A DNA stretch of 64,000 nt from a virus: the IMG/VR virus record IMGVR_UViG_3300025141_008848, positions 1 through 64,000 of that record. One strand, given 5' to 3'. Every line of letters starts with the position of its first letter. The stretch's first letter is position 1. The position numbers and the translations under genes were made by a program. Shown in pieces: positions 1 through 64,000 of the stretch. The notes below the pieces were generated by a model that did not search any database, was not told the DNA's origin, and saw only the letters and a list, made by a program, of their open reading frames with translations.

Positions 1-355
1 ACATAAAAGGTTCCATTTTTTCACGTAAATTCCCTTTTAAAAAACCAATTTCTTCATTTTTAAGTGTTGTTACAGATTTTACAATTACAATTTTCCTATA
101 TTTGGCAAACCGTTTAATTAATTTTAAAGCTTCAGCACAAGCTAGAAACGTTTTACCAGTTCCAGCTGGACCTGAACAGATAACAACCTCCTTTTCTTTA
201 ATAGCCTTAACCAACTCCTTCTGATTTTCTGTTTTACACTTAACACGTACAGTCATAGTGTCAGTCATCCTGGTTTCTTCAGTGTTATTCTGATAAATCC
301 ATTCTTCTACCTCAGCTTGTTCCTCCCTACTTAATTTTTTACCTTTTCTTCCCAT
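1..355 (-). CDS. phoH: PhoH-family ATPase (runs off the window edge; not in the ORF track)
   Basis: Manual translation from ATG at 355: MGRKGKK...VICSGPAGTGKTFLACAEAL...EIGFLKGNLREKMEPF, i.e. Walker A plus the PhoH GFLxG motif. Confidence 0.9.
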   Translation of the reverse strand, partial: MGRKGKKLSREEQAEVEEWIYQNNTEETRMTDTMTVRVKCKTENQKELVKAIKEKEVVICSGPAGTGKTFLACAEALKLIKRFAKYRKIVIVKSVTTLKNEEIGFLKGNLREKMEPFM

Positions 356-378
356 TATCTAGTTTTTAAATTTTTATT

Positions 379-1230
379 TTAATAAAGTGATTTTATATAC
401 TCCTTTAATCTATCTATGGGGGTCCATCCTAATGACTCTATTGCGTCATTATTCTCTCTCCTAGTTTCCCTGTAGTTACCCGGTTGGTTAGGTAAATAAG
501 TACACCCAATATCCACGGACTCTTTAAATAAATTAAATACTTCATTAAGAGAGTAATTAGTACCAGTACCCAACTCCCAAGCATCTATATGGTTCCCGTC
601 ATGATTCCCAATTTTTATTAGACCGTCTACAATATCATCTACATGTGTAAAATCCCTTCTTTGTTCACCATCACCGACAATGGTAATTTTATTACCGTCT
701 CTGATTTGTCTTTGCCATAGTCCTATTACTGCAGCCCAATCACCATCTATAATTTCACCCGGACCATATACATTATAAAAACGAACAATATCCATATTTA
801 AATTATATGTTTTTCTATACATTTTACAAATTTCTTCACCTAAATGTTTATACATTGCATATGGTGATTGATAGGGGTTATGCCATTTTGATGATGAACC
901 TGCATACACAATTTTTACGTTATTTAATCTACCCCACTCACACACCGACTCTGTTCCTAGTGTATTTACTTTAAAAGTTTCTGTAGGATTATGGAAGGAT
1001 GGTTGTATACGACTTAAAGCAGCTAAATGAAAACAAATATCAAAATCTGATGCGGGTACAGAATCTATTTCTCCAATATCTAAATCATGATATATACATC
1101 CCTCTTGTCTATTATTAGGATTACCAATTATATAGTTATCTAAACAGTGGACGCTATGGTTTTCTTTTACTAACCTTTTTATAAGATTAGTCCCTATAAA
1201 TCCAGCACCACCAGTTACTAATATTTTCAT
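379..1230 (-). CDS. NAD-dependent nucleotide-sugar epimerase/dehydratase (extended SDR)
   Basis: MKILVTGGAGFIG, HLAA, YAMYK (YxxxK), RFYNVYGP, GDGEQRRDFTHVDD; start moved to ATG 1230, removing the overlap with the upstream gene. Confidence 0.9.
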   Translation of the reverse strand: MKILVTGGAGFIGTNLIKRLVKENHSVHCLDNYIIGNPNNRQEGCIYHDLDIGEIDSVPASDFDICFHLAALSRIQPSFHNPTETFKVNTLGTESVCEWGRLNNVKIVYAGSSSKWHNPYQSPYAMYKHLGEEICKMYRKTYNLNMDIVRFYNVYGPGEIIDGDWAAVIGLWQRQIRDGNKITIVGDGEQRRDFTHVDDIVDGLIKIGNHDGNHIDAWELGTGTNYSLNEVFNLFKESVDIGCTYLPNQPGNYRETRRENNDAIESLGWTPIDRLKEYIKSLY

Positions 1231-1234
1231 TTCT

Positions 1235-2350
1235 TTAAAGTTGGGTATCCACAAGTTCTCTCGGTGAATCATAATCACCAAACTTTCTTCGGAAAACTTC
1301 ACCAGTATCAGGATTTCTTTCGTATATATACTTCTCCTCCGACTCAACAGAAGACAAATTTTTAATAACCTGTGTATTTATCCATTCGTAGGTTTTTTTC
1401 ATCCCGTCAATTAAGGGTTGGGACACCTTCCACCCAAGATTTTCAAAATAAAGAGAATTATCAGAATTTCTACCATTAACCCCTACTGGACATTTATGCC
1501 CATACTTTTTAACAAAGGAATCACCATCAATATTGTATATATCTAAATCTCTACCAGAAACCTCAATCGCCATTTTCGCAAAATCGTTTATAGAAATCAT
1601 TTCCTCGGAACCTATATTTACAGGGCCTATAAAGTCAGAGTTCATTAAACGTCTTACAGCCTCAATACACTCATCAATATATAAAAAGGAACGAGTTTGA
1701 TTTCCAGGTCCCCAAACCTCAATTGATTCTCCTTCATTAGCCACAGCTACTTTCCGACACATGGCTGCTGGTGCTTTTTCTTTACCACCATCCCATGTTC
1801 CTTCTGGGCCAAAAATATTATGGAATCTCGCTACCCTAACATCTAAACCATAATTTCTATTAAATGATAGGTACAATCGTTCACTAAATAACTTTTCCCA
1901 ACCATACTCTGAATCAGGTTCTGCTGGATACGCAGAATCCTCCGTACAGTTTGGGTTATCAGGGTCTAATTGGTTATGTTCCGGATACATACATGCAGAT
2001 GAAGAATAAAATACTTTTTTAACTTTCTTTACGACACATTCATGGACAACATTTAAGTTAACCAAAGCTGAGTTATGCATAACATCAGCATCATGGTCTC
2101 CCGTAAAAATATATCCTGCACCACCCATATCCGCCGCAAATTGATAGAGTTCGTCAACGTCAGAATCTATAACTTTGGACACTAATTCCGGATTCCTTAA
2201 ATCACCGATAATAAATTTATCAGCTTCTGTTGGAGAAAACTCCGGATTCTTAAGGTCAACACCAATAACGTAAAAACCTTCTTTTTTTAATCTTTTTACC
2301 ATATGACTTCCTATAAAGCCACCTGCACCTAATATTACTGCTTTTTTCAT
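1235..2350 (-). CDS. GDP-mannose 3,5-epimerase-like SDR
   Basis: GAGGFIG, QFAADMGGAGYI, SSSACMYP, YGWEKL, RFHNIFGPEGTWDGGKEKAPAAMCRK, GVNGRNSDN: GME family signatures. Confidence 0.85.
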   Translation of the reverse strand: MKKAVILGAGGFIGSHMVKRLKKEGFYVIGVDLKNPEFSPTEADKFIIGDLRNPELVSKVIDSDVDELYQFAADMGGAGYIFTGDHDADVMHNSALVNLNVVHECVVKKVKKVFYSSSACMYPEHNQLDPDNPNCTEDSAYPAEPDSEYGWEKLFSERLYLSFNRNYGLDVRVARFHNIFGPEGTWDGGKEKAPAAMCRKVAVANEGESIEVWGPGNQTRSFLYIDECIEAVRRLMNSDFIGPVNIGSEEMISINDFAKMAIEVSGRDLDIYNIDGDSFVKKYGHKCPVGVNGRNSDNSLYFENLGWKVSQPLIDGMKKTYEWINTQVIKNLSSVESEEKYIYERNPDTGEVFRRKFGDYDSPRELVDTQL

Positions 2351-3123
2351 ATATTATTATTTTTTATAAATACCGGGATAGGTATCATCTTATGTTTATT
2401 TTGTTTATTAAATTTATTGTATATTTTTAAGACTTCTTCTTGTCTATCTGTACAATTGTATCCCTCTCGCACATATGCGTATTCAGATTCAGTATAATTC
2501 ATTGCCCACTCAAGTTCATCATAAGTAGCTCCTAATTGGTCTTCATCTGTCCTATCATCCCCCCAAAGACCATCGGTAGGGCTAGCTTGGATTATATCAT
2601 CTATTATTCCTAGATTAATTGCAAGTTCTCTAACTTCTGATTTCATTAAGTCTGCAATTGGACTTATATCTACACCACCATCTCCATATTTTGTAAAAAA
2701 CCCAACCCCAAAATCTTCTACTTTATTTCCTGTGCCTACGACTAAACCATCATTTGATTGTGCTATTTGATATAAGGTTGTCATTCTTAGTCGTGCTCTG
2801 GAGTTAGCCAAGGCAAGATTATTTTCGTTATCAGCAAAAATCATCTTAAACGTATCATATACATGAGATAAATTTACTTCCATAGCTGTAACATTATTAT
2901 ACTTACCCTTTAACCATTTAATGTGTTTATTAGCTCTATCTAATTCTGATGGATTTTGGTGGATTGGCATAGAAACCACAATAGTTTTTATTCCTGTCTC
3001 AGCACATAATGTAGAGACTAGTGCAGAATCCACACCACCAGACACCCCAACTACAAAGGTATTAATACTACTATTTTGTGAGTAGTCCCTTAACCAGTTT
3101 ATAATTAGTTGTTGTGTTTTCAT
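2347..3123 (-). CDS. nadE: NH3-dependent NAD+ synthetase
   Basis: GVSGGVDSA P-loop, NSRARLRM, GTGNKVE, TKYGDGGVDISPIADL, PTDGLW, DEDQLG. Confidence 0.93.
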   Translation of the reverse strand: MKTQQLIINWLRDYSQNSSINTFVVGVSGGVDSALVSTLCAETGIKTIVVSMPIHQNPSELDRANKHIKWLKGKYNNVTAMEVNLSHVYDTFKMIFADNENNLALANSRARLRMTTLYQIAQSNDGLVVGTGNKVEDFGVGFFTKYGDGGVDISPIADLMKSEVRELAINLGIIDDIIQASPTDGLWGDDRTDEDQLGATYDELEWAMNYTESEYAYVREGYNCTDRQEEVLKIYNKFNKQNKHKMIPIPVFIKNNNI

Positions 3124-3124
3124 A

Positions 3125-3964
3125 TTATTTATTTTTAAATTTAATCATAGTATGCCACCCTAAATGACTTTCTAAAAATCTCATAACTGAGTGTGGTAAA
3201 AATCTAAATAACAAAGTTTTTTTGTATGTATAATTTATATATTCTTTTATAATATATGGAAATATGTGGTCCTTATACATATCAACCACTTTAAAATCAT
3301 CTAGTAAGTTAATAAGTTCTTTTTCTGTATATGTATACGCTACGGGACAATTTAACTGAGCTTCTGCAAAATACTTTATAGTCTTCTTTATGTTAAAATT
3401 AAATTTCCATCCATGTTTTAAATAAAAGTATAATGTTTTATAAGATATTCTGGAGTACATCATTATACGTGCCTCCGTATCTTTCTTCATGTACTTTTTT
3501 AGTTCCTTTAATGCCTTTTCTGGTGTCGGAGTATGGTGAAGAACACCAAAGCTATAAATTAAATCATAATCTTCAATAGGTACCACTTTAGATAACTCCT
3601 CAGCATTAGCCTTATAAAATTTTGCTTTAAGATTGTAGACATCAAACCTACGTTTACAAAGTTCTAGAGACTTATCGGAAAGTTCAACACAAGTTAACTC
3701 CGCCCCAGCTCTTACAAAACTTATAGAATCAGTACCAATACCACATCCTATCTCTAATACTTTTTTACCCTTCCACTTATCAAATTCTGCAAATGTAGGG
3801 ATATGAGGTTCAACAAAATACTTTTTAGTCTCAACCTCATCAAAGTATTCTTTAGTGCCCACAGGTTTGTTAGAATGACGCACATTACAAGAGCGAGCAT
3901 TCCAAAATGCTTCAACTTCACCAACACTTACCTTACGTCCCATCGATTCACTAGTAATCCTCAT
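3125..3964 (-). CDS. Class I SAM-dependent methyltransferase
   Basis: VLEIGCGIG motif I, YDLIYSFGVLHH. Confidence 0.85.
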   Translation of the reverse strand: MRITSESMGRKVSVGEVEAFWNARSCNVRHSNKPVGTKEYFDEVETKKYFVEPHIPTFAEFDKWKGKKVLEIGCGIGTDSISFVRAGAELTCVELSDKSLELCKRRFDVYNLKAKFYKANAEELSKVVPIEDYDLIYSFGVLHHTPTPEKALKELKKYMKKDTEARIMMYSRISYKTLYFYLKHGWKFNFNIKKTIKYFAEAQLNCPVAYTYTEKELINLLDDFKVVDMYKDHIFPYIIKEYINYTYKKTLLFRFLPHSVMRFLESHLGWHTMIKFKNK

Positions 3965-5058
3965 TTCTTATTTTCTTTAAATTCTATTCCAGATTCTTTT
4001 AATTCTTTTATTACTGAATTTCTTTCATTAACAACAACATTATAACCTAATGTTTGTAAGGTTAGAGCAAATTTTAATTGTTGTGATTCTTCTAACATTG
4101 TACTTTGAGGTTTATAGGTAACATAATCAAAGACTACAGGAATTTCTTTATCTGGGTTAACTCTTATAAATTCTTCAACCTGGTAGGTGAGGTGGAGTTC
4201 GTTCATTTTGTCAGTGGCTTTAGATATTTGTGCATCTATGCCATTCTCTTCAGCAAAAATATGTAAAGCTCTATTATCTCTCGGAAAACACGGACCACCA
4301 TAACCATACCCCCACATTAAATATTTTCCACCAATCCTACTATCAGACCCAATCGCTGATAATATCTTATCTGTTTCACCACCAACCCGATTAGAAATAT
4401 CCCCAATCATATTAGCAAAAGATATTTTAGTCGTTAGGAAACAATTTAAAGATAATTTAGTTATTTCAGCACTAATTCTATCCATTCTACATATTCTGGG
4501 TTTGGAAGTACAATGGTCCACATAGACATTCTCTATAACATTACCAACACTGGTATTAGCTTCACCAATTAGAACCATATCTGCATTAACCTGGTCATTA
4601 ACAATGGTCCCTTGTGCAATAAATTCTGGATTATAACTTACAGTGTAGTTATAGTCCTTAAGGTCTTTTTGTAGTTCATCACAATATCCCGGGAATGTGG
4701 TACAGTTTATAACTAAATGTTTGGTTTGTTTTTGAACACCTAAAGAAATGAGTTCGTTCTTAAGGGATTCGATATGTTTATGGTCATATTTACCATTGGG
4801 TAAAGAAGGGGTATGTACTATAACAAAAATAACGTTATTTTCTAATACTTTATTTAGTTCACTCCATAAATAAAGATTTTTAGAATCTTGGAGTAACTCG
4901 TCCACCCCTGGTTCAGAGGATTTAAATTTTTTAGTTCTCAGTAAATCTAGATATTCTGTATTAATATCATAAGCATCTACCCTATAACCTACTTTTTCTA
5001 GGTTGAGAGCAAAACATAAACCTAATTTACCAATCCCTATTACCGATATTGATTTCAT
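3961..5058 (-). CDS. UDP-glucose/GDP-mannose dehydrogenase family protein
   Basis: GIGKLG Rossmann motif, YNPEFIAQG, AEITKL..N, GYGGPCFPRD (catalytic Cys); short C-terminal domain. Confidence 0.88.
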   Translation of the reverse strand: MKSISVIGIGKLGLCFALNLEKVGYRVDAYDINTEYLDLLRTKKFKSSEPGVDELLQDSKNLYLWSELNKVLENNVIFVIVHTPSLPNGKYDHKHIESLKNELISLGVQKQTKHLVINCTTFPGYCDELQKDLKDYNYTVSYNPEFIAQGTIVNDQVNADMVLIGEANTSVGNVIENVYVDHCTSKPRICRMDRISAEITKLSLNCFLTTKISFANMIGDISNRVGGETDKILSAIGSDSRIGGKYLMWGYGYGGPCFPRDNRALHIFAEENGIDAQISKATDKMNELHLTYQVEEFIRVNPDKEIPVVFDYVTYKPQSTMLEESQQLKFALTLQTLGYNVVVNERNSVIKELKESGIEFKENKK

Positions 5059-5120
5059 ATATTATTTTTTTTTATATTAAAATATAATTAATTTATTTTA
5101 AATATCTACTATATATTGTA

Positions 5121-5915
5121 CTAAAGTTTGTGCCATTCTTCTGGTATTATATCACCAGTATTAATATTAGCACTAGGACCAAACCAGTTAATTGGAGCAA
5201 CCACTTCCTTACCACCAAATCTATTTAGGTAAGCACCCCACCAACTGAAAGAGGAATTAACAATAATATTTTTTTTACATAACGACATTAACCATAGGTC
5301 TTCTATATCAGAATTGTCTTCCACAAATATCATATTATTAAAATTCATATTATCCTTACACCAAGATATGTCATCTGAAAATACAAAAATATTATCGTAC
5401 TCCCCCAAAATATCTAAAGCATTCTCATAATACTCTATATTTTGTACCGGGTGAAAATCAGAACGTAAAGCATCTGTTCTCCTAATATGCATAGAGATGG
5501 TAGTGGTATTAATTTGTGGATACTTATCTGTTAGTTTTTTAATAATTTTATTATTAGGTGAAAATTCAGTAATAATTGTATCTTTAGACTCTTTAAAATA
5601 TTTTTCACTTTGCCAATAACCATATAGAAAATAGTTATCGTTTGGTATACTATTTGATGAAAAAACCCAAGTATCTGTAAGAGTGTGTAAGTTAGGTAAA
5701 GATTCTGGTATCTTTAAATTTATAGTTAGGTTAGGAAATTTAGTAAGTGTAAATAATCTATGCCCCACACCTGATGCTACTAGTGAAGATTGCTCCTCCT
5801 CAAAAAATTTAGTATCTAAATAAAGTTCGGTATTATTTAATAAAGATATATTTTTTGCGTAGGCATATTGGAACATTTGGTTGCCTAGACCTCCCATAAT
5901 TTTAGAAATAATCAT
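5121..5915 (-). CDS. GT11 alpha-1,2-fucosyltransferase-like glycosyltransferase
   Basis: GGLGNQMFQYA, GYWQSEKYF, HIRRTD, FSDD, NSSFSWWGAYL. Confidence 0.92.
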   Translation of the reverse strand: MIISKIMGGLGNQMFQYAYAKNISLLNNTELYLDTKFFEEEQSSLVASGVGHRLFTLTKFPNLTINLKIPESLPNLHTLTDTWVFSSNSIPNDNYFLYGYWQSEKYFKESKDTIITEFSPNNKIIKKLTDKYPQINTTTISMHIRRTDALRSDFHPVQNIEYYENALDILGEYDNIFVFSDDISWCKDNMNFNNMIFVEDNSDIEDLWLMSLCKKNIIVNSSFSWWGAYLNRFGGKEVVAPINWFGPSANINTGDIIPEEWHKL

Positions 5916-5919
5916 AATG

Positions 5920-6867
5920 CTAGTTTTTTAAAGATTTTTTTATATATGAGTCGAACAATACGGACAAGTCTAACTTTCTGTAATCCATATCTAGAGCTTT
6001 TTTATATAGATGGTCATTAGAAAGTAATAACTCTTCGGTTACCTCAGAAAAATCATCAACAAATAGAACCGGATAACCCTTAAATATAAATTCCAAATAC
6101 TCACATCTTTTTACAACAGGAACCCTCCTCATATAAAATAATTCCCAATTTCTATGACAATCACAATCTATAGCGTTACCTACTGGGGATATCATAAATT
6201 TATGGTTTTTTAACTCCCTTAAGTAAGTTTCATAATCTAAACCACCAAGGGTTATAGTAGCCCAAGTATGTTTTTTAAATATATCATGGATGTCACCTCT
6301 AGTAGAAAAGTTATTACTAACAGTATGGTTTACATACAGTAGTTTTTCAGGGGATACCTCGTGGTCAATCAAATCCAACATGACTTCATTTTTCCTAGTA
6401 TCATGTGGTCCCATTGTTCTTTTTAACCCGTATGGTATTGGGTGAACCTTACCACCGAAAGATAGGGCATTTACCGCAAAAATAGATAAAACATTATTAG
6501 GTATTTTATCAAAAATAAAATCATCTATAGGGGTATCCTCAAAACCAGTAAAGATGATAAAATTCATATCCGGTAATTTTGAACAAAGGGATAATAAATC
6601 GTTTTTAGCTAGTAAACTATTAACATATGGTCTGTCACTTTCTTGTGTAAATTTAATATCTCTATTATAAAGCCGTATGTTATCAATGAATAGTGTCATA
6701 TAACCCTTATTAGAAGACTTTACCACTTCATAAGATTCAATGAATTCTTTATTTGATATGTTAGCGTCTTTCATAAACCCACCAGGAATATTATTAATAA
6801 TGCTCGCTTGGTCACCAAATGTGTAATCACACATATTAGCTAGATTTGTTGATTCTAATAAAGTCAT
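5920..6867 (-). CDS. Putative glycosyltransferase (exostosin/GT47-like C-terminus)
   Basis: HPIPYGL, KFMISPVGNAIDCDCHRNWE..Y...VPVV, YPVLFVDD; glycan-locus context. Confidence 0.55.
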   Translation of the reverse strand: MTLLESTNLANMCDYTFGDQASIINNIPGGFMKDANISNKEFIESYEVVKSSNKGYMTLFIDNIRLYNRDIKFTQESDRPYVNSLLAKNDLLSLCSKLPDMNFIIFTGFEDTPIDDFIFDKIPNNVLSIFAVNALSFGGKVHPIPYGLKRTMGPHDTRKNEVMLDLIDHEVSPEKLLYVNHTVSNNFSTRGDIHDIFKKHTWATITLGGLDYETYLRELKNHKFMISPVGNAIDCDCHRNWELFYMRRVPVVKRCEYLEFIFKGYPVLFVDDFSEVTEELLLSNDHLYKKALDMDYRKLDLSVLFDSYIKKSLKN

Positions 6868-7505
6868 TAGGACTTAATAATCTTTACACTACCGTCATTA
6901 TGGTAATTTAATAAACCACTACCATGACCATAATGTGGGTGAGTATGCCCTACCTCACTAATATTGTATTTTTCCATTCCTAGTGATGCAAACCAATCTG
7001 TACATTGTGGGTAAATAGTAGAGTAAACATCATCACACAGAACATAACCCTTATAATCATTAGCTTCTAACATGTCACTGAATACTTTTTCAGCTGCACC
7101 ATCGTGACCGATGTCAAAGAACATGAATGGGGCATCTAATATGGTAGTAGGGTCTTCATCGTTTATGTCAATGACCTTGACCTCAATATTATCATAATCC
7201 TTCAAGTACGGTAATTCATTAGGATTATCTTCCCATTTCCAACCATTGTTAATTGGTGGTATGATATCATAAGTGATAACCTTATTGTTCTTATTTTGTG
7301 CTAACGCTAAACAAGACTCACCACCATTGGTACCAATATCTAAAATAGTAACCCCATCGAATGCGTAAGACAAATAAGTCAATAACTTATAATGTTCCCC
7401 CGGCATTCTATTATTATGTAAATGATGAGTATCATCAAAGTTATAATACTTCTCGTAAAATGAAGTATCAGTTTCAAAAATCTTTTTGTAATCTATTGTT
7501 AACAT
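6867..7505 (-). CDS. Putative SAM-dependent (sugar O-) methyltransferase
   Basis: ILDIGTNGGES, ITYDI, FFDIGHDG, VLCDD. Confidence 0.7.
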   Translation of the reverse strand: MLTIDYKKIFETDTSFYEKYYNFDDTHHLHNNRMPGEHYKLLTYLSYAFDGVTILDIGTNGGESCLALAQNKNNKVITYDIIPPINNGWKWEDNPNELPYLKDYDNIEVKVIDINDEDPTTILDAPFMFFDIGHDGAAEKVFSDMLEANDYKGYVLCDDVYSTIYPQCTDWFASLGMEKYNISEVGHTHPHYGHGSGLLNYHNDGSVKIIKS

Positions 7506-7539
7506 ATTCGTATTTTATTTATTTTAATTATTACCATTT

Positions 7540-10113
7540 TTAAGCTTCGAAGTTTACCTCCTGTAAGTCCTTAATGTTAATGAAGGTAACACCCCTATCA
7601 ACTAACTCTTTATTATTTTTTACAATCATATCGAAGAAATTCCAAGCCATTACAATGATGACTTCTGGTAAATTATCTATACAATATTCTTTACTCTTAA
7701 TTGGTATGTTCACACATGGAATGTATTTACCTACCTTCATTTCGTTGTCCTCAATTATATAATCAATATCATCACCAGTGATTCCGAAATAATTAAGAGC
7801 CGTTGTTGCCTTAGCAGGTGCAGCGTATCCCACGATAACACTATATTTATCTTTCAACTTACCAATGTTATTCGTAACATTAACCTTTAATTGGTTAACC
7901 TTCTTACTGAAGTTGGTATACGTTTCTAACTCTTCGACACCATCTTTCTTTTCAGCTGATAAGAACTTATTAACACTAGGCTCTACCTCAGCACCATGAT
8001 TCTTAACGAATACACGAATCGAACCACCATGAGTATCGATGTGCTCAACCTTATAAACTACATACCCTAACCTATCAAAGAAGTTATTAATTGAAGTTAC
8101 CGTCCAGTAGTTAACGTGTTCGTGGTAGATATTATCGAATGTTAAATCCTTCATAGTATCCATAAGATACTGCACTTCAACAATAAATGAACCATCACTA
8201 TTAAGAATGCTAAAAGCGTCACGTGTAATATCAACCAATACGTCAGAATGAGCAAACACATTAGAAGCGGTAACTAAACTAGCTTTACCGTATGTCTTAT
8301 CAATTTCAGCGATAGCTCTACTATCGAAATAACCGTTAATAGTATTGATACCATTATCATTTGCCATCTTAGCGATATTCTTAGCTGGTTCAACACCAAG
8401 TACTTTAATGCCACTTTCTTGTAATGGTTTAAGTGCTATACCATCATTACTACCTATATCAATTACTAATGTTTTATCATTTAACCCAAACTCTGTTATG
8501 TACTGGGTAGAAACATCCTCAAAGTGCTTTCTAAATGATTTTGCTGTTGAGGAGACGTATAGATAGTTATCAAACATTTTTTGTGGTGGTACACTAACTG
8601 ATAATTGACAGTTATGACATTTTGGGCAATAATTCATCTCTAAAGGATACACCTCAGAATTTTCGTCAACTGACCCTTTTAAATTATTAGCTAAAGGTGA
8701 GTCACCTAAAGAAATAACCCTATGTAAATCTGTCGAACCACAACCTCGACAATCAACCCTATAACTCTCAAGTAACCTAACTCTAGTTTGCTCATCAACT
8801 AGTACATAAGGCATTGTATGTGTTGTACCATAATTTTCATGTTCTCTTTCACCCCTAACAAGATTTAAGAAAATAGAATCTTTAGTGAAAACCATTGTGT
8901 GTGCAACATTTGGTTTGATTATTGCAATATCACCTTCATTTATTACCCTAGTTTCTATTGGTGCATTTGGTATTGATAGGTCTTGAATAACACTAATGTA
9001 TTGACCTTTAATTAATAGACATTTTTGTTCTTGGATTGGGTGATAGTGATTAGCTCTAACTGTACCTTTTTTAGATTCTATATACCCTATTAAGTTAATA
9101 GGTTCCGTAAGTTCATAATTACTTATTTTACCCCTATCATCAATATATTCTTTTCCACCTTGTACAGTATATTCTAATTCCGGCCTGATATCTCTTTTAG
9201 ACCAATTCGATATCATTTCACCTAAACTTTCCTCTAAACTGTACCTGAATTCAAACCCAGTTCCCATCAGTTTTTTATTTGATATGGTATATCCCAGATT
9301 AGGTATTTCATCATCAGTTTCTATAAGAGTAAGATTAGGGTTAATTTTTTTACATAGTTCAGCTACTTCCTTAACAGTCATATTATCTTTAGATAAATGG
9401 AAAGTTTCTCTCTTAATCTCTTCATTTTCCGTCATAAACTTCATGCATCTAACAACATCCATCAAAGGAACTAAACTTTTTAATTGTATGCCACCAGAAA
9501 ATAAACTTATAGTACCATTCTGAGACGCTATTTTAGAAAACAGATTTGGCATAATACCCATCCTCATAGTATCTGTAGAATAACCATAAACAGAGGCTAG
9601 TCTTAATACAACATAATTAAGGTTAGAATTATTTAAATCTTTTTCTGACTCTACTTTTCCTTGTGCATAGGTTAATACTGGACAAGTTGGTTCTGATTCT
9701 GGAATATTAGTTTTTGTTTCATTAAAACCTTCATACACAACATGTGTTGATGGAAATATAATTTTAGCATTTTTATTAGCATATTTAATAACATTTTGGG
9801 TACCTACTATACCTATCTGTTTTACTTGGTTATCGTGCTCCTTATTAGATTGTGTTTTAACATAGGCAACATCCGTAATACCTGCTAAATGGATTATAGT
9901 ATCTGCATCCCCAAGTTCTCTACTTAAAACTACCTCATCTAATATAGATGATTGAATAAAGTTTATCCCCCAATCCCTCAGTTGCTTAACTCTTTCAGAT
10001 ATAAATCTGTTATCAATTACTGTTATTTCTTTAAATCTAGCTTCCCCAGAATAAAGTTTACATAGTTCGGTTCCGATATACCCCAAACCACCTGTTATTA
10101 CTATTTTTTTCAT
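7540..10113 (-). CDS. Fusion: NAD-dependent epimerase/reductase + cupin + NDP-sugar C-methyltransferase
   Basis: TGGLGYIG and YAQGK (SDR); DDRG, RANHYH, AHTM (cupin); CRGC/CPKC Zn site, PLAN, DIGSNDG, NVFAH, FDNIYHEH, HGGSIR, GYAAPAKA (C-methyltransferase). Confidence 0.88.
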   Translation of the reverse strand: MKKIVITGGLGYIGTELCKLYSGEARFKEITVIDNRFISERVKQLRDWGINFIQSSILDEVVLSRELGDADTIIHLAGITDVAYVKTQSNKEHDNQVKQIGIVGTQNVIKYANKNAKIIFPSTHVVYEGFNETKTNIPESEPTCPVLTYAQGKVESEKDLNNSNLNYVVLRLASVYGYSTDTMRMGIMPNLFSKIASQNGTISLFSGGIQLKSLVPLMDVVRCMKFMTENEEIKRETFHLSKDNMTVKEVAELCKKINPNLTLIETDDEIPNLGYTISNKKLMGTGFEFRYSLEESLGEMISNWSKRDIRPELEYTVQGGKEYIDDRGKISNYELTEPINLIGYIESKKGTVRANHYHPIQEQKCLLIKGQYISVIQDLSIPNAPIETRVINEGDIAIIKPNVAHTMVFTKDSIFLNLVRGEREHENYGTTHTMPYVLVDEQTRVRLLESYRVDCRGCGSTDLHRVISLGDSPLANNLKGSVDENSEVYPLEMNYCPKCHNCQLSVSVPPQKMFDNYLYVSSTAKSFRKHFEDVSTQYITEFGLNDKTLVIDIGSNDGIALKPLQESGIKVLGVEPAKNIAKMANDNGINTINGYFDSRAIAEIDKTYGKASLVTASNVFAHSDVLVDITRDAFSILNSDGSFIVEVQYLMDTMKDLTFDNIYHEHVNYWTVTSINNFFDRLGYVVYKVEHIDTHGGSIRVFVKNHGAEVEPSVNKFLSAEKKDGVEELETYTNFSKKVNQLKVNVTNNIGKLKDKYSVIVGYAAPAKATTALNYFGITGDDIDYIIEDNEMKVGKYIPCVNIPIKSKEYCIDNLPEVIIVMAWNFFDMIVKNNKELVDRGVTFINIKDLQEVNFEA

Positions 10114-10172
10114 TATGTTTGTTTTTTGTTCATATAAAAATAATAATTTATTTTTATATTATAAAGTATTAT

Positions 10173-10970
10173 TTAAGTATACAAAAAGTTTTTAGCTTTT
10201 ATATCTTTAGGAAAGAAAAAATCATCCTGAGGCTTATTGTAATTTAACCAATTATGTGGGGCAATTACTATTTCCTTTGGGCTCAACCAAGCTGACCACC
10301 ACGAAAATGAGGAGGCTGAAATAATATTATATCTAGAGTTGTAAAGACATTTAAAATCTGACATTATACTATTGGAAACTACAGGAATATCTGGAAATAT
10401 CGAAGATGAAAATTCCACGTCATCCGTGACTATAAGAAATTTTACATCACTTTTAACTTCCTTAACCATTTTAAAAGCCTTTAGATAATATTCTTTAGGT
10501 ATTAACCAATTATTAGTTCCGAATAGATTATCACCACCCCTAATATGGACATAACAATATTCATCCACAGGATACTTGGCAATTACTGATTTTGTAACCT
10601 CATCCATTTCCAACTCAAACCAAGATTTAACCATATCCTCATAACCCTCAAAGTATTTTTCTGTTTGGAAATACCCACGTAAGTGAGTAAAATCTGACAC
10701 ATCAAATACAGATGGGTTAAAGGCCTGGTCGGGACTTTCTTGAAATATCTTTTGTATGGGTCCATCCACCACACCTAAGTCAATGGTGGGGAAACATTCT
10801 TTTAGATTTCCCGCGTAGGGAAGGTTAAAATTACACCCTTTTTTATGAGCAATTAATCTACATAATGCATATTGGAACATATGATTACCTAATGATATAT
10901 TATTCTGTTGTGCGACACCAAATTTCTTTAATTGAGATTCGGATAATTGGTTAACGTGTATTGAAATCAT
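10173..10970 (-). CDS. GT11 glycosyltransferase
   Basis: LGNHMFQYA, GYFQTEKYF, HIRGGD, VTDD, SSFSWWSAWL. Confidence 0.88.
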   Translation of the reverse strand: MISIHVNQLSESQLKKFGVAQQNNISLGNHMFQYALCRLIAHKKGCNFNLPYAGNLKECFPTIDLGVVDGPIQKIFQESPDQAFNPSVFDVSDFTHLRGYFQTEKYFEGYEDMVKSWFELEMDEVTKSVIAKYPVDEYCYVHIRGGDNLFGTNNWLIPKEYYLKAFKMVKEVKSDVKFLIVTDDVEFSSSIFPDIPVVSNSIMSDFKCLYNSRYNIISASSFSWWSAWLSPKEIVIAPHNWLNYNKPQDDFFFPKDIKAKNFLYT

Positions 10971-11028
10971 ATATATTATTTTTATTAAAAATATAATGAA
11001 TTAAGGTTAAAGTGAATGACTATCTTAT

Positions 11029-11934
11029 CTATTTAATTAAATAAGTAAATTTGGTTTTTATTAAGTCAAGAATTTCTTGAGGGTAAGTATAGGAATCTAA
11101 ATCTACCTCTTTTAAACCATCAAAATAGAATTCTTGTATACTATCCCTATACGAATTATTCGTCCTCCCAAATAAATCTACACCACTCTGGATTTTATTC
11201 TCTATATTCGATGTGATGTGGGTATTATTAAATTCTTGATGAGCATACGAGTCAATTTTTGTTTTAATTCTATCCACACCACCCATAAATGATAAGTGCC
11301 ATCCACCTTTCTCTATTTTATCAAAATCAACTCTTTTATTTTTAAGGTGTGTTAGGGAGACCTCTTTAGTGTCTTTATATCTAACTACATAATTTCCATA
11401 CCAGTTAGTGTGTGCCATGGTATTTATGTGGTAATAAAAACAATCTTGTAGAACACAGTAGTTATATAATTTTTTTTCTTTTATATCTTTCACCACTTCT
11501 GGTTTTGGGATTTCATCTAAATCAGAAAGCATAATCATATCATCATCATCACAATCCATCAAACCAAACTGGATAAATTCTTTTTGTAGGTAGTCCCTAC
11601 AGAATGTGGGGTATTGTTTGAGCTGACTCTCAGACTCTTCTATATCATATCGTTCCGATATTTTATTATACATTAAACTATGTTTATCACCACCAACTTT
11701 TTTACCCATATCTAATATATTAGACGGGAAGTCATTCACAACATGTATAATCTTATCATTATATTTACTAAATAATTCTTTATTCTCTTGGTAGTATAAT
11801 TTTTTTTCTTTATCGGAATGAGTTCTAGTGGCCTCACTTATTACAAAGTAATCAACGTGGTCGTACAACAACTCTAATCGTATCTCTAGTAAGTCCAATT
11901 CATTAAAGAATTGAAAACAATCGTAAATTTTCAT
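11029..11934 (-). CDS. GT17 (beta-1,4-GlcNAc transferase-like) glycosyltransferase
   Basis: YDCFQFFNELDLLEIRL, VDYFVISE, SDLDEIP, GWHLSFMGG, YAHQE. Confidence 0.88.
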   Translation of the reverse strand: MKIYDCFQFFNELDLLEIRLELLYDHVDYFVISEATRTHSDKEKKLYYQENKELFSKYNDKIIHVVNDFPSNILDMGKKVGGDKHSLMYNKISERYDIEESESQLKQYPTFCRDYLQKEFIQFGLMDCDDDDMIMLSDLDEIPKPEVVKDIKEKKLYNYCVLQDCFYYHINTMAHTNWYGNYVVRYKDTKEVSLTHLKNKRVDFDKIEKGGWHLSFMGGVDRIKTKIDSYAHQEFNNTHITSNIENKIQSGVDLFGRTNNSYRDSIQEFYFDGLKEVDLDSYTYPQEILDLIKTKFTYLIK

Positions 11935-11939
11935 AATAT

Positions 11940-12851
11940 CTATTTATTTATTTTTTTATTATATTCTAATGCCTCTTTTTTACATGTATCATAATCATAT
12001 AACACACCTTCTCTATCTAAGTACTCAAAACGACTTGTATAGATTTCACGTTGTGACCAATACCCATCACTTAAATTATGTGAGTTAAAATATTTAGGGG
12101 CCAATACTTTATTTGAATTATCATTTAACCAAGCAGCCCACCAAGAAAAGGTGGAGTTGGATATTATAAGCCACTTTGCTTGGGTAACAACATAAAAATC
12201 AAAACCAATATCCACATGAATTGCTTTTATATCAAACGGCATATAATTTTTAGCTGTCTGGATATCATCTGTTACTATAAGGAATTCCATATTCTCATTA
12301 ATAGACTTCATATGGTTAATAGAATCCCTCCAGTACTCCTTTCGTAAAAGAACGTTTGGTATGTTTCTATATTCACCACCTCTAAAATTAATAACACATA
12401 AATTATCATTTAATGATATTCCCATCTCATTTAATCTACCATCAAATATTATTTTATAGGAGTCATTTATTGTAAACCATTTTTTAATATCATCCCTTCT
12501 ATCCACTATATAGTTTTCAGACTGGTATATACCACCAACAGAACCATTATCACCAATTAGTCTAGTATTATCCTCAATTTCATATAGTCGTTTATCTAAA
12601 CTATTAAACCAGACTTTTTCACCATTACCTTCGTGAAAATCCCATCTTTCATGAAAATTATTTAATATCCCACTAACTGGCTTACCGAAATCAACATCCA
12701 TAAATGTCATTTGACTATTACCTTGGTGATAGTCGTTAGATGTCTGTGGGTCAATACCCCATTCATATCCTAGCTTTTCCGCTACAATCCTACAGACAGC
12801 ATATTGCCACATATGATTACCTAAATTTCCAGTTAAATTTGTTGTTATCAT
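11940..12851 (-). CDS. GT11 glycosyltransferase
   Basis: GNLGNHMWQYA, YQSENY, NFRGGEY, VTDD, SNSTFSWWAAWL. Confidence 0.85.
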   Translation of the reverse strand: MITTNLTGNLGNHMWQYAVCRIVAEKLGYEWGIDPQTSNDYHQGNSQMTFMDVDFGKPVSGILNNFHERWDFHEGNGEKVWFNSLDKRLYEIEDNTRLIGDNGSVGGIYQSENYIVDRRDDIKKWFTINDSYKIIFDGRLNEMGISLNDNLCVINFRGGEYRNIPNVLLRKEYWRDSINHMKSINENMEFLIVTDDIQTAKNYMPFDIKAIHVDIGFDFYVVTQAKWLIISNSTFSWWAAWLNDNSNKVLAPKYFNSHNLSDGYWSQREIYTSRFEYLDREGVLYDYDTCKKEALEYNKKINK

Positions 12852-13513
12852 ATTTTTGTTATTACTATTAGATAGTTATCATAACTATGACCAGCCCTTA
12901 GGTCTTTAACTGTAACGGAATAACCTTCCGGTAAAATATTGTTAACCTCACCCAACCAATAATCAGGTTGTTGACAATCCTCAATAACTAGTACTCCATT
13001 AGGACGTAACATAGATAAAAAATTATTCACCACGAATAACACATCAGGTAACATATGACTTCCATCATCAATAATAATATCAAACGTCACACCACTTAAT
13101 TGTTCTTTTAGAGAAGCATCTTTTATATCTTTGAATATAAAAGTAATATCGTCCTTACGGTATTCCGGTAATACAACATCAACTATATCTACCCCATAAA
13201 TGTTAACATTAGGGAAATAGTCTCTACAGGCCATTAAACCACCTCCTCTTTGGATTCCTATCTCTAAAAAGTTAATCTCAGTGCCCTTATCGAAATTCTC
13301 GAATAGAGAATCATAAGATTCTCCATAGGTATGACCTATAGGGGTCTCCGCGTTATCAACAACTACTCTATCATCTAAATTGTTATAGATGTTTCTTATT
13401 GTTCCATGATTCTTATCGGTCACATACTTTAATAATAACTCACCAAAGTTAGGTCCCAGGGTCTTATTTTCCATAATTAGGGGTATACTATTTTTTCCAT
13501 TTATTTTAACCAA
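12848..13513 (-). CDS. Sugar O-methyltransferase-like protein (MycE/TylE type)
   Basis: HTYGESY, FLEIGIQRGG, YGVDI, FDIIIDDGSH, GVLVIED. Confidence 0.78.
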   Translation of the reverse strand: MVKINGKNSIPLIMENKTLGPNFGELLLKYVTDKNHGTIRNIYNNLDDRVVVDNAETPIGHTYGESYDSLFENFDKGTEINFLEIGIQRGGGLMACRDYFPNVNIYGVDIVDVVLPEYRKDDITFIFKDIKDASLKEQLSGVTFDIIIDDGSHMLPDVLFVVNNFLSMLRPNGVLVIEDCQQPDYWLGEVNNILPEGYSVTVKDLRAGHSYDNYLIVITKI

Positions 13514-14190
13514 TTATTTCCTATAGTGTTTACTTCGTCAATATTGTTCCATTTAGAACTCTTACCATGAAACCCAAACGGTGTAATACCTTCTATCTCA
13601 GGTATATATGATTCATGTGAAAAATACTTAGCCACATCTAGAGGTGCGTACCTCATACCATTTTCTTCAAATATGTGTCTATAATTTACACATATATAAC
13701 CATCTTCATTGTAAAACCCATGAAAGGACTTCCACTCTAACCCTAATTTATTCGGTAGGTCCACCAATTTTTTAGACCTCAAAGAAAATCCACCATTACC
13801 AACCCTAAAAAGATTACCCTTGGTATCTCTATAAGAGAAGTTATCATTTGGTAAAGACCAAGGAGCACCAATATAATCGTACTCTAAAAATTCGTTACGC
13901 CAAGATGAAGGATTAACTACATAACCATCGGGTTGTATAACTAAAACAAATTCAGTCTCAAAGTACCCACCCAACTTGTATATTATATTATAACTATATT
14001 CATCTATACTGTTCATTTTATCAATATACTCAAACTTAATGTTTGGTGGGAGGTTATTTGGTTTTTCATGTGACACTAATTTGACTGCACCAAAATTAAT
14101 GCCCCGACAACTATATTCTAAAGCTTTTATCGACTCATCTAATTTAATAGAACTTAATATTACTAATGTTACATTTTTTAAATTAAGCAT
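13501..14190 (-). CDS. DUF5672-like putative glycosyltransferase
   Basis: LVIQPDG, FLEYDYIGAPW, VGNGGFSLRS, NEDG, FSHE, FGFHG. Confidence 0.75.
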   Translation of the reverse strand: MLNLKNVTLVILSSIKLDESIKALEYSCRGINFGAVKLVSHEKPNNLPPNIKFEYIDKMNSIDEYSYNIIYKLGGYFETEFVLVIQPDGYVVNPSSWRNEFLEYDYIGAPWSLPNDNFSYRDTKGNLFRVGNGGFSLRSKKLVDLPNKLGLEWKSFHGFYNEDGYICVNYRHIFEENGMRYAPLDVAKYFSHESYIPEIEGITPFGFHGKSSKWNNIDEVNTIGNNWLK

Positions 14191-15589
14191 ATTTTAATTT
14201 TAACATATTAAATTCTGTATCTTTTAATGATTGTGGTATTGTGTCCGTCAATCGTTCCCCCCAAGTCCTGTTAACTACAGTTATTTCCTCCAGTATAGAA
14301 GGTTCACCATGTAAATCAAACATCCGTTTATAGTAATCTACATCCATCAACCAATTTAACCCCTCATCGAAGAAAAGTAAATTTTTATTTTTAATGGTCA
14401 TACCACTTGGACATCCCATAGTATTGTTACCCGTCCATATCATATTATTCCAGTGTGGGTTATAAAGTCGATAGTAAGATTTACCATCATTACTGTGATA
14501 AAATTTAGACATCAACCAACTAATATTAGGTTGCGAAATAAGAAAATCTGACTGTATTTTTAACGAATTTTTATCATATAAAAAATCATCCTGGAATAAA
14601 ACTTTAATCCATTTTCCAGAACATAACCTCATAGCGTTATTGATATTTGGAGATATAATACCCCTACCTCTTGAATTCCTAAAATATTTTATATTTAATT
14701 TATCCGACCACTGAGTATAAACATCCTTTATAGTGTCATCCTCACTATGGTCAGATAATACCACCTCAAAGTCCTTAAATGTCTGATTACTCAAAATAGT
14801 TAAACTATGCTCCAAAAACTCCCTACCCCTACCACCGTAACCATAAGTTGGAATCGCAATAGAAAAAAATGGTTTATTTAGTGTGGTGACTAATTTACTA
14901 ATATTCATGGATAAATTTTTGGGTACGTGTGGTGGGGAATAACTTTTTTTAACTTTTTTAGTTTCTGAAGCTAATTCGTAAATAGTTTTTGTTTCGGTAC
15001 CAACATTATACAAACCACTTAAATTATCCATTACCATAGAAATTATAATTTTAGATATGTTAGGACAGTAGTCAAAATTTCCCACCTGGTCAATCCAAGC
15101 ATTATCATAAGGAAATGGGGTTGGTTTATGAGTACATCTACACAAAAGATAATTTTTAGAACTTAACTGAACTAAACCGTCACCTAACAATTTTGTGTAA
15201 CCATACCAATTATTACAATGAACTGGTACAGTATTTTCTGTAGCTTCAGAATCAGAATTAGAGTAAAGATAGTCGGTAGAAATGTGCACCAGTTTAACAT
15301 TCCAGTTATTACAAAAATCTATTAAGTTGGATACCCCCACGTAGTTAACGTCCCAATGAACATCTCTATTTTTATTGTAGGTGTCGGTATTAGCGATACA
15401 ATTAACTATTACATCATATTTACAATGTTGTATCGCACCAAACTCTACATTAGTTAGTAGGTGGTAAGTACCCAAGTCGGTAATATCAAAACCATCACTA
15501 TTTCTAGAAATACAATCCCATTGGGTTTGCTTAACTATCTCTGAACCCAATAACCCATCACCTAATACTAAAACTCTTAATTTTTCCAT
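14183..15589 (-). CDS. Fusion: RmlD-like NDP-4-keto-sugar reductase + GT2 glycosyltransferase
   Basis: GDGLLG, HISTDY, YGYTKL (RmlD-like); FSIAIPTY, EVVLSDHSED, LFQDD, MDVDYY (GT2). Confidence 0.85.
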   Translation of the reverse strand: MEKLRVLVLGDGLLGSEIVKQTQWDCISRNSDGFDITDLGTYHLLTNVEFGAIQHCKYDVIVNCIANTDTYNKNRDVHWDVNYVGVSNLIDFCNNWNVKLVHISTDYLYSNSDSEATENTVPVHCNNWYGYTKLLGDGLVQLSSKNYLLCRCTHKPTPFPYDNAWIDQVGNFDYCPNISKIIISMVMDNLSGLYNVGTETKTIYELASETKKVKKSYSPPHVPKNLSMNISKLVTTLNKPFFSIAIPTYGYGGRGREFLEHSLTILSNQTFKDFEVVLSDHSEDDTIKDVYTQWSDKLNIKYFRNSRGRGIISPNINNAMRLCSGKWIKVLFQDDFLYDKNSLKIQSDFLISQPNISWLMSKFYHSNDGKSYYRLYNPHWNNMIWTGNNTMGCPSGMTIKNKNLLFFDEGLNWLMDVDYYKRMFDLHGEPSILEEITVVNRTWGERLTDTIPQSLKDTEFNMLKLKYA

Positions 15590-16878
15590 TTATTAACGAA
15601 TATACTTTCTATATAATCAAACACTTCATTTGTATAATGTGGTGCAGCACCAACAAAAAATACTTTATCTAAAACCTTATTTGCGTTAGGATAATCTCCT
15701 AACTCCCCCAAATGACTATAACCTGGATGCATTAGTATATTACCAGCAAAATAATTCCTAGTCTGAATTTTATTCTCTTCTAAAAAAGACACTAACCGAC
15801 CCTTTAATTTTTTATCTTTACAAATAAAGGGGGTACCAAACCAACAAGTGTCAGCTTTTGGTAGCATAGAAACTCCTTTGATTCCAGACACATACTTTAG
15901 AAAAATAGACTCAATAGTATTTTTACTACGTTTTCTATTTGTATCTATCTCATCAAATTTCTTTAATTGTACTAACCCAATGGACCCTTGTAAGTCCATA
16001 GGTTTTAAATTGTACCCCATATTGGTAAAAACATACTTATGGTCTATTATCCCATCATATGTGTCTAACCACGTATCAAACCTTTTACCACACGTACCAC
16101 AAGATAGTAGGTTAGCAGAACCAACACAATAACAATCTCTACCCCACCAAGCAAAACTAGTAAATAATTTTTTTAATGGGGCTATGTTAGTACAAACAGC
16201 ACCACCTTCACCAGTAGATATGTGATGAGCTGGATAAAAGGAAGAAGTCCAAGCTTCATAGTACTCACTTAAATGTTTACCGTCCCATTTAGAACCAATA
16301 CTATCACAACTATCACCTATTAATTTTATATCATGTTTTTTACATAATTCACTTAAAAAATCCATGTCAGGTACATTACCTAATACCGGAGATACAAATA
16401 TAGCCTTAGTTCTAGAAGTTATTTTTTCCTCTATTTTAGTGACATCAAAGTTCAACGTATCATATTCTATATCTACAAATACTGGAGTTAAATTATTTTG
16501 TACTATAACAGAGATTGTCGTTGGAAACCCAACAGGTGAAACAATAACCTCATCACCATCTCCCCAACCAAAATACTTCTTAAGAGCTGACATTAGAACT
16601 AAATTAGCTGAACTACCTGAGTTTACCATTTGGACAAACTCGGCACCAAATAACTTACCAAACTTACGTTCAAATTTATGGACATTTTCTCCAGCAACAA
16701 CCCACTTACCTTCTATAAAAGTTTTTATGGCTGCCATAATCTCTTCTTCATCCCAGTAAGGTCCAGAATACAACACTTGGCTTTTACCTGGAACAAATGC
16801 TTGGTTGTAAAGGTATTTTGGTTTGTTTTCTTTTAGATAACCTAAAAGTGATGGTAATATAGTATCTATTTCTTTCAT
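15577..16878 (-). CDS. rfbH: CDP-4-keto-6-deoxyglucose 3-dehydrase (E1/RfbH/DdhC type; DegT/DnrJ fold)
   Basis: VNSGSSANL, SFYPAHHISTGEGG (His in place of the PLP Lys), GRDCYC..CGTC Cys cluster, HKYVF, GYNLKP. Confidence 0.88.
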   Translation of the reverse strand: MKEIDTILPSLLGYLKENKPKYLYNQAFVPGKSQVLYSGPYWDEEEIMAAIKTFIEGKWVVAGENVHKFERKFGKLFGAEFVQMVNSGSSANLVLMSALKKYFGWGDGDEVIVSPVGFPTTISVIVQNNLTPVFVDIEYDTLNFDVTKIEEKITSRTKAIFVSPVLGNVPDMDFLSELCKKHDIKLIGDSCDSIGSKWDGKHLSEYYEAWTSSFYPAHHISTGEGGAVCTNIAPLKKLFTSFAWWGRDCYCVGSANLLSCGTCGKRFDTWLDTYDGIIDHKYVFTNMGYNLKPMDLQGSIGLVQLKKFDEIDTNRKRSKNTIESIFLKYVSGIKGVSMLPKADTCWFGTPFICKDKKLKGRLVSFLEENKIQTRNYFAGNILMHPGYSHLGELGDYPNANKVLDKVFFVGAAPHYTNEVFDYIESIFVNKWKN

Positions 16879-17597
16879 TATCTAACTAATTTATTATACG
16901 GGGGCTTGTTTCGTATTTTTGCGGCTACATCATTAACCAAACCCAAATCAACCTTATGGTCATTTAGTGGGTTAGTTTCGTTATACGTATATAGTTGTTC
17001 GTTTACAAATAAATAATGTTCATCAGTTGCCATTTCTAACATTGGGAACATAAAAGCTAAATCACCAGTCACTTTCCAATACACACCATTTTCATCCTTC
17101 AAGTCATCTACTTCTATTTCTCTCCATAAAAAAGCTCTCCAAGTTCTTAAATGTGAACAAGTCATTCTACTTTTTCTTAAATGAGGGGTTATTTCTTGCT
17201 TAGAAGAAAAACCATTTGCTCCAGTTGAATAACCAAATGAACCGTTGGTAATCCATACATTATTATCACTATATATTTTAGCAACTTTCCCTAACACAGA
17301 GGAATTGGGTAACCAATCATCACCATCTACTTCCACACATACTTCATTGTCTTTAACTCCATAATCACCTCTAATTATTTGGTCATAGTTTCCAGGCTGA
17401 TACATTTTTGTCTCGTTCTCGACTAAAATAAACCTATCATCATCTTTAATTATATCTTTTACCAAGGTAACAGAGTTGTCAGTTGATAAATCATCAGTAA
17501 TGTAACATTTAAAATCTTTAAAGTCTTGAGCCATAATAGAACCCAAACAACGCTCGACATATTGGTCGCAGTTATATAGTGTAGTTAGTATAATCAT
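16878..17597 (-). CDS. GT2 glycosyltransferase
   Basis: YNC, TDDLSTD, VDGDDWL, SHLRTW, DLAFMFPMLEM. Confidence 0.85.
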   Translation of the reverse strand: MIILTTLYNCDQYVERCLGSIMAQDFKDFKCYITDDLSTDNSVTLVKDIIKDDDRFILVENETKMYQPGNYDQIIRGDYGVKDNEVCVEVDGDDWLPNSSVLGKVAKIYSDNNVWITNGSFGYSTGANGFSSKQEITPHLRKSRMTCSHLRTWRAFLWREIEVDDLKDENGVYWKVTGDLAFMFPMLEMATDEHYLFVNEQLYTYNETNPLNDHKVDLGLVNDVAAKIRNKPPYNKLVR

Positions 17598-17639
17598 AGT
17601 ATTTTTTATTTTTTATTTTTTATTTTATTAAGTACTTAA

Positions 17640-17668
17640 AATATAGCCAATTTATTTATTTAAGTCAA
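17640..17668 (-). promoter_or_regulatory. Housekeeping-sigma-type promoter
   Basis: TTGACT-N17-TATATT upstream of 17597. Confidence 0.55.
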
Positions 17669-17679
17669 TATTCGTACAA

Positions 17680-18465
17680 TTACAATTCTAGGAGTTTAAC
17701 CCATTCTGTAATTATTTCATCATTAGATAGAGTTATGGTGTCATGTTCAGTGGCTTTACTACCATAAAATTTTGTACCCGTAGTTTCACACTCATCCTTA
17801 ACTAAAGATGCTACCTCACTATGTGAGGAAAGATACACAGCTTCTACTTCATCATATATTTTTTGTTTATCACTCATAAACCCTCTCTCTATCACATTAT
17901 CATTCACCAGAGGTTTTACAAAATTATTATAGTAGTTCGGGTCAGTAACATTACCGAACAACATAACTTTTTTAAACCCATCTCTGAGCGCTTTATGGAT
18001 AGATACGTGTGTTTGTTTGTTTTCGTCTATAGAGCCTATAATTCCTGCAATACCTTTTGTTTCGGGAGATTTTGGGGTGCATTTTAATACCTCTTTTAGA
18101 TTAGGTATTATACTATATTTTCCAGTATACTTATAGTGATAATTTCTTTGTTTTTCATTTAAAAAAACTACTTCATCCCAGTGTTGAGGCATAGACCCTA
18201 CCTCGAAAACATTTTTTTCATGACAAGAGAGTAAAACTTTATCGGCTTCCGGTCGGGAATTTAAAGGGATAAAATGAAAAATTACCTTATCTTTTTTATT
18301 TATATGTAATTTATTTATTTTACCAGATTTACATTTATCTAAATGCCATTCATGAGGACCATAAAATGTAGTATCATATCCCGCCTTATTTAACTCATTT
18401 GTAAGGTTTATAAATGCAAAGGTAGACCCACCACGATTACTCCAACCAGAAACTATTTTTACCAT
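17680..18465 (-). CDS. GT-B (GT4-like) glycosyltransferase
   Basis: GGSTFAF, SCHE, IIPN, GSIDENKQTH, SHSEVASLVKDE. Confidence 0.65.
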   Translation of the reverse strand: MVKIVSGWSNRGGSTFAFINLTNELNKAGYDTTFYGPHEWHLDKCKSGKINKLHINKKDKVIFHFIPLNSRPEADKVLLSCHEKNVFEVGSMPQHWDEVVFLNEKQRNYHYKYTGKYSIIPNLKEVLKCTPKSPETKGIAGIIGSIDENKQTHVSIHKALRDGFKKVMLFGNVTDPNYYNNFVKPLVNDNVIERGFMSDKQKIYDEVEAVYLSSHSEVASLVKDECETTGTKFYGSKATEHDTITLSNDEIITEWVKLLEL

Positions 18466-19556
18466 TCTAATACAGTTTTATATTTTTTTATCATATCCCC
18501 ATCTAAACCTTCATCGTCATCACTATTAAATTGTGGTGTCATAGGGTAAAAAGACTTAATATACTCTATCAGTCTATTTTCAGTAGTATGGACCAAATCA
18601 AACTTAATGTCTTTTATTTTGTACATTTTACCGTTTTCAGACGGTACAGGTCCTGCGTTTGAATTAACTATCCATTTACCATCACCTATCTGATACCCTG
18701 GTGGGGAATTAAGAGGTCCATTCATTATACCTTTTCTATTAAGGACATTTATTAGGTTTGGGGGTATCTCTGCACAAACACTAATACCATGACCCATACC
18801 CTTAAGGTTTAGTAATAAATCCATTGCCTTATCATGTAAGGTGTCACACACAAAAAGAACATCAAACTTTTCATTATCCCTAAAAGACCTTTTAATTTTA
18901 ATGGGTAAAACATCTTTATATTTTTCTGCAAATAAAGACCTATTTTTTTCCCATTCGTCATTAGTTTGACCAATAGATAAGTGAGTGATTCTAATATCGG
19001 TACAGACACCAATCTTAACATCCGACAAATAATTAGAAAAACAGAACTCAACATCATAAAAGTGAAAACCACTAACCGATTCATCAAAATGATTAATAAT
19101 CCTATTTTTAGACACACCAAAAAATAACCCATCTACTAATGCGACCTCAGTCAACCTAATTCCACTATCTTTAGAATATCTAGTTAACCATTTTTTACCT
19201 TCATGTTCATGATAAACAGCACCATGCATTTTAGAAAAATCATCCCACCACCTTCCAGTTGATGACAGATACCTAGTACCAGCCACACCTATAATCCCAA
19301 ACGAAGGATTCCTCTTAAAATGTTTTAAAATTTTTCTACCCCAATTCTTAGTCTCAAATTTAATATCATCGTGACAAAAAACTACAATATCGTTAGTGGA
19401 TTTTTCTAAACCCATATTATAGACTTCATTTAGTGAATATTTACCAGGATTTTCATAGGGTAAAATTTCTACATTATGAACACCACAGGTAGATTTAATG
19501 AGTGCAATAAAATCTTCATTTATTTTTTTAGTACTAAATATTACCGATAATCCCAT
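18459..19556 (-). CDS. GT2-like glycosyltransferase with extra C-terminal region
   Basis: YNMG, VFCHDD, GIIGVAG, VDGLF, FHFYDVEFC, HLSIG. Confidence 0.78.
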   Translation of the reverse strand: MGLSVIFSTKKINEDFIALIKSTCGVHNVEILPYENPGKYSLNEVYNMGLEKSTNDIVVFCHDDIKFETKNWGRKILKHFKRNPSFGIIGVAGTRYLSSTGRWWDDFSKMHGAVYHEHEGKKWLTRYSKDSGIRLTEVALVDGLFFGVSKNRIINHFDESVSGFHFYDVEFCFSNYLSDVKIGVCTDIRITHLSIGQTNDEWEKNRSLFAEKYKDVLPIKIKRSFRDNEKFDVLFVCDTLHDKAMDLLLNLKGMGHGISVCAEIPPNLINVLNRKGIMNGPLNSPPGYQIGDGKWIVNSNAGPVPSENGKMYKIKDIKFDLVHTTENRLIEYIKSFYPMTPQFNSDDDEGLDGDMIKKYKTVLEW

Positions 19557-20165
19557 TTATTCTATACCTGTTGAACCAAAACCACCATCACCTCTTGCTG
19601 TTTTGGTTAAGTTATTTACTTTAACTAAATTAGCCCATCTTCCTGAGATAACTGGAGATACTACGGCTTGAGCAATTCTATCTCCATGAGTAATAGTAAA
19701 ATTTTCATTACTTAAATTTATTAAAATTACTTTTATTTCACCACTATATCCCCTATCTACAGTACCTGGAGTATTTAATACTGTTATACCATTTTTTATA
19801 GCTAATCCACTTCTGGGTCTGACTTGGACCTCAAAACTTTCAGGTAACTCAAAATGGATACCTGTAGGGACTAAAACTCTTTCTAATGGTTTTACCGTAA
19901 GGGTGGAAGATAAATCAGCTCTTAAATCCATCCCACTATCATCCAAGTACTTATACTCTAAATTTGGGTTATTTGAGGTATTCTGATATACGATTTTAGG
20001 TTTTACTTGTTCCATCGCAGATTTAACAGTTTCTTCTTCTAATTTGGTTAACATATTACGGTCCACACCTAAATGAGACAACATTTGTTCATCATCTAAA
20101 GAGTCTTTTCTATTTCCAGCTAAATTCTTAATTCTCTCCCATGTCGTACCTTCTTTACGTCCCAT
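19557..20165 (-). CDS. dut: Trimeric dUTPase with N-terminal extension
   Basis: SGMDLRA, RPRSGLA, NTPGTVDRGYSGE, GDRIAQ, RGDGGFGSTG. Confidence 0.95.
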   Translation of the reverse strand: MGRKEGTTWERIKNLAGNRKDSLDDEQMLSHLGVDRNMLTKLEEETVKSAMEQVKPKIVYQNTSNNPNLEYKYLDDSGMDLRADLSSTLTVKPLERVLVPTGIHFELPESFEVQVRPRSGLAIKNGITVLNTPGTVDRGYSGEIKVILINLSNENFTITHGDRIAQAVVSPVISGRWANLVKVNNLTKTARGDGGFGSTGIE

Positions 20166-20166
20166 A

Positions 20167-20400
20167 TTAAATATTATAATATTTAGGTGTTAGTTGTGGG
20201 TGTAAAAAGTCCTCAAAAGGGGCTTTAGCTATTGAAACAACTTCAGAATCTCTTGTATCTTCTGATAGGTATGAAGCCAGTCTTTTATTAACCTCGAATA
20301 GAGATTCTGCTTCTACGACATATTTAAATTTTTTAACTTTAGCATTTCCTTCGTTATCCATAACTCCAGTTTCGAATGCTACGATTGCTTGATAGTACAT
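20167..20400 (-). CDS. DUF4494-like small protein
   Basis: MYYQAIVAFE..DNEGNAKVKKFKYVVEAESLFE resembles the Bacteroidota DUF4494 N-terminus (from memory); start moved to ATG 20400. Confidence 0.55.
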   Translation of the reverse strand: MYYQAIVAFETGVMDNEGNAKVKKFKYVVEAESLFEVNKRLASYLSEDTRDSEVVSIAKAPFEDFLHPQLTPKYYNI

Positions 20401-20404
20401 ATTT

Positions 20405-20587
20405 TTATCCTTTAAAATTACACGATTTGTGAGTTCCATCACACATCGGTTGTTTATGAGTCTGACCACATCTACATAATGCGTACTGCTCCGTTACTTC
20501 TAATTCTTTTCCATTTCTAGTTACACTAGTTTTTCCTTTGACCAAAATAGGTCCATTTTCCAGTATATTAATTTCCACTTTTTCCAT
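20405..20587 (-). CDS. CDGSH [2Fe-2S] domain protein
   Basis: NGPILVKG, ALCRCGQTHKQPMCDGTH. Confidence 0.92.
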   Translation of the reverse strand: MEKVEINILENGPILVKGKTSVTRNGKELEVTEQYALCRCGQTHKQPMCDGTHKSCNFKG

Positions 20588-20597
20588 AATTTATGTT

Positions 20598-21836
20598 TTA
20601 TGATTTTCTTATTAATTCTCTATACCACTCAGCTCTTTGTTGAGTAACCGTTTTAAGAGCGTATTTAGGGAAAACCGTTTCATATAACTTTTCACCTAAA
20701 TCCTCCACCAAAGCAGGGCTATCAATTAACCTCTTAAGGTGTTGATACCACATTTTGTGATTTTTTACTTTAGGGACTAATAGAGCATTCCCATTTTTAT
20801 TTATACCACCACCTTTCTCAAAAGCATTTATACAATCAATGGTATAAGGACCATAGTCCTGTAATACTAAAGCTTTTTTATGAAACCCAGCCTCAATTAC
20901 TTTTAGTTGTGACTTAACCTTATTAAAAATATGTTGTTTTAAAGGTGCGACACTAATATCAAAGTTATTATAGTTTGATGCATATGTGGTAATCGGCTTA
21001 GTCCAAACTCTTCTATAGTTAGAATCTAAATTACCAGTAATTTGTTTCTTTTTAAAAGACAGAAGTTCTTCTTTGTATTTGTCATCAGATAAAATCCTAT
21101 AATTATCTGTCATTATTTGTTCATATTTATACCACACTGATTCAGTTGGTGTAATTGGTCTTTGTGATTGTTTACCTGTCTTTTGGTCAAATACTGTCAT
21201 GGAGCCACGTAAATCGTACCCACATAAAACAATTTGAAACTGGTCCTTTCTTGAACCATATAATTTACCAGATACACCACTAAGAATCTCTAAATCTTTA
21301 ATGTGTGAAGAACCCCCTAACCACCCGATTCTAACTTTATTTGATTTTGTAGGTTTGGGAACATACTGTTTCTCCTCATGGTCAATAGCGTTAGGGTATA
21401 TATAAACATTTTTATTTAGTTTTGCTATTTCTTCAGCAAAAACAGTTGTGGTGGTGGTAACCGCTCCAGCTAATCGGATATTAGCTTTTATCTTCTCATC
21501 AATTTTATTCTCCTTAACAATCATATGGGCAGGATGGTCCTGAGTAGGTAACCAATAATCATCCAGGTCCATAATATGGGGTATCCCCCACTTGGTTAAT
21601 CTTTTTGCAACCGACTTAGAGGCATCATAATCGGGACCAATACTTCTATGGTAGTGAACCAAATCATATTGTTTCCACCAATTATCATCATGGTAAGGGG
21701 GGTCGTAAACTATATCTACCCAGAAATCTTCTGGATACATATCTTGTAAGTAGGTATGGGGGTCCACAGACCTAAATTTGGATACACCAGTTCTATCACT
21801 GGGTAGTACTAAAATTCTGTATTTTGCTTTTTTCAT
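20598..21836 (-). CDS. GT-B (GT4-like) glycosyltransferase
   Basis: MDLDDYW, PNAID, IGWLGGSSH, DISVAPL, FNKVKSQLKVIEAG. Confidence 0.8.
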   Translation of the reverse strand: MKKAKYRILVLPSDRTGVSKFRSVDPHTYLQDMYPEDFWVDIVYDPPYHDDNWWKQYDLVHYHRSIGPDYDASKSVAKRLTKWGIPHIMDLDDYWLPTQDHPAHMIVKENKIDEKIKANIRLAGAVTTTTTVFAEEIAKLNKNVYIYPNAIDHEEKQYVPKPTKSNKVRIGWLGGSSHIKDLEILSGVSGKLYGSRKDQFQIVLCGYDLRGSMTVFDQKTGKQSQRPITPTESVWYKYEQIMTDNYRILSDDKYKEELLSFKKKQITGNLDSNYRRVWTKPITTYASNYNNFDISVAPLKQHIFNKVKSQLKVIEAGFHKKALVLQDYGPYTIDCINAFEKGGGINKNGNALLVPKVKNHKMWYQHLKRLIDSPALVEDLGEKLYETVFPKYALKTVTQQRAEWYRELIRKS

Positions 21837-21842
21837 AAATTA

Positions 21843-21871
21843 ATAGTAAAGCAAAAAACCGAATATGTCAA
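21843..21871 (-). promoter_or_regulatory. Housekeeping-sigma-type promoter at the head of the glycan locus
   Basis: TTGACA-N17-TACTAT ending a few nt before ATG 21836. Confidence 0.6.
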
Positions 21872-21885
21872 AGGCTAAAGGTACC

Positions 21886-22521
21886 TTATTTTACTGTTTT
21901 TGTTGAAGTGATTTTTCCATAGAAAACTTTGTCACCCACACGGAATTGAAAATTTTCTCCCATATCTCTCCTTAAACCAATACTCTCATTAATTTTAGTG
22001 TTAACAACTTCATCTAAAAGTTCTTTAACTGATTCTTTAATTATTGATTTTAAATTTTTGGATGATAGTTTTTGGGTCTTAGGTTTAACGGACTCTGTTA
22101 CTAATTCATTAATATTATTTTGTGGTTGGGTGGAAGTAGAAATGCCTTGTTTATCCATTTGGGTTCTTACACCACTTAAGAAATCATCACTTAGACTAGT
22201 ACCACCACCATTAAAAGGGATATCTGGTATAGGGGTTGATATCATTGCTTGTTTAATAGCATCTGGTAATCTGGAGTTATTAATTCTTTCTTCACTCATA
22301 TTTGCTTTAGGGTGTAAGTTAGGTGGTTTGTTACTTAAAGTTGGTTCTGGTGTAGTAGGAAGTTGTGGAATATGTTGTTGAACACTTTCCATATTAATAT
22401 TTTGTGTTGGACTAGAAGAAGTGAGGTTATTACTACTTTTAGTAAAATTACCCCCATCTACTTTATTCATAACCTTTTTTGCGTTTATTAAAGATTGTTG
22501 TAATGTTGTTATATCTGCCAT
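21886..22521 (-). CDS. Hypothetical protein
   Basis: 211-aa ORF in a tightly packed operon; contains a LKSIIKESVKE helix. Confidence 0.7.
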   Translation of the reverse strand: MADITTLQQSLINAKKVMNKVDGGNFTKSSNNLTSSSPTQNINMESVQQHIPQLPTTPEPTLSNKPPNLHPKANMSEERINNSRLPDAIKQAMISTPIPDIPFNGGGTSLSDDFLSGVRTQMDKQGISTSTQPQNNINELVTESVKPKTQKLSSKNLKSIIKESVKELLDEVVNTKINESIGLRRDMGENFQFRVGDKVFYGKITSTKTVK

Positions 22522-22525
22522 AATT

Positions 22526-22927
22526 TTAAAATTTTGAGTTATACATTAGTCTATCCATAGAATTATCACCTACAGGATTATATAATGGCGGTTCGTCAAA
22601 AGTCAAGAATAAACTACCATCACCTTTAATAGGTTTCATACTTTTTATCCTATCTACCCTAAATAACCTCCAGTCAGGTAAAGGTATACCTTTTTTATTA
22701 ACTTTTAAAGAGGGACCTGAAGTTTGATATGCTCTAATTACCGGATTATTTTTTTTAGAATATCCGTAAGCTACCGGTTGTATAGTTCTAGCTTGTGAAC
22801 CATCAGGTAGTTTCTCGTCATCTAGATATTTTAACTCACAAGTATTTTTGTTAGTTATCACATCTTTAATTACTTGATTAGAAACATTTTCAGTTAATAA
22901 TTGTATTAATGACTCGAGTAATTTCAT
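22526..22927 (-). CDS. Stand-alone WYL-like domain protein
   Basis: LKY...RTIQPVAYG...IRAYQ...WRLFRVDRIKSM. Confidence 0.7.
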   Translation of the reverse strand: MKLLESLIQLLTENVSNQVIKDVITNKNTCELKYLDDEKLPDGSQARTIQPVAYGYSKKNNPVIRAYQTSGPSLKVNKKGIPLPDWRLFRVDRIKSMKPIKGDGSLFLTFDEPPLYNPVGDNSMDRLMYNSKF

Positions 22928-22933
22928 TTGAGC

Positions 22934-23275
22934 TTATTTTTGTGGTGCGTAACCATTACCCGAATCGACATTCCCAGAATTATATGGGTTGTCTTTGCCA
23001 TAAAGATTAGTCTTGAGGTTATTAAGTCTTCCGGTATTCACTTCACCATTACCCATAATATCAGTTTTAGTACCTATATCCTCACCATAAACACCTAAAT
23101 ATATAGAATTACCTCTACCTTTACCATCACCATCTGACAATGCATTAGGGTGGTTAGGACTATATCCTTCGGTATCACTTATCTGGTAGGTATTTTTTAC
23201 TGTCATCTGTTTTCTGAATTTTTCTGATTCGTCAGTTAATTTTTCACCTGGTTGTTTTTGATTAAAATCTGCCAT
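22934..23275 (-). CDS. Hypothetical protein (possibly virion)
   Basis: 113-aa ORF, operonic; HPNALSDGDGKGRG. Confidence 0.65.
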   Translation of the reverse strand: MADFNQKQPGEKLTDESEKFRKQMTVKNTYQISDTEGYSPNHPNALSDGDGKGRGNSIYLGVYGEDIGTKTDIMGNGEVNTGRLNNLKTNLYGKDNPYNSGNVDSGNGYAPQK

Positions 23276-23281
23276 AATTAT

Positions 23282-23737
23282 TTATTTTATTAATTGTTTT
23301 ATTCTGTCTATTTCTTCATAAACAGCTCTATTATTACTTATGTCGTTACTACTTGTAGCTACTTTTATTTTTCTTACTTTAGTTGGGTTTTTAGACCTAT
23401 CCTTCGTATGAGTTTTTTTAAAAACATTTTCTTCACCGGAATCCTGTCTAATTTTTTTAGAGTTGTGTACCCCATCTCTTCTTCTAGTTAAAGAATCATT
23501 TATGAAAGTTAACATATCATCTCCACCAACTACATTATAATCCTCATCCTCCAAATCATTTTCTAATTCATGTTTAAACTTTTTTGCTTGAGGGTAGGTT
23601 AAACTGCCATCACTAACCATATTCTTACATCTATCATATCCTTTATCACCAGGACCCAAAGACTTTAAATTGTTGGACAATAGAGATAATATAGAATCTG
23701 GCAATACATAAGTATCATCTTTTAAATCATTATTCAT
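23282..23737 (-). CDS. Hypothetical protein
   Basis: 151-aa ORF ending YEEIDRIKQLIK. Confidence 0.65.
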   Translation of the reverse strand: MNNDLKDDTYVLPDSILSLLSNNLKSLGPGDKGYDRCKNMVSDGSLTYPQAKKFKHELENDLEDEDYNVVGGDDMLTFINDSLTRRRDGVHNSKKIRQDSGEENVFKKTHTKDRSKNPTKVRKIKVATSSNDISNNRAVYEEIDRIKQLIK

Positions 23738-24575
23738 TATATAATTCTATTTTATCAATTAACTCTTCAAGAGAAACATCTTCCGCAGAAGCAAGCTTCA
23801 ATAGTTGTTTTATTTTAATGTCCAATAAAGAATTCTTACCATCTGAAATCTCACCACCAGAGTCTTTTTTAGATAACAAAACCTCAATCATCTTTCTAGC
23901 TTTGACTTCCGATAATTTTTTTAACCTTTCCTTTTCAGTTAATCGTTGTTGACCTTTCTTATCTAAACCTACCGTCTTACCCATAGATTCAGCTCTTTCA
24001 ACCGCTTCTACCTCATCCATATCATGTTCCTTCTCAAAATATTCAATAGTTTCAGCCGCATCTTTAAATTCCGTATCCTCAAACCCTAAAACCTCACTCA
24101 TATCATGTTCACCCAGTTCTTCTACGGATTCACCATAATATCTTTTAAAGTAATGACCAGCTCCGGTCCAAGCACCAGCTTGTCTAGTGGCTTTAACTAC
24201 ATCGTCAGTTGTTTTTCTAGAACTAAGACTTTTTACATTATCCGCCCCAGGAGGAATCTTACTATTTTGTATTGACCCATCAAAATCTAATAATTCCGTC
24301 ACCTCCTCTACTTCACTATCATCACTATCGTCATTATCTAACTCATCCCTTAAAATATCATCTATCATTTTTAAATGTTCTTCATCATTCTGACTTTTGG
24401 CTGCTTCATCCAAACACACAGCTGTAAACCTGTCAGATTTAGGTTCTATTTGAAATTTAAAGACCTCAGATAATGTCAAGAAATCTAACGGAGAAATACT
24501 TTTTCCACCACCTAATTCTTCTTTCAGTATCTTAAGCTCTTTAATAACATGAGTAATTGCTTCAATTCTTTTCAT
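23730..24575 (-). CDS. Acidic hypothetical protein
   Basis: 281-aa ORF preceded by the TATTTATA motif. Confidence 0.7.
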   Translation of the reverse strand: MKRIEAITHVIKELKILKEELGGGKSISPLDFLTLSEVFKFQIEPKSDRFTAVCLDEAAKSQNDEEHLKMIDDILRDELDNDDSDDSEVEEVTELLDFDGSIQNSKIPPGADNVKSLSSRKTTDDVVKATRQAGAWTGAGHYFKRYYGESVEELGEHDMSEVLGFEDTEFKDAAETIEYFEKEHDMDEVEAVERAESMGKTVGLDKKGQQRLTEKERLKKLSEVKARKMIEVLLSKKDSGGEISDGKNSLLDIKIKQLLKLASAEDVSLEELIDKIELYNE

Positions 24576-24586
24576 TTTCTTTTATA

Positions 24587-24620
24587 TATAAATATCTAAA
24601 CCAATCAAATAGTATTTATT
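24587..24620. promoter_or_regulatory. Back-to-back putative late promoters
   Basis: TATTTATA on minus (24587-24594) and TATTTATT on plus (24613-24620), at the strand switch. Confidence 0.55.
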
Positions 24621-24625
24621 AATAC

Positions 24626-27600
24626 ATGGGAACACAAAATTTAAATAATTTTTATTTCAATAAACTAGATACTAAAATTAATTATAGTCAGTATTATGAT
24701 TTATTTTTAGCGTCTGATGAGAAAGATTTTAATACTGATGTGGTATGGTCTAGTGGGATTACTGCTTATGATGATGGTGACATACTACCAGTATGGATTG
24801 ACCTTAATGATACCAATTGTTCCACACAACCAACCACAACATGTGCATTCCAGTATCCAACAGGAAATACCCCAACCTACTACACCAATACGGGATACAC
24901 ACCTTTTGTCATTTTAAGTAAGAATATTTGGCCTGAAGCAAAATCTATGTGTGACTGTCCTTGGAATAATTATGGGTATACCGCGTCAACCCAATGGTTT
25001 GAAATTTGTGACTCAATATATACAGGTTTGGATAATGGTTTGCTTAATGAAGAGCAACTTTTGGATGGATACTGCCTATACTTAGTGGACTCATTTTCAG
25101 CAGCGGGATGGACCAATGGTACTTTTGACCAACACACATACGATAAAAGGTTAAAAATGAACCAAGTAAAAGCATTCGGACACCCTACTTTAGGAGCCAC
25201 TAATGAATGGTACACAGATACTAGTATTTTAAATAATTTTGATAGCTCTGGTTATTACCAAGACCTACGAGGAGGATTCTATCAAGGATTCTATAAATTA
25301 TATGGTTATCCATATGAGGTACTACCAACCAGACCTAAGAAAGGATGGTCTTTCGAGACTTATTTAAAATTAAATACGATTGGTAGTACTCTTTGTGATG
25401 GTGGTGAAGGATTTATTAATCCTTGTTGTCAACCAGTAGGTGATGAGTCACTTACGTGTGGTGAAAACGGAAATTGTTACAATACTAGTGGGTGGAATAA
25501 TATTAATTTTGTAACAACCGCAACGAGTATTACTTTTGGTTTCGCGACAAATGTCTGTAGTCCCCTAACATCACCACCTAACAGTTTACCCCAACATTTA
25601 TTAAATTATAGTGTAGCGGGACTTAATGTTATTAATGTAGAAAATAGTAATAATGGAGGGTTCTTCTTTTATAAAGGAATCAGAGCAGAGGACAAATATC
25701 AAAACAGAGGAGGACTATCTGCCGATACCCAATTAGATACCTTATCAGCATGTACCACATTAAGTGGGGGGCATTATACAATATCAGGTGTTACAGGTTG
25801 TTGTAATACAGTGGAAAAAGCGGTAAAGCTAACCAACCAAAATAAATCACCAGACCCAAGATATGACGTTTATAGTAATGCTTTTGGTGTGAGATTAACG
25901 GATGACATGAGAATAGGTTATCGAACTATTAGATATACGGGTGAATGTATAACAACGGGGGATACAACTGGTATTGTACCCCCATACTACTACAATGGTC
26001 AGTGGTTGGAAGGTGGAACAACCGGAAACACATGTAATACAGGAAGTAGTTTTTCATGTGGGTATACTATAGAGGAAAGTTATTCGGACCCAATATGTCA
26101 ATTTATAACACAAAGTGGTAATTGTGCGGAGACTTGGATTCAGGTAGATGTTGTTTTTGATAGAAACCTATACCTAGAAGAATGTGAAATATATAATAAT
26201 GGTGGTGTTAATGATTTGGTTAAGATTAGGGTTGATAAGTTTGAGAGGTATGGTAGTCATGTAGCAAATAATGGGGGCCCTTTTGGGTGTCACCCGACAG
26301 AACATGCTCAAGAAGTGAAACCATGTAAAGACCAATACCCTAGGTTCATAGAAGATGCATATTTTGATTTTAATTGTCATGGTGCACAAGTACAAAGTTG
26401 GTTTAATGAAAGAGAGTATAGGTTGGGAACTCTAACCTTCTATGTAAATGGAAGAAGAGTGCATAAAGTAGAAAATTATGAAGAAATAATACCTAGACAA
26501 TTAAATACAAATAAACAAACACAGGTAGGTGTGGCTTATAATATGTCTTGGGGTGGTGGAGCACTAGGACTAAGAGAAAGCCTAATCCAACAAAGACCTT
26601 CACCATGGGACCCATGTGTTATTGACAGTGGTGGGCCTAATCAGACAACCTTCACCAACTTAGATTTAACACCAGATAGAAGATTGATAAGTGATAATTT
26701 TGCTGGTTCATTTGTGGGTGGAATATCACAAATGATGTATTACCTCAAACCACTAAGTGCTGATGAAATATATCATAATTTTTTAATTAACAAAGATAGA
26801 TATAGTTTAATAGACTGTGAAGAATGTAAGAATTGTAATAGTATGTGTGCTGATTGTGACTTACCTGGAGCTATTAATCCACAAGATACGTCACCAGTGG
26901 CTACATATCCATTACACACCTATATTGCTTGTACCGGTGGAAATAATCAAGTTCCTGGATATATAGCAAATGGATTCCCAGTAATTTTTATATCTGACTC
27001 CGGAGGGACTAATAATTACGAAGTGGATTCAGAGGACTACTACCAGATTATAGGGGCTCCAGAGGTAGGTACGGTAGTAAGACGTAATGTTTTACAGAAT
27101 GATGGAGTAACTTATCTACAACAATGTTATGAATATGTGGGAGTACAACAGTTCCCAATACCTGATGTTGGATGGACTTATTTAGTAATTATAGCAGCTC
27201 CTGGTGGGGTTAACGAATTAACTATATTTCCATATAGTAACCCACCTTTTACTGGGGATACTAGATGTAACGATTGTTGTGTGGGTTGTGGTTCTTCATC
27301 TGCACCCGTAGGTCCACCACCACCACCACCGCCACCTCCTAGTCCAAATAGTTGCCCAGCACAAACTACAGTACCACCACCGGGTAATTGTATTGGTAAA
27401 ATATTTGGTGGTGAGTATACAAATATAGTAGGTGCTACTGTAGACTACTTTATAGACCCAGCAAATGGAAACCAGAATGTACTTTTTGGTGACATTTATT
27501 TTGAAATACCAAGAAATCAACCATGTCCACCAATACCAGAATGTAATGGGTTGTTAAATGGAGGTAGTCATATGTTACATCACATAACAACTATCCATGT

Positions 27601-27775
27601 GACTTATTTAGGTGTAACACAAGTATTTACAATGACTTCTACATGGGCAGATGTGGTGGCTGGATTACTAGTACAAGGAGCTCCAGTTACAACAATGATG
27701 GGTTATAACCAAATACTATCCCTTGGAATAAGTGTGTCAGCAGTAAATGGTACTCCATGTACAGGTTGTTCGTAA
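24626..27775 (+). CDS. Large Cys-rich putative virion protein (possible LamG-like beta-sandwich)
   Basis: GWSFETYL...WIQVDVVF...LTFYVNG...FVGGISQMMYY.KPLSADEIYHNF; poly-Pro linker; late motif upstream. Confidence 0.6.
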   Translation: MGTQNLNNFYFNKLDTKINYSQYYDLFLASDEKDFNTDVVWSSGITAYDDGDILPVWIDLNDTNCSTQPTTTCAFQYPTGNTPTYYTNTGYTPFVILSKNIWPEAKSMCDCPWNNYGYTASTQWFEICDSIYTGLDNGLLNEEQLLDGYCLYLVDSFSAAGWTNGTFDQHTYDKRLKMNQVKAFGHPTLGATNEWYTDTSILNNFDSSGYYQDLRGGFYQGFYKLYGYPYEVLPTRPKKGWSFETYLKLNTIGSTLCDGGEGFINPCCQPVGDESLTCGENGNCYNTSGWNNINFVTTATSITFGFATNVCSPLTSPPNSLPQHLLNYSVAGLNVINVENSNNGGFFFYKGIRAEDKYQNRGGLSADTQLDTLSACTTLSGGHYTISGVTGCCNTVEKAVKLTNQNKSPDPRYDVYSNAFGVRLTDDMRIGYRTIRYTGECITTGDTTGIVPPYYYNGQWLEGGTTGNTCNTGSSFSCGYTIEESYSDPICQFITQSGNCAETWIQVDVVFDRNLYLEECEIYNNGGVNDLVKIRVDKFERYGSHVANNGGPFGCHPTEHAQEVKPCKDQYPRFIEDAYFDFNCHGAQVQSWFNEREYRLGTLTFYVNGRRVHKVENYEEIIPRQLNTNKQTQVGVAYNMSWGGGALGLRESLIQQRPSPWDPCVIDSGGPNQTTFTNLDLTPDRRLISDNFAGSFVGGISQMMYYLKPLSADEIYHNFLINKDRYSLIDCEECKNCNSMCADCDLPGAINPQDTSPVATYPLHTYIACTGGNNQVPGYIANGFPVIFISDSGGTNNYEVDSEDYYQIIGAPEVGTVVRRNVLQNDGVTYLQQCYEYVGVQQFPIPDVGWTYLVIIAAPGGVNELTIFPYSNPPFTGDTRCNDCCVGCGSSSAPVGPPPPPPPPPSPNSCPAQTTVPPPGNCIGKIFGGEYTNIVGATVDYFIDPANGNQNVLFGDIYFEIPRNQPCPPIPECNGLLNGGSHMLHHITTIHVTYLGVTQVFTMTSTWADVVAGLLVQGAPVTTMMGYNQILSLGISVSAVNGTPCTGCS
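27314..27340 (+). repeat. CCA-type trinucleotide run encoding poly-proline
   Basis: ccaccaccaccaccaccgccacctcct = P9. Confidence 0.9.
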
Positions 27776-27813
27776 TAACCAATATATATGATATTTATAA
27801 TAAAATAAGATAA

Positions 27814-28209
27814 ATGGAATTTTTTATAAGAAAAAACTCACTAGAACCGATACTTAAAATGCAACTTGTGCAAGATGGTAGAAATGACTTTAAAAGTTTT
27901 CATGACAAGTTAGCAAATTCCAGTATATATTTTTCTATGAAAGACGTAAAAACTGGGATTCCTAAGATATTAAACGCGAAAGCACATATAGTTGCTAAAA
28001 CTACTGTATCGGTTAATTCTCCGGTTGAGTATTACATATATTATAAGTGGAAATCTAGAGATGTTAATAAATCTGGTAGATTTGAAGGACAATTTATCGT
28101 ATATTTTCATGAACAAAATTGTTCAGAACTAATAGTACCAATCCGAGAAGACCTATACATTAATATTTCCGAATCTTTTGTTGGTGCCCCTTGTAACCCA
28201 CCTTGTTAA
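27814..28209 (+). CDS. BppU-N-like (baseplate/fibre attachment) domain protein
   Basis: FFIRKNSLEPILKMQL...IYYKW...D....GRFEGQF.V.F....LIVP....LYINI. Confidence 0.55.
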   Translation: MEFFIRKNSLEPILKMQLVQDGRNDFKSFHDKLANSSIYFSMKDVKTGIPKILNAKAHIVAKTTVSVNSPVEYYIYYKWKSRDVNKSGRFEGQFIVYFHEQNCSELIVPIREDLYINISESFVGAPCNPPC

Positions 28210-28213
28210 TTTA

Positions 28214-28244
28214 TTGATTAGTTAGAGTTTTTTATTTATATTTG
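28214..28244 (+). promoter_or_regulatory. Host-type promoter of the DNA polymerase gene
   Basis: TTGATT-N17-TATATTTG; the downstream box matches the Bacteroidota TAnnTTTG element. Confidence 0.55.
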
Positions 28245-28255
28245 TATGTAATAAT

Positions 28256-30991
28256 ATGCAAGAATTAAGTATAAATAATATGATGGAAAAAGCTACTATA
28301 GAAGAAATAGAACAATTTTTACACGGTAATGACCCCGAACAATATATTGTTGCTTTAGAATATGGGTGGAGAAGTAGTAAAATTTATAAAATAAAAGAAT
28401 ATCCAGACAGAGGTAAAGTTATAGAAACAGACACCTTTATACCTTTTTGCTGGGTTGGTGATTTAAGTAAGAAAAACTTTTATCGGGGAAGTAAACAAGC
28501 ACAGAAAGAAGCCATAACCAAATACGGAATATTAATAGAGAAATTATATTGTGGTGATGATGAAAGATTGGGTGAAGGTCTAACTTATTTAATAAAAACA
28601 ACAAAAACTTATAGAGATTTAGTAAGTTTTTTTAAACAAGGTGGTTTAAATCCTTGGGGTGAAGATAATAGAGACTCGATAATGATTTTACCACCTATAG
28701 AACAATATCTAGTACAAAAAGAAAAAAGGTTATTTAAAGGGTTTGAGGACTATGATGACATACATAGATTTGTTTTTGATTTAGAAACTACATCCTTAAA
28801 TCCAGAAGATGGAAGAATTTTTATGGTCGGAATGAAGGATAACAGGGGTTTTGAAAAAGTAATAGAAGTCGGGGATAATGATTTAGAGGAGTCTGAAGCG
28901 ATATACAAATTTTTTGAAACCATAGAGGAAATAAAACCTAGTATAATAGGGGGGTACAACTCATCTAATTTTGATTGGAACTGGTTATTCAAACGAGCAG
29001 AAATACTACAAATGGATACCACACAATTCAAAACCCTAAATCCAAATGAGGGGTATAAATTTAAGGACAACGTTTTAAAATTGGGAGCGGAAATTGAAAA
29101 CTACCAACAGGTAAAGATATGGGGATGTAATTCCTTAGATATTGCACATGCGGTAAGACGGGCACAAACAATCAATTCAGAAATAAAGAGCTGGGGGTTA
29201 AAGTACATAACTAAGTTCACTAAGTCCGAAAAACCTAATAGGGTGTATGTAGAGGGGGATAAGATAGCTTCAACGTATAGGGAGAATAAAGAGTTTTATT
29301 TAAATGTAGAGAATGGAAAATATAAACCAGTTGGTTCAGAGGGACTATTCAATATAGACAAAAAGTTTCCTGATGTTTATAAAAAAGTTAATGGAGCTAA
29401 AATAGTTGAACAATATCTAATGGATGACTTATGGGAGACCATGGAAGTCGATGAACAATTTAACCAAGCATCTTTTTTATTAGCAAGTATGGTACCAACT
29501 TCTTATGAAAGAGTATCTACAATGGGTACAGCTACTCTTTGGAAAATGTTAATGTTGGCTTGGTCATACCATAAAGGGTTAGCTGTCCCTAAGAAAGACA
29601 GTAAACGACCTTTCGTGGGTGGGTTATCTAGGTTAGTAAAAACTGGATATTCTACAAATGTATTAAAACTAGATTTTAGTTCACTATACCCATCGATACA
29701 ACTTGTACATAATGTTTTTCCAGAATGTGACATTACTGACGCTATGAAAGGTATGTTAAAATATTTTAGGGATACCAGGATTAGATATAAAAATTTAGCT
29801 TCTGAATATTATAACACTGATAAAAAGAAATCAGAATCATTTAGTAGAAAACAATTACCTATTAAAATATTTATTAATTCTATGTTTGGTTCTTTATCTG
29901 CACCACAGGTCTTTCCTTGGGGTGATATGAATATGGGGGAAAAAATAACCTGTACAGCTAGACAATATCTTAGACAAATGGTTATGTTTTTTATGGAAAA
30001 AGGTTATGACCCTTTAGTAATGGACACTGATGGAGTAAACTTTTCTTGTCCTTTAGATGTAGAAGATAGGTCATACATTGGATTAGGAAATAATAGTTTG
30101 GTGATTAAAGATAAGTCTTATCTGGGTAGTGAAGCTGATGTTGCTGAATATAATGATTTATTTATGAGAGGTGAGATGGGGTTAGACACAGATGGACAAT
30201 GGCCTTCATGTATTAACGTAGCAAGAAAAAATTACGCTTTATTAACAGGTGACGGAGTAGTTAAATTAACAGGAAACTCCATTAAATCCAAAAAGATTCA
30301 AGGATATTTAGAAGAATTTATAGATAAAGGATTAACATTGTTATTGGAGGGTAAAGGCGACGAATTTGTTGAGTACTACTACGAATACCTTCAAAAAATA
30401 TATGATAGGGGTGTATTACTTGCAAAAATAGCTAATAAATCTAGAGTTAAACAAACTATAGAATCCTACAAAAAAAGATGTACACAAAGAACAAAAGCTG
30501 GCAATCTTATGGCTAGACAAGCACATATGGAGTTGATTATAAAAAATAATCTACAAGTCTCTTTAGGTGATACAATTTATTATGTTAATAATGGTACAGC
30601 AATGTCACACGGTGACGTCCAGAGGAAAAAGAAAAAAGATGGAACAGAAGAAATTGTTTTAAATTCTTACCTAATATCGGAAAATGATTTAGAGAATGGG
30701 ATGAAGGGGGAGTATAACGTACCAAGATATATAAATGTGTTTAATAAAAGAGTAGAACCACTATTGGTATGTTTTAATACAGAGGTTAGAGAGTCTTTAC
30801 TTAAAAAAAATCCTGAAGACAGAGAATATTACACAAAAACACAGTGTGAGTTACTTAATGGTGTACCTAGAAAAGAAGGTGACCAAGACTCTCTAGAAGA
30901 AATACTTACACTATCATCCGAAGAAAAAGCTTATTGGGAGAGAATGGGTCTTAAAGAAAATTATTTTGTAGAGGAACTAGGACTCCTTTAA
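28256..30991 (+). CDS. polB: Family B DNA polymerase
   Basis: Exo motifs FDLETT, GYNSSNFD, YLMDD; polymerase motifs DFSSLYPS, KIFINSMFG, DTDG. Confidence 0.96.
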   Translation: MQELSINNMMEKATIEEIEQFLHGNDPEQYIVALEYGWRSSKIYKIKEYPDRGKVIETDTFIPFCWVGDLSKKNFYRGSKQAQKEAITKYGILIEKLYCGDDERLGEGLTYLIKTTKTYRDLVSFFKQGGLNPWGEDNRDSIMILPPIEQYLVQKEKRLFKGFEDYDDIHRFVFDLETTSLNPEDGRIFMVGMKDNRGFEKVIEVGDNDLEESEAIYKFFETIEEIKPSIIGGYNSSNFDWNWLFKRAEILQMDTTQFKTLNPNEGYKFKDNVLKLGAEIENYQQVKIWGCNSLDIAHAVRRAQTINSEIKSWGLKYITKFTKSEKPNRVYVEGDKIASTYRENKEFYLNVENGKYKPVGSEGLFNIDKKFPDVYKKVNGAKIVEQYLMDDLWETMEVDEQFNQASFLLASMVPTSYERVSTMGTATLWKMLMLAWSYHKGLAVPKKDSKRPFVGGLSRLVKTGYSTNVLKLDFSSLYPSIQLVHNVFPECDITDAMKGMLKYFRDTRIRYKNLASEYYNTDKKKSESFSRKQLPIKIFINSMFGSLSAPQVFPWGDMNMGEKITCTARQYLRQMVMFFMEKGYDPLVMDTDGVNFSCPLDVEDRSYIGLGNNSLVIKDKSYLGSEADVAEYNDLFMRGEMGLDTDGQWPSCINVARKNYALLTGDGVVKLTGNSIKSKKIQGYLEEFIDKGLTLLLEGKGDEFVEYYYEYLQKIYDRGVLLAKIANKSRVKQTIESYKKRCTQRTKAGNLMARQAHMELIIKNNLQVSLGDTIYYVNNGTAMSHGDVQRKKKKDGTEEIVLNSYLISENDLENGMKGEYNVPRYINVFNKRVEPLLVCFNTEVRESLLKKNPEDREYYTKTQCELLNGVPRKEGDQDSLEEILTLSSEEKAYWERMGLKENYFVEELGLL

Positions 30992-32026
30992 TCCATCAGA
31001 ACTAACAATAACCCAGGTAGACAACTCATCCACAAAAACAAATTCAACACAACTATCACCACTTAAACTGAGTGATTCCCATTTATTATCTATTAATCCT
31101 ATGTCTGGTAAAATATCTACATTAGATAAAGATTTTATCTTTATTTTTTTATCTTTTTGTGAGTTTAAAGTTATTGTACATTCTTTAGTTATAACTAATA
31201 AATATTCACCATCCGTAGTGTGATTAGAACTAATAACTTTAGTTTTTATGTCAGTTTCTACTGTAGAATCATAATCTACTTTAATACCATCCTTATACAA
31301 TCCCTGTAATAAACTTAATAATGCGACTGAAAGCAGGTTATATCGAATATTGTCAGGTCTACCCAAACTATCGTAGACCACCAACTCACCAAAACCTAAC
31401 GATTCTAATTCTTCAGCTATCATACCAAATCCATCACCACCAGTCTCTATATATTTAAAAAAGTAAGTTCTAAGGTCTAATAATTTTTTATACCTTTGTG
31501 AGTTTATAGGACGTAAATTATTTTTATATCTTCGAGAGGAAGAAGAGCCTCTAACAACATTACCAAACTCGTCTATTTGTAAATCTACATTTCCACTAGT
31601 AACAGCATCTAATAATAAACCTAATTTATCTATTTGTAGGGTACTTGCACTTATCCCTGGATTTGTCGTACCCCCACTTAATGGTGGTGTAGGGGTTTTT
31701 CCTATAGATAAAACTGCTGTATACCCTGTTACTGCAGAAAATGGAGTAATTGTTACTACCGAAGAAGCTGAGGTTGAGGAATACGGTCCCACCATAAATG
31801 TGTATCCAGTAGTTCCAGAGTTATAAACACAACCAATACCACACTGTTCTTCCCAATCCTTACACTTATATACCATAAATTCACCACAACCAGTCAATCC
31901 CGCACCTACGGTACATGCCGAACCTATATTTACCGTCTGTTCAAATATAGAGGAACCCGAAAAAGTGGCAGTACCACCAGTCTGTCTTAATTGTCTATTA
32001 TAATCTACTTTAGTATAAAAAGCCAT
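30977..32026 (-). CDS. Fibre-like virion protein with internal S74 intramolecular chaperone domain
   Basis: SSRRYKNNL...FKY...GMIAEEL...LVVYD...PDNIRY; Thr/Gly-rich N-terminus. Confidence 0.7.
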   Translation of the reverse strand: MAFYTKVDYNRQLRQTGGTATFSGSSIFEQTVNIGSACTVGAGLTGCGEFMVYKCKDWEEQCGIGCVYNSGTTGYTFMVGPYSSTSASSVVTITPFSAVTGYTAVLSIGKTPTPPLSGGTTNPGISASTLQIDKLGLLLDAVTSGNVDLQIDEFGNVVRGSSSSRRYKNNLRPINSQRYKKLLDLRTYFFKYIETGGDGFGMIAEELESLGFGELVVYDSLGRPDNIRYNLLSVALLSLLQGLYKDGIKVDYDSTVETDIKTKVISSNHTTDGEYLLVITKECTITLNSQKDKKIKIKSLSNVDILPDIGLIDNKWESLSLSGDSCVEFVFVDELSTWVIVSSDGLKES

Positions 32027-32027
32027 T

Positions 32028-33164
32028 CTATATTACAAATATTGTACCAGGATTCATTGGTCGATAACCTAACGATTTATTTAAACTTTCCGCTTCTAGA
32101 GCTTTTCTTTCTAACATTTTATCATTTCTTAATCTTTCTAATCTAGTCATTAATTCTTCTACTAATTTGGCTATTTCATCTTTAGATTCACTAAGTAAAT
32201 CTGCATACTCCATTGTTAATTCTGAATCCGGTGTTTTAAGGTTACCACTAAATTTACCTCTAACCCTACCTAACATTTCTTTTCCTTTTGCGAAAAAGTA
32301 ACGTCTTACCCATGATTGGGCAGGAGGATTAAGTTCAGTAAAAGTCATTTCATCTAATGTGACATCACTAGGTAATAATATAATATCTTTATTCGCGTCT
32401 AAACAATCATCTCTATTTTCAGGTCCCGAGTCGTAGTACCAATACCAAACCCGGTGTTGATGAGTCATAATATTACCAAAGTCAAATCTACCACCAGGAA
32501 CATTATATAAATGAACATATTTTGGTCCGTGTACACCACCTGGTCCAGCAGTAACTCTGTACGTCATCTCACCACCAATCATACGATTTTTTATATTTCT
32601 ATCCTGCATCCTCAACAAGACATCAAAAGCGGGCATTAAGAAATAAGAACCTTGTATTCCCATCTGAGCCATACCTCCACCGCCCCCTAAGCCCATACCA
32701 CCACCCATACCACCAAAACCACCTAGGAAAGGGTCAATAAAGGACTCATTTAGCTCGGCTCTAGAGTACCAAAGTAATTCATTAAGTTCTCTACCTGCAG
32801 GAATTTCATATATTTGAGTGTCAGCACTAAGAGTAATATAGTCTTGTTTTAGTTGGTACGGTCCACCAGCTTGTAAACCAACAATTTTAGAATAAGCATA
32901 AGTAAAGGAGGTTTCAAAACTCAAGTCTCTTGTTAAGAAGGCACTTGTTAAAGATATAACATCTAGGTCTTGACCATATAACGAAGACCACTGATTTTCT
33001 ATTAACCAGTCCTGCACATACTGACCATAATCAAGTATTGCCAATTCAATAGCTGTATCTAACATCTCATCTTCAAGTTCTACCCCACGTAATGGTGCAC
33101 CTAAGGTATGTCTAAGTTGGGTAAATAATTTCTCTCTTTTTGCTGGGTCAATTGTTGCTGGCAT
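32028..33164 (-). CDS. Neck protein (T4 gp13-like)
   Basis: LGAPLRGVELEDEML; WVRRYFFAKGKEMLGRVRGKF. Confidence 0.75.
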   Translation of the reverse strand: MPATIDPAKREKLFTQLRHTLGAPLRGVELEDEMLDTAIELAILDYGQYVQDWLIENQWSSLYGQDLDVISLTSAFLTRDLSFETSFTYAYSKIVGLQAGGPYQLKQDYITLSADTQIYEIPAGRELNELLWYSRAELNESFIDPFLGGFGGMGGGMGLGGGGGMAQMGIQGSYFLMPAFDVLLRMQDRNIKNRMIGGEMTYRVTAGPGGVHGPKYVHLYNVPGGRFDFGNIMTHQHRVWYWYYDSGPENRDDCLDANKDIILLPSDVTLDEMTFTELNPPAQSWVRRYFFAKGKEMLGRVRGKFSGNLKTPDSELTMEYADLLSESKDEIAKLVEELMTRLERLRNDKMLERKALEAESLNKSLGYRPMNPGTIFVI

Positions 33165-33203
33165 AATATATCCTTTCTATATAAATACTTGGAAGTTGGT
33201 ATT

Positions 33204-33227
33204 AAAAAAGGTCCCATAAGGACCTTT
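33204..33227 (-). terminator. Intrinsic terminator
   Basis: AAAGGTCC-cataa-GGACCTTT hairpin with a U-tract on minus, just after the 33253 stop. Confidence 0.7.
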
Positions 33228-33252
33228 CATAAAATATGTGTTTAAATGAGGA

Positions 33253-33837
33253 TTATTTAGTATATGAATTAAGTATTGACTTTAATTCTGTAACGGCTTT
33301 CTTTTTACCGTCTGCAAGTTCTTTATCGGTAAGTGCAGGTTCGGACTTTTCCCACGCAGTGGTAGAAACCTTTTTAATTCTGGTAACAGCTGTCGAAAGG
33401 TTACTAAGCATATCAGCAAAACTAACATTTTTTTGTTCTTTAATAACTCGTTCTACAATTCTTTTTAAAGTACCTTCAGTAACCTTAACAACCTTACCTT
33501 CTCTTACACCTTGTAATGCGTTATACATTTTTCCATGACCTTCAGATTGTTCATTTTTCTTTTCTACCTCTTTTGATTTTTTTTCTTCTTTATCAGTCAT
33601 TTCTTCGTCAGTCATATCTTCATAGATGTCTTCTATATGACGAGCAGCGGTTTTAATTTTCTTTAAATCACTAAATGATAAGGTTTGGTCACCAGTCTTA
33701 TGACCTACTAATAAAGATTTAAGGTTTTTTAAAGCTTTATAAGCTTTTTTTAATTCTGATTTAATATCTCCTTTAGCCTCAGTTAAAGTAACCAACCGGC
33801 TTCTAAGTTGTTTTTTCGTAAATTCTTTTTTACCCAT
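33253..33837 (-). CDS. Charged hypothetical protein (putative head-internal)
   Basis: Start moved to MGKKEF (33837), 16 nt after a TATTTATA motif; contains VKVTEGTLKRIVERVIKEQ. Confidence 0.65.
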   Translation of the reverse strand: MGKKEFTKKQLRSRLVTLTEAKGDIKSELKKAYKALKNLKSLLVGHKTGDQTLSFSDLKKIKTAARHIEDIYEDMTDEEMTDKEEKKSKEVEKKNEQSEGHGKMYNALQGVREGKVVKVTEGTLKRIVERVIKEQKNVSFADMLSNLSTAVTRIKKVSTTAWEKSEPALTDKELADGKKKAVTELKSILNSYTK

Positions 33838-33877
33838 TTCAGTTTGTTTATATATAAATATAAGGAAAAGTAGGTTT

Positions 33878-35611
33878 CTACAACCCACCAAGTATTTCAC
33901 CCAAAATATCCGCTTCATTTATATTATCACCCATAACAGTATCTATAACGGACTTCTTTTTATTAACTAATTCGTAGATTGTTCTTTCTATGGTGTTGTC
34001 ATAAATTGGGTATATACACGATACTTTTTTATCTTGACCTATTCTAAATGCTCGGTCTTCACATTGGGACATATCAGAAGGGACAAAGGAAAGGTCGTTG
34101 AATATTACCACTTCTGCTGAGGTTAATGTTATACCCACTCCCGCTGCTTTGACATTACCTATAAAAACCTTTATTTTATCATCATTTTGAAATCGGTCCA
34201 CACTTTCTTGTCTGTCTTCTTTTTTCATAGTACCATTAAGAACTACAGATTCTTTTTTATATTTCTGGTGCAGAGTCATTAAAGGTTCTGTAAAATTAGT
34301 AAAAACAATAACTTTTTTATCTTGTTGTAGACATTGGTCTATTAGTTGTGTTGTCTCCTTAACTTTTTCTAACGCAATTATCTGTCTAACTTTCATTAGT
34401 TTAGCTAGTTGTATAGACAAACCACTACCTCTATGTTGTCGACGCCAGTCAAGATATTCTCCCATCTCATCTTCGTAGGATTTGGATTTAAGCTCCATAT
34501 AGATTGGGGTAATTATTTTATCGGGCAAGTCTAGTACATCCTCCTTCAATCTCCTCAAGACCTTATCGTTAGTTTTATCTCTAAGTTCTTCCAAGTTAGT
34601 CGCACCAAAAGTTAACCATATTTTCCTATAACCCCTAAAAATCTGTTTACCATCACAGTATCGTCTAACATAATTAATCCAATTATTAGCAACTCTTGAC
34701 CCAACCAGCTTTAATAAATTATAATAATTCATAGGTCTAGATGTCATAGGTGTACCTGATAATAACCATAACCTATCTATTTTACTTGTAAGATTATTAA
34801 CTAATTTAGTTCTTTGTGCTTTACCATTAGAAACATAATGTGCTTCATCTATTATAACTAAGTCAAATTTAGCATCTAATATGTGTGTTTTTTTGTCGGA
34901 ATCTTTAGGGAGAGAATGAAAATTCTTTAATATATCATAATTTATAATAACATATTCCCCATCTTCCCATTTTTTACCTTCCACAATACCTACTTCTACA
35001 TTACTATAATTTTCTATTTCTCTTTTCCAATTAACCTTTAATGAAGCGGGACATATTATTAATACTTTTTTTAATTTAAGATTGATACTAGCCATAATAG
35101 CAGAGCTAGTTTTACCTAAACCCATATCATCAGCCAATATATATTTTTTATTAGAAACTAATTTAATGATAGCTTTTTTTTGATGCTCAAATGGTGGACG
35201 ATGTGAAAAAGCTGTAAAATTAACATCTAAATCAGGATTTTCTCTAGGTACAATTTGGTTCTTAGGGACCCAGAAAGAGTTAAGAGGGTGAGAATCTATC
35301 ACCTTACCCCAGACATGATAAGCTTTTTCAGTTTCAGATAAAAGTTTTTCTATCCAGATAGATTTAGGTGGGGTCTGTAGAAATTTAGTTGACATAAGCT
35401 CTTTAGATAAGTAATCGTCTATTTCCATCCACAACCTAACAATTTTAGGTTTTTCATTATAATTGTTATTAATATAGTCTGATTGGGCCCTTGTCAATGT
35501 CAAAGATTTACTATTAAGCATGTTATTTTTAAGACCTATAATATAGTTATTGGCCCCATCATAATTAACTAATGTATTTTTAGCTTTAATCTCTGAAGGA
35601 AAATTTTCCAT
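33878..35611 (-). CDS. SNF2-family (HARP/SMARCAL1-like) helicase/ATPase
   Basis: LADDMGLGKT, DEAH, LSGTP, GVGITL, QCEDRAFRIGQ. Confidence 0.93.
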   Translation of the reverse strand: MENFPSEIKAKNTLVNYDGANNYIIGLKNNMLNSKSLTLTRAQSDYINNNYNEKPKIVRLWMEIDDYLSKELMSTKFLQTPPKSIWIEKLLSETEKAYHVWGKVIDSHPLNSFWVPKNQIVPRENPDLDVNFTAFSHRPPFEHQKKAIIKLVSNKKYILADDMGLGKTSSAIMASINLKLKKVLIICPASLKVNWKREIENYSNVEVGIVEGKKWEDGEYVIINYDILKNFHSLPKDSDKKTHILDAKFDLVIIDEAHYVSNGKAQRTKLVNNLTSKIDRLWLLSGTPMTSRPMNYYNLLKLVGSRVANNWINYVRRYCDGKQIFRGYRKIWLTFGATNLEELRDKTNDKVLRRLKEDVLDLPDKIITPIYMELKSKSYEDEMGEYLDWRRQHRGSGLSIQLAKLMKVRQIIALEKVKETTQLIDQCLQQDKKVIVFTNFTEPLMTLHQKYKKESVVLNGTMKKEDRQESVDRFQNDDKIKVFIGNVKAAGVGITLTSAEVVIFNDLSFVPSDMSQCEDRAFRIGQDKKVSCIYPIYDNTIERTIYELVNKKKSVIDTVMGDNINEADILGEILGGL

Positions 35612-35616
35612 ATTAA

Positions 35617-35645
35617 AATATAATAAAAAGAGAAAAGAAAGACAA
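35617..35645 (-). promoter_or_regulatory. Housekeeping-sigma-type promoter of the helicase gene
   Basis: TTGTCT-N17-TATATT just before ATG 35611. Confidence 0.5.
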
Positions 35646-35673
35646 ATTGTATTTATAATAAAAGGAAGGACCT

Positions 35674-36189
35674 ATGACTAATAAAAAAATACCGATTACA
35701 AGAATATCTAAATTTTTTAGTTCCGAAGATTTTCAACTAGAACAAGATGTGGGCATGGAGTGGTTACATGGTGATATGCATTTTACTATGGTTTTATTTA
35801 GGGTAGATAAAAAATTATCTGATGTTGATGATGTATATGGGGAGTCGAATGTTGAAGAAATTAGATATAAGCCCCCGGTAGAGTTTAATGCTTATGTAAA
35901 AATTGACCCACCTAACAATAAAAGTTATGGTGGTGGATTAGTTAATCAGATGGAACCAGGCAATATGACTTTAGGTGTGTACAAAAAACATTTAGAAGAA
36001 TTAGATATCGACATAAATTATGGTGACTATATTGGGTACCCAGAAAATGAAACTACAATGAGATATTATGTGGTCGCAAATGATGGAAGAGTGACTTCAG
36101 ATATTAAACACACTATAGGTGGGTATAAAGCTTTCTACAGAACAATAGTATGTTCGTGGGTTAGTGAAAATGAATTTAGAGGAGTGTAA
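35674..36189 (+). CDS. Putative head-closure/neck protein (gp14-like)
   Basis: DDVYGES...PPVEF...DINYGDYI; lies before the tail-terminator and sheath genes. Confidence 0.55.
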   Translation: MTNKKIPITRISKFFSSEDFQLEQDVGMEWLHGDMHFTMVLFRVDKKLSDVDDVYGESNVEEIRYKPPVEFNAYVKIDPPNNKSYGGGLVNQMEPGNMTLGVYKKHLEELDIDINYGDYIGYPENETTMRYYVVANDGRVTSDIKHTIGGYKAFYRTIVCSWVSENEFRGV

Positions 36190-37268
36190 TGGGAATACCT
36201 AAAAAAATAAAAAAAACCTTAAATATAGCACCAGGACCTATACAAGGGCACTACCCAACAGGGTACAATGGGATAACAACGCCCTATAGACGAAAGGAGT
36301 TAGCAGAGTTCATTACTGACGATGGAACTTATTTACCTAAATCAGTTTTACATGCTGACCTTGATAAAGGAATGTTAGATTTTACACAAGAGCAATTAAA
36401 AACAGTAGCTAATGGAAAAAAAGTTAATGTTATTGACCGTATTCTCACCCTACAAAGGTGGGCAGAATTTGCTCAAACATGGAAATTTGCTAATCAGGAT
36501 AAAAATGTAGAGTTACCATTTATTGTTGTGGTGAGAAAACCAGATGTACAATACGGAACCAATCCCGCTTTACAATATACTATACCCGATAGAAAACAAT
36601 TTCATTATGCTAAGGTACCTACTTGGGACGGCAATAGAAAAGGGTACGACGTCTATACTATACCACAACCGGTCCCAGTAGATATTACATATGATGTGAA
36701 AATAATATGTAATAGAATGAGAGAATTAAATAATTTTAATAGGGTGGTACTCCAAAAGTTCACTTCTAGACAAGCATATACTTTTGTTAAAGGTCATTAT
36801 ATTCCTATAGTATTAAGTTCTATTGGGGACGAAAGTCAGATAGATACAGAGGAAAGAAGATACTATCAACAGAATTACCAATTCCAATTACAAGGGTTTT
36901 TACTAGATGAGGAAGAGTTTGAAGTTAAACCAGCTATTAGTAGGAGTTTAACGATGTTTGGGGTAGACGAAAAGGAAAGAAAAAAAGAACAAAAGAATAT
37001 TGGAGAAGATAACGCCACAAAAACAAATAGAAAATTAACATTCCAGGCGGGTGTTACAGTAATTGTTATATCATATAAGGATAAGGTGAATGTTTCAGCT
37101 TTAAGAATTAAAAATATAGCATCTTATTCTCTTTCTGTTAATGCTATAAATTTTGGTCAGTCATATGACCCGATTATGATTAATCCTGGTGATATTTTAC
37201 AAGTAACGATTGTAAAACAAAATCCTGGTGTGGCTATGTTAACTTTACAAGAAATCCTAATCGGTTAA
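36189..37268 (+). CDS. Putative tail terminator/sheath stabiliser (gp15-like)
   Basis: LPFIVVVR...PVPVDITYDVKI...MRELN...FQLQGFL; gene order. Confidence 0.55.
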   Translation: MGIPKKIKKTLNIAPGPIQGHYPTGYNGITTPYRRKELAEFITDDGTYLPKSVLHADLDKGMLDFTQEQLKTVANGKKVNVIDRILTLQRWAEFAQTWKFANQDKNVELPFIVVVRKPDVQYGTNPALQYTIPDRKQFHYAKVPTWDGNRKGYDVYTIPQPVPVDITYDVKIICNRMRELNNFNRVVLQKFTSRQAYTFVKGHYIPIVLSSIGDESQIDTEERRYYQQNYQFQLQGFLLDEEEFEVKPAISRSLTMFGVDEKERKKEQKNIGEDNATKTNRKLTFQAGVTVIVISYKDKVNVSALRIKNIASYSLSVNAINFGQSYDPIMINPGDILQVTIVKQNPGVAMLTLQEILIG

Positions 37269-37436
37269 ATCCTCACCATATATATCTTTAGTGGTTTTAC
37301 AATTTTCCTTTATTAAGTGTTCTATGAATGCAAACATCTTTAACCCTTTCTTATTACAATAGACTTTAAGTTGGGTATGTGATTTAACACTTATCTTTAA
37401 ATTTTTTATTTTTGGTTTTTTATCTGTGGTGGGCAT
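37257..37436 (-). CDS. Small ribbon-helix-helix-like DNA-binding protein (59 aa; not in the ORF track)
   Basis: Manual translation MPTTDKKPKIKNLKISVKSHTQLKVYCNKKGLKMFAFIEHLIKENCKTTKDIYGEDLTD*. Confidence 0.7.
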   Translation of the reverse strand: MPTTDKKPKIKNLKISVKSHTQLKVYCNKKGLKMFAFIEHLIKENCKTTKDIYGEDLTD

Positions 37437-37469
37437 TACAGGGTATATTTTTAATATAACTATGGTATT

Positions 37470-37499
37470 GTATGAAAAAAGTATGAAAATTTACATACT
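37470..37499. promoter_or_regulatory. Candidate operator
   Basis: Direct repeat GTATGAAAA (37470, 37481) and inverted repeat AGTATG-N8-CATACT (37480-37499) between the divergent RHH and sheath genes. Confidence 0.5.
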
Positions 37500-37592
37500 A
37501 ACCCTAAAATATAGCTATTTACTACGTAACTTTTGTCAATACCACATGTATTTATTATAAAAGAAAATAAAATATCTTAAAAATTATAAAAC

Positions 37593-40500
37593 ATGGCAGA
37601 CGGTAATAAAATATTTGTTTCTCCAGGGGTATATACTTCAGAGAAAGATTTAACATTTGTAGCACAAAGTGTAGGTGTTACTACATTAGGTATAGTTGGA
37701 GAAACCTTAAAGGGTCCAGCTTTTGAACCAATATACATTCAATCATATGATGATTTTACAACTAGGTTTGGTGGGACTTCACCAATGACTTATGTGGATT
37801 CACAAATACCTAAATACGAATTAGGTTATATAGCTAAATCGTATTTAAGTCAATCAAACCAATTATTTGTAACAAGAGTATTGGGGATAAGTGGTTATGA
37901 CGCAGGACCATCATGGAGTGTTGTTACAATAGGAGAATTAGACGGCACTACTTTAACAGGTAGTACATCCGCAACCACCCAACTAACACTACCATTCTTT
38001 ATTCCTTTAACAGGGACAAATGGTACTATTGGGGCTAATTTTTCTGCGAATGATGCTTTACACGATGATTTCTTCAGACAACTTCCTGGAACCATAGCGA
38101 GTCATTTTTACAGTGAACCATATCAAACGGGTGATACAACAGCAGATAATGTGAACACTCCGTTTACAATGAATAATGGTACCACACTACCTAATTTACA
38201 AACATCTTTTATAAATTTCTTTAACGGAGGATACTCCCCAACAACAGTAGCATCAGGGTCAACTTGTTATTCAGGAGGACCAGTTTATTATTCTTCTACT
38301 ACTTTAGCTTCATGGAGTTGTCCACTAGTATACCAATACGGTTGTATACCTGAAGCAGTTGAATCAGCAGCAACAGGTACTACAATTGCAACATTTTCTG
38401 CTGAAACATCAGCACTAACAGTAACTAATGTACTATCCACTGAATGTACTGATTTTTCATCTTACAAAAATGATTCGTGGTATTATGGGTTATTCGATTA
38501 TGTAGATGCGGAATGTTGTACCGGTACAACATTTAGTGGGATATCTTATCAACTATGGTTAAGTGGTGGATGTAATAATGGTGGTGGTCTTAACGCTTGT
38601 ACAGGGGTTACAGGAACAACATCAGCTGGAACTGAAGTATATTCTGGTAATGTTATTGTAGATTTAATTACTTATACTGGTGTTGAACCGTACACCGACT
38701 ATGATGGTATGGTAGTATTAACATTAAGGTCTAGAGGACTTAGTACTAAGGCTTCGGGTGGACCGGTATATGCTTTAACAGCAGACACGGCGAGTTTTGA
38801 TTGTACTGGAGATTATGCTAAAGTATTAACAAATCCATTTGCTTCATTTGGGGTAAGTGCAACCACTACCGGTGGTGATGTATATACATTTAAAACTTCT
38901 ATGGCGAACACTTCACAAGATTATGTGTCAAGAGTGTTTGGTAGAAGTCCATTTGATAAAAAAGAATCTGAGGTTCCTTTATTTGTTGAGGAGACTTACC
39001 CAGCACTTTTAACTGATGGTTGGAAGAAAGGAAAAATTAGAGGGTTACAATGTTGTTTTAAATATTTACCTTCTGCACGAGACATAACTAATACAAATAC
39101 CATTGCGTGGTATATGAGAGAATGGACAACACCAGAAACACCATGGATTGTTTCCGAGTTACAAGGTACGGACATATTCAGATTATTTAAATTCATCTCA
39201 ATATCTGATGGTACAGCAGCAAATAGAGAAATTAAAGTTTCTATAATTAACTTATCATTCGAAAGAGGGGAGTTCGATGTAATCGTAAGAGATTTCTATG
39301 ATACAGACGCAAACCCACAAGTTTTAGAAAAATACACTAGATGTAGCTTAGACCCAACAAAAGTATCCTTTATAGGTAGAAAAATTGGTACTTCTACAGG
39401 GGAATTTGAATTAAAGTCTAAATATACAATGTTATATCTAGGTGAAGGATTGTTGGATGGTGTATTTAAGAATTCATTACCAGCTGGTTTTGAAGGATAT
39501 AGATTTAGAGGGTATGATTGCCCAGTTAATCCACGTATTATTTATAAAACAAAATATTATAAAGCAGGAGAAGTAGTGTATGACCCAGCTTTCGGTAGTG
39601 GTGTAGGTAATAACCAAACTATAAGTGGGGGTGATAAGATAAGTAAAGTTTATCTAGGAGTCTCAAATAGTATAGGAGCTGCTTATGACCCAGATTTCTT
39701 TGAATATAAAGGAAAACAAGTACCTAGTACATTATGTACAGCAGTGGAAGGTGGTGACTGGAATGTAATAACTCCTGGTTTCCACATGGATTCAGGAGCT
39801 ACAGTAGTGTTGGGTGGAACAGGAACTTATTTAGATTGGTCAGGAACTACATTAAATGGTAAACAAGTATTTGATTGTGGTGCCGGACAATTTAATCACG
39901 AACCAACTTTAAGTACTGAACCGTACAAACAACTTAGAAGTCGTAAATTTACAGTTGCTCCACATGGTGGGTTTGATGGTTGGGATATTTACAGAAAAAC
40001 AAGAACAAATTCTGACGATTATAGAATGGGACTAAGCGGATTCTTAGCAGGACAATGTGCTGGAACATCGGAATTCCCACAAGCAACTGGAAAGGGTACC
40101 TTTAAAAAATTAAGTAGTACAGAAGCTAACACAGATTATTTTGCTTATTTAAGAGGTATTAATACATTCAGTAATCCTGAAGCGGTAAATATTAATGTGT
40201 TTACCACACCTGGTATTGATTATGTGGATAATTTAGGTCTAGTAAATGAAACTATTGATATGGTAGAAACTGATAGAGCGGATTCATTATATGTAGTAAC
40301 GACACCAGACTACAATATGTTTGTTTCTAGTACGACAGACCCAGCTAACCAAATAACACCAGAAGAAGCGGTAGATAATATGGAAGACTCACTGATAGAC
40401 TCTAATTATACCGCTACGTATTATCCTTGGGTACAAGTTAGAGATACGGCAAATAACAAACAAATATTTATACCACCAACAGCGGAGGTAATGAGAAATA

Positions 40501-41021
40501 TAGCTTTAACCGATAATATTGCATTCCCATGGTTCGCATCTGCGGGATATACTAGAGGTATTGTGAACGCTATAAAAGCTAGAAAGAAACTTACATTAGA
40601 TGAAAGAGATACTTTATATGTGGGAAGACTTAATCCTATAGCAACATTTAGTGATGTCGGACCAATTATTTGGGGTAATAAAACACTACAAATTAGAGAA
40701 TCAGCACTAGATAGAATAAATGTTAGAAGATTATTATTACAAACTAGAAAGTTAATCTCAGCAGTATCAATTAGACTACTATTTGAACAAAATGATGATG
40801 TAGTAAGACAACAATTCTTAGACTTAGTTAACCCAATTCTAGACTCTATTAGAAGAGATAGAGGTTTAACTGACTTTAGAGTGGTACTTTCTAATGACCC
40901 AGAGGAGATAGATAGAAATGAAATGAATGGTAAAATCTACATAAAACCAACAAGAGCATTAGAATACATATTCGTTGAATTCTTGATAACACCTACTGGT
41001 GCATCTTTTGAGGATGTATAG
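37593..41021 (+). CDS. Contractile tail sheath protein with large insertions
   Basis: SPGVYTSEKD, GPAFEP, YTATYYPWV, PWFASAGYTRG, NPIATF, WGNKT, RINVRRL, FEQND, IKPTRALEYI. Confidence 0.95.
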   Translation: MADGNKIFVSPGVYTSEKDLTFVAQSVGVTTLGIVGETLKGPAFEPIYIQSYDDFTTRFGGTSPMTYVDSQIPKYELGYIAKSYLSQSNQLFVTRVLGISGYDAGPSWSVVTIGELDGTTLTGSTSATTQLTLPFFIPLTGTNGTIGANFSANDALHDDFFRQLPGTIASHFYSEPYQTGDTTADNVNTPFTMNNGTTLPNLQTSFINFFNGGYSPTTVASGSTCYSGGPVYYSSTTLASWSCPLVYQYGCIPEAVESAATGTTIATFSAETSALTVTNVLSTECTDFSSYKNDSWYYGLFDYVDAECCTGTTFSGISYQLWLSGGCNNGGGLNACTGVTGTTSAGTEVYSGNVIVDLITYTGVEPYTDYDGMVVLTLRSRGLSTKASGGPVYALTADTASFDCTGDYAKVLTNPFASFGVSATTTGGDVYTFKTSMANTSQDYVSRVFGRSPFDKKESEVPLFVEETYPALLTDGWKKGKIRGLQCCFKYLPSARDITNTNTIAWYMREWTTPETPWIVSELQGTDIFRLFKFISISDGTAANREIKVSIINLSFERGEFDVIVRDFYDTDANPQVLEKYTRCSLDPTKVSFIGRKIGTSTGEFELKSKYTMLYLGEGLLDGVFKNSLPAGFEGYRFRGYDCPVNPRIIYKTKYYKAGEVVYDPAFGSGVGNNQTISGGDKISKVYLGVSNSIGAAYDPDFFEYKGKQVPSTLCTAVEGGDWNVITPGFHMDSGATVVLGGTGTYLDWSGTTLNGKQVFDCGAGQFNHEPTLSTEPYKQLRSRKFTVAPHGGFDGWDIYRKTRTNSDDYRMGLSGFLAGQCAGTSEFPQATGKGTFKKLSSTEANTDYFAYLRGINTFSNPEAVNINVFTTPGIDYVDNLGLVNETIDMVETDRADSLYVVTTPDYNMFVSSTTDPANQITPEEAVDNMEDSLIDSNYTATYYPWVQVRDTANNKQIFIPPTAEVMRNIALTDNIAFPWFASAGYTRGIVNAIKARKKLTLDERDTLYVGRLNPIATFSDVGPIIWGNKTLQIRESALDRINVRRLLLQTRKLISAVSIRLLFEQNDDVVRQQFLDLVNPILDSIRRDRGLTDFRVVLSNDPEEIDRNEMNGKIYIKPTRALEYIFVEFLITPTGASFEDV

Positions 41022-41042
41022 TATTTATAATAAAATTTAATT

Positions 41043-41948
41043 ATGAAATTTAATAAAAAATTAGTAACAGACACTATAAGTCAACCTAAATCGGGTAAAA
41101 AAGTATTTACGGAAGGTAAAAAACAAAACGTTATTCTTAGTGAAGAACAATTAGATAGACTGCTGTTACAATTAAATGAATCTAGAGAAAAATCTATAAA
41201 TGGTATAATAAAAGATGCTTATGAGTTGATTAGAGAGGCAATTAAGAGTGAAAATTTAGATTTAAGTATAGATAATTATTCTCCAGTACTTACCGAAGAC
41301 CAATCAGAGTGGAGTGGAGGTAGGAATCCAGGTGTTGCTGCGGCGGAAGGTTTAGAAAATGTACTTAACGGTATAAAGAAAGCGTATGACATGATTAAAG
41401 ATAGTGATACGAGAAAGAAATTAGCTAATTCTATTACTAAATTAGGTAATTTTATGACTATTACTGCTGACGCAATTGGAGCCGGAAGAGACCAAAGAGC
41501 TCCTAGAAGTAGTGACTCACTAAGAGACCCACTACCATATCCTGAATTAGAAACCGTAACTGTAGATGATGAAGAAGAAATTTCTGAAGACGATGTAATT
41601 GATGTTAGTGATGTGGATGGGATAGAACTAGTTACCGGTGATGATGAAGTAGAAGACATTCAAGAACAGAAAGAAAAATTAATCCAAGAAGAGATTAAAA
41701 AAATGAAACAAATAATAAAACCACTCACAAAATCAATGTTAAGAGAAGATGAGAGGTGGATGCAAGATGTTAATAAAGATATAGAAAAAAGAGGTACGGA
41801 AGGTGTATTTCATAAATGGTGTGTTGACCATGGATATGAAAATGGATGTTCAAAAGGTTGTTGGGATAAAGCAGAGAAAGCGGGAGACCCGTGGAGAGAA
41901 AGAGCTGCACTAGCAAAAACTTTTTGTGACGATAATCCATATAACTAA
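41043..41948 (+). CDS. Hypothetical protein (putative head-internal)
   Basis: Late motif upstream; VILSEEQLDRL, IQEEIKKMKQII. Confidence 0.65.
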   Translation: MKFNKKLVTDTISQPKSGKKVFTEGKKQNVILSEEQLDRLLLQLNESREKSINGIIKDAYELIREAIKSENLDLSIDNYSPVLTEDQSEWSGGRNPGVAAAEGLENVLNGIKKAYDMIKDSDTRKKLANSITKLGNFMTITADAIGAGRDQRAPRSSDSLRDPLPYPELETVTVDDEEEISEDDVIDVSDVDGIELVTGDDEVEDIQEQKEKLIQEEIKKMKQIIKPLTKSMLREDERWMQDVNKDIEKRGTEGVFHKWCVDHGYENGCSKGCWDKAEKAGDPWRERAALAKTFCDDNPYN

Positions 41949-41973
41949 TAAAACCAATATAAAAAGGTAAAAA

Positions 41974-42486
41974 ATGAAGAAAATTAAATTAAAAGAAGAA
42001 GAATTAGTGAGTCTAATTCAAAAACTAGTTAAAGAAAACCTAGGTAGTGGAAATGGTCAAAACTTTGGAATGATGGGAACACCAACGGCAAAGTATAAAG
42101 AAATGTTTGAAGCTGAAAATATCGAAGAAGATAGTGAAGGTGAAGAAACTTATAACTATGGTGAAGATGAAGGTGAGGACCGAAAAGAAGAAGGTAGATT
42201 AGAGGATGAAAAAGATATGGCTCCCCATGATAGGATTCGTGAGATAGAAAAACATTTAGATGCACTTAAAGATGACATGTCTTATGATGAAGACCATGAA
42301 GATAGAGATGAGGAAGGTGAACATTTTGAGGGCCTAGATAAAGAAGGTACCTATAAAGGAGCACCTAGTAAAGTAGAAAAAAGAGATACGTATGATGGGA
42401 GACCAGGAAAAGTGGTTGGTGTATACTCAAACATAAAAGACCAAAGAAATGAGTCTAGAAAAATAAAACGTACATTAAAAAAATAA
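41974..42486 (+). CDS. Acidic hypothetical protein (putative head-internal)
   Basis: MKKIKLKEEELVSLIQKLVKE leader; D/E-rich. Confidence 0.65.
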   Translation: MKKIKLKEEELVSLIQKLVKENLGSGNGQNFGMMGTPTAKYKEMFEAENIEEDSEGEETYNYGEDEGEDRKEEGRLEDEKDMAPHDRIREIEKHLDALKDDMSYDEDHEDRDEEGEHFEGLDKEGTYKGAPSKVEKRDTYDGRPGKVVGVYSNIKDQRNESRKIKRTLKK

Positions 42487-42492
42487 CTAACA

Positions 42493-42978
42493 ATGAGAAA
42501 TAGATTTAAACTTAACGAAGAAGAAAAAAATAGAATTAGAGGTTTACACGGAATAAGCGTTATAACGGAACAAGATGACGCTTCGTTTGAGGTGGTAAAT
42601 GCTGTGGATGACGAAGAGGGTGTAGTAACAGCAGATACTCAAGGAGAACCAGAGGTTGAAGAGATAGTAGACGACGAAATAACAGCTGAAGAAATAGTTG
42701 ATGTACCAGAGGATGAAGATTCTTGGTTAGAAGAGAGATGGGAAGACCTATCAGAAGTAGTTAGAAATATATTCCGAAGAAGTAAGGCGTTCGCTGCTTG
42801 TAAACCATCAGTAACATCTTGTCCAGCCTTTAATGAGGTAAGTAGAAGACGTAAAAAAAGAATATTACGTGGTATAAGTTTGTCTTGGCCAAAAATAAAA
42901 TGGCCGAAATTTGTGTTACGTTTTCCTAAAATACGTTTTAGAAAAAATCCTTTTAAAGGAGCTGGAAAACATCACTAA
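42493..42978 (+). CDS. Hypothetical protein with acidic N-half and basic C-half
   Basis: LNEEEKNRIRGLH leader; RRRKKR and WPKIKWPKF..FPKIRF. Confidence 0.65.
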   Translation: MRNRFKLNEEEKNRIRGLHGISVITEQDDASFEVVNAVDDEEGVVTADTQGEPEVEEIVDDEITAEEIVDVPEDEDSWLEERWEDLSEVVRNIFRRSKAFAACKPSVTSCPAFNEVSRRRKKRILRGISLSWPKIKWPKFVLRFPKIRFRKNPFKGAGKHH

Positions 42979-43006
42979 ATTCTACCTGCTAAAAAGAAGA
43001 TAAATT

Positions 43007-43031
43007 AAAAGGTCCGGAAGGACCTTTTTTT
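43007..43031. terminator. Bidirectional intrinsic terminator
   Basis: AAAAGGTCC-ggaa-GGACCTTTTTTT between convergent genes. Confidence 0.8.
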
Positions 43032-43266
43032 ATTTCACTAATTTACCAGCATTTAATAATAATAAAACTAATATCATTGGAGCGAGTATAGGGGCTTTAA
43101 GTATGTGGGTAATGATATAGAACACATACCATCTGTTAGTTGGTTCATCCCCTCGTCTAGACTCAAACGATAAATAACCACCATAAATGTCTTTTTCGTT
43201 AATTAACAAAAATACAAACATTAGTATTTGTGATATAATAAGATAAGATATGATATATTCTAACAT
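43030..43266 (-). CDS. Small membrane protein (two hydrophobic segments)
   Basis: YIISYLIISQILMFVFLLI and WYVFYIITHILKAPILAPMILVLLLL. Confidence 0.6.
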   Translation of the reverse strand: MLEYIISYLIISQILMFVFLLINEKDIYGGYLSFESRRGDEPTNRWYVFYIITHILKAPILAPMILVLLLLNAGKLVK

Positions 43267-43330
43267 AATTTTATTTTTTTTTTAAGGGTTAAACTTCTAT
43301 ACTAATATATACGAGTATATTGAAGATAGG

Positions 43331-43909
43331 TTACAATTTTTTAAATCTAAGTTTGGTAAAATAATAGTAATTGTACCCACCAATATTTTCATAAGTCTCT
43401 TGTACATATATATTAATTATTTTATTTTCTATATTTACTACTTCATACTGTATTGGTCTTGATGAACCACCTAAAAGTGAGTAAGTACTTGATATGTCTT
43501 CAGTTATTGTAATGTTATTATTGGTGACGGATAAACCATAGGGGTATATAGAATCACCATTCAGAGTAAATACACCATTACCAGGGATATTTTTGGGAAA
43601 CTCAAAACACCATACTGTTTCATACCTTACTAAAGACTCGATATCGTATAAAGAAATACCATCGTATCTTAAACTACTTTGGACACCACTATCAAACAAA
43701 AATTCTTCACTAGTCTCCTCAGTATCTAAATTTTGTACATACATAGTTCCTTTAACCAAACTCCAACAACCATTTAAAAAGTCTACATGGGTCTGACCCC
43801 CATTATTTTGGGTGGTTGGGTAAGTTGTTGTACAAGGTGGGTATACCTGTTCTTTCACACAGGAAACCAGAACCAACATCAACGACAATATTTTTATTAG
43901 ATTTTTCAT
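43331..43909 (-). CDS. Putative lipoprotein (possibly lipocalin-like beta-barrel)
   Basis: MKNLIKILSLMLVLVS-C lipobox; LNGCWSL; C-terminal KLRFKKL. Confidence 0.7.
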   Translation of the reverse strand: MKNLIKILSLMLVLVSCVKEQVYPPCTTTYPTTQNNGGQTHVDFLNGCWSLVKGTMYVQNLDTEETSEEFLFDSGVQSSLRYDGISLYDIESLVRYETVWCFEFPKNIPGNGVFTLNGDSIYPYGLSVTNNNITITEDISSTYSLLGGSSRPIQYEVVNIENKIINIYVQETYENIGGYNYYYFTKLRFKKL

Positions 43910-43913
43910 ACTA

Positions 43914-43945
43914 CAAAGATAAACAATTAAAATGAATAAACCAAA
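43914..43945 (-). promoter_or_regulatory. Bacteroidota-type housekeeping promoter
   Basis: TTTG-N20-TATCTTTG ending 4 nt before ATG 43909. Confidence 0.7.
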
Positions 43946-43965
43946 TTATTTTATATTTATATTAT

Positions 43966-44832
43966 ATGTCAAAACAAATTATAATAAGTAAAAATCAGTT
44001 AAGTCTTTTAAGTAATTTATTAAAAGAAGAAGAAGTTACGGACTCATCTAATGTTAGAGCGTATTCTTTTGACTGGGATGATAATATCATTAATATGCCT
44101 ACGATTATTAAAATGTTAAAGTCTGGTGATGATGGTTGGGAAAATGTAAGTGTGAGTACTGAAGATTTTGCCTCATTTAGGAATAATAAAGACTATAAAT
44201 TAGATGTGGGTGCTTTTGACAATTTTGTAGATGATGAGGCATTCTTAACAGATTTAGATAAAGCATTAAAAAATAATTCATTCGCCCCATCATTTGATAA
44301 ATTTAAAGAAGCATTAATTTACGCAAACCCCATATCAATTATTACCGCTAGAGGTCATAAACCAGAAACACTAAGGAAGGGGATGGACCTGGTAATCTCC
44401 CACACATTCACCGAAGAAGAGCTAGCCAACATGATAGACAATATACAACAAAATACCCCAGAACTTGATGGACAAAATGCTGATATAATACTAAAAACTT
44501 ATTTAGATAGTCATGATTACCATCCAGTAACTTCTAATTCTTTTACTGATACGTTTGGCCTGGAGGGGGGGTCCGCCGCAAATCCAGAAGAAAATAAAAA
44601 AATAGCTTTAAGAGATTATGTAAGTAAAATAGTGATGAAAACTAAAGAGATGTTGGGTACCAGTTATAATAAATTATCGGTTGGTTTTAGTGATGATGAT
44701 TTAGGTAACATAAACGCGATGATACCTTTTATACGAGAGGTGTTACAGGTGGAGTTTCCTGAGGTAGATTTTATAGTTTACGACACTTCAGAGGGCGGTA
44801 TGAAGAAAATAGTACTAAAACAAACGAATTAA
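43966..44832 (+). CDS. HAD-superfamily phosphatase-like protein
   Basis: FDWDDNI (motif I), IITARGH (II), K (III), GFSDDD..N (IV). Confidence 0.7.
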   Translation: MSKQIIISKNQLSLLSNLLKEEEVTDSSNVRAYSFDWDDNIINMPTIIKMLKSGDDGWENVSVSTEDFASFRNNKDYKLDVGAFDNFVDDEAFLTDLDKALKNNSFAPSFDKFKEALIYANPISIITARGHKPETLRKGMDLVISHTFTEEELANMIDNIQQNTPELDGQNADIILKTYLDSHDYHPVTSNSFTDTFGLEGGSAANPEENKKIALRDYVSKIVMKTKEMLGTSYNKLSVGFSDDDLGNINAMIPFIREVLQVEFPEVDFIVYDTSEGGMKKIVLKQTN

Positions 44833-44903
44833 GTCATTTTTTCTATTACCGATATATTTATAGTATATAATAAAAAACTAACACAGTAAAAAATTAAAAA
44901 ATT

Positions 44904-45392
44904 ATGGCCGACTTATTAATGAAAATGCCGATACCCTACGAACCTAAGAAAAAGAATAGGTTTATAATGAGATTTGATTCATCTCTAGGTATTAACGAAT
45001 GGTATGTAGAAAGTACATCCAGACCCCAAGTTACTATAGGAGCTGTAGAAATACCATTTTTAAATACATCCACATATGTAGCTGGTAGATTTGTGTGGAA
45101 TACAATAAATGTAACGTTTAGAGACCCAATTGGACCATCTGCTTCACAAGCATTAATGGAGTGGGTTAGAGCACACGCAGAATCAGTGACAGGTAGAATG
45201 GGTTACGCGGCAGGATACAAGAAAGATATCGGACTAGAATTACTAGACCCAACTGGAGTTGTTGTGGAAAAATGGATACTTCAAGGATGTTTCTTAACTG
45301 ATGTTAATTTTAATGACTTAGCTTATAGTGATGAAGGTCTTGTAAATATTGCAGCCACATTAAGACCGGATAGGTGTGTATTAGTTTACTAA
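44904..45392 (+). CDS. Tail tube protein (T4 gp19-like)
   Basis: YEPKKKNRF, AGRFVWNTINVTFRD, YKKDI.L.LLDPTG.VVEKW.L.G.F. Confidence 0.9.
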   Translation: MADLLMKMPIPYEPKKKNRFIMRFDSSLGINEWYVESTSRPQVTIGAVEIPFLNTSTYVAGRFVWNTINVTFRDPIGPSASQALMEWVRAHAESVTGRMGYAAGYKKDIGLELLDPTGVVVEKWILQGCFLTDVNFNDLAYSDEGLVNIAATLRPDRCVLVY

Positions 45393-45413
45393 TTAAAAAT
45401 ACATAAATTTTAT

Positions 45414-45438
45414 AAAACCCTTTAATTAGGGTTTTTTT
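45414..45438 (+). terminator. Intrinsic terminator after the tube gene
   Basis: AAAACCCT-ttaatt-AGGGTTTTTTT. Confidence 0.7.
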
Positions 45439-45557
45439 ATTGCTTATCACTTGACTTTATTTGTATAGTTTATAATTCTTATAGCGCAACCTATTTAAAT
45501 TAATAAAAACTAAACATATATATTTACAATTATAATATATATATTAAATTATAAGCT

Positions 45558-46316
45558 ATGCAAGAACAAATGGGACAACAACCCGAAACTATACTACCAT
45601 ATGATGTGGTAACCTTACCTTCACAGGGGATATTTTATAAAAATAAAAAGAAGTCTGTAAAGGTAACTTATTTAAACGCTTCCGACGAAAATTTACTTGC
45701 TACACCATCACTACAAGCAAACGGTGAATTAGTGAATACTCTACTTTCTAGAAAAATTTTAGATAAAGATATTAATATTATGGATATGCCAGAATGTGAT
45801 AAGGAAGCTATTTTGGTTTTTTTACGTAATACAGCCTTTGGTTCAGACTATTCCATAACATTAACAGACCCTAAGACTAAGAAATCTTTTGATACTACGA
45901 TTGACCTCGCTGTTTTAAAAACAAATGAGGTTGGTGTCGAAGTAGACGAAAAAAATGAATTCGAATTTTATCTAGAGGTATCTAAACAAAAAGTAAAACT
46001 TGCGTTTTTAACGCCAGAAAACGAGAGAACATTAAAAACTCTTGATGAGGAAAACAAAAAATCTCCTATTAGTAACTATATGACTAGACAATTAGAAATG
46101 TTAGTTAAAGAGATAGATGGTAATAGACAACCGATGACTATTGCAAACCAAATACAAATAATGCCAATTCGAGACTCCCAAGCTATTAGAAAGATAGTAA
46201 GAGAGAACTCGCCTTCACTAGACCTAACTATCTCCGTGTTAACTCCGTCGAATGAAGAGATAAATGCGAGAATTACATTCGGGGTTGAGTTTTTTCGCCC
46301 TTTCTACGGCATATAG
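45558..46316 (+). CDS. Baseplate hub assembly / tail assembly chaperone (gp26/gp51-like)
   Basis: LPSQGIFY, DENLL, DKEAILVFLRNTAFG..Y, ends EFFRP; between tube and tape-measure-like genes. Confidence 0.7.
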   Translation: MQEQMGQQPETILPYDVVTLPSQGIFYKNKKKSVKVTYLNASDENLLATPSLQANGELVNTLLSRKILDKDINIMDMPECDKEAILVFLRNTAFGSDYSITLTDPKTKKSFDTTIDLAVLKTNEVGVEVDEKNEFEFYLEVSKQKVKLAFLTPENERTLKTLDEENKKSPISNYMTRQLEMLVKEIDGNRQPMTIANQIQIMPIRDSQAIRKIVRENSPSLDLTISVLTPSNEEINARITFGVEFFRPFYGI

Positions 46317-46488
46317 GAATGCCCTATTGCAAGAATTTTATTATTTAATGAGACACCTCCATATATCATGGGTAGACCTCCTGTCTATGCCTACATTTGA
46401 ACGTAGATTTTATATAAACTTCCTAACAGAAGAGTTCCAAAAGAAAAATGAGGCAGTATCACAAGCAAAAAACAAAAACAAATTCTAA
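46294..46488 (+). CDS. Tail chaperone second ORF, probably reached by frameshift
   Basis: +1 frame after TTT-TTT-CGC; EFYYLMRH..SW.DL..MPTFERRFY resembles small T4-like hub-assembly ORFs; true start uncertain. Confidence 0.6.
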   Translation, partial: FALSTAYRNALLQEFYYLMRHLHISWVDLLSMPTFERRFYINFLTEEFQKKNEAVSQAKNKNKF

Positions 46489-46512
46489 CTATTTATAGTA
46501 AAAGTACTATAA

Positions 46513-48462
46513 ATGACAATTCAAGAAGAATTACTTAAGGCAGCCAGGGACAAGAAAACCTGGATACAATTATCTGGTCCCCAGCAAGATGAAGCTAGAA
46601 ACCAATCCTACGACCCAACCAGTTGGAACGCAGCTTTTGCACCTCCAGTTAGTAGGAATAGGTCAGGACCACCAGTAACACCAGGAACTACATGGGAAAA
46701 ATTACAAAAACTTGTTACAGAAAGGACACCAAATAAAGGTTTAGAAGTTGGTGACCTGGAAAAAATGTCTACAATACTTAAAGAAATTAGAACTGCAAAT
46801 GTTGGAACTATAGCTCAGATGGAAGTAATTCTTGACCTATTAGCTTTAGAAGACACTATAAGGTTAGATATATCCAAGTCACTGGGTATGTCCAACGAAC
46901 AACTGTTTGATACTATTGGTGGTTTAAATGAAGCGGGTATGGCCGCAGCTCAGTTTGCTCTAACAGTTGATGACTTATTTGCGACATTTAAAGAAATGTC
47001 CATGGAAGTTGGGAGAAACATATATATACCACCGGAAACAGTGACAAGAGCTGCACTACTAACCAAAACATTAGACGGATTTGATGCTGGATTATTTGCA
47101 GAAGGGTTTGACACGATAGGTTTAAGTTTAGAGACTGCAATGGGAGCGGTAGATGAAAGTGATAATTCCATGTCGGAGATACTACAAACAGGTAGAGAGT
47201 TTGGTGTGGTTATGGAAAAATTTCTAGGTAATGTTGGTTCTAATCTAAAATTAATTAATACATATGGATTTGAAAAGGGTATTGCTGGATTAGGAAGTAT
47301 GGTTGCGAGAGGACAGGCATTGGGTATAGAAATGAGTACTGTTACTAGTTTAGCTGATAAATTCTTTGACCCAGAAGGTGCAATTGATTTCGCTGCACAA
47401 ATGAATGTAATAGGTGGTGCTGTTGGTGATTTAGCCGACCCATTCAAACTTATGTATATGGCAACAAACGACTTAGAAGGTCTACAAGTAGCCATTGCAG
47501 ATACCGCTGCGGCTGCTGTACATTTTGATAAAGAAAAAAATAAATTCTCGATATCACCAGATTCAAGAAGACAGTTAAAGGCAATGGCCGAACAAATGGG
47601 TATGAGTTACCAAGAATTAGCGGATACTGCAGTTAGGTCAGCTAGAAGAGCCGAAGTATTTACCCAGATTGGAGACTTTAGTGATATGAAGGAAACCGAT
47701 AAAGAACTACTAGCTTCAATGGCTCAGATTGGAAAAGGTGGTAGAGCGGAGGTAAAAATACCAGGAATTGAAGAAATGGTGGATGTTTCTAATGTTACCG
47801 AACAACAAATGGAACTATTAAGAAAAGAAGGTATGTCCGATAGTGATATCTACGCACAACAACTTACAGTAGCTGAAAAGGCAAATCAAATGTTAGCGAC
47901 AATAGACGCTAGTATGAGATTATTTGTGGGACAATCTGGGATTAATGATGAAGGTATTAAAAGAGAGTCACTAACCCAAACGATAGCAGGGTCACTTCCT
48001 GGTTTATCACCAGAAGATTTACAAGATTTAAGAGATGGTGATTTTGATAAAATTGAAGCTAAGATTGAAAAAGCTGGACTTGATGGGGCAACCAAAGCAC
48101 TAAAGGAATTAAAAAAGATGCAAGTTAACGATGCGATAATCACTCCAGAGGGTATAACCACTTTTGATAAAGGTGACATTTTAGTAGCCGCACAAAAAGC
48201 AAACGTCCATCTTGGGGATGGACAAGATAATGCAAGTAGAACAGAGACACTAAGTAAAAGCATAACAGAACACACAAATACCAATACAAATACTAATAAT
48301 ACATCTTTTAGAGGAGCTAAATTAGAATTAAGTGGTAATATTAATGTGAATAATGGGGAAGGTAAAATGAATGGACAACAGTTTTTAAAATTACTAGAGA
48401 TGGACAGGGGAGTCGCTTTACAAGCAAGTAAATTAATAAGTGACGCAATGGGCCAAGGATAG
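46513..48462 (+). CDS. Tape-measure-like protein
   Basis: Ala/Gly/Met-rich helical composition (LKAMAEQMGMSYQEL); follows tube and chaperone genes. Confidence 0.65.
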   Translation: MTIQEELLKAARDKKTWIQLSGPQQDEARNQSYDPTSWNAAFAPPVSRNRSGPPVTPGTTWEKLQKLVTERTPNKGLEVGDLEKMSTILKEIRTANVGTIAQMEVILDLLALEDTIRLDISKSLGMSNEQLFDTIGGLNEAGMAAAQFALTVDDLFATFKEMSMEVGRNIYIPPETVTRAALLTKTLDGFDAGLFAEGFDTIGLSLETAMGAVDESDNSMSEILQTGREFGVVMEKFLGNVGSNLKLINTYGFEKGIAGLGSMVARGQALGIEMSTVTSLADKFFDPEGAIDFAAQMNVIGGAVGDLADPFKLMYMATNDLEGLQVAIADTAAAAVHFDKEKNKFSISPDSRRQLKAMAEQMGMSYQELADTAVRSARRAEVFTQIGDFSDMKETDKELLASMAQIGKGGRAEVKIPGIEEMVDVSNVTEQQMELLRKEGMSDSDIYAQQLTVAEKANQMLATIDASMRLFVGQSGINDEGIKRESLTQTIAGSLPGLSPEDLQDLRDGDFDKIEAKIEKAGLDGATKALKELKKMQVNDAIITPEGITTFDKGDILVAAQKANVHLGDGQDNASRTETLSKSITEHTNTNTNTNNTSFRGAKLELSGNINVNNGEGKMNGQQFLKLLEMDRGVALQASKLISDAMGQG

Positions 48463-48529
48463 GAGTATTATTTACCTAAACACTTTTACAAAATCACCTT
48501 ACAATCTATTTATTATAAAAGAATAATAA

Positions 48530-51500
48530 ATGTCAATAGGAACAAATACAGGAGGAGTGCAAGCATTTGGTATGATGGGGCCTTATAAACCCAATGTCGC
48601 ATCCACCAAAAGCATAAGGACATTCCTACTAGGTAAAAACCTACAGAGTTCCTATTTAGCGGATGGTAATCCTGTATCACCATCTTTTGGTATCCAACCA
48701 CCAGGAAATCAAATAATAAATGAAATACACGAACAATCGGTAATAGACCACCCAACAGTAGAAGAGACCGCACAACCAAAACTAAAGAGTTTATTTTTAG
48801 ATAATAGTTATGGTCCAGAAGACGGGTACACCGATGTTCAAATAATAGACGTTAAAAAAGTATTACCTAGAAGAGGTGTGGACTACATAACACCATATAC
48901 ATTACAACCTAAATCATTTGTTTCTTCCGAGTATACTCCAGGTGAGATACTCGAAACAGTAAATATAACTAATGGAATTGTTAATACAGTTAATAGTAAA
49001 ATTTTAAATGATAGTGAATTACAACAAAGGTCTAGTGGAGCATTAAGAGAACAATTAGGTTATAATCAAGGGTGGTTTGATAAAGATACAAGTGAGACCG
49101 GTTCCTATGTCTTTAATGTAAGTGCGTCTCCAGGAAAAAAAGAATTAACAGGCACTGATTATTTATCCAGAATAACTAATTTATATTACGGATACTCAAA
49201 TATACCAGGGTATTATTTTGCAGGAATCTTTAAACCAGATATTAATTATTTGGTTAAAAATGGGGTTAGTATGACAGATACTTTTGGTAATGTACAGGCG
49301 ACAGCCAATGCTCTAGCTAATATACTAGGAGGTGGGAATAACATACCCACGACGCCCACACAAAATCCCGAACCAAGTGATAGATTTATCACCTATATGG
49401 GTGAAGAACAACAACATGTATTATTTACTTCTTTAAGTTATAACAAATATAGACCAGATTATTCTAGGGTACAACTAAGACAATCTGTAGATAATGTAAC
49501 CCCATACTACTATGTAGGGTCCAAAGAATCGGACCCAAGCACTATACAATCTCCAATGGGAGCCATTCCGATGGATGAATTTGGTAGACCAGTATTAGCT
49601 CTAGTATATGGACCATCTACATTAGCAAAACAATTAGAAACAGTAAATGGACAAGCGTTGTGGCCTTATTATATGTTTGGTCTGGAAGGGAGTGCGTATA
49701 TCGATGGTGGTAGTTTAGCGGGTGGTTGGACCTGGATGGGAAACCAATCATTTGCCTCATTAAACGCACCATATGATTTATTAGCAACTAGGTCATTCCA
49801 AAAACCAAAACGAAAAGGCGGGATATTAGACCAAACTCAGAAATTAATAGACTCCGCCCCACTAATGGGAGGTGCTAGAAGAAAACATGCTGGTCATGCC
49901 ATAGACCAGACCTCAAAAGTATTTAATGATGGGTACAAAGACATATCTAAAGGTTCCGGAGTTAGATTTGTGGATGAAAGTAAGGGTGTTTTTGGTATTG
50001 GAGCTGGATTAGTAGCGAGAGAATTTTGTAGGACTTGGACAAAAGATAACCCATATTATAAAATGAGTAATCTACAACGATATAAAGGTAATCATTTAGG
50101 TAAGGAAGGGTCAGTACTAACAAATACATTTAATTTAAATATTGCTCCTATTTTTGGAGTAAATGTAGATGCGAATGCAACAGAAAAAAATGTAAAAAAA
50201 TATATGTTTTCTATTGAAAATCTTGCGTGGAGAGGTACTTCTGAACTTTTACAATTACCTAAATCTGAAAGAGGGCCCGGTGGTGGTAGGGTTATGTGGT
50301 TTCCTCCATATGAGTTAACCGTTGGTGATACTAGTTCGGCTCAGTGGAACCCAGTAACTTTTTTAGGAAGGCCCGAACCTATATATACGTATAGTCACGC
50401 AGAAAGAATTGGTACTTTAGGATTTAAAATAGTAGTTGACCATCCATCGATATTAAATACTATTGTTGAAAACACATTAAAAGGTATTCCGGACTATGTT
50501 GCGGACCAAGCATTAGAAGCTTTCTTTGCTGGATGTAAAGAATATGATATTTACGAATTAGCTGCTATGTACCCTAATTTATCTGTGGATGATATTATTA
50601 CCTTACAGAATGATGTAACTGCAGAATTTAAGTCAGACGCAAAAGAAACACTTAAAGATAACACTAATGGTGTAAACTCAGCAACAAAACCTGTGGGAGA
50701 TGATGATTTTCCTAATGATGCTAATAGTGCAAGCTCGGATGGGTCATTCCCTAATACAGCCAACAACAATACAGAAAATACATCCAAAGGAGTATCATTT
50801 GCTTCTTTTTGGGAAAAACTAAAAGGTGAAAAACCAACACAAGAAGAACAAAACGCAGCAAACAATAAAGTAACAACAACTAAAAAATTAGATACAGCAA
50901 AAATACTGGCTAAATTATTAGGAGAAGAGAATTATTTTAACGCATTAAAAGAAGATGACGAGTTTGTGTACAACTCCTTAAAAAGAGAACTACAACACTT
51001 CCACCCGTCATTTCACTCGATGACACCAGAAGGGTTAAATAACAGGTTAAGTTTCCTATTACAATGTACTAGACCAGGGAATACAATACCAACCGTAAAC
51101 CAAGACGGTTCTTTAGATAGTGAAAGAGATGTTGATAATACTGCATTCGGAGCACCACCAGTTTGTATATTAAGGATTGGTGATTTTTACCACACTAAAA
51201 TTGCAATTGATTCTGTAAGTTTTAGTTACGACCCGTTAATACTTGATTTAAATCCTGAAGGAATAGGTGTACAACCTATGATAGCAACGGTTTCTATGAA
51301 CTTTAAATATATCGGGGGTCAAGGACTAGAAGGTCCAGTATCACAATTACAAAACGCTTTATCAAATAATTTCTTTGCTAACACAGAGATGTATAATAAT
51401 AGAAGCGTGAGTACAGCATCCGATGGAGAGAAAAGTATTGTAGACGAACAAGAAATAATAAGAGAGTTAGAAACTGAACAAGCTAACGCAGCGAATGGAG

Positions 51501-51583
51501 AGAAAGAAGGTAATGGTTCTAAAGGGTCGAGTTCAGATGGAGACCCATCAGGCAAAGGATGGAGTTGGTTTAAGAAGAAATAA
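48530..51583 (+). CDS. Putative baseplate/tail structural protein
   Basis: WNPVTFLGRPEPIYTY...R...LGF; APPVCILRIGD...IDSVSFSYD...QPMIATVSMNFKYIG (tube-initiator-like motifs). Confidence 0.6.
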   Translation: MSIGTNTGGVQAFGMMGPYKPNVASTKSIRTFLLGKNLQSSYLADGNPVSPSFGIQPPGNQIINEIHEQSVIDHPTVEETAQPKLKSLFLDNSYGPEDGYTDVQIIDVKKVLPRRGVDYITPYTLQPKSFVSSEYTPGEILETVNITNGIVNTVNSKILNDSELQQRSSGALREQLGYNQGWFDKDTSETGSYVFNVSASPGKKELTGTDYLSRITNLYYGYSNIPGYYFAGIFKPDINYLVKNGVSMTDTFGNVQATANALANILGGGNNIPTTPTQNPEPSDRFITYMGEEQQHVLFTSLSYNKYRPDYSRVQLRQSVDNVTPYYYVGSKESDPSTIQSPMGAIPMDEFGRPVLALVYGPSTLAKQLETVNGQALWPYYMFGLEGSAYIDGGSLAGGWTWMGNQSFASLNAPYDLLATRSFQKPKRKGGILDQTQKLIDSAPLMGGARRKHAGHAIDQTSKVFNDGYKDISKGSGVRFVDESKGVFGIGAGLVAREFCRTWTKDNPYYKMSNLQRYKGNHLGKEGSVLTNTFNLNIAPIFGVNVDANATEKNVKKYMFSIENLAWRGTSELLQLPKSERGPGGGRVMWFPPYELTVGDTSSAQWNPVTFLGRPEPIYTYSHAERIGTLGFKIVVDHPSILNTIVENTLKGIPDYVADQALEAFFAGCKEYDIYELAAMYPNLSVDDIITLQNDVTAEFKSDAKETLKDNTNGVNSATKPVGDDDFPNDANSASSDGSFPNTANNNTENTSKGVSFASFWEKLKGEKPTQEEQNAANNKVTTTKKLDTAKILAKLLGEENYFNALKEDDEFVYNSLKRELQHFHPSFHSMTPEGLNNRLSFLLQCTRPGNTIPTVNQDGSLDSERDVDNTAFGAPPVCILRIGDFYHTKIAIDSVSFSYDPLILDLNPEGIGVQPMIATVSMNFKYIGGQGLEGPVSQLQNALSNNFFANTEMYNNRSVSTASDGEKSIVDEQEIIRELETEQANAANGEKEGNGSKGSSSDGDPSGKGWSWFKKK

Positions 51584-51597
51584 TTAAAAACTAAAAA

Positions 51598-52680
51598 ATG
51601 GCAGAAGATTTAAATTATAAAAACCTATTAAATAATTTTATAGATAGTAGTAAATTATATTCTCTAGATGTTAAAACTAGACTGAATAATTTATTCCTAT
51701 ACTCCAGTATGGGAAATGTAGAAGAAATAATGTTTTCTAGAAATTTTTATACTGGTACATTAGGAACAACTTCAGGTAATCTAGTGGGCATACCAAATGA
51801 GGTTATAAGTAGGATAACAACTTATTATACAACTCTTAAACAAAATATAAGTGGGGAAACCACCACAATACAAATAAAACTTAATGAGTGTGCCCCATCA
51901 GAATATGAAAAATTATATATTAAAAATGTACTATACACTACATTAGAACAACAATTAAATGAGGTAATGAGACAAACAATAACGGTAGTTAATAGTTTTA
52001 GAGGCCTACAAGAAAATATCACTAAAACAATAGATAAATTAAATTTTATAACTACTAATAGTTACGATGGACAATATATCGACCCTAATGGTGGTAGAGT
52101 AGTAGCTTTACAACTAACAGGGACCACCGCATTAAATACATTAACCACTAGTTATAATACCAGTAATACCTACTTAAATACCTTTATAACTAATCATATT
52201 AATACAACGTTCCCAAAAAACTATCCCTCGAATGAGGAATATCTTTTCTTTAGTCCACTTATCTATACAAATGATTCACTCATATTTACATTTAATAATA
52301 GAGTACAATTAGAAAAATTATTAAAATATAGAAAAAGTACTCTATATGATGATTTAATAAAAGAAGATAAATCTGGAAAAAATGGGTTATATACTAGTAC
52401 CAAAATCAGATTTCAGGAAAAACTAAATAAAATAATAAGACCATGGATAGATTACGATACTAGTTTATTAGAACCTAGATTCACATCGAAGGTAGATTTA
52501 GGATATGAAACATTAATTGGTAGTTTAAATAATTATTATGTAGATTTTAAAGTGGGGTACAGTATCAATACCGGATATACCGCAGAAAATCTAATTAGAG
52601 TTAATTTACGTGATAAAAACATGGGAATAAGTGACAATAAGTTCAACTATAAAATGGAACAACAATTATACGTTAGTTAA
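51598..52680 (+). CDS. Hypothetical protein (baseplate region)
   Basis: 360-aa operonic ORF. Confidence 0.65.
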   Translation: MAEDLNYKNLLNNFIDSSKLYSLDVKTRLNNLFLYSSMGNVEEIMFSRNFYTGTLGTTSGNLVGIPNEVISRITTYYTTLKQNISGETTTIQIKLNECAPSEYEKLYIKNVLYTTLEQQLNEVMRQTITVVNSFRGLQENITKTIDKLNFITTNSYDGQYIDPNGGRVVALQLTGTTALNTLTTSYNTSNTYLNTFITNHINTTFPKNYPSNEEYLFFSPLIYTNDSLIFTFNNRVQLEKLLKYRKSTLYDDLIKEDKSGKNGLYTSTKIRFQEKLNKIIRPWIDYDTSLLEPRFTSKVDLGYETLIGSLNNYYVDFKVGYSINTGYTAENLIRVNLRDKNMGISDNKFNYKMEQQLYVS

Positions 52681-52685
52681 TAGAT

Positions 52686-53003
52686 ATGAGTTATTATAAT
52701 AGATATAATGAATTTATTGTTAATGGAGATTATATTATGGTCCCTAGCATAAGACTATCACCCAAATCCAGTGATAGAAAAATAGTTTATAAAGTTGGGA
52801 AAACTAGATTAGATAAACTCTCAGAACAATTTTACACATCACCGTATTACGGTTGGCTAATAATGCAAGCAAACCCAACTTACGGTGGACAAGAATGGAA
52901 TATACCAGACGGGACCATAATTACCGTACCATTCCCATTAATGCAATCACTAGAGGACTATAAATCAAAATTAGACCAACACTTCCTCTATTATGGCAGA
53001 TAA
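52686..53003 (+). CDS. LysM-like/gp53-like baseplate wedge protein
   Basis: RLDKLSEQFY..PYYGWLIMQANP...IPDGTIITVP. Confidence 0.75.
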   Translation: MSYYNRYNEFIVNGDYIMVPSIRLSPKSSDRKIVYKVGKTRLDKLSEQFYTSPYYGWLIMQANPTYGGQEWNIPDGTIITVPFPLMQSLEDYKSKLDQHFLYYGR

Positions 53004-56000
53004 ATTAAATTCAGGAAATATACTCACCACACAAATAGGTGGTAATGTTGTACTCATAGACCCGAATAAGATAGTTACATCAGATGGTGAGGTCAAAGAT
53101 AGATTAGTAGAACAAGAAGATTTTGTGATGTATGCTAATTTAACAGCTAAAATTTTTCCACGTAGTAAATTATTAGTTGGGGCAGCAGCTGGAGACGAGA
53201 TAAGGGTAGAAATTGCAGGTGGGGATTTAAATTTCTTAAAACCAGAAGGGAAAAGTTCCTTGGACTCAGATTGGACCGAAGCATTCACTAATCCAGATGT
53301 AAATAAAAAAATTAAAACAACGACTAAGGCAGGTGTAGAGATAGCTACTGATATACAAAACCGAAATGACTTCCAAGGGTTTGGAATAACATCTATAAGT
53401 ATTAAAGTAAATTCCTCCTATATACCCCAAGTAAGTATAAACTTTACCGATATTCGAGGTAAAACGCTATTTGAACAAGCAAAAGTTAATACACCCTACA
53501 CAGCTTTTTTTCACCTACCATACCCCACATTTTTTTTAACATTAAAAGGTTATTACGGTAAAGCGGTACAATATCAGTTAACTTTAGAAAAATTTGTATC
53601 GAGATTTGACCCTAGTAGTGGAGACTATTTGGTTACATGTGATTTTAAAGGTAATCATATAGCATTACTAAGGGATATAAATATGCATGAAGCGGTGACG
53701 GCACCCTACATGTACCCAACTAGACAAGACCCAAAGAGTGGAGATGTCACAATGACCAAAGGAAGACAAACATTAGGGGAGGTATATAGAGAATACTATA
53801 CTAAAGGATTGATTGGAGATGACATCTATGAAAGACAATATACTATAGTAGAACTTATAGAAAAAATTCAAGCGATAGATAATGATATGTCCGAGGTATT
53901 TGGTAAGGCTAATTTGGAATCTACCACACATAAATTAGAATTCGCAGAAACTTTGAAGAAATTTAAAGAAGGTGTTATGGGTAAAAAGGGATGGGCTGGT
54001 AAATATCTAGACACTAGACAAATAATGAGAAGGGATATAACTGTAGACGAACCCCCACTTCCCGTATTTAATTCTGACGGTACATTAAATCACAACCCTT
54101 CTAATACCGGAAGAACAATCACAACCGCTGCATATCCTTTAAAAGGGATGTCAGCCACAACATTAGAGACAGACCCCACAAAAAAATTAGATGCTGTAAA
54201 GAAAATTAAAGATAAGGCTGAACAGGCATTAGAAGCAATAACAACTAAGTATATAAAGTTACTGTCTCAAAACCCAACGTTTAATTTTAATAGTGATGAA
54301 GAAGGTGGTAAATATGCGGTAAAAACTCGGCTTAACGACCCTTCATTTAATGTGTTTGAGAATGCACAAGTTAAAGGCAATGTTACAATTGGAACCACCA
54401 CAACACAATTAAACCAAAATGTAGCACCCTGGTTTGTTTTTGAGGGTGGCCAAGATAGCTTCATGACTATATGGCTCATAACAAAAAGAGTGTTTGAAAG
54501 TAAAGGGGAACAATTAGCTAATGATTTAAGTGTTAAATTAAATAGTAGACTACAAAAAGTAATAGGATTTAAACCCACCATTAGAAATGTATTCTCTATT
54601 ATTTTAGCTGGTGCAGATACTTTTCTTAAATTATTAGATGATGTACATGTAGATGCGTTTGCACAACGTACCAACGAACAAAGATTAGCAGCCGCTAATT
54701 CATCTGATGATACAATAAAAAATGTACCAAAAGACAAACAAATAGTTTATCCATGGCCCCAATATTATAAAATTGAAGACCAACAAAAAGGGGAGGGATG
54801 TAGCACAACTTCTTCTGTTTTAACTTATCCTGGGGCAAATGACGTTATAGCGAATACATTAGCTAATAATAGTAAAATTTGGCCAGAAGTAGCTTTTGTA
54901 GAAGAATACACAAAAGCGACAAATTATAAATTTGCCACCTTCAACCCAACAGTTGTTAATGAAGGGGTAGATAAAGACTTTACACCAATAACTGTGGAGG
55001 ATTGGCCACCAACACTAACCCCATACGATAATCCCGAAGATGTAGAAATATGGTTTGAAATTTTAAATAGAGCACAATCAGTTGCTTTAAAGGGTGGTCT
55101 CACAACACGATATCCTAGCTCAACAACACAAGTAGGTTCAGCTATAAGTGAACTTGCAACGTATGATGGTTTAAATCTATACAAAAGAATAAGAGATTAT
55201 GCTACGAGGAAACAGATTTTTTTAGATATAGCTGGACTAACCCAAATACTAAGTATTATATCAGAAGCGGAACCATCTAGATTTTTTTTGTATCAAACAT
55301 TTGGGGTGATTACACCATATGACACAAAACCCACATTTACTCTAAACTATAAACCAAACGCTTATACCGTAGTTGGACAAGAATTTAGTATAAATTCAAC
55401 AGCTTTGGCAATAGGTAAAATGCCCGGATTTTGGGATTTAGCTCCATGCATTTGGGGACCATGGGCACAAGAGAATTATGCAAATGGTAGGTCTACCGAA
55501 ATGTCACCAAACACTTTCTACAACATATCAAAAAATCTAACGTATGATATATTTGAAAAAAATGTTTTAACAGATACATGGACCACATTATATCTTACAA
55601 AAGGAAAATATAATTCTAATAATTTTATAGATGCGGACCAAGAACAAGCAGTGGAGAGAAGTTATAATGCATATCATTTGAATAGTGTTGATACAGTTGA
55701 TGAAGCATATGAATCTTATATAGAGCACAAACTAGTAACTGAAGGAGAAATACACATTAATCCCTCTACAACACTACCACCGACCGACCCACTAGGAAAC
55801 CCAACCGCGGTATCGTCTAGTTCAAATGCACAACCAACCAGACTAACATCCATGTTAAATACCCCTTATTTCATTAACTCATTGTTGGTGGGGGTTGATA
55901 TGGAAAAAAATAATACAACTCCTAATCCATATACACAATCAGCCTACCTATTTTTAAATTCATTACCATTACCTACTTTTAGAGAAAAAGCTTTATCTAC

Positions 56001-59000
56001 TAACGCAGAAGGAAATGAAGAATTTGGTGACTATATTTCCCAAATGTTTAATCAAATGCCTGCTGTACACAAGATACCAGTTTCTCTAATGTTAAAAATA
56101 GGTTCTATATGGTGGAGATATAAAGAACAAGTAAGGACACAAGTAGACCCACTATCATCAATATGGGGAAATATAGGATTTGCCACTGCTATTCCTGGAT
56201 TTACTGGTCCCGCTAATGTATATGATGATGTTAATGGTAATTTAAATACACTGAATTATTATAATGTAAATATAAATGGTAATACTTACCCTTATACCAC
56301 ACAACAAAATGTTACTAAGATTATGCAGGTTGGTGTGTATCCAGCTTTAATAAATGCCATAAATTTTATCGCTACCGGTACGGACACTTACGTGAATATT
56401 GGTGCAGGTCAAGTATTAAATAACTTAGTTGGGGCCGGAAGACCACTAACTATAAAACCTAACTCTAATTTAAAGTATACCGCAACTGATGGTACCGAAG
56501 TAAACTTCTATGATGTATATTTGAATTCAGCAAACATAACTTCACCTACCAACATCAGTACTCCGAATCAACCAGCACAGAATGATTTTCACATTCTTTA
56601 TCCTTCATCAGGTGGACTAGAACAAACAGACGCAAGTACTTATGACACAACAACTTTTGGGAATACAGCTTTACATAATGGAGCCTCAAGAATTCTATGG
56701 GGAGCTTCTAACTATGGTTATTTTGAGCATCGTCCAGGATACCAACCTACAGAATTCCAATACTTTAAAAAAATAGATAATACAAAAGATGAACAAGAAG
56801 CTTGGGAATTTAGAGAACTTGGTGACTACTCGACTATAGAAGTATTAAGAGGGGTGTTTAACACCGAACAATTAGATGCTTTTGAACAAGAATTTCTAAC
56901 ATTCTCAACACCACTAGGGTCTACTAGCCTTGGAGGTTCCTTAAAACAACTAATTAAAGAATTGGTGGTTGTTGAAAAGTCATGGGTGGAGACAGTAGCT
57001 CCAACTGCTTGGGGGTCATCGGTTGGTAGTAACAAATTAGCTGAAGCACAATTACTAAAATTTAATACTTCTATGTTTCACTTTTTAAATAAAAAAGTAG
57101 AATATATTCATAGAACAACCACTAATTTAGACTTAGTAGTAGGTAATGAAACATTATTACAAAGATTGAATTACATACACATGGTAAATAATAATGAAAT
57201 CAATACCACCAAAAACTCAAATAACATATCAGAAATTTATGGTACGTATTCTTCAAGTGTGGTACCAATTCCAGCTTCAGGGAGTCTAATAGGATTCCCA
57301 ACCAACCCACCAGCATACCAAGCAGTTAGAATATTTGTTGGTGAATATTACGCGAGTTCATTGGACCCACAGTTTGGTACACTAACACCAGAAAATCTAG
57401 CCAACCCCATATATAATTTTTTCACTACAATTAATAAAATAACACCAGATGGTATAGAGTTTAATGCAGCCAACGTTCGAGATTTCGCTCCACTTATTAA
57501 GTTATATGCGTCCTATGTTGCATTAAATGGTGTAGTACCTAATGGTGCAGCAGAGTTTTTAGATATTCTTATGGTTGAGGTAGATAGTTTACAACAACCA
57601 CAAGAATTATATATTAGTAATTTATTAACTGAAGTTAAAAAGTTAATAAAACAAAATCTAGAAAAAGATGACACAGCACTAACTGTTATAACAGATGATA
57701 GACCCGAAGTTAAATCCGATGACCTTAAACTAGAACTATACAACCAATTTAAAATAATTAATGATAGGTGGGTATCAGGAACTAACTTAACAGACCAGAC
57801 CCTATTTGAAAAATTTTTATTTTTAGATAGGGGAAACCAAGACATCGGAGACGAAGCAATTATTAATATTTGGGATATACTAAAACTGGATTCACCTTTC
57901 GAACAAACAAACTCTACAACCCTAACCCAAAGTGTCGCGAGTTACCTTAGTATAATATTAGGTAATAATTACTTTAATTTTATTCCACTGCCATCTTATA
58001 TAAATTTCTTTAGTGTGGAGAAGAAAGGATTAAACACCCAATTACAAGGAAATGCAATGTTTGGTACATTTAAAACAGTAGACTATATAGATTCTAGTCC
58101 TGCATTCCTATGTCAATACGTGGGAAAACCATCATCACAATTAAATGTTAAAACACCTAACAATGGTTATGAAGGAGACTCTTTTAAGTTTTCATCACCT
58201 AACAATCCACTAATAAGTGATGAGTGTGGAGATAAAGAGCTATCCAACAAAGTAATGGGATTCAATGTAGACTTTGGAATACCTAACCAAAACATTTTCG
58301 AGTCCATCACATTAGACCAATCACAATACCAGAACACCGCGGAAAGTTTTAAAATATTACAAAGTATGGCAGATTCAGGTGGTGGTGGTGCAACTTCACC
58401 AGCATCAGTATCATTATTTAATGTTTATGCTAGTAGGTCCTATACCGCAAAAGTATCTTGTGTGGGGAATGTTACCATACAGCCAACACAATATTTTCAG
58501 TTAAGGTACCTCCCTATGTTTAACGGGCCCTATTTAATTATTAATGTAGAACATGAAGTAAGACCAAATACTATTGAAACAAGTTTTGAAGGGGTAAGAG
58601 TACCACGACCAGTACTACCAAACATTAAAGACCTAATCCAACGAGTAAATAAAAAATTATATGAAAAAGCAGAAGAAAGATTAGGGGAGATACCTATAGA
58701 TTTATATTTTGACGCCTTAAGTGCAACAAAAAGTCAGAAAAACTTAGACAACACTAAAAATAATCATATAGCAAGTGCAACTACATTCCAGTCACCAGAG
58801 ATAGTAGCGGATAATGTAAGTTGGCAGGACGTCACATTATCAGCGGGAACCTTTGCGGTAACACCTAACGAAGACCCAGAAAAATTACATTTAGGGGTAG
58901 ACATATGCCCAACCTCTGATAAGTTACAAGATGCAAGTGATACGAATGGTGGAATATTAGTATACCCAACCATATACGGGAAAGTTACAAAGGTTGTTGA

Positions 59001-59352
59001 TGGATGCAAACCACTAGAAAAAGAAAATAACTGTGCTAAGTATGGAAATCATATAGAGATTAAAACCAGTATAAATGTAAATCCTAATGAAGATGAGACT
59101 GCTTACTATCTTACTAGGTATGCATTTCTAAGAGAGGGTGTTTTAGTAAACCTTGGTGATGAAATTTTAAGAAATGAAGTGGGGACCGGAACAGGAAAGA
59201 AAATTTTAGGTAAAATGGGGAATAGTGGACTATCCAAAGAAGTCCATCTTCATTTAGAAATAAAAAGAGGACTCAAGAAAAACGATAAAATAATAGAACA
59301 TTATTTAAATCCAACTTACTTCTTACCTAGATTTATAATCAGAAACAACTAA
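52993..59352 (+). CDS. Giant baseplate hub-like protein with C-terminal M23 peptidase-like domain
   Basis: Hub-like N-terminus (GITSISI..P.V.INFTD.RG); GNVTIQPTQYF.L..PMFNGPYLI..VEH; C-terminal HLGVD, YGNHIEI, MGNSG, HLHLEI, LNP. Confidence 0.72.
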   Translation: MADKLNSGNILTTQIGGNVVLIDPNKIVTSDGEVKDRLVEQEDFVMYANLTAKIFPRSKLLVGAAAGDEIRVEIAGGDLNFLKPEGKSSLDSDWTEAFTNPDVNKKIKTTTKAGVEIATDIQNRNDFQGFGITSISIKVNSSYIPQVSINFTDIRGKTLFEQAKVNTPYTAFFHLPYPTFFLTLKGYYGKAVQYQLTLEKFVSRFDPSSGDYLVTCDFKGNHIALLRDINMHEAVTAPYMYPTRQDPKSGDVTMTKGRQTLGEVYREYYTKGLIGDDIYERQYTIVELIEKIQAIDNDMSEVFGKANLESTTHKLEFAETLKKFKEGVMGKKGWAGKYLDTRQIMRRDITVDEPPLPVFNSDGTLNHNPSNTGRTITTAAYPLKGMSATTLETDPTKKLDAVKKIKDKAEQALEAITTKYIKLLSQNPTFNFNSDEEGGKYAVKTRLNDPSFNVFENAQVKGNVTIGTTTTQLNQNVAPWFVFEGGQDSFMTIWLITKRVFESKGEQLANDLSVKLNSRLQKVIGFKPTIRNVFSIILAGADTFLKLLDDVHVDAFAQRTNEQRLAAANSSDDTIKNVPKDKQIVYPWPQYYKIEDQQKGEGCSTTSSVLTYPGANDVIANTLANNSKIWPEVAFVEEYTKATNYKFATFNPTVVNEGVDKDFTPITVEDWPPTLTPYDNPEDVEIWFEILNRAQSVALKGGLTTRYPSSTTQVGSAISELATYDGLNLYKRIRDYATRKQIFLDIAGLTQILSIISEAEPSRFFLYQTFGVITPYDTKPTFTLNYKPNAYTVVGQEFSINSTALAIGKMPGFWDLAPCIWGPWAQENYANGRSTEMSPNTFYNISKNLTYDIFEKNVLTDTWTTLYLTKGKYNSNNFIDADQEQAVERSYNAYHLNSVDTVDEAYESYIEHKLVTEGEIHINPSTTLPPTDPLGNPTAVSSSSNAQPTRLTSMLNTPYFINSLLVGVDMEKNNTTPNPYTQSAYLFLNSLPLPTFREKALSTNAEGNEEFGDYISQMFNQMPAVHKIPVSLMLKIGSIWWRYKEQVRTQVDPLSSIWGNIGFATAIPGFTGPANVYDDVNGNLNTLNYYNVNINGNTYPYTTQQNVTKIMQVGVYPALINAINFIATGTDTYVNIGAGQVLNNLVGAGRPLTIKPNSNLKYTATDGTEVNFYDVYLNSANITSPTNISTPNQPAQNDFHILYPSSGGLEQTDASTYDTTTFGNTALHNGASRILWGASNYGYFEHRPGYQPTEFQYFKKIDNTKDEQEAWEFRELGDYSTIEVLRGVFNTEQLDAFEQEFLTFSTPLGSTSLGGSLKQLIKELVVVEKSWVETVAPTAWGSSVGSNKLAEAQLLKFNTSMFHFLNKKVEYIHRTTTNLDLVVGNETLLQRLNYIHMVNNNEINTTKNSNNISEIYGTYSSSVVPIPASGSLIGFPTNPPAYQAVRIFVGEYYASSLDPQFGTLTPENLANPIYNFFTTINKITPDGIEFNAANVRDFAPLIKLYASYVALNGVVPNGAAEFLDILMVEVDSLQQPQELYISNLLTEVKKLIKQNLEKDDTALTVITDDRPEVKSDDLKLELYNQFKIINDRWVSGTNLTDQTLFEKFLFLDRGNQDIGDEAIINIWDILKLDSPFEQTNSTTLTQSVASYLSIILGNNYFNFIPLPSYINFFSVEKKGLNTQLQGNAMFGTFKTVDYIDSSPAFLCQYVGKPSSQLNVKTPNNGYEGDSFKFSSPNNPLISDECGDKELSNKVMGFNVDFGIPNQNIFESITLDQSQYQNTAESFKILQSMADSGGGGATSPASVSLFNVYASRSYTAKVSCVGNVTIQPTQYFQLRYLPMFNGPYLIINVEHEVRPNTIETSFEGVRVPRPVLPNIKDLIQRVNKKLYEKAEERLGEIPIDLYFDALSATKSQKNLDNTKNNHIASATTFQSPEIVADNVSWQDVTLSAGTFAVTPNEDPEKLHLGVDICPTSDKLQDASDTNGGILVYPTIYGKVTKVVDGCKPLEKENNCAKYGNHIEIKTSINVNPNEDETAYYLTRYAFLREGVLVNLGDEILRNEVGTGTGKKILGKMGNSGLSKEVHLHLEIKRGLKKNDKIIEHYLNPTYFLPRFIIRNN

Positions 59353-59439
59353 TGTACTCGGCTTTATAAAACAGAATGAGACAATGTTGACTATTAATGA
59401 ATTTACATATATTTATAGATATATAAAAACTATACAATT

Positions 59440-59679
59440 ATGATTACAGAATCACTTAAACAAAAATTAGGAAATTTCATAGGTAAGAAAACGGATAATA
59501 TTGTAGAAAATGGACAAACACCAGAAGGACAACAAGTTTGTGACTTAGACACTGGAATTTGTTATACTATTAAAAGTAGAGATGGTTTAATAGAAAGAGT
59601 AGAAAATAGTATTAGAGTTAATAGAAAAGTACAGGTGGAATCACCATCAGGACAAGTAAAACAATTATTAAATGGGTAA
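59440..59679 (+). CDS. Hypothetical protein
   Basis: 79 aa, VCDLDTGIC; late motif upstream. Confidence 0.65.
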   Translation: MITESLKQKLGNFIGKKTDNIVENGQTPEGQQVCDLDTGICYTIKSRDGLIERVENSIRVNRKVQVESPSGQVKQLLNG

Positions 59680-60451
59680 TAAAGTAGAAAAAGAGTTATT
59701 GGATGAATTAAAAAGATTCGCCCAAATAAACCATAACTTAAACAATCTAACGGAACAAAACATGGCCACTAATAATGGTTCAGGGTTTTTACAGACTCAA
59801 GGAGCATCCGACCTACTAAAAAAGTTCACTACTCGTCAAGAGATGGGGGAACAAGAAGAAGAGGAGGTGGACTTAGATATTCCTACTGACCCAGAAGCTG
59901 AAGTGGAAGATGTTGAAGTAGATATTCCTACTGACCCAGAAGCTGAAGTTGAGGATGTTGACTTAGATACTCCTACTGGTGAAGATGAAATACTTGACAC
60001 TGAAATAGACAGTGAAGTTGTAGATGATTCTGACTCTACAGAGTTAGATGTTACTGACCTAGTGGCAAAACAAGATGAGGTAAGTGATGAGTTAACCGAC
60101 CAAAAAGACATACTATCTAAAAACACACAGAGTTTAGACGATTTAATGGGTAAATTAACCGACCTAGAATCACACCTTAGTTCCATGGATAACATGGTTA
60201 GTAAAATTGAAGACCTAGAAGGTAAGTTAGAAGAATTCAGACCAAAAACAGAAGAAGAAAAATTAGGTTTAAGAAAACATGATAGTGGCCCATATAACAA
60301 AACACTAAGTGATTTCTTCACGGACAAAGAAGATGTTTTTGACAAAACAGGTAAAAAACAATATATTTTAACCAAAGATGATGTAGAAGACTACAGCGAA
60401 GCCGACATACAAAAGAGCTTCTCAACCCCAGAAGACGAAGAGGAAAATTAA
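59672..60451 (+). CDS. Acidic coiled-coil protein (scaffold-like)
   Basis: D/E-rich with internal repeats and a heptad region. Confidence 0.6.
   Translation: MGNKVEKELLDELKRFAQINHNLNNLTEQNMATNNGSGFLQTQGASDLLKKFTTRQEMGEQEEEEVDLDIPTDPEAEVEDVEVDIPTDPEAEVEDVDLDTPTGEDEILDTEIDSEVVDDSDSTELDVTDLVAKQDEVSDELTDQKDILSKNTQSLDDLMGKLTDLESHLSSMDNMVSKIEDLEGKLEEFRPKTEEEKLGLRKHDSGPYNKTLSDFFTDKEDVFDKTGKKQYILTKDDVEDYSEADIQKSFSTPEDEEEN
59874..59978 (+). repeat. 45-bp tandem repeat (about 2.3 copies)
   Basis: TAGATA(T/C)TCCTACTG... units at 59874, 59919 and 59964, encoding DIPTDPEAEVEDV. Confidence 0.9.
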
Positions 60452-60463
60452 ACCTCACTTCAT

Positions 60464-60492
60464 TTGACATCCCAAAACTATATTCCTATATT
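60464..60492 (+). promoter_or_regulatory. Housekeeping-sigma-type promoter of the recombination/replication operon
   Basis: TTGACA-N17-TATATT. Confidence 0.65.
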
Positions 60493-60535
60493 TATCCATA
60501 TGTTTATTAATTAATAATATTTAAAAAAAAAATTT

Positions 60536-61402
60536 ATGAGTAATAGTTTAGATGCTGTATTAGCCCAATACGAAAAAAACAAAGTTAGTGGTAGTTCCAC
60601 AAAACCACAGATGACATCCGAGGAAAGAATGAAACAATATCTTTCCATTATGTTACCAAAAGGAACAAAACAAGGAGAAAAAAGAATTAGAATAGTACCC
60701 ACATCAGATGGTTCATCACCATTTAAAGAGGTATTTTTTCATAATATACAAGTACAAGGAAGATGGCAAAAAATTTATGACCCAGGAAAAGATGAACATG
60801 GGAAACCATCTGGAGAAAGAAGTCCATTAAATGAAGTTGAAGAAGCTTTAAGATTAGCTGGTGATGCACAATCAAAAGAATTAGCACGCTCTTATCGTTC
60901 ACAAAAATTTTATATTGTAAAAGTTGTTGATAGAGATAATGAAGAAGATGGTGTAAAATTTTGGAGATTTAAACATAATTGGAAAGGCGACGGACCAATA
61001 GATAAGATTATCCCTATTTGGAGAAATAAAGGTGATGTTACTGATATTAATGAAGGAAGAGACTTAATTTTAATCCTACAAACAGTACCTTTACCAGGTG
61101 GAAGAGGAGAATATACTACAGTATCTTCAGTTATGTATGAAGACCCAGGAAAATTATCAGAAGACACAACATTACTAAAAGAGTGGACAGAAGACGAAAG
61201 AACTTGGAAAGATGTATATTCACAAAAACCAGTAGAATATTTAGAAGCTATTTCTAAAGGATTGGACCCAGTTTGGGATTCAGAACTTAAAAAATATGTT
61301 TATGATGACCCTAATAGTGTTAAGAACGCAACCAATACATCTACGATAGGTTCAACCGACCCACAAGCAAACGACCCACAATCCGAAGACTTACCATTTT
61401 AA
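60536..61402 (+). CDS. Single-stranded DNA-binding protein (gp32-like)
   Basis: RIRIVP, PFKEVFFH, VVDRDNEEDGVKFWRF, D...GRDL; acidic tail ending EDLPF. Confidence 0.8.
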   Translation: MSNSLDAVLAQYEKNKVSGSSTKPQMTSEERMKQYLSIMLPKGTKQGEKRIRIVPTSDGSSPFKEVFFHNIQVQGRWQKIYDPGKDEHGKPSGERSPLNEVEEALRLAGDAQSKELARSYRSQKFYIVKVVDRDNEEDGVKFWRFKHNWKGDGPIDKIIPIWRNKGDVTDINEGRDLILILQTVPLPGGRGEYTTVSSVMYEDPGKLSEDTTLLKEWTEDERTWKDVYSQKPVEYLEAISKGLDPVWDSELKKYVYDDPNSVKNATNTSTIGSTDPQANDPQSEDLPF

Positions 61403-61411
61403 TTAAGGATT

Positions 61412-62416
61412 ATGGCATTGAAAAAAAGAACATTTTCAGAACTGAAAAACAAGTTTTCAAAGAAAGCTAACTTTAAACCAGAAAGATTTTTTGATTTAGG
61501 GAAAGCTTTTCTTGATGCTACCGGACTACCAGGACCAGCAATGGGACATCTACAAATGTTTCTTGGCCATTCAGATACCGGTAAAACTACAGCTTTAATT
61601 AAAGCAGCTGTTGATGCACAAAATAAAGGAATTTTACCAGTATTAATTATTACTGAACAAAAATGGGGATTCGAACACGCTAAACTTTTGGGTTTTGATT
61701 GTGAAGAAGTGGTAGACCAAACTACTGGTGAAGTAGATTGGGACGGATTCTTTCTTTTTAATAACGACTTTCAGTATATAGAAGAAATTACGGACTATAT
61801 TAATACTTTATTAGATGCACAAGCTAAAGGTGAATTAGAATATGATTTATTATTTTTATGGGATTCTGTTGGTTCAGTACCCTGTAAAATGACTTTTGAT
61901 GGGAAAGGTGGTAAAATGCATAATGCAGCAACTTTAGCTGATAAAATTGGTATGGGATTAAACCAAAGGATAGGTAAATCCAGAAGACAAGATTCAAAAT
62001 ATACAAACACCCTAGTTGTGGTAAATCAACCCTGGGTGGAATTACCCGACAACCCATTTGGACAACCAAAAATTAAAGCAAAAGGAGGAGAATCTTTATG
62101 GTTAAACTCTACTTTAGTTTTTAGGTTTGGGAACCAAAAAAATGCAGGAACTACAAATATTTCTGCTGTTAAAGATAAAAGAAAAGTAAAATTTGCCACT
62201 AGGACAAAAATAACTATTATGAAAAATCACGTAAATGGTTTAGGTTATGAGGATGGTAAAATTTTAATAACCCCACACGGTTTTGTTTCAGGCAGAGAAC
62301 CGGTAGAAGAGAAAAAATCAATTGAAAAATATAAACAAGAATACGCTACATTTTGGAGTGACCAACTAGGTTCCGGTGGTGAATTCGACTTAAAAATAGA
62401 AAAAGAAAATGACTAA
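61412..62416 (+). CDS. uvsX: RecA/UvsX-like recombinase
   Basis: GHSDTGKT Walker A, ITE, FLWDSVG Walker B, VVNQ, KGGE, KNHV. Confidence 0.85.
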   Translation: MALKKRTFSELKNKFSKKANFKPERFFDLGKAFLDATGLPGPAMGHLQMFLGHSDTGKTTALIKAAVDAQNKGILPVLIITEQKWGFEHAKLLGFDCEEVVDQTTGEVDWDGFFLFNNDFQYIEEITDYINTLLDAQAKGELEYDLLFLWDSVGSVPCKMTFDGKGGKMHNAATLADKIGMGLNQRIGKSRRQDSKYTNTLVVVNQPWVELPDNPFGQPKIKAKGGESLWLNSTLVFRFGNQKNAGTTNISAVKDKRKVKFATRTKITIMKNHVNGLGYEDGKILITPHGFVSGREPVEEKKSIEKYKQEYATFWSDQLGSGGEFDLKIEKEND

Positions 62417-62843
62417 ATTAAAAACAGGAGATAAAGTAAAAGTACACTATATAGGCACTTTAAAGGATGGTACTACATTTGATAATTCTAGAGACCATGG
62501 AGATGGGTTAGAATTTATTATTGATGACGGAAAATTACTTAAAGGTTTTAATGATACAGTAAAAGAATTAAATGTTGGTGAAAAAAATACTGTAGCATTA
62601 AAAGCAAAAGAAGCTTATGGTGAATACATTCCAGAAGCTATCATTACTGTAAAAAAGACAGAACTCCCACCAGATTTAAAGTATGATATAGATGGGTTTA
62701 TTCACGGACAGGACGACCAAGGAAGACCAGTCCAAGGACAGGTAGTGAAAATCAATGAAGAGGACATTAATTTAAATATGAATCACCCACTAGCTGGTGA
62801 AGATTTAAATTTTGAAATTGAGTTGTTAGAAGTAGTAAAGTAA
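62409..62843 (+). CDS. FKBP-type peptidyl-prolyl isomerase (SlyD/SlpA-like)
   Basis: VKVHYIGTLKDGTTFD, AYGE, NHPLAGEDLNFEIEL; no His-rich tail. Confidence 0.92.
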   Translation: MTKLKTGDKVKVHYIGTLKDGTTFDNSRDHGDGLEFIIDDGKLLKGFNDTVKELNVGEKNTVALKAKEAYGEYIPEAIITVKKTELPPDLKYDIDGFIHGQDDQGRPVQGQVVKINEEDINLNMNHPLAGEDLNFEIELLEVVK

Positions 62844-62873
62844 AAAAATTGTTTAACCTTTTAAAAATGTGTT

Positions 62874-63881
62874 TTGACAAGAACATTATTAGTTGACGGA
62901 AATTCCTTATTAAGTACTGGTTTTCATGGCATAAAAAATATGTATAATGGTACAGACCATATAGGTGGTTTGTACCATTTTTTAAATACCATTAGAAAAC
63001 ATATTGATGGTTATCTTATAACTAAGGTTGTGGTGCTATGGGATGGAGAAGAAAATTCTTCTTCACGACTTAGTTTATACCCTGACTATAAGTTAAATAG
63101 AAGACTAAGAAAGAAATCTACAGATGACATACAGTCCTATAACAAACAAAAATTACGGATACAAGAGTACCTAGAAGAACTTTACGCGAGACAGGCAACA
63201 TTTGATAAGTGTGAAGCTGACGATGGGATAGGGTACTACTGTGAAAAATCCAACGACAATAATATTATTATACTTACGTCCGATAGAGACCTATTACAAT
63301 TAATATCCCCTAAAGTATCCTTACATATAATATCTTTAAATAAACTCTTTAAAGAGGGAGACAAGGTTCCACTAAACGGGGTAAATATTCCATCAAGTAA
63401 TGTAAGACTAGTTAAAACTATTTGTGGGGACACTTCCGATAATATATATGGGATAAAAATGGTTGGTGTAAAATCACTAATAAAAATAAAACCAGAAATA
63501 CTACAAGAAAAAGTAACACTAAAAGAGGTTATAGAGACGATTAGCTCAAAAGACAAACTTAGTCAAAAAGAAAAAAATATATTAGAAGGTAAAACTAAAA
63601 ATAAAGAACAAAAACTTAATATATTAGATATTAACTATAATATTATAGGAGTGGGAAAACAATTCCTCACTCAAGAAGCAATAAATGGGATAAAAGAATT
63701 AGCCAAAGATGCGATAGACCCAGAAGGTAGACACTGGAAAAATGCTTTAGGCTTGATGATGTCAGATGGAATTCTTAATATTTTACCTAAGAAAGATGAT
63801 TCTTGGGTAGACTTTATAAGACCATTTTTAAGATTAACTAGAATAGAAAAAGATTTTTATAAAAATGAAAAAAATAATTAA
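62874..63881 (+). CDS. 5'-3' exonuclease/flap endonuclease (T4 RNase H / PolI N-terminal type)
   Basis: LVDGNS, WDG, YKLNR, EADD, SDRDLLQ, GDTSDNIYGI. Confidence 0.92.
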   Translation: MTRTLLVDGNSLLSTGFHGIKNMYNGTDHIGGLYHFLNTIRKHIDGYLITKVVVLWDGEENSSSRLSLYPDYKLNRRLRKKSTDDIQSYNKQKLRIQEYLEELYARQATFDKCEADDGIGYYCEKSNDNNIIILTSDRDLLQLISPKVSLHIISLNKLFKEGDKVPLNGVNIPSSNVRLVKTICGDTSDNIYGIKMVGVKSLIKIKPEILQEKVTLKEVIETISSKDKLSQKEKNILEGKTKNKEQKLNILDINYNIIGVGKQFLTQEAINGIKELAKDAIDPEGRHWKNALGLMMSDGILNILPKKDDSWVDFIRPFLRLTRIEKDFYKNEKNN

Positions 63882-63882
63882 A

Positions 63883-64000
63883 ATGAGACAAACAATAGAT
63901 AACGCACAAAAGTGTGAAGTGGTATTAAAATTAGAAAATAATATAGTATGCCAAAGATTCTTTTCAGTAAGGAATTTTAACAATAGAGCATGCAATTCAT
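63883..64000 (+). CDS. Hypothetical protein (runs off the window edge)
   Basis: MRQTIDNAQKCEVVLKLENNIVCQRFFSVRNFN..., open to the end of the window. Confidence 0.6.
   Translation, partial: MRQTIDNAQKCEVVLKLENNIVCQRFFSVRNFNNRACNS

Follow-up and report, generated by a model that had tools for sequence, protein, structure and literature searches.

The glycan island and its anchor glycosyltransferases

The window, meaning the whole 64,000-nucleotide stretch that was analyzed, comes from an uncultured aquatic giant phage, a jumbo myovirus. A glycan island of ~21 kb adjoins the genes for the proteins that carry the motif described below (Table 1). The initial annotation had placed a glycan locus here, and the island is indeed soluble and transferase-rich; it is also hypervariable, with two conserved glycosyltransferases (GTs) as anchors. 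The variable part encodes nucleotide-sugar epimerases/dehydratases, UDP-glucose-dehydrogenase-like, RfbH-like pyridoxal phosphate (PLP) and NadE-like proteins, methyltransferases (one a C-methyltransferase fusion), a DUF5672 protein and proteins of unknown function, together with three GT11-like, one GT17-like and two GT2 transferases. None of these genes has a homolog in more than 19 of 80 related loci. No hydrophobic segment passed a Kyte-Doolittle scan of all open reading frames before position 33253, which left no predicted membrane segment in the island, and a Pfam search of the island found no Wzx, Wzy, ligase, oligosaccharyltransferase or polyprenyl-phosphate transferase family. The island therefore fits a cytoplasmic route.

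Table 1. Features of the glycan island and of the motif-carrying proteins (counts are observed versus expected [ST][GA]x[ST] sites)
Feature	Position	Strand	Evidence
Variable part of glycan island, 18 soluble genes	379..18465	-	Pfam, PHROGs, NCBIfam matches
Anchor glycosyltransferase 1, GT-A, Glyco_tranf_2_5	18459..19556	-	PF13712, E 3e-28
Anchor glycosyltransferase 2, 412 aa, GT-B fold, GT4-like	20598..21836	-	phrog_7162, E 2e-39
1049-aa motif carrier	24626..27775	+	14 vs 3.2-4.0 sites
349-aa short fiber, motif carrier	30977..32026	-	11 vs 1.9-2.4 sites
1142-aa tail sheath, motif carrier	37593..41021	+	19 vs 6.3-7.7 sites
360-aa baseplate-module protein, borderline carrier	51598..52680	+	3 vs 0.8-1.0, p 0.045-0.08

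Of the 80 loci centered on the other GT, 66 have a homolog of the anchor GT-A. This GT-A shares 49.5% identity with part of a GT2_5+GT2 fusion protein of G001, a complete relative. For the anchor GT-B, the top Foldseek matches of an AF2 model (pLDDT 89) were GlgM, MshA, PglA, BshA and PimA (E values of 1e-15 to 1e-9); the enzymes with these nearest solved folds have small molecules, lipids or lipid-linked sugars as substrates. It matched 202 viral stretches and only 4 loci in 185,579 species genomes, all of them on metagenome-assembled genome (MAG) contigs; in a comparison of three of the four, loci L186 and L187 were syntenic with the window and L185 was not, and the fourth, L184, is 3 kb long. 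By these matches, the anchor GT-B is nearly confined to this phage lineage. Distant 412-aa GT homologs occur in phi92-like coliphages, where they are annotated, among the matches listed, only as glycosyltransferase or hypothetical protein. All lineage members with a contig spanning the region carry the anchor transferases. A dUTPase gene lies between the two anchors, joined in G001 by an exonuclease gene, and G001 also encodes a ThyA-family protein, conceivably a hydroxymethylase.

Proteins carrying the motif

The initial annotation described a dense recurrence of [ST][GA]x[ST] in structural proteins, and each peptide that it listed is present at the gene named. The 24626 protein, the conserved neighbor of both anchor GTs, belongs to the most consistently enriched carrier family. 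It is cysteine-rich, contains a poly-Pro linker and perhaps a LamG/ConA-like domain, and is probably a virion protein; an Atlas match to a lectin family (score 0.88 to 0.89) is a lead only. In the 30977 fiber, 10 of 11 sites fall in residues 16 to 130, N-terminal to an intramolecular chaperone domain (Peptidase_S74, PF13884, E 2e-6, residues 163 to 216). The sheath has its conserved C-terminal core at residues 850 to 1139 (phrog_23 and PF17482 matches) and a motif-rich insertion at approximately residues 105 to 480 (nucleotides 37905 to 39032); 15 of its 19 sites lie within the insertion (residues 122 to 425), 2 at residues 734 and 750, and 2 in the core. In the moderate-confidence part of a structural model of the sheath, sites 126, 315 and 422 are predicted within strands, sites 258 and 261 in a helix, and sites 179, 221, 269, 310, 337 and 396 in loops or low-confidence stretches. 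The sites are concentrated, as had been suggested, in likely outward-facing parts, namely, the sheath insertion, the fibers and the 24626 protein.

Enrichment and specificity of the motif

All 54 window proteins were scored against 2,000 whole-protein shuffles. The enrichment expected from the initial annotation was found in the 24626 protein (14 sites versus 3.2, z 6.0), the 30977 fiber (11 versus 1.9, z 6.9) and the sheath (19 versus 6.3, z 5.4), and none of the 49 proteins outside the five named as carriers reached p<0.05. When local composition was controlled by confining the shuffling to blocks of 20, 30 or 50 residues, the expectation rose to ~4, 2.4 and 7.6 sites and the three carriers retained z values of 5.2 to 5.6, 6.0 to 6.4 and 4.4 to 4.8, respectively. 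Ten alternative orders or spacings of the same residue classes gave a z of no more than 2.8 in these carriers. The claimed rarity of the motif elsewhere also held, with 3 sites in polB (versus 1.2), 2 in the helicase (versus 0.6), 1 in UvsX (versus 0.6) and 0 in the tube.

The motif and the carrier list both required correction. In 13 large tail/fiber proteins, [ST][GA]xT occurred 118 times versus 32.2 expected (3.7x), and Ser at the last position gave just 1.4x; of the two residues originally allowed there, Thr stands and Ser does not. The refined motif occurs in the 24626 protein 11 times versus 2.3, and polB, the helicase and two inner baseplate proteins (46513 and 48530) have none. Two further proteins had been named as carriers: the 51598 protein is borderline (3 versus 0.7 with the refined motif, z 2.9), and the 52993 protein is not enriched (9 versus 6.1 in whole-protein shuffles, p 0.17).

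Altering any position or the spacing of the motif abolishes most or all of the excess: in the 13 proteins [NDQ][GA]xT reached 0.93x, [ST][CVP]xT 1.0x, [ST][GA]x[NDQ] 1.0x and altered spacings 1.3 to 1.7x. Among all patterns of the form ab.c, SA.T (33 versus 5.5), SG.T (32 versus 8.8) and TG.T (36 versus 11.0) ranked 1 to 3 and TA.T ranked 5. Position -1 favors hydrophobic residues, and hydrophobic-[ST]-[GA]-x-Thr occurred 54 times versus 10.2. The component pairs, hydroxyl-small and small-x-hydroxyl, are by themselves mildly enriched (z 1.4 to 3.1), and the count of 118 is 2.3x the 51 predicted from them. Such specificity is enzyme-like. Tandem triplets of the type T-G-x-T-G-x-T occur 11 times, and the spacing of the sites has no repeat period. 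As had been claimed, the motif is common to proteins that show no detectable homology: BLAST among 17 carriers detected no similarity save one short N-terminal match between two of them. Codon usage at the sites roughly follows the background, for both Ser codon families and for all Thr, Gly and Ala codons, which places the signal in the protein and not in a DNA word.

Relatives and unrelated phages

Overall, Ser/Thr-Gly/Ala-x-Thr appears in the outer tail proteins at ~3x its chance frequency. All 28 proteins of 300 aa or more encoded between 24.6 and 105.1 kb together have 125 sites versus 44.0 expected, and 18 others have 1 versus 4.8; in G001, the 29 proteins of the tail module have 168 versus 72 and the other 37 proteins 21 versus 17.5. 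These counts make the signal independent of how carriers were picked and show a motif restricted to tail and fiber proteins. Nonvirion proteins do not clearly avoid it (40 versus 47.5 in G000; G001 as above).

Enrichment extends to the relatives, with z of at least 2.29 in 39 of 40 sheath homologs and z>2.5 in all 59 distinct 24626 homologs (pooled, 889 versus 192) and all 9 homologs of the 30977 fiber. Density is kept while the sites move. The 823 sites of the 40 sheaths are spread over 114 alignment columns; in only 6 of these does the motif reach 75% of sequences or more, and 303 sites lie in columns below 25%. In the 98350 family, three genomes have site counts of 9, 9 and 11 and share ~3 aligned positions. 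At conserved sites, S and T, and likewise G and A, interchange and x varies. In the sheath core, site 1056 (S-A-V-[A/S]) is invariant in its first three residues and ends in Ser in 17 of 40, and T-G-A-S at site 1135 is invariant. Both anchor GTs are retained in G006, a distant syntenic relative, yet enrichment is absent from its sheath (5 versus 2.4) and from the large protein at the position of the 24626 gene (2 versus 3.4), although its 98350 homolog is enriched (11 versus 1.6).

The negative controls are distant phages with shorter sheaths. No enrichment was found in T4 gp34 (3 versus 7.8), gp37 (11 versus 7.7), gp12 (3 versus 3.8), gp18 (3 versus 2.9) or Hoc (24% S+T; 1 versus 3.6) or in the sheath of Mel-JY01 (4 versus 3.7), the nearest cultured relative, which lacks the 412-aa GT; two LR756508 sheaths gave 0 versus 1.1 and 5 versus 2.2. 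Motif enrichment is not a general property of fibers.

Comparison with known glycosylation systems

The general O-glycosylation motif of Bacteroidota is D-(S/T)-(A/I/L/V/M/T), and modification there is periplasmic and draws on a lipid-linked glycan; the assembly of phage particles, in contrast, is cytoplasmic. Like that sequon, the phage motif is short and has a small or aliphatic residue after Ser/Thr. However, the two are distinct, as the initial annotation had held: D-(S/T)-x shows no enrichment in these phage proteins (43 versus 42.9), and the island has no membrane protein. Chloroviruses (on the capsid) and mimivirus (on fibrils) glycosylate their own surface proteins with rare sugars independently of the host, since their own genomes supply soluble sugar-nucleotide pathways and transferases; in chloroviruses, the glycans are N-linked and the attachment sites atypical. 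The island resembles these systems in its soluble, virus-encoded pathways and transferases, but they belong to eukaryotic viruses with structural proteins unrelated to those of this phage.

Possibly related "moraphages" have Bacteroidota as predicted hosts (PMC12619734). Virion O-glycosylation is described for mycobacteriophages Che8, Corndog and Myrna (Freeman et al. 2023, via excerpts of PMC12619734 and PMC12363180), with glycans demonstrated at the C-termini of capsid and tail-tube subunits (PMC12619734). Judging from those excerpts, both cases have phage GTs near structural genes and a proposed cytoplasmic decoration of the phage's own particle proteins. In contrast to the demonstrated mycobacteriophage glycans, those of this phage are putative; sites are absent from its tube, which leaves the sheath insertion and fibers as candidates; the address would be a scattered tetrapeptide instead of a terminal extension, and the glycan locus is ~21 kb and hypervariable.

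In excerpts of PMC7157674, the soluble GT-A SgtA of Clostridioides difficile, encoded next to its substrate gene and containing TPR repeats, adds the first sugar to Thr of the GPT triplets of the spore protein BclA3 and takes Ser in place of Thr in peptides. By analogy, this is a precedent for a soluble GT-A adding sugar to a Thr after Gly-x. [GA]-x-T is likewise the core of the phage motif, and the tandem triplets are a further likeness; on the other hand, Pfam matched no TPR in the window transferases, the phage sites are isolated whereas BclA3 has long collagen-like arrays, and Ser at +3 is barely enriched.

Possible function of the motif

Our best explanation, tentative and unproven, to which we give a little less than even weight, is that the motif is a sequon at which phage-encoded enzymes O-glycosylate outward-facing tail parts in the cytoplasm. 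Hydrophobic-[Ser/Thr]-[Gly/Ala]-x-Thr would be the address on the sheath insertion, fibers and 24626 protein; a soluble phage-encoded GT would read it in the cytoplasm and attach the first sugar to a motif hydroxyl, and the remaining soluble transferases of the island would extend that sugar with rare sugars. The likeliest reader would be one of the conserved anchors, the GT-A, a candidate initiating enzyme, or the GT-B, while the remainder of the island, which varies quickly, would make the glycan specific to each phage strain. We infer the modification of the motif, its being a sugar and the identity of the reading enzyme. Counting against O-glycosylation are the GTs kept in G006 without sheath enrichment, the mixed predicted contexts of the sheath sites, the nonprotein substrates of the enzymes with folds nearest the anchor GT-B, and the lack of clear motif avoidance in nonvirion proteins. 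The initial annotation is partly supported: it foresaw a glycan shield coating the particle, and this extent is not supported, the tube and inner baseplate having no sites. Head genes are absent from this record; in G001, the major capsid protein is only weakly enriched (5 versus 2.0, z 2.2).

The main rival, which we consider rather unlikely, is that the motif is a lineage-specific structural idiom, placed at strand ends or tight turns of beta-rich outer domains, neither read nor modified, and persisting through needs of folding or stability. The few positionally conserved sites, two of them in the sheath core, would suit it, as would the hydrophobic preference at -1, the beta-branched Thr at +3, the several sites predicted within or ending strands and the G006 sheath. 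It sits poorly with carriers that have no detectable homology or repeat period, with conservation of density and not of most positions, with predicted contexts that are mixed and not one structural element, and with T4 and Mel-JY01 fibers and sheaths of like composition that lack the enrichment. Turns needing a positive phi angle rely on glycine, and the equivalence of G and A speaks against such a requirement. Far less credible, and in our view very improbable, is an artifact of composition or low complexity in Ser/Thr/Gly/Ala-rich outer domains; S, T and G do abound in the carriers and the component pairs are mildly enriched, but z values of 4.4 to 6.4 survive block shuffles down to 20 residues, permuted orders are flat, Ser does not replace Thr at +3, the count exceeds the pair-based expectation, and T4 Hoc and gp34 fall below theirs.

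The motif may instead be a tag for another factor, either the site of a different Ser/Thr modification (phosphate, acyl, ADP-ribose) or one bound by an assembly chaperone or decoration protein, with the island serving another target such as phage DNA or the host envelope. The sharp specificity and tail/fiber restriction suit any sequence-reading factor, and the island could serve DNA modification in view of the dUTPase between the anchors, with the exonuclease in G001, and the G001 ThyA-family gene; the distant coliphage homologs also favor this reading, which we nevertheless judge improbable. Pfam and PHROGs searches of the 54 window proteins found no kinase, acyltransferase or ADP-ribosyltransferase; the deoxy, amino and C-methyl steps, the three fucosyltransferase-like GTs and the strain-level variability look like those of a surface glycan; and a host-envelope product would require host export machinery, since all island proteins are soluble. 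If the O-glycosylation reading is true, this phage may sugar-coat its own tail.

A motif concentrated in tail proteins

The initial annotation had drawn attention to a recurrent [ST][GA]x[ST] motif in the predicted virion proteins and had proposed it as a glycosylation signal. Every peptide that it named was found in the sequence. When the motif was scored in all 54 proteins of the window against 2,000 whole-protein shuffles, the three main carriers, the 24626 protein, the 30977 protein (a short fiber), and the tail sheath, stood far above expectation, as had been claimed. Two further proteins had been listed as motif rich; for 52993 this was not borne out with either form of the motif, and for 51598 it held in part, its three sites passing the 0.05 level by a small margin (see the table). 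None of the remaining 49 window proteins reached P < 0.05. To allow for the high local content of Ser, Thr, and Gly in outer domains, shuffles confined to blocks of 20, 30, or 50 residues were added, and these gave z scores of 5.2 to 5.6 for the 24626 protein, 6.0 to 6.4 for the 30977 protein, and 4.4 to 4.8 for the sheath. Ten other orders or spacings of the same residue classes yielded a z score of 2.8 at most. The excess therefore lies in the order of the residues and not in their composition. Within the sheath, 15 of the 19 sites fall in residues 122 to 425, an insertion that presumably occupies the topological place where T4 gp18 bears its outward-facing domains; in the 30977 protein, 10 of the 11 sites precede the Peptidase_S74 intramolecular chaperone domain, in residues 16 to 130.

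The form of the motif was refined by scanning all "ab.c" patterns in 13 large tail or fiber proteins from the whole record; these proteins were picked partly by enrichment, so that the pooled figures for this set are biased. SA.T (33 versus 5.5 expected), SG.T (32 versus 8.8), and TG.T (36 versus 11.0) ranked first to third and TA.T (17 versus 6.8) fifth. Thr occupied position +3 in 118 of the 156 matches, and hydrophobic residues were preferred at position −1 (Phe 2.4-fold). [ST][GA]xT was found 118 times against 32.2 expected (3.7-fold), rising to 5.3-fold with a preceding hydrophobic residue (54 versus 10.2), and its count was 2.3 times the 51 predicted from component-pair frequencies. Neighboring patterns gave 1.4-fold for [ST][GA]xS (38 versus 27.0), 0.93-fold for [NDQ][GA]xT (25 versus 26.9), 1.0-fold for both [ST][CVP]xT (32 versus 31.7) and [ST][GA]x[NDQ] (50 versus 49.8), 0.75-fold for [ST][NDS]xT (34 versus 45.2), 0.79-fold for [ST][GA]x[VIL] (45 versus 57.2), and 1.3- to 1.7-fold for other spacings (40 to 55 versus about 32). 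The original observation holds, and its motif can be narrowed to hydrophobic-[ST]-[GA]-x-T.

Host-type sequons were flat or below expectation in the same proteins (N-x-S/T, 139 versus 148; D/E-x-N-x-S/T, 9 versus 14.9); the count for D[ST][AILVMT] (43 versus 42.9) agrees with the earlier statement that the motif differs from the Bacteroidota D-(S/T)-x sequon. A DNA-level word was rejected as an explanation: codon choice at motif positions is close to background, Ser being drawn from both of its codon families and Thr, Gly, and Ala from all of their codons. Hidden homologous repeats were rejected as well, at the level of BLAST, in which 17 large structural proteins yielded one pair only, 100764 and 101599, matching over a short N-terminal stretch. 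Distances between sites showed no domain period, and the sole regularity, found 11 times, was a spacing of 3, as produced by two G/A-x-T triplets in tandem.

Selection by enrichment was removed by dividing the record by place only and counting the refined motif, [ST][GA]xT, in proteins of at least 300 aa. The 28 such proteins between 24.6 and 105.1 kb contained 125 sites where 44.0 were expected (z = 12.7), and the other 18 contained 1 against 4.8. Neither polB nor the helicase, in which the motif had been judged rare by eye, contained a refined site.

Features of the window and of the record beyond it (entries from 76947 onward lie beyond the window, at 70 to 105 kb), with observed versus expected motif counts; significance is from whole-protein shuffles with [ST][GA]x[ST], and loci are the 80 anchored on the 412-aa GT
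Feature	Position	Strand	Size	[ST][GA]x[ST]	Significance	[ST][GA]xT	Loci with homologue
Glycan locus (Pfam, PHROGs)	379-21836	minus
NadE-like NAD synthase	2347-3123	minus
Epimerase/dehydratase + C-methyltransferase fusion	7540-10113	minus	857 aa
DegT-family enzyme	15577-16878	minus
GT2_5	18459-19556	minus					66/80
dUTPase							72/80
412-aa GT (phrog_7162)	20598-21836	minus	412 aa
Any other island gene							at most 19/80
24626 protein	24626-27775	plus	1049 aa	14 vs 3.2	z 6.0	11 vs 2.3	74/80
polB		plus				0
30977 protein (Peptidase_S74)	30977-32026	minus	349 aa	11 vs 1.9	z 6.9	8 vs 1.2
SNF2 helicase						0
Tail sheath	37593-41021		1142 aa	19 vs 6.3	z 5.4	16 vs 4.6
Tube	44904-45392			0
46513	46513					0
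48530	48530					0
51598	51598			3 vs 0.8	p 0.045	3 vs 0.7
52993	52993			9 vs 6.1	p 0.17	5 vs 3.8
FKBP-type peptidyl-prolyl isomerase	62409-62843	plus
8.5% cysteine protein (G000:C1, whole record)	76947-85922		2991 aa			19 vs 6.8
87756	87756					7 vs 2.5
90929	90929					10 vs 2.3
94720	94720					19 vs 4.1
98350	98350					9 vs 2.4

Structure of the carriers

The core of the sheath (residues 850 to 1139) matches PF17482 and phrog_23, as expected of a T4-type sheath, the tube gene lies downstream, and identity to the sheaths of a Klebsiella phage and of Microcystis phage Mel-JY01 is 28 to 35%. The full-length model is poor (mean pLDDT, 47.9), and its usable part spans approximately residues 105 to 630. 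The top Foldseek matches were phage sheaths, through their cores only, and the fold of the insertion had no match. Sites in the model fall in strands (126, 315, and 422), in a predicted helix (258/261), and in loops or low-confidence stretches (179, 221, 269, 310, 337, and 396). The 24626 protein, a putative virion protein, contains 4% cysteine, a proline run near residues 897 to 906, and a stretch without a motif site at residues ~500 to 720. In the ESM Atlas it falls with LamG/ConA-like lectin clusters (scores of 0.88 to 0.89), which we take as a lead only.

The glycan island and its anchor glycosyltransferases

The window opens a source record of 128,462 bp, of which it makes up the initial 64 kb; CheckV estimates the record to be 34% complete, so that it represents part of a jumbo phage genome. 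The G+C content of the window is 31 to 36%, and Pfam and PHROGs divide its genes into three blocks. The glycan locus encodes nucleotide-sugar epimerases/dehydratases, a UDP-glucose-dehydrogenase-like gene, the DegT-family enzyme, and methyltransferases, including the C-methyltransferase fusion. Eight glycosyltransferase (GT) domains are recognized by Pfam (three GT11-like, one GT17-like, three GT2, and one GT2_5), to which the 412-aa phrog_7162 GT is added; a dUTPase gene lies between this GT and GT2_5. The middle block contains small genes of unknown function, the 24626 protein, polB, the 30977 fiber, a gp13-like neck protein, and an SNF2 helicase. At their 3′ ends, polB and the fiber gene overlap by 15 nt (30977 to 30991). 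The last block encodes the sheath, the tube, baseplate proteins as far as one of 2119 aa, gp32, UvsX, FKBP, and a 5′-3′ exonuclease. The FKBP gene lies between those for UvsX and the exonuclease, and its homologue in G001, a complete 304-kb relative, is elsewhere, at 71 kb.

In the open reading frames before position 33253, no hydrophobic segment passed a 19-residue Kyte-Doolittle scan, and Pfam matched no flippase, polymerase, ligase, oligosaccharyltransferase, or polyprenyl-phosphate transferase in the window. The locus therefore looks built for a soluble cytoplasmic acceptor. Conservation was counted in 80 loci, each anchored on the 412-aa GT. By these counts the island is hypervariable, is anchored by two conserved transferases, and lies beside the most consistent carrier, the 24626 protein. 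The island of G001 occupies the same place and is smaller and of other content, with a GDP-mannose dehydratase, an epimerase, two FkbM methyltransferases, a Fringe-like GT, and a fused GT2_5+GT2. The DegT-family enzyme of the window resembles RfbH, a pyridoxal phosphate-dependent enzyme of 3,6-dideoxyhexose synthesis (NCBIfam NF011936; E value, 1e-108), its score of 364 bits being below the cutoff of 423. The NadE-like NAD synthase gene within the sugar locus may, by analogy, encode a sugar amidotransferase. A GT11 family search found no match in five relatives and likewise none in control genomes, and a T4-type late promoter, TATAAATA, which might have connected the GTs with late genes, was not enriched (19 versus 19.5).

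The 412-aa GT had no Pfam GT family match, and nothing among PDB sequences scored below an E value of 0.9. Its model (pLDDT, 89.4) has two Rossmann domains in a GT-B arrangement, and Foldseek placed GlgM first (1.5e-15; TM score, 0.64), followed by MshA, PglA, BshA, and PimA, all members of GT4. The protein is accordingly modeled as a GT4-like GT-B enzyme, a fold that does not give the acceptor. GT4-like retaining enzymes carry an E-x7-E signature in the C-terminal domain. The only E-x7-E here lies in the last helices and starts with residue 378; an invariant E315 ("...VIEAG...") stands at the place expected of the second Glu, with no Glu 8 residues upstream.

Matches to this GT were found in 202 viral stretches, with distant homologues in phi92-like coliphages (25% identity) and in LR756501, a 735-kb phage (33%), in which the sheath was not found with the query used. 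Among 185,579 species genomes, four loci matched, all on contigs of metagenome-assembled genomes (MAGs), and the enzyme is almost confined to this phage lineage. On three of the four MAG contigs (all but the 3-kb L184), no bacterial homologue beside motif-rich proteins was found: two (L186 and L187) show synteny with the window, and L185 shares the GT and one methyltransferase-like match only. L186 (G006:C1; 248,233 bp), binned in a Flavobacteriaceae MAG, shares the order polB, 24626-like gene, small genes, 412-aa GT, dUTPase, and PhoH. The contig very probably represents a jumbo phage that was binned together with a bacterium, and it gives a weak hint of a Flavobacteriaceae host.

Conservation of density across the lineage

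A scan of viral contigs recovered 74 loci with a sheath 49 to 96% identical to that of the window. In 39 of 40 distinct full-length sheaths the z score was at least 2.29, the exception having 9 sites against 5.3. Insertion size varied across the lineage, from about 940 to 1375 aa. In an alignment of the 40 sheaths, 823 sites were spread over 114 columns, a scatter that may come partly from misalignment of the gappy insertion: 6 columns (213 sites) held the motif in at least 75% of sheaths, 19 (307 sites) in 25 to 75%, and 89 (303 sites) in fewer than 25%. At conserved sites, S and T as well as G and A exchange and x varies. Within the insertion, the S/T class was retained in 63% of sequences at motif positions versus 50% elsewhere and the G/A class in 60% versus 47%; identity at x was 27% against an average of 43%, x thus being less conserved. 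Three members of the 98350 family, 26 to 38% identical by BLAST to the copy of this phage, had 9, 9, and 11 sites, only about three aligned positions being common. These alignments indicate that motif density is retained while positions turn over.

The other carriers behaved similarly, with z scores above 2.5 in all 59 distinct homologues of the 24626 protein (889 versus 192 sites, pooled) and in all 9 of the 30977 protein; homologues of the GTs, polB, and other neighbors were flat. In G001, the tail module, delimited by place, has 29 proteins of 350 aa or more, which contained 168 sites versus 72.0, and 37 proteins outside it contained 21 versus 17.5. Three G001 proteins of ~960 to 1035 aa (182293 to 188095 and 259142 to 262249) are made of strong internal repeats in which the words TP.P, GG.C, and TI.G are 4 to 7 times over expectation; two of them fall below the compositional [ST][GA]x[ST] expectation (5 versus 16.4 and 12 versus 25.2). 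The motif is confined to likely outward-facing tail proteins, and its density is conserved over a large phage lineage. A glycan coat over the whole particle, as first envisaged, is not supported, the tube being free of sites and the major capsid protein, whose gene is not on this record, only weakly enriched in G001 (5 versus 2.0).

A general trait of fibers or sheaths was rejected with T4, in which only gp29 and UvsW, neither a fiber nor a sheath protein, exceeded a z score of 2.5 among 25 proteins tested (gp34, 3 versus 7.8; gp37, 11 versus 7.7; gp12, 3 versus 3.8; gp18, 3 versus 2.9; Hoc, 1 versus 3.6). Mel-JY01, the nearest cultured relative by sheath (35% identity), had 4 sites versus 3.7 in its sheath and no enrichment in its giant baseplate proteins. 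In LR756508.1 (L182), a 484-kb uncultured phage, tblastn with the window sheath joined two pieces into one locus (20001 to 23057) that overlaps the second of two adjacent 824-aa open reading frames (19305 to 21779 and 22794 to 25268) by ~260 nt. We read both as putative sheath paralogues; their counts are 0 versus 1.1 and 5 versus 2.2.

The published aquatic jumbo "moraphages" have genomes of up to 307 kb, predicted Bacteroidota hosts, and four glycosyltransferase orthogroups in their core (PMC12619734). They may be the same lineage as this phage.

Possible function of the motif

To our knowledge, glycosylation of tailed-phage particles is established only for mycobacteriophages. Those glycans are reported at the C termini of capsid and tail-tube subunits (PMC12619734). 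Both systems have GTs encoded in the phage genome, here the eight Pfam domains and the phrog_7162 GT. In contrast to mycobacteriophages, the tube here is without sites, and the candidate acceptors predicted from sequence are tetrapeptides inside the sheath and fiber proteins. General O-glycosylation in Bacteroidota uses lipid-linked assembly, a flippase, and periplasmic transfer, whereas the island has no membrane segment and no flippase, polymerase, or ligase family, and the D-(S/T)-x sequon is flat. SgtA of Clostridioides difficile is reported to be a soluble enzyme with GT-A and TPR domains that transfers GlcNAc onto Thr of the GPT repeats of BclA3 (PMC7157674), which by analogy would offer a mechanistic precedent for reading Gly-x-Thr. 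GT-A domains are present in the window (PF00535 and PF13712), but no window protein matches a Pfam TPR at an E value of 1e-3 or less. The motif is built around [GA]-x-T, with Thr strongly preferred at +3, and it forms no long arrays, only the 11 tandem pairs. A literature search made mostly without subscription journals found neither a sequon on phage particle proteins nor tail-sheath glycosylation.

That the motif is a sequon for phage-encoded cytoplasmic O-glycosylation is, in our estimate, a little short of an even chance. The motif hydrophobic-S/T-G/A-x-T would be read by a phage transferase while tail proteins fold or after they have folded; soluble enzymes, in a set that varies by strain, would then build a different rare-sugar glycan for each phage, and the strain-specific glycans would give rise to tail "serotypes." The wider proposal, that the whole aquatic jumbo-myovirus lineage possesses such a system, is tentative and somewhat likelier to be wrong than right. 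A lineage-specific structural idiom, the main rival, is in our view rather unlikely. The mixed contexts of the sheath sites in the model argue against glycosylation. The distant, syntenic G006 also counts against glycosylation: it retains both anchor GTs, yet its sheath (G006:C1, 69197 to 72022; 941 aa), from which most of the insertion is absent (window residues ~150 to 366 unmatched), has 5 sites versus 2.4, and the 24626 slot is taken by a 1067-aa protein with 2 versus 3.4. Despite this flat sheath, the G006 homologue of 98350 is enriched (11 versus 1.6). No lineage member without the GTs was found, the only GT-negative relative (G004) being a 102-kb fragment calculated to end before the expected GT position.

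It is improbable that the motif is a tag for some other factor or modification, and an artifact of composition is scarcely credible given that the excess survives block shuffling and that other orders of the same classes fall short. The island itself might serve DNA modification instead, as the dUTPase between its anchor GTs and a ThyA-family gene in G001 (E value, 4e-60; thymidylate synthase or hydroxymethylase) would suggest.

Even as a structural feature, the motif would be a striking sequence rule specific to this lineage, one that is relevant to annotating these proteins. If the glycosylation reading is true, phage self-glycosylation would have its first defined sequon and its first case beyond mycobacteriophages. 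A true sequon would make glycosylated phage proteins predictable from sequence alone and would supply a short peptide tag and a soluble transferase for glyco-engineering. It would also explain why abundant aquatic jumbo phages carry large sugar islands that change fast and would bear on how these phages avoid sticking, grazing, or host recognition.
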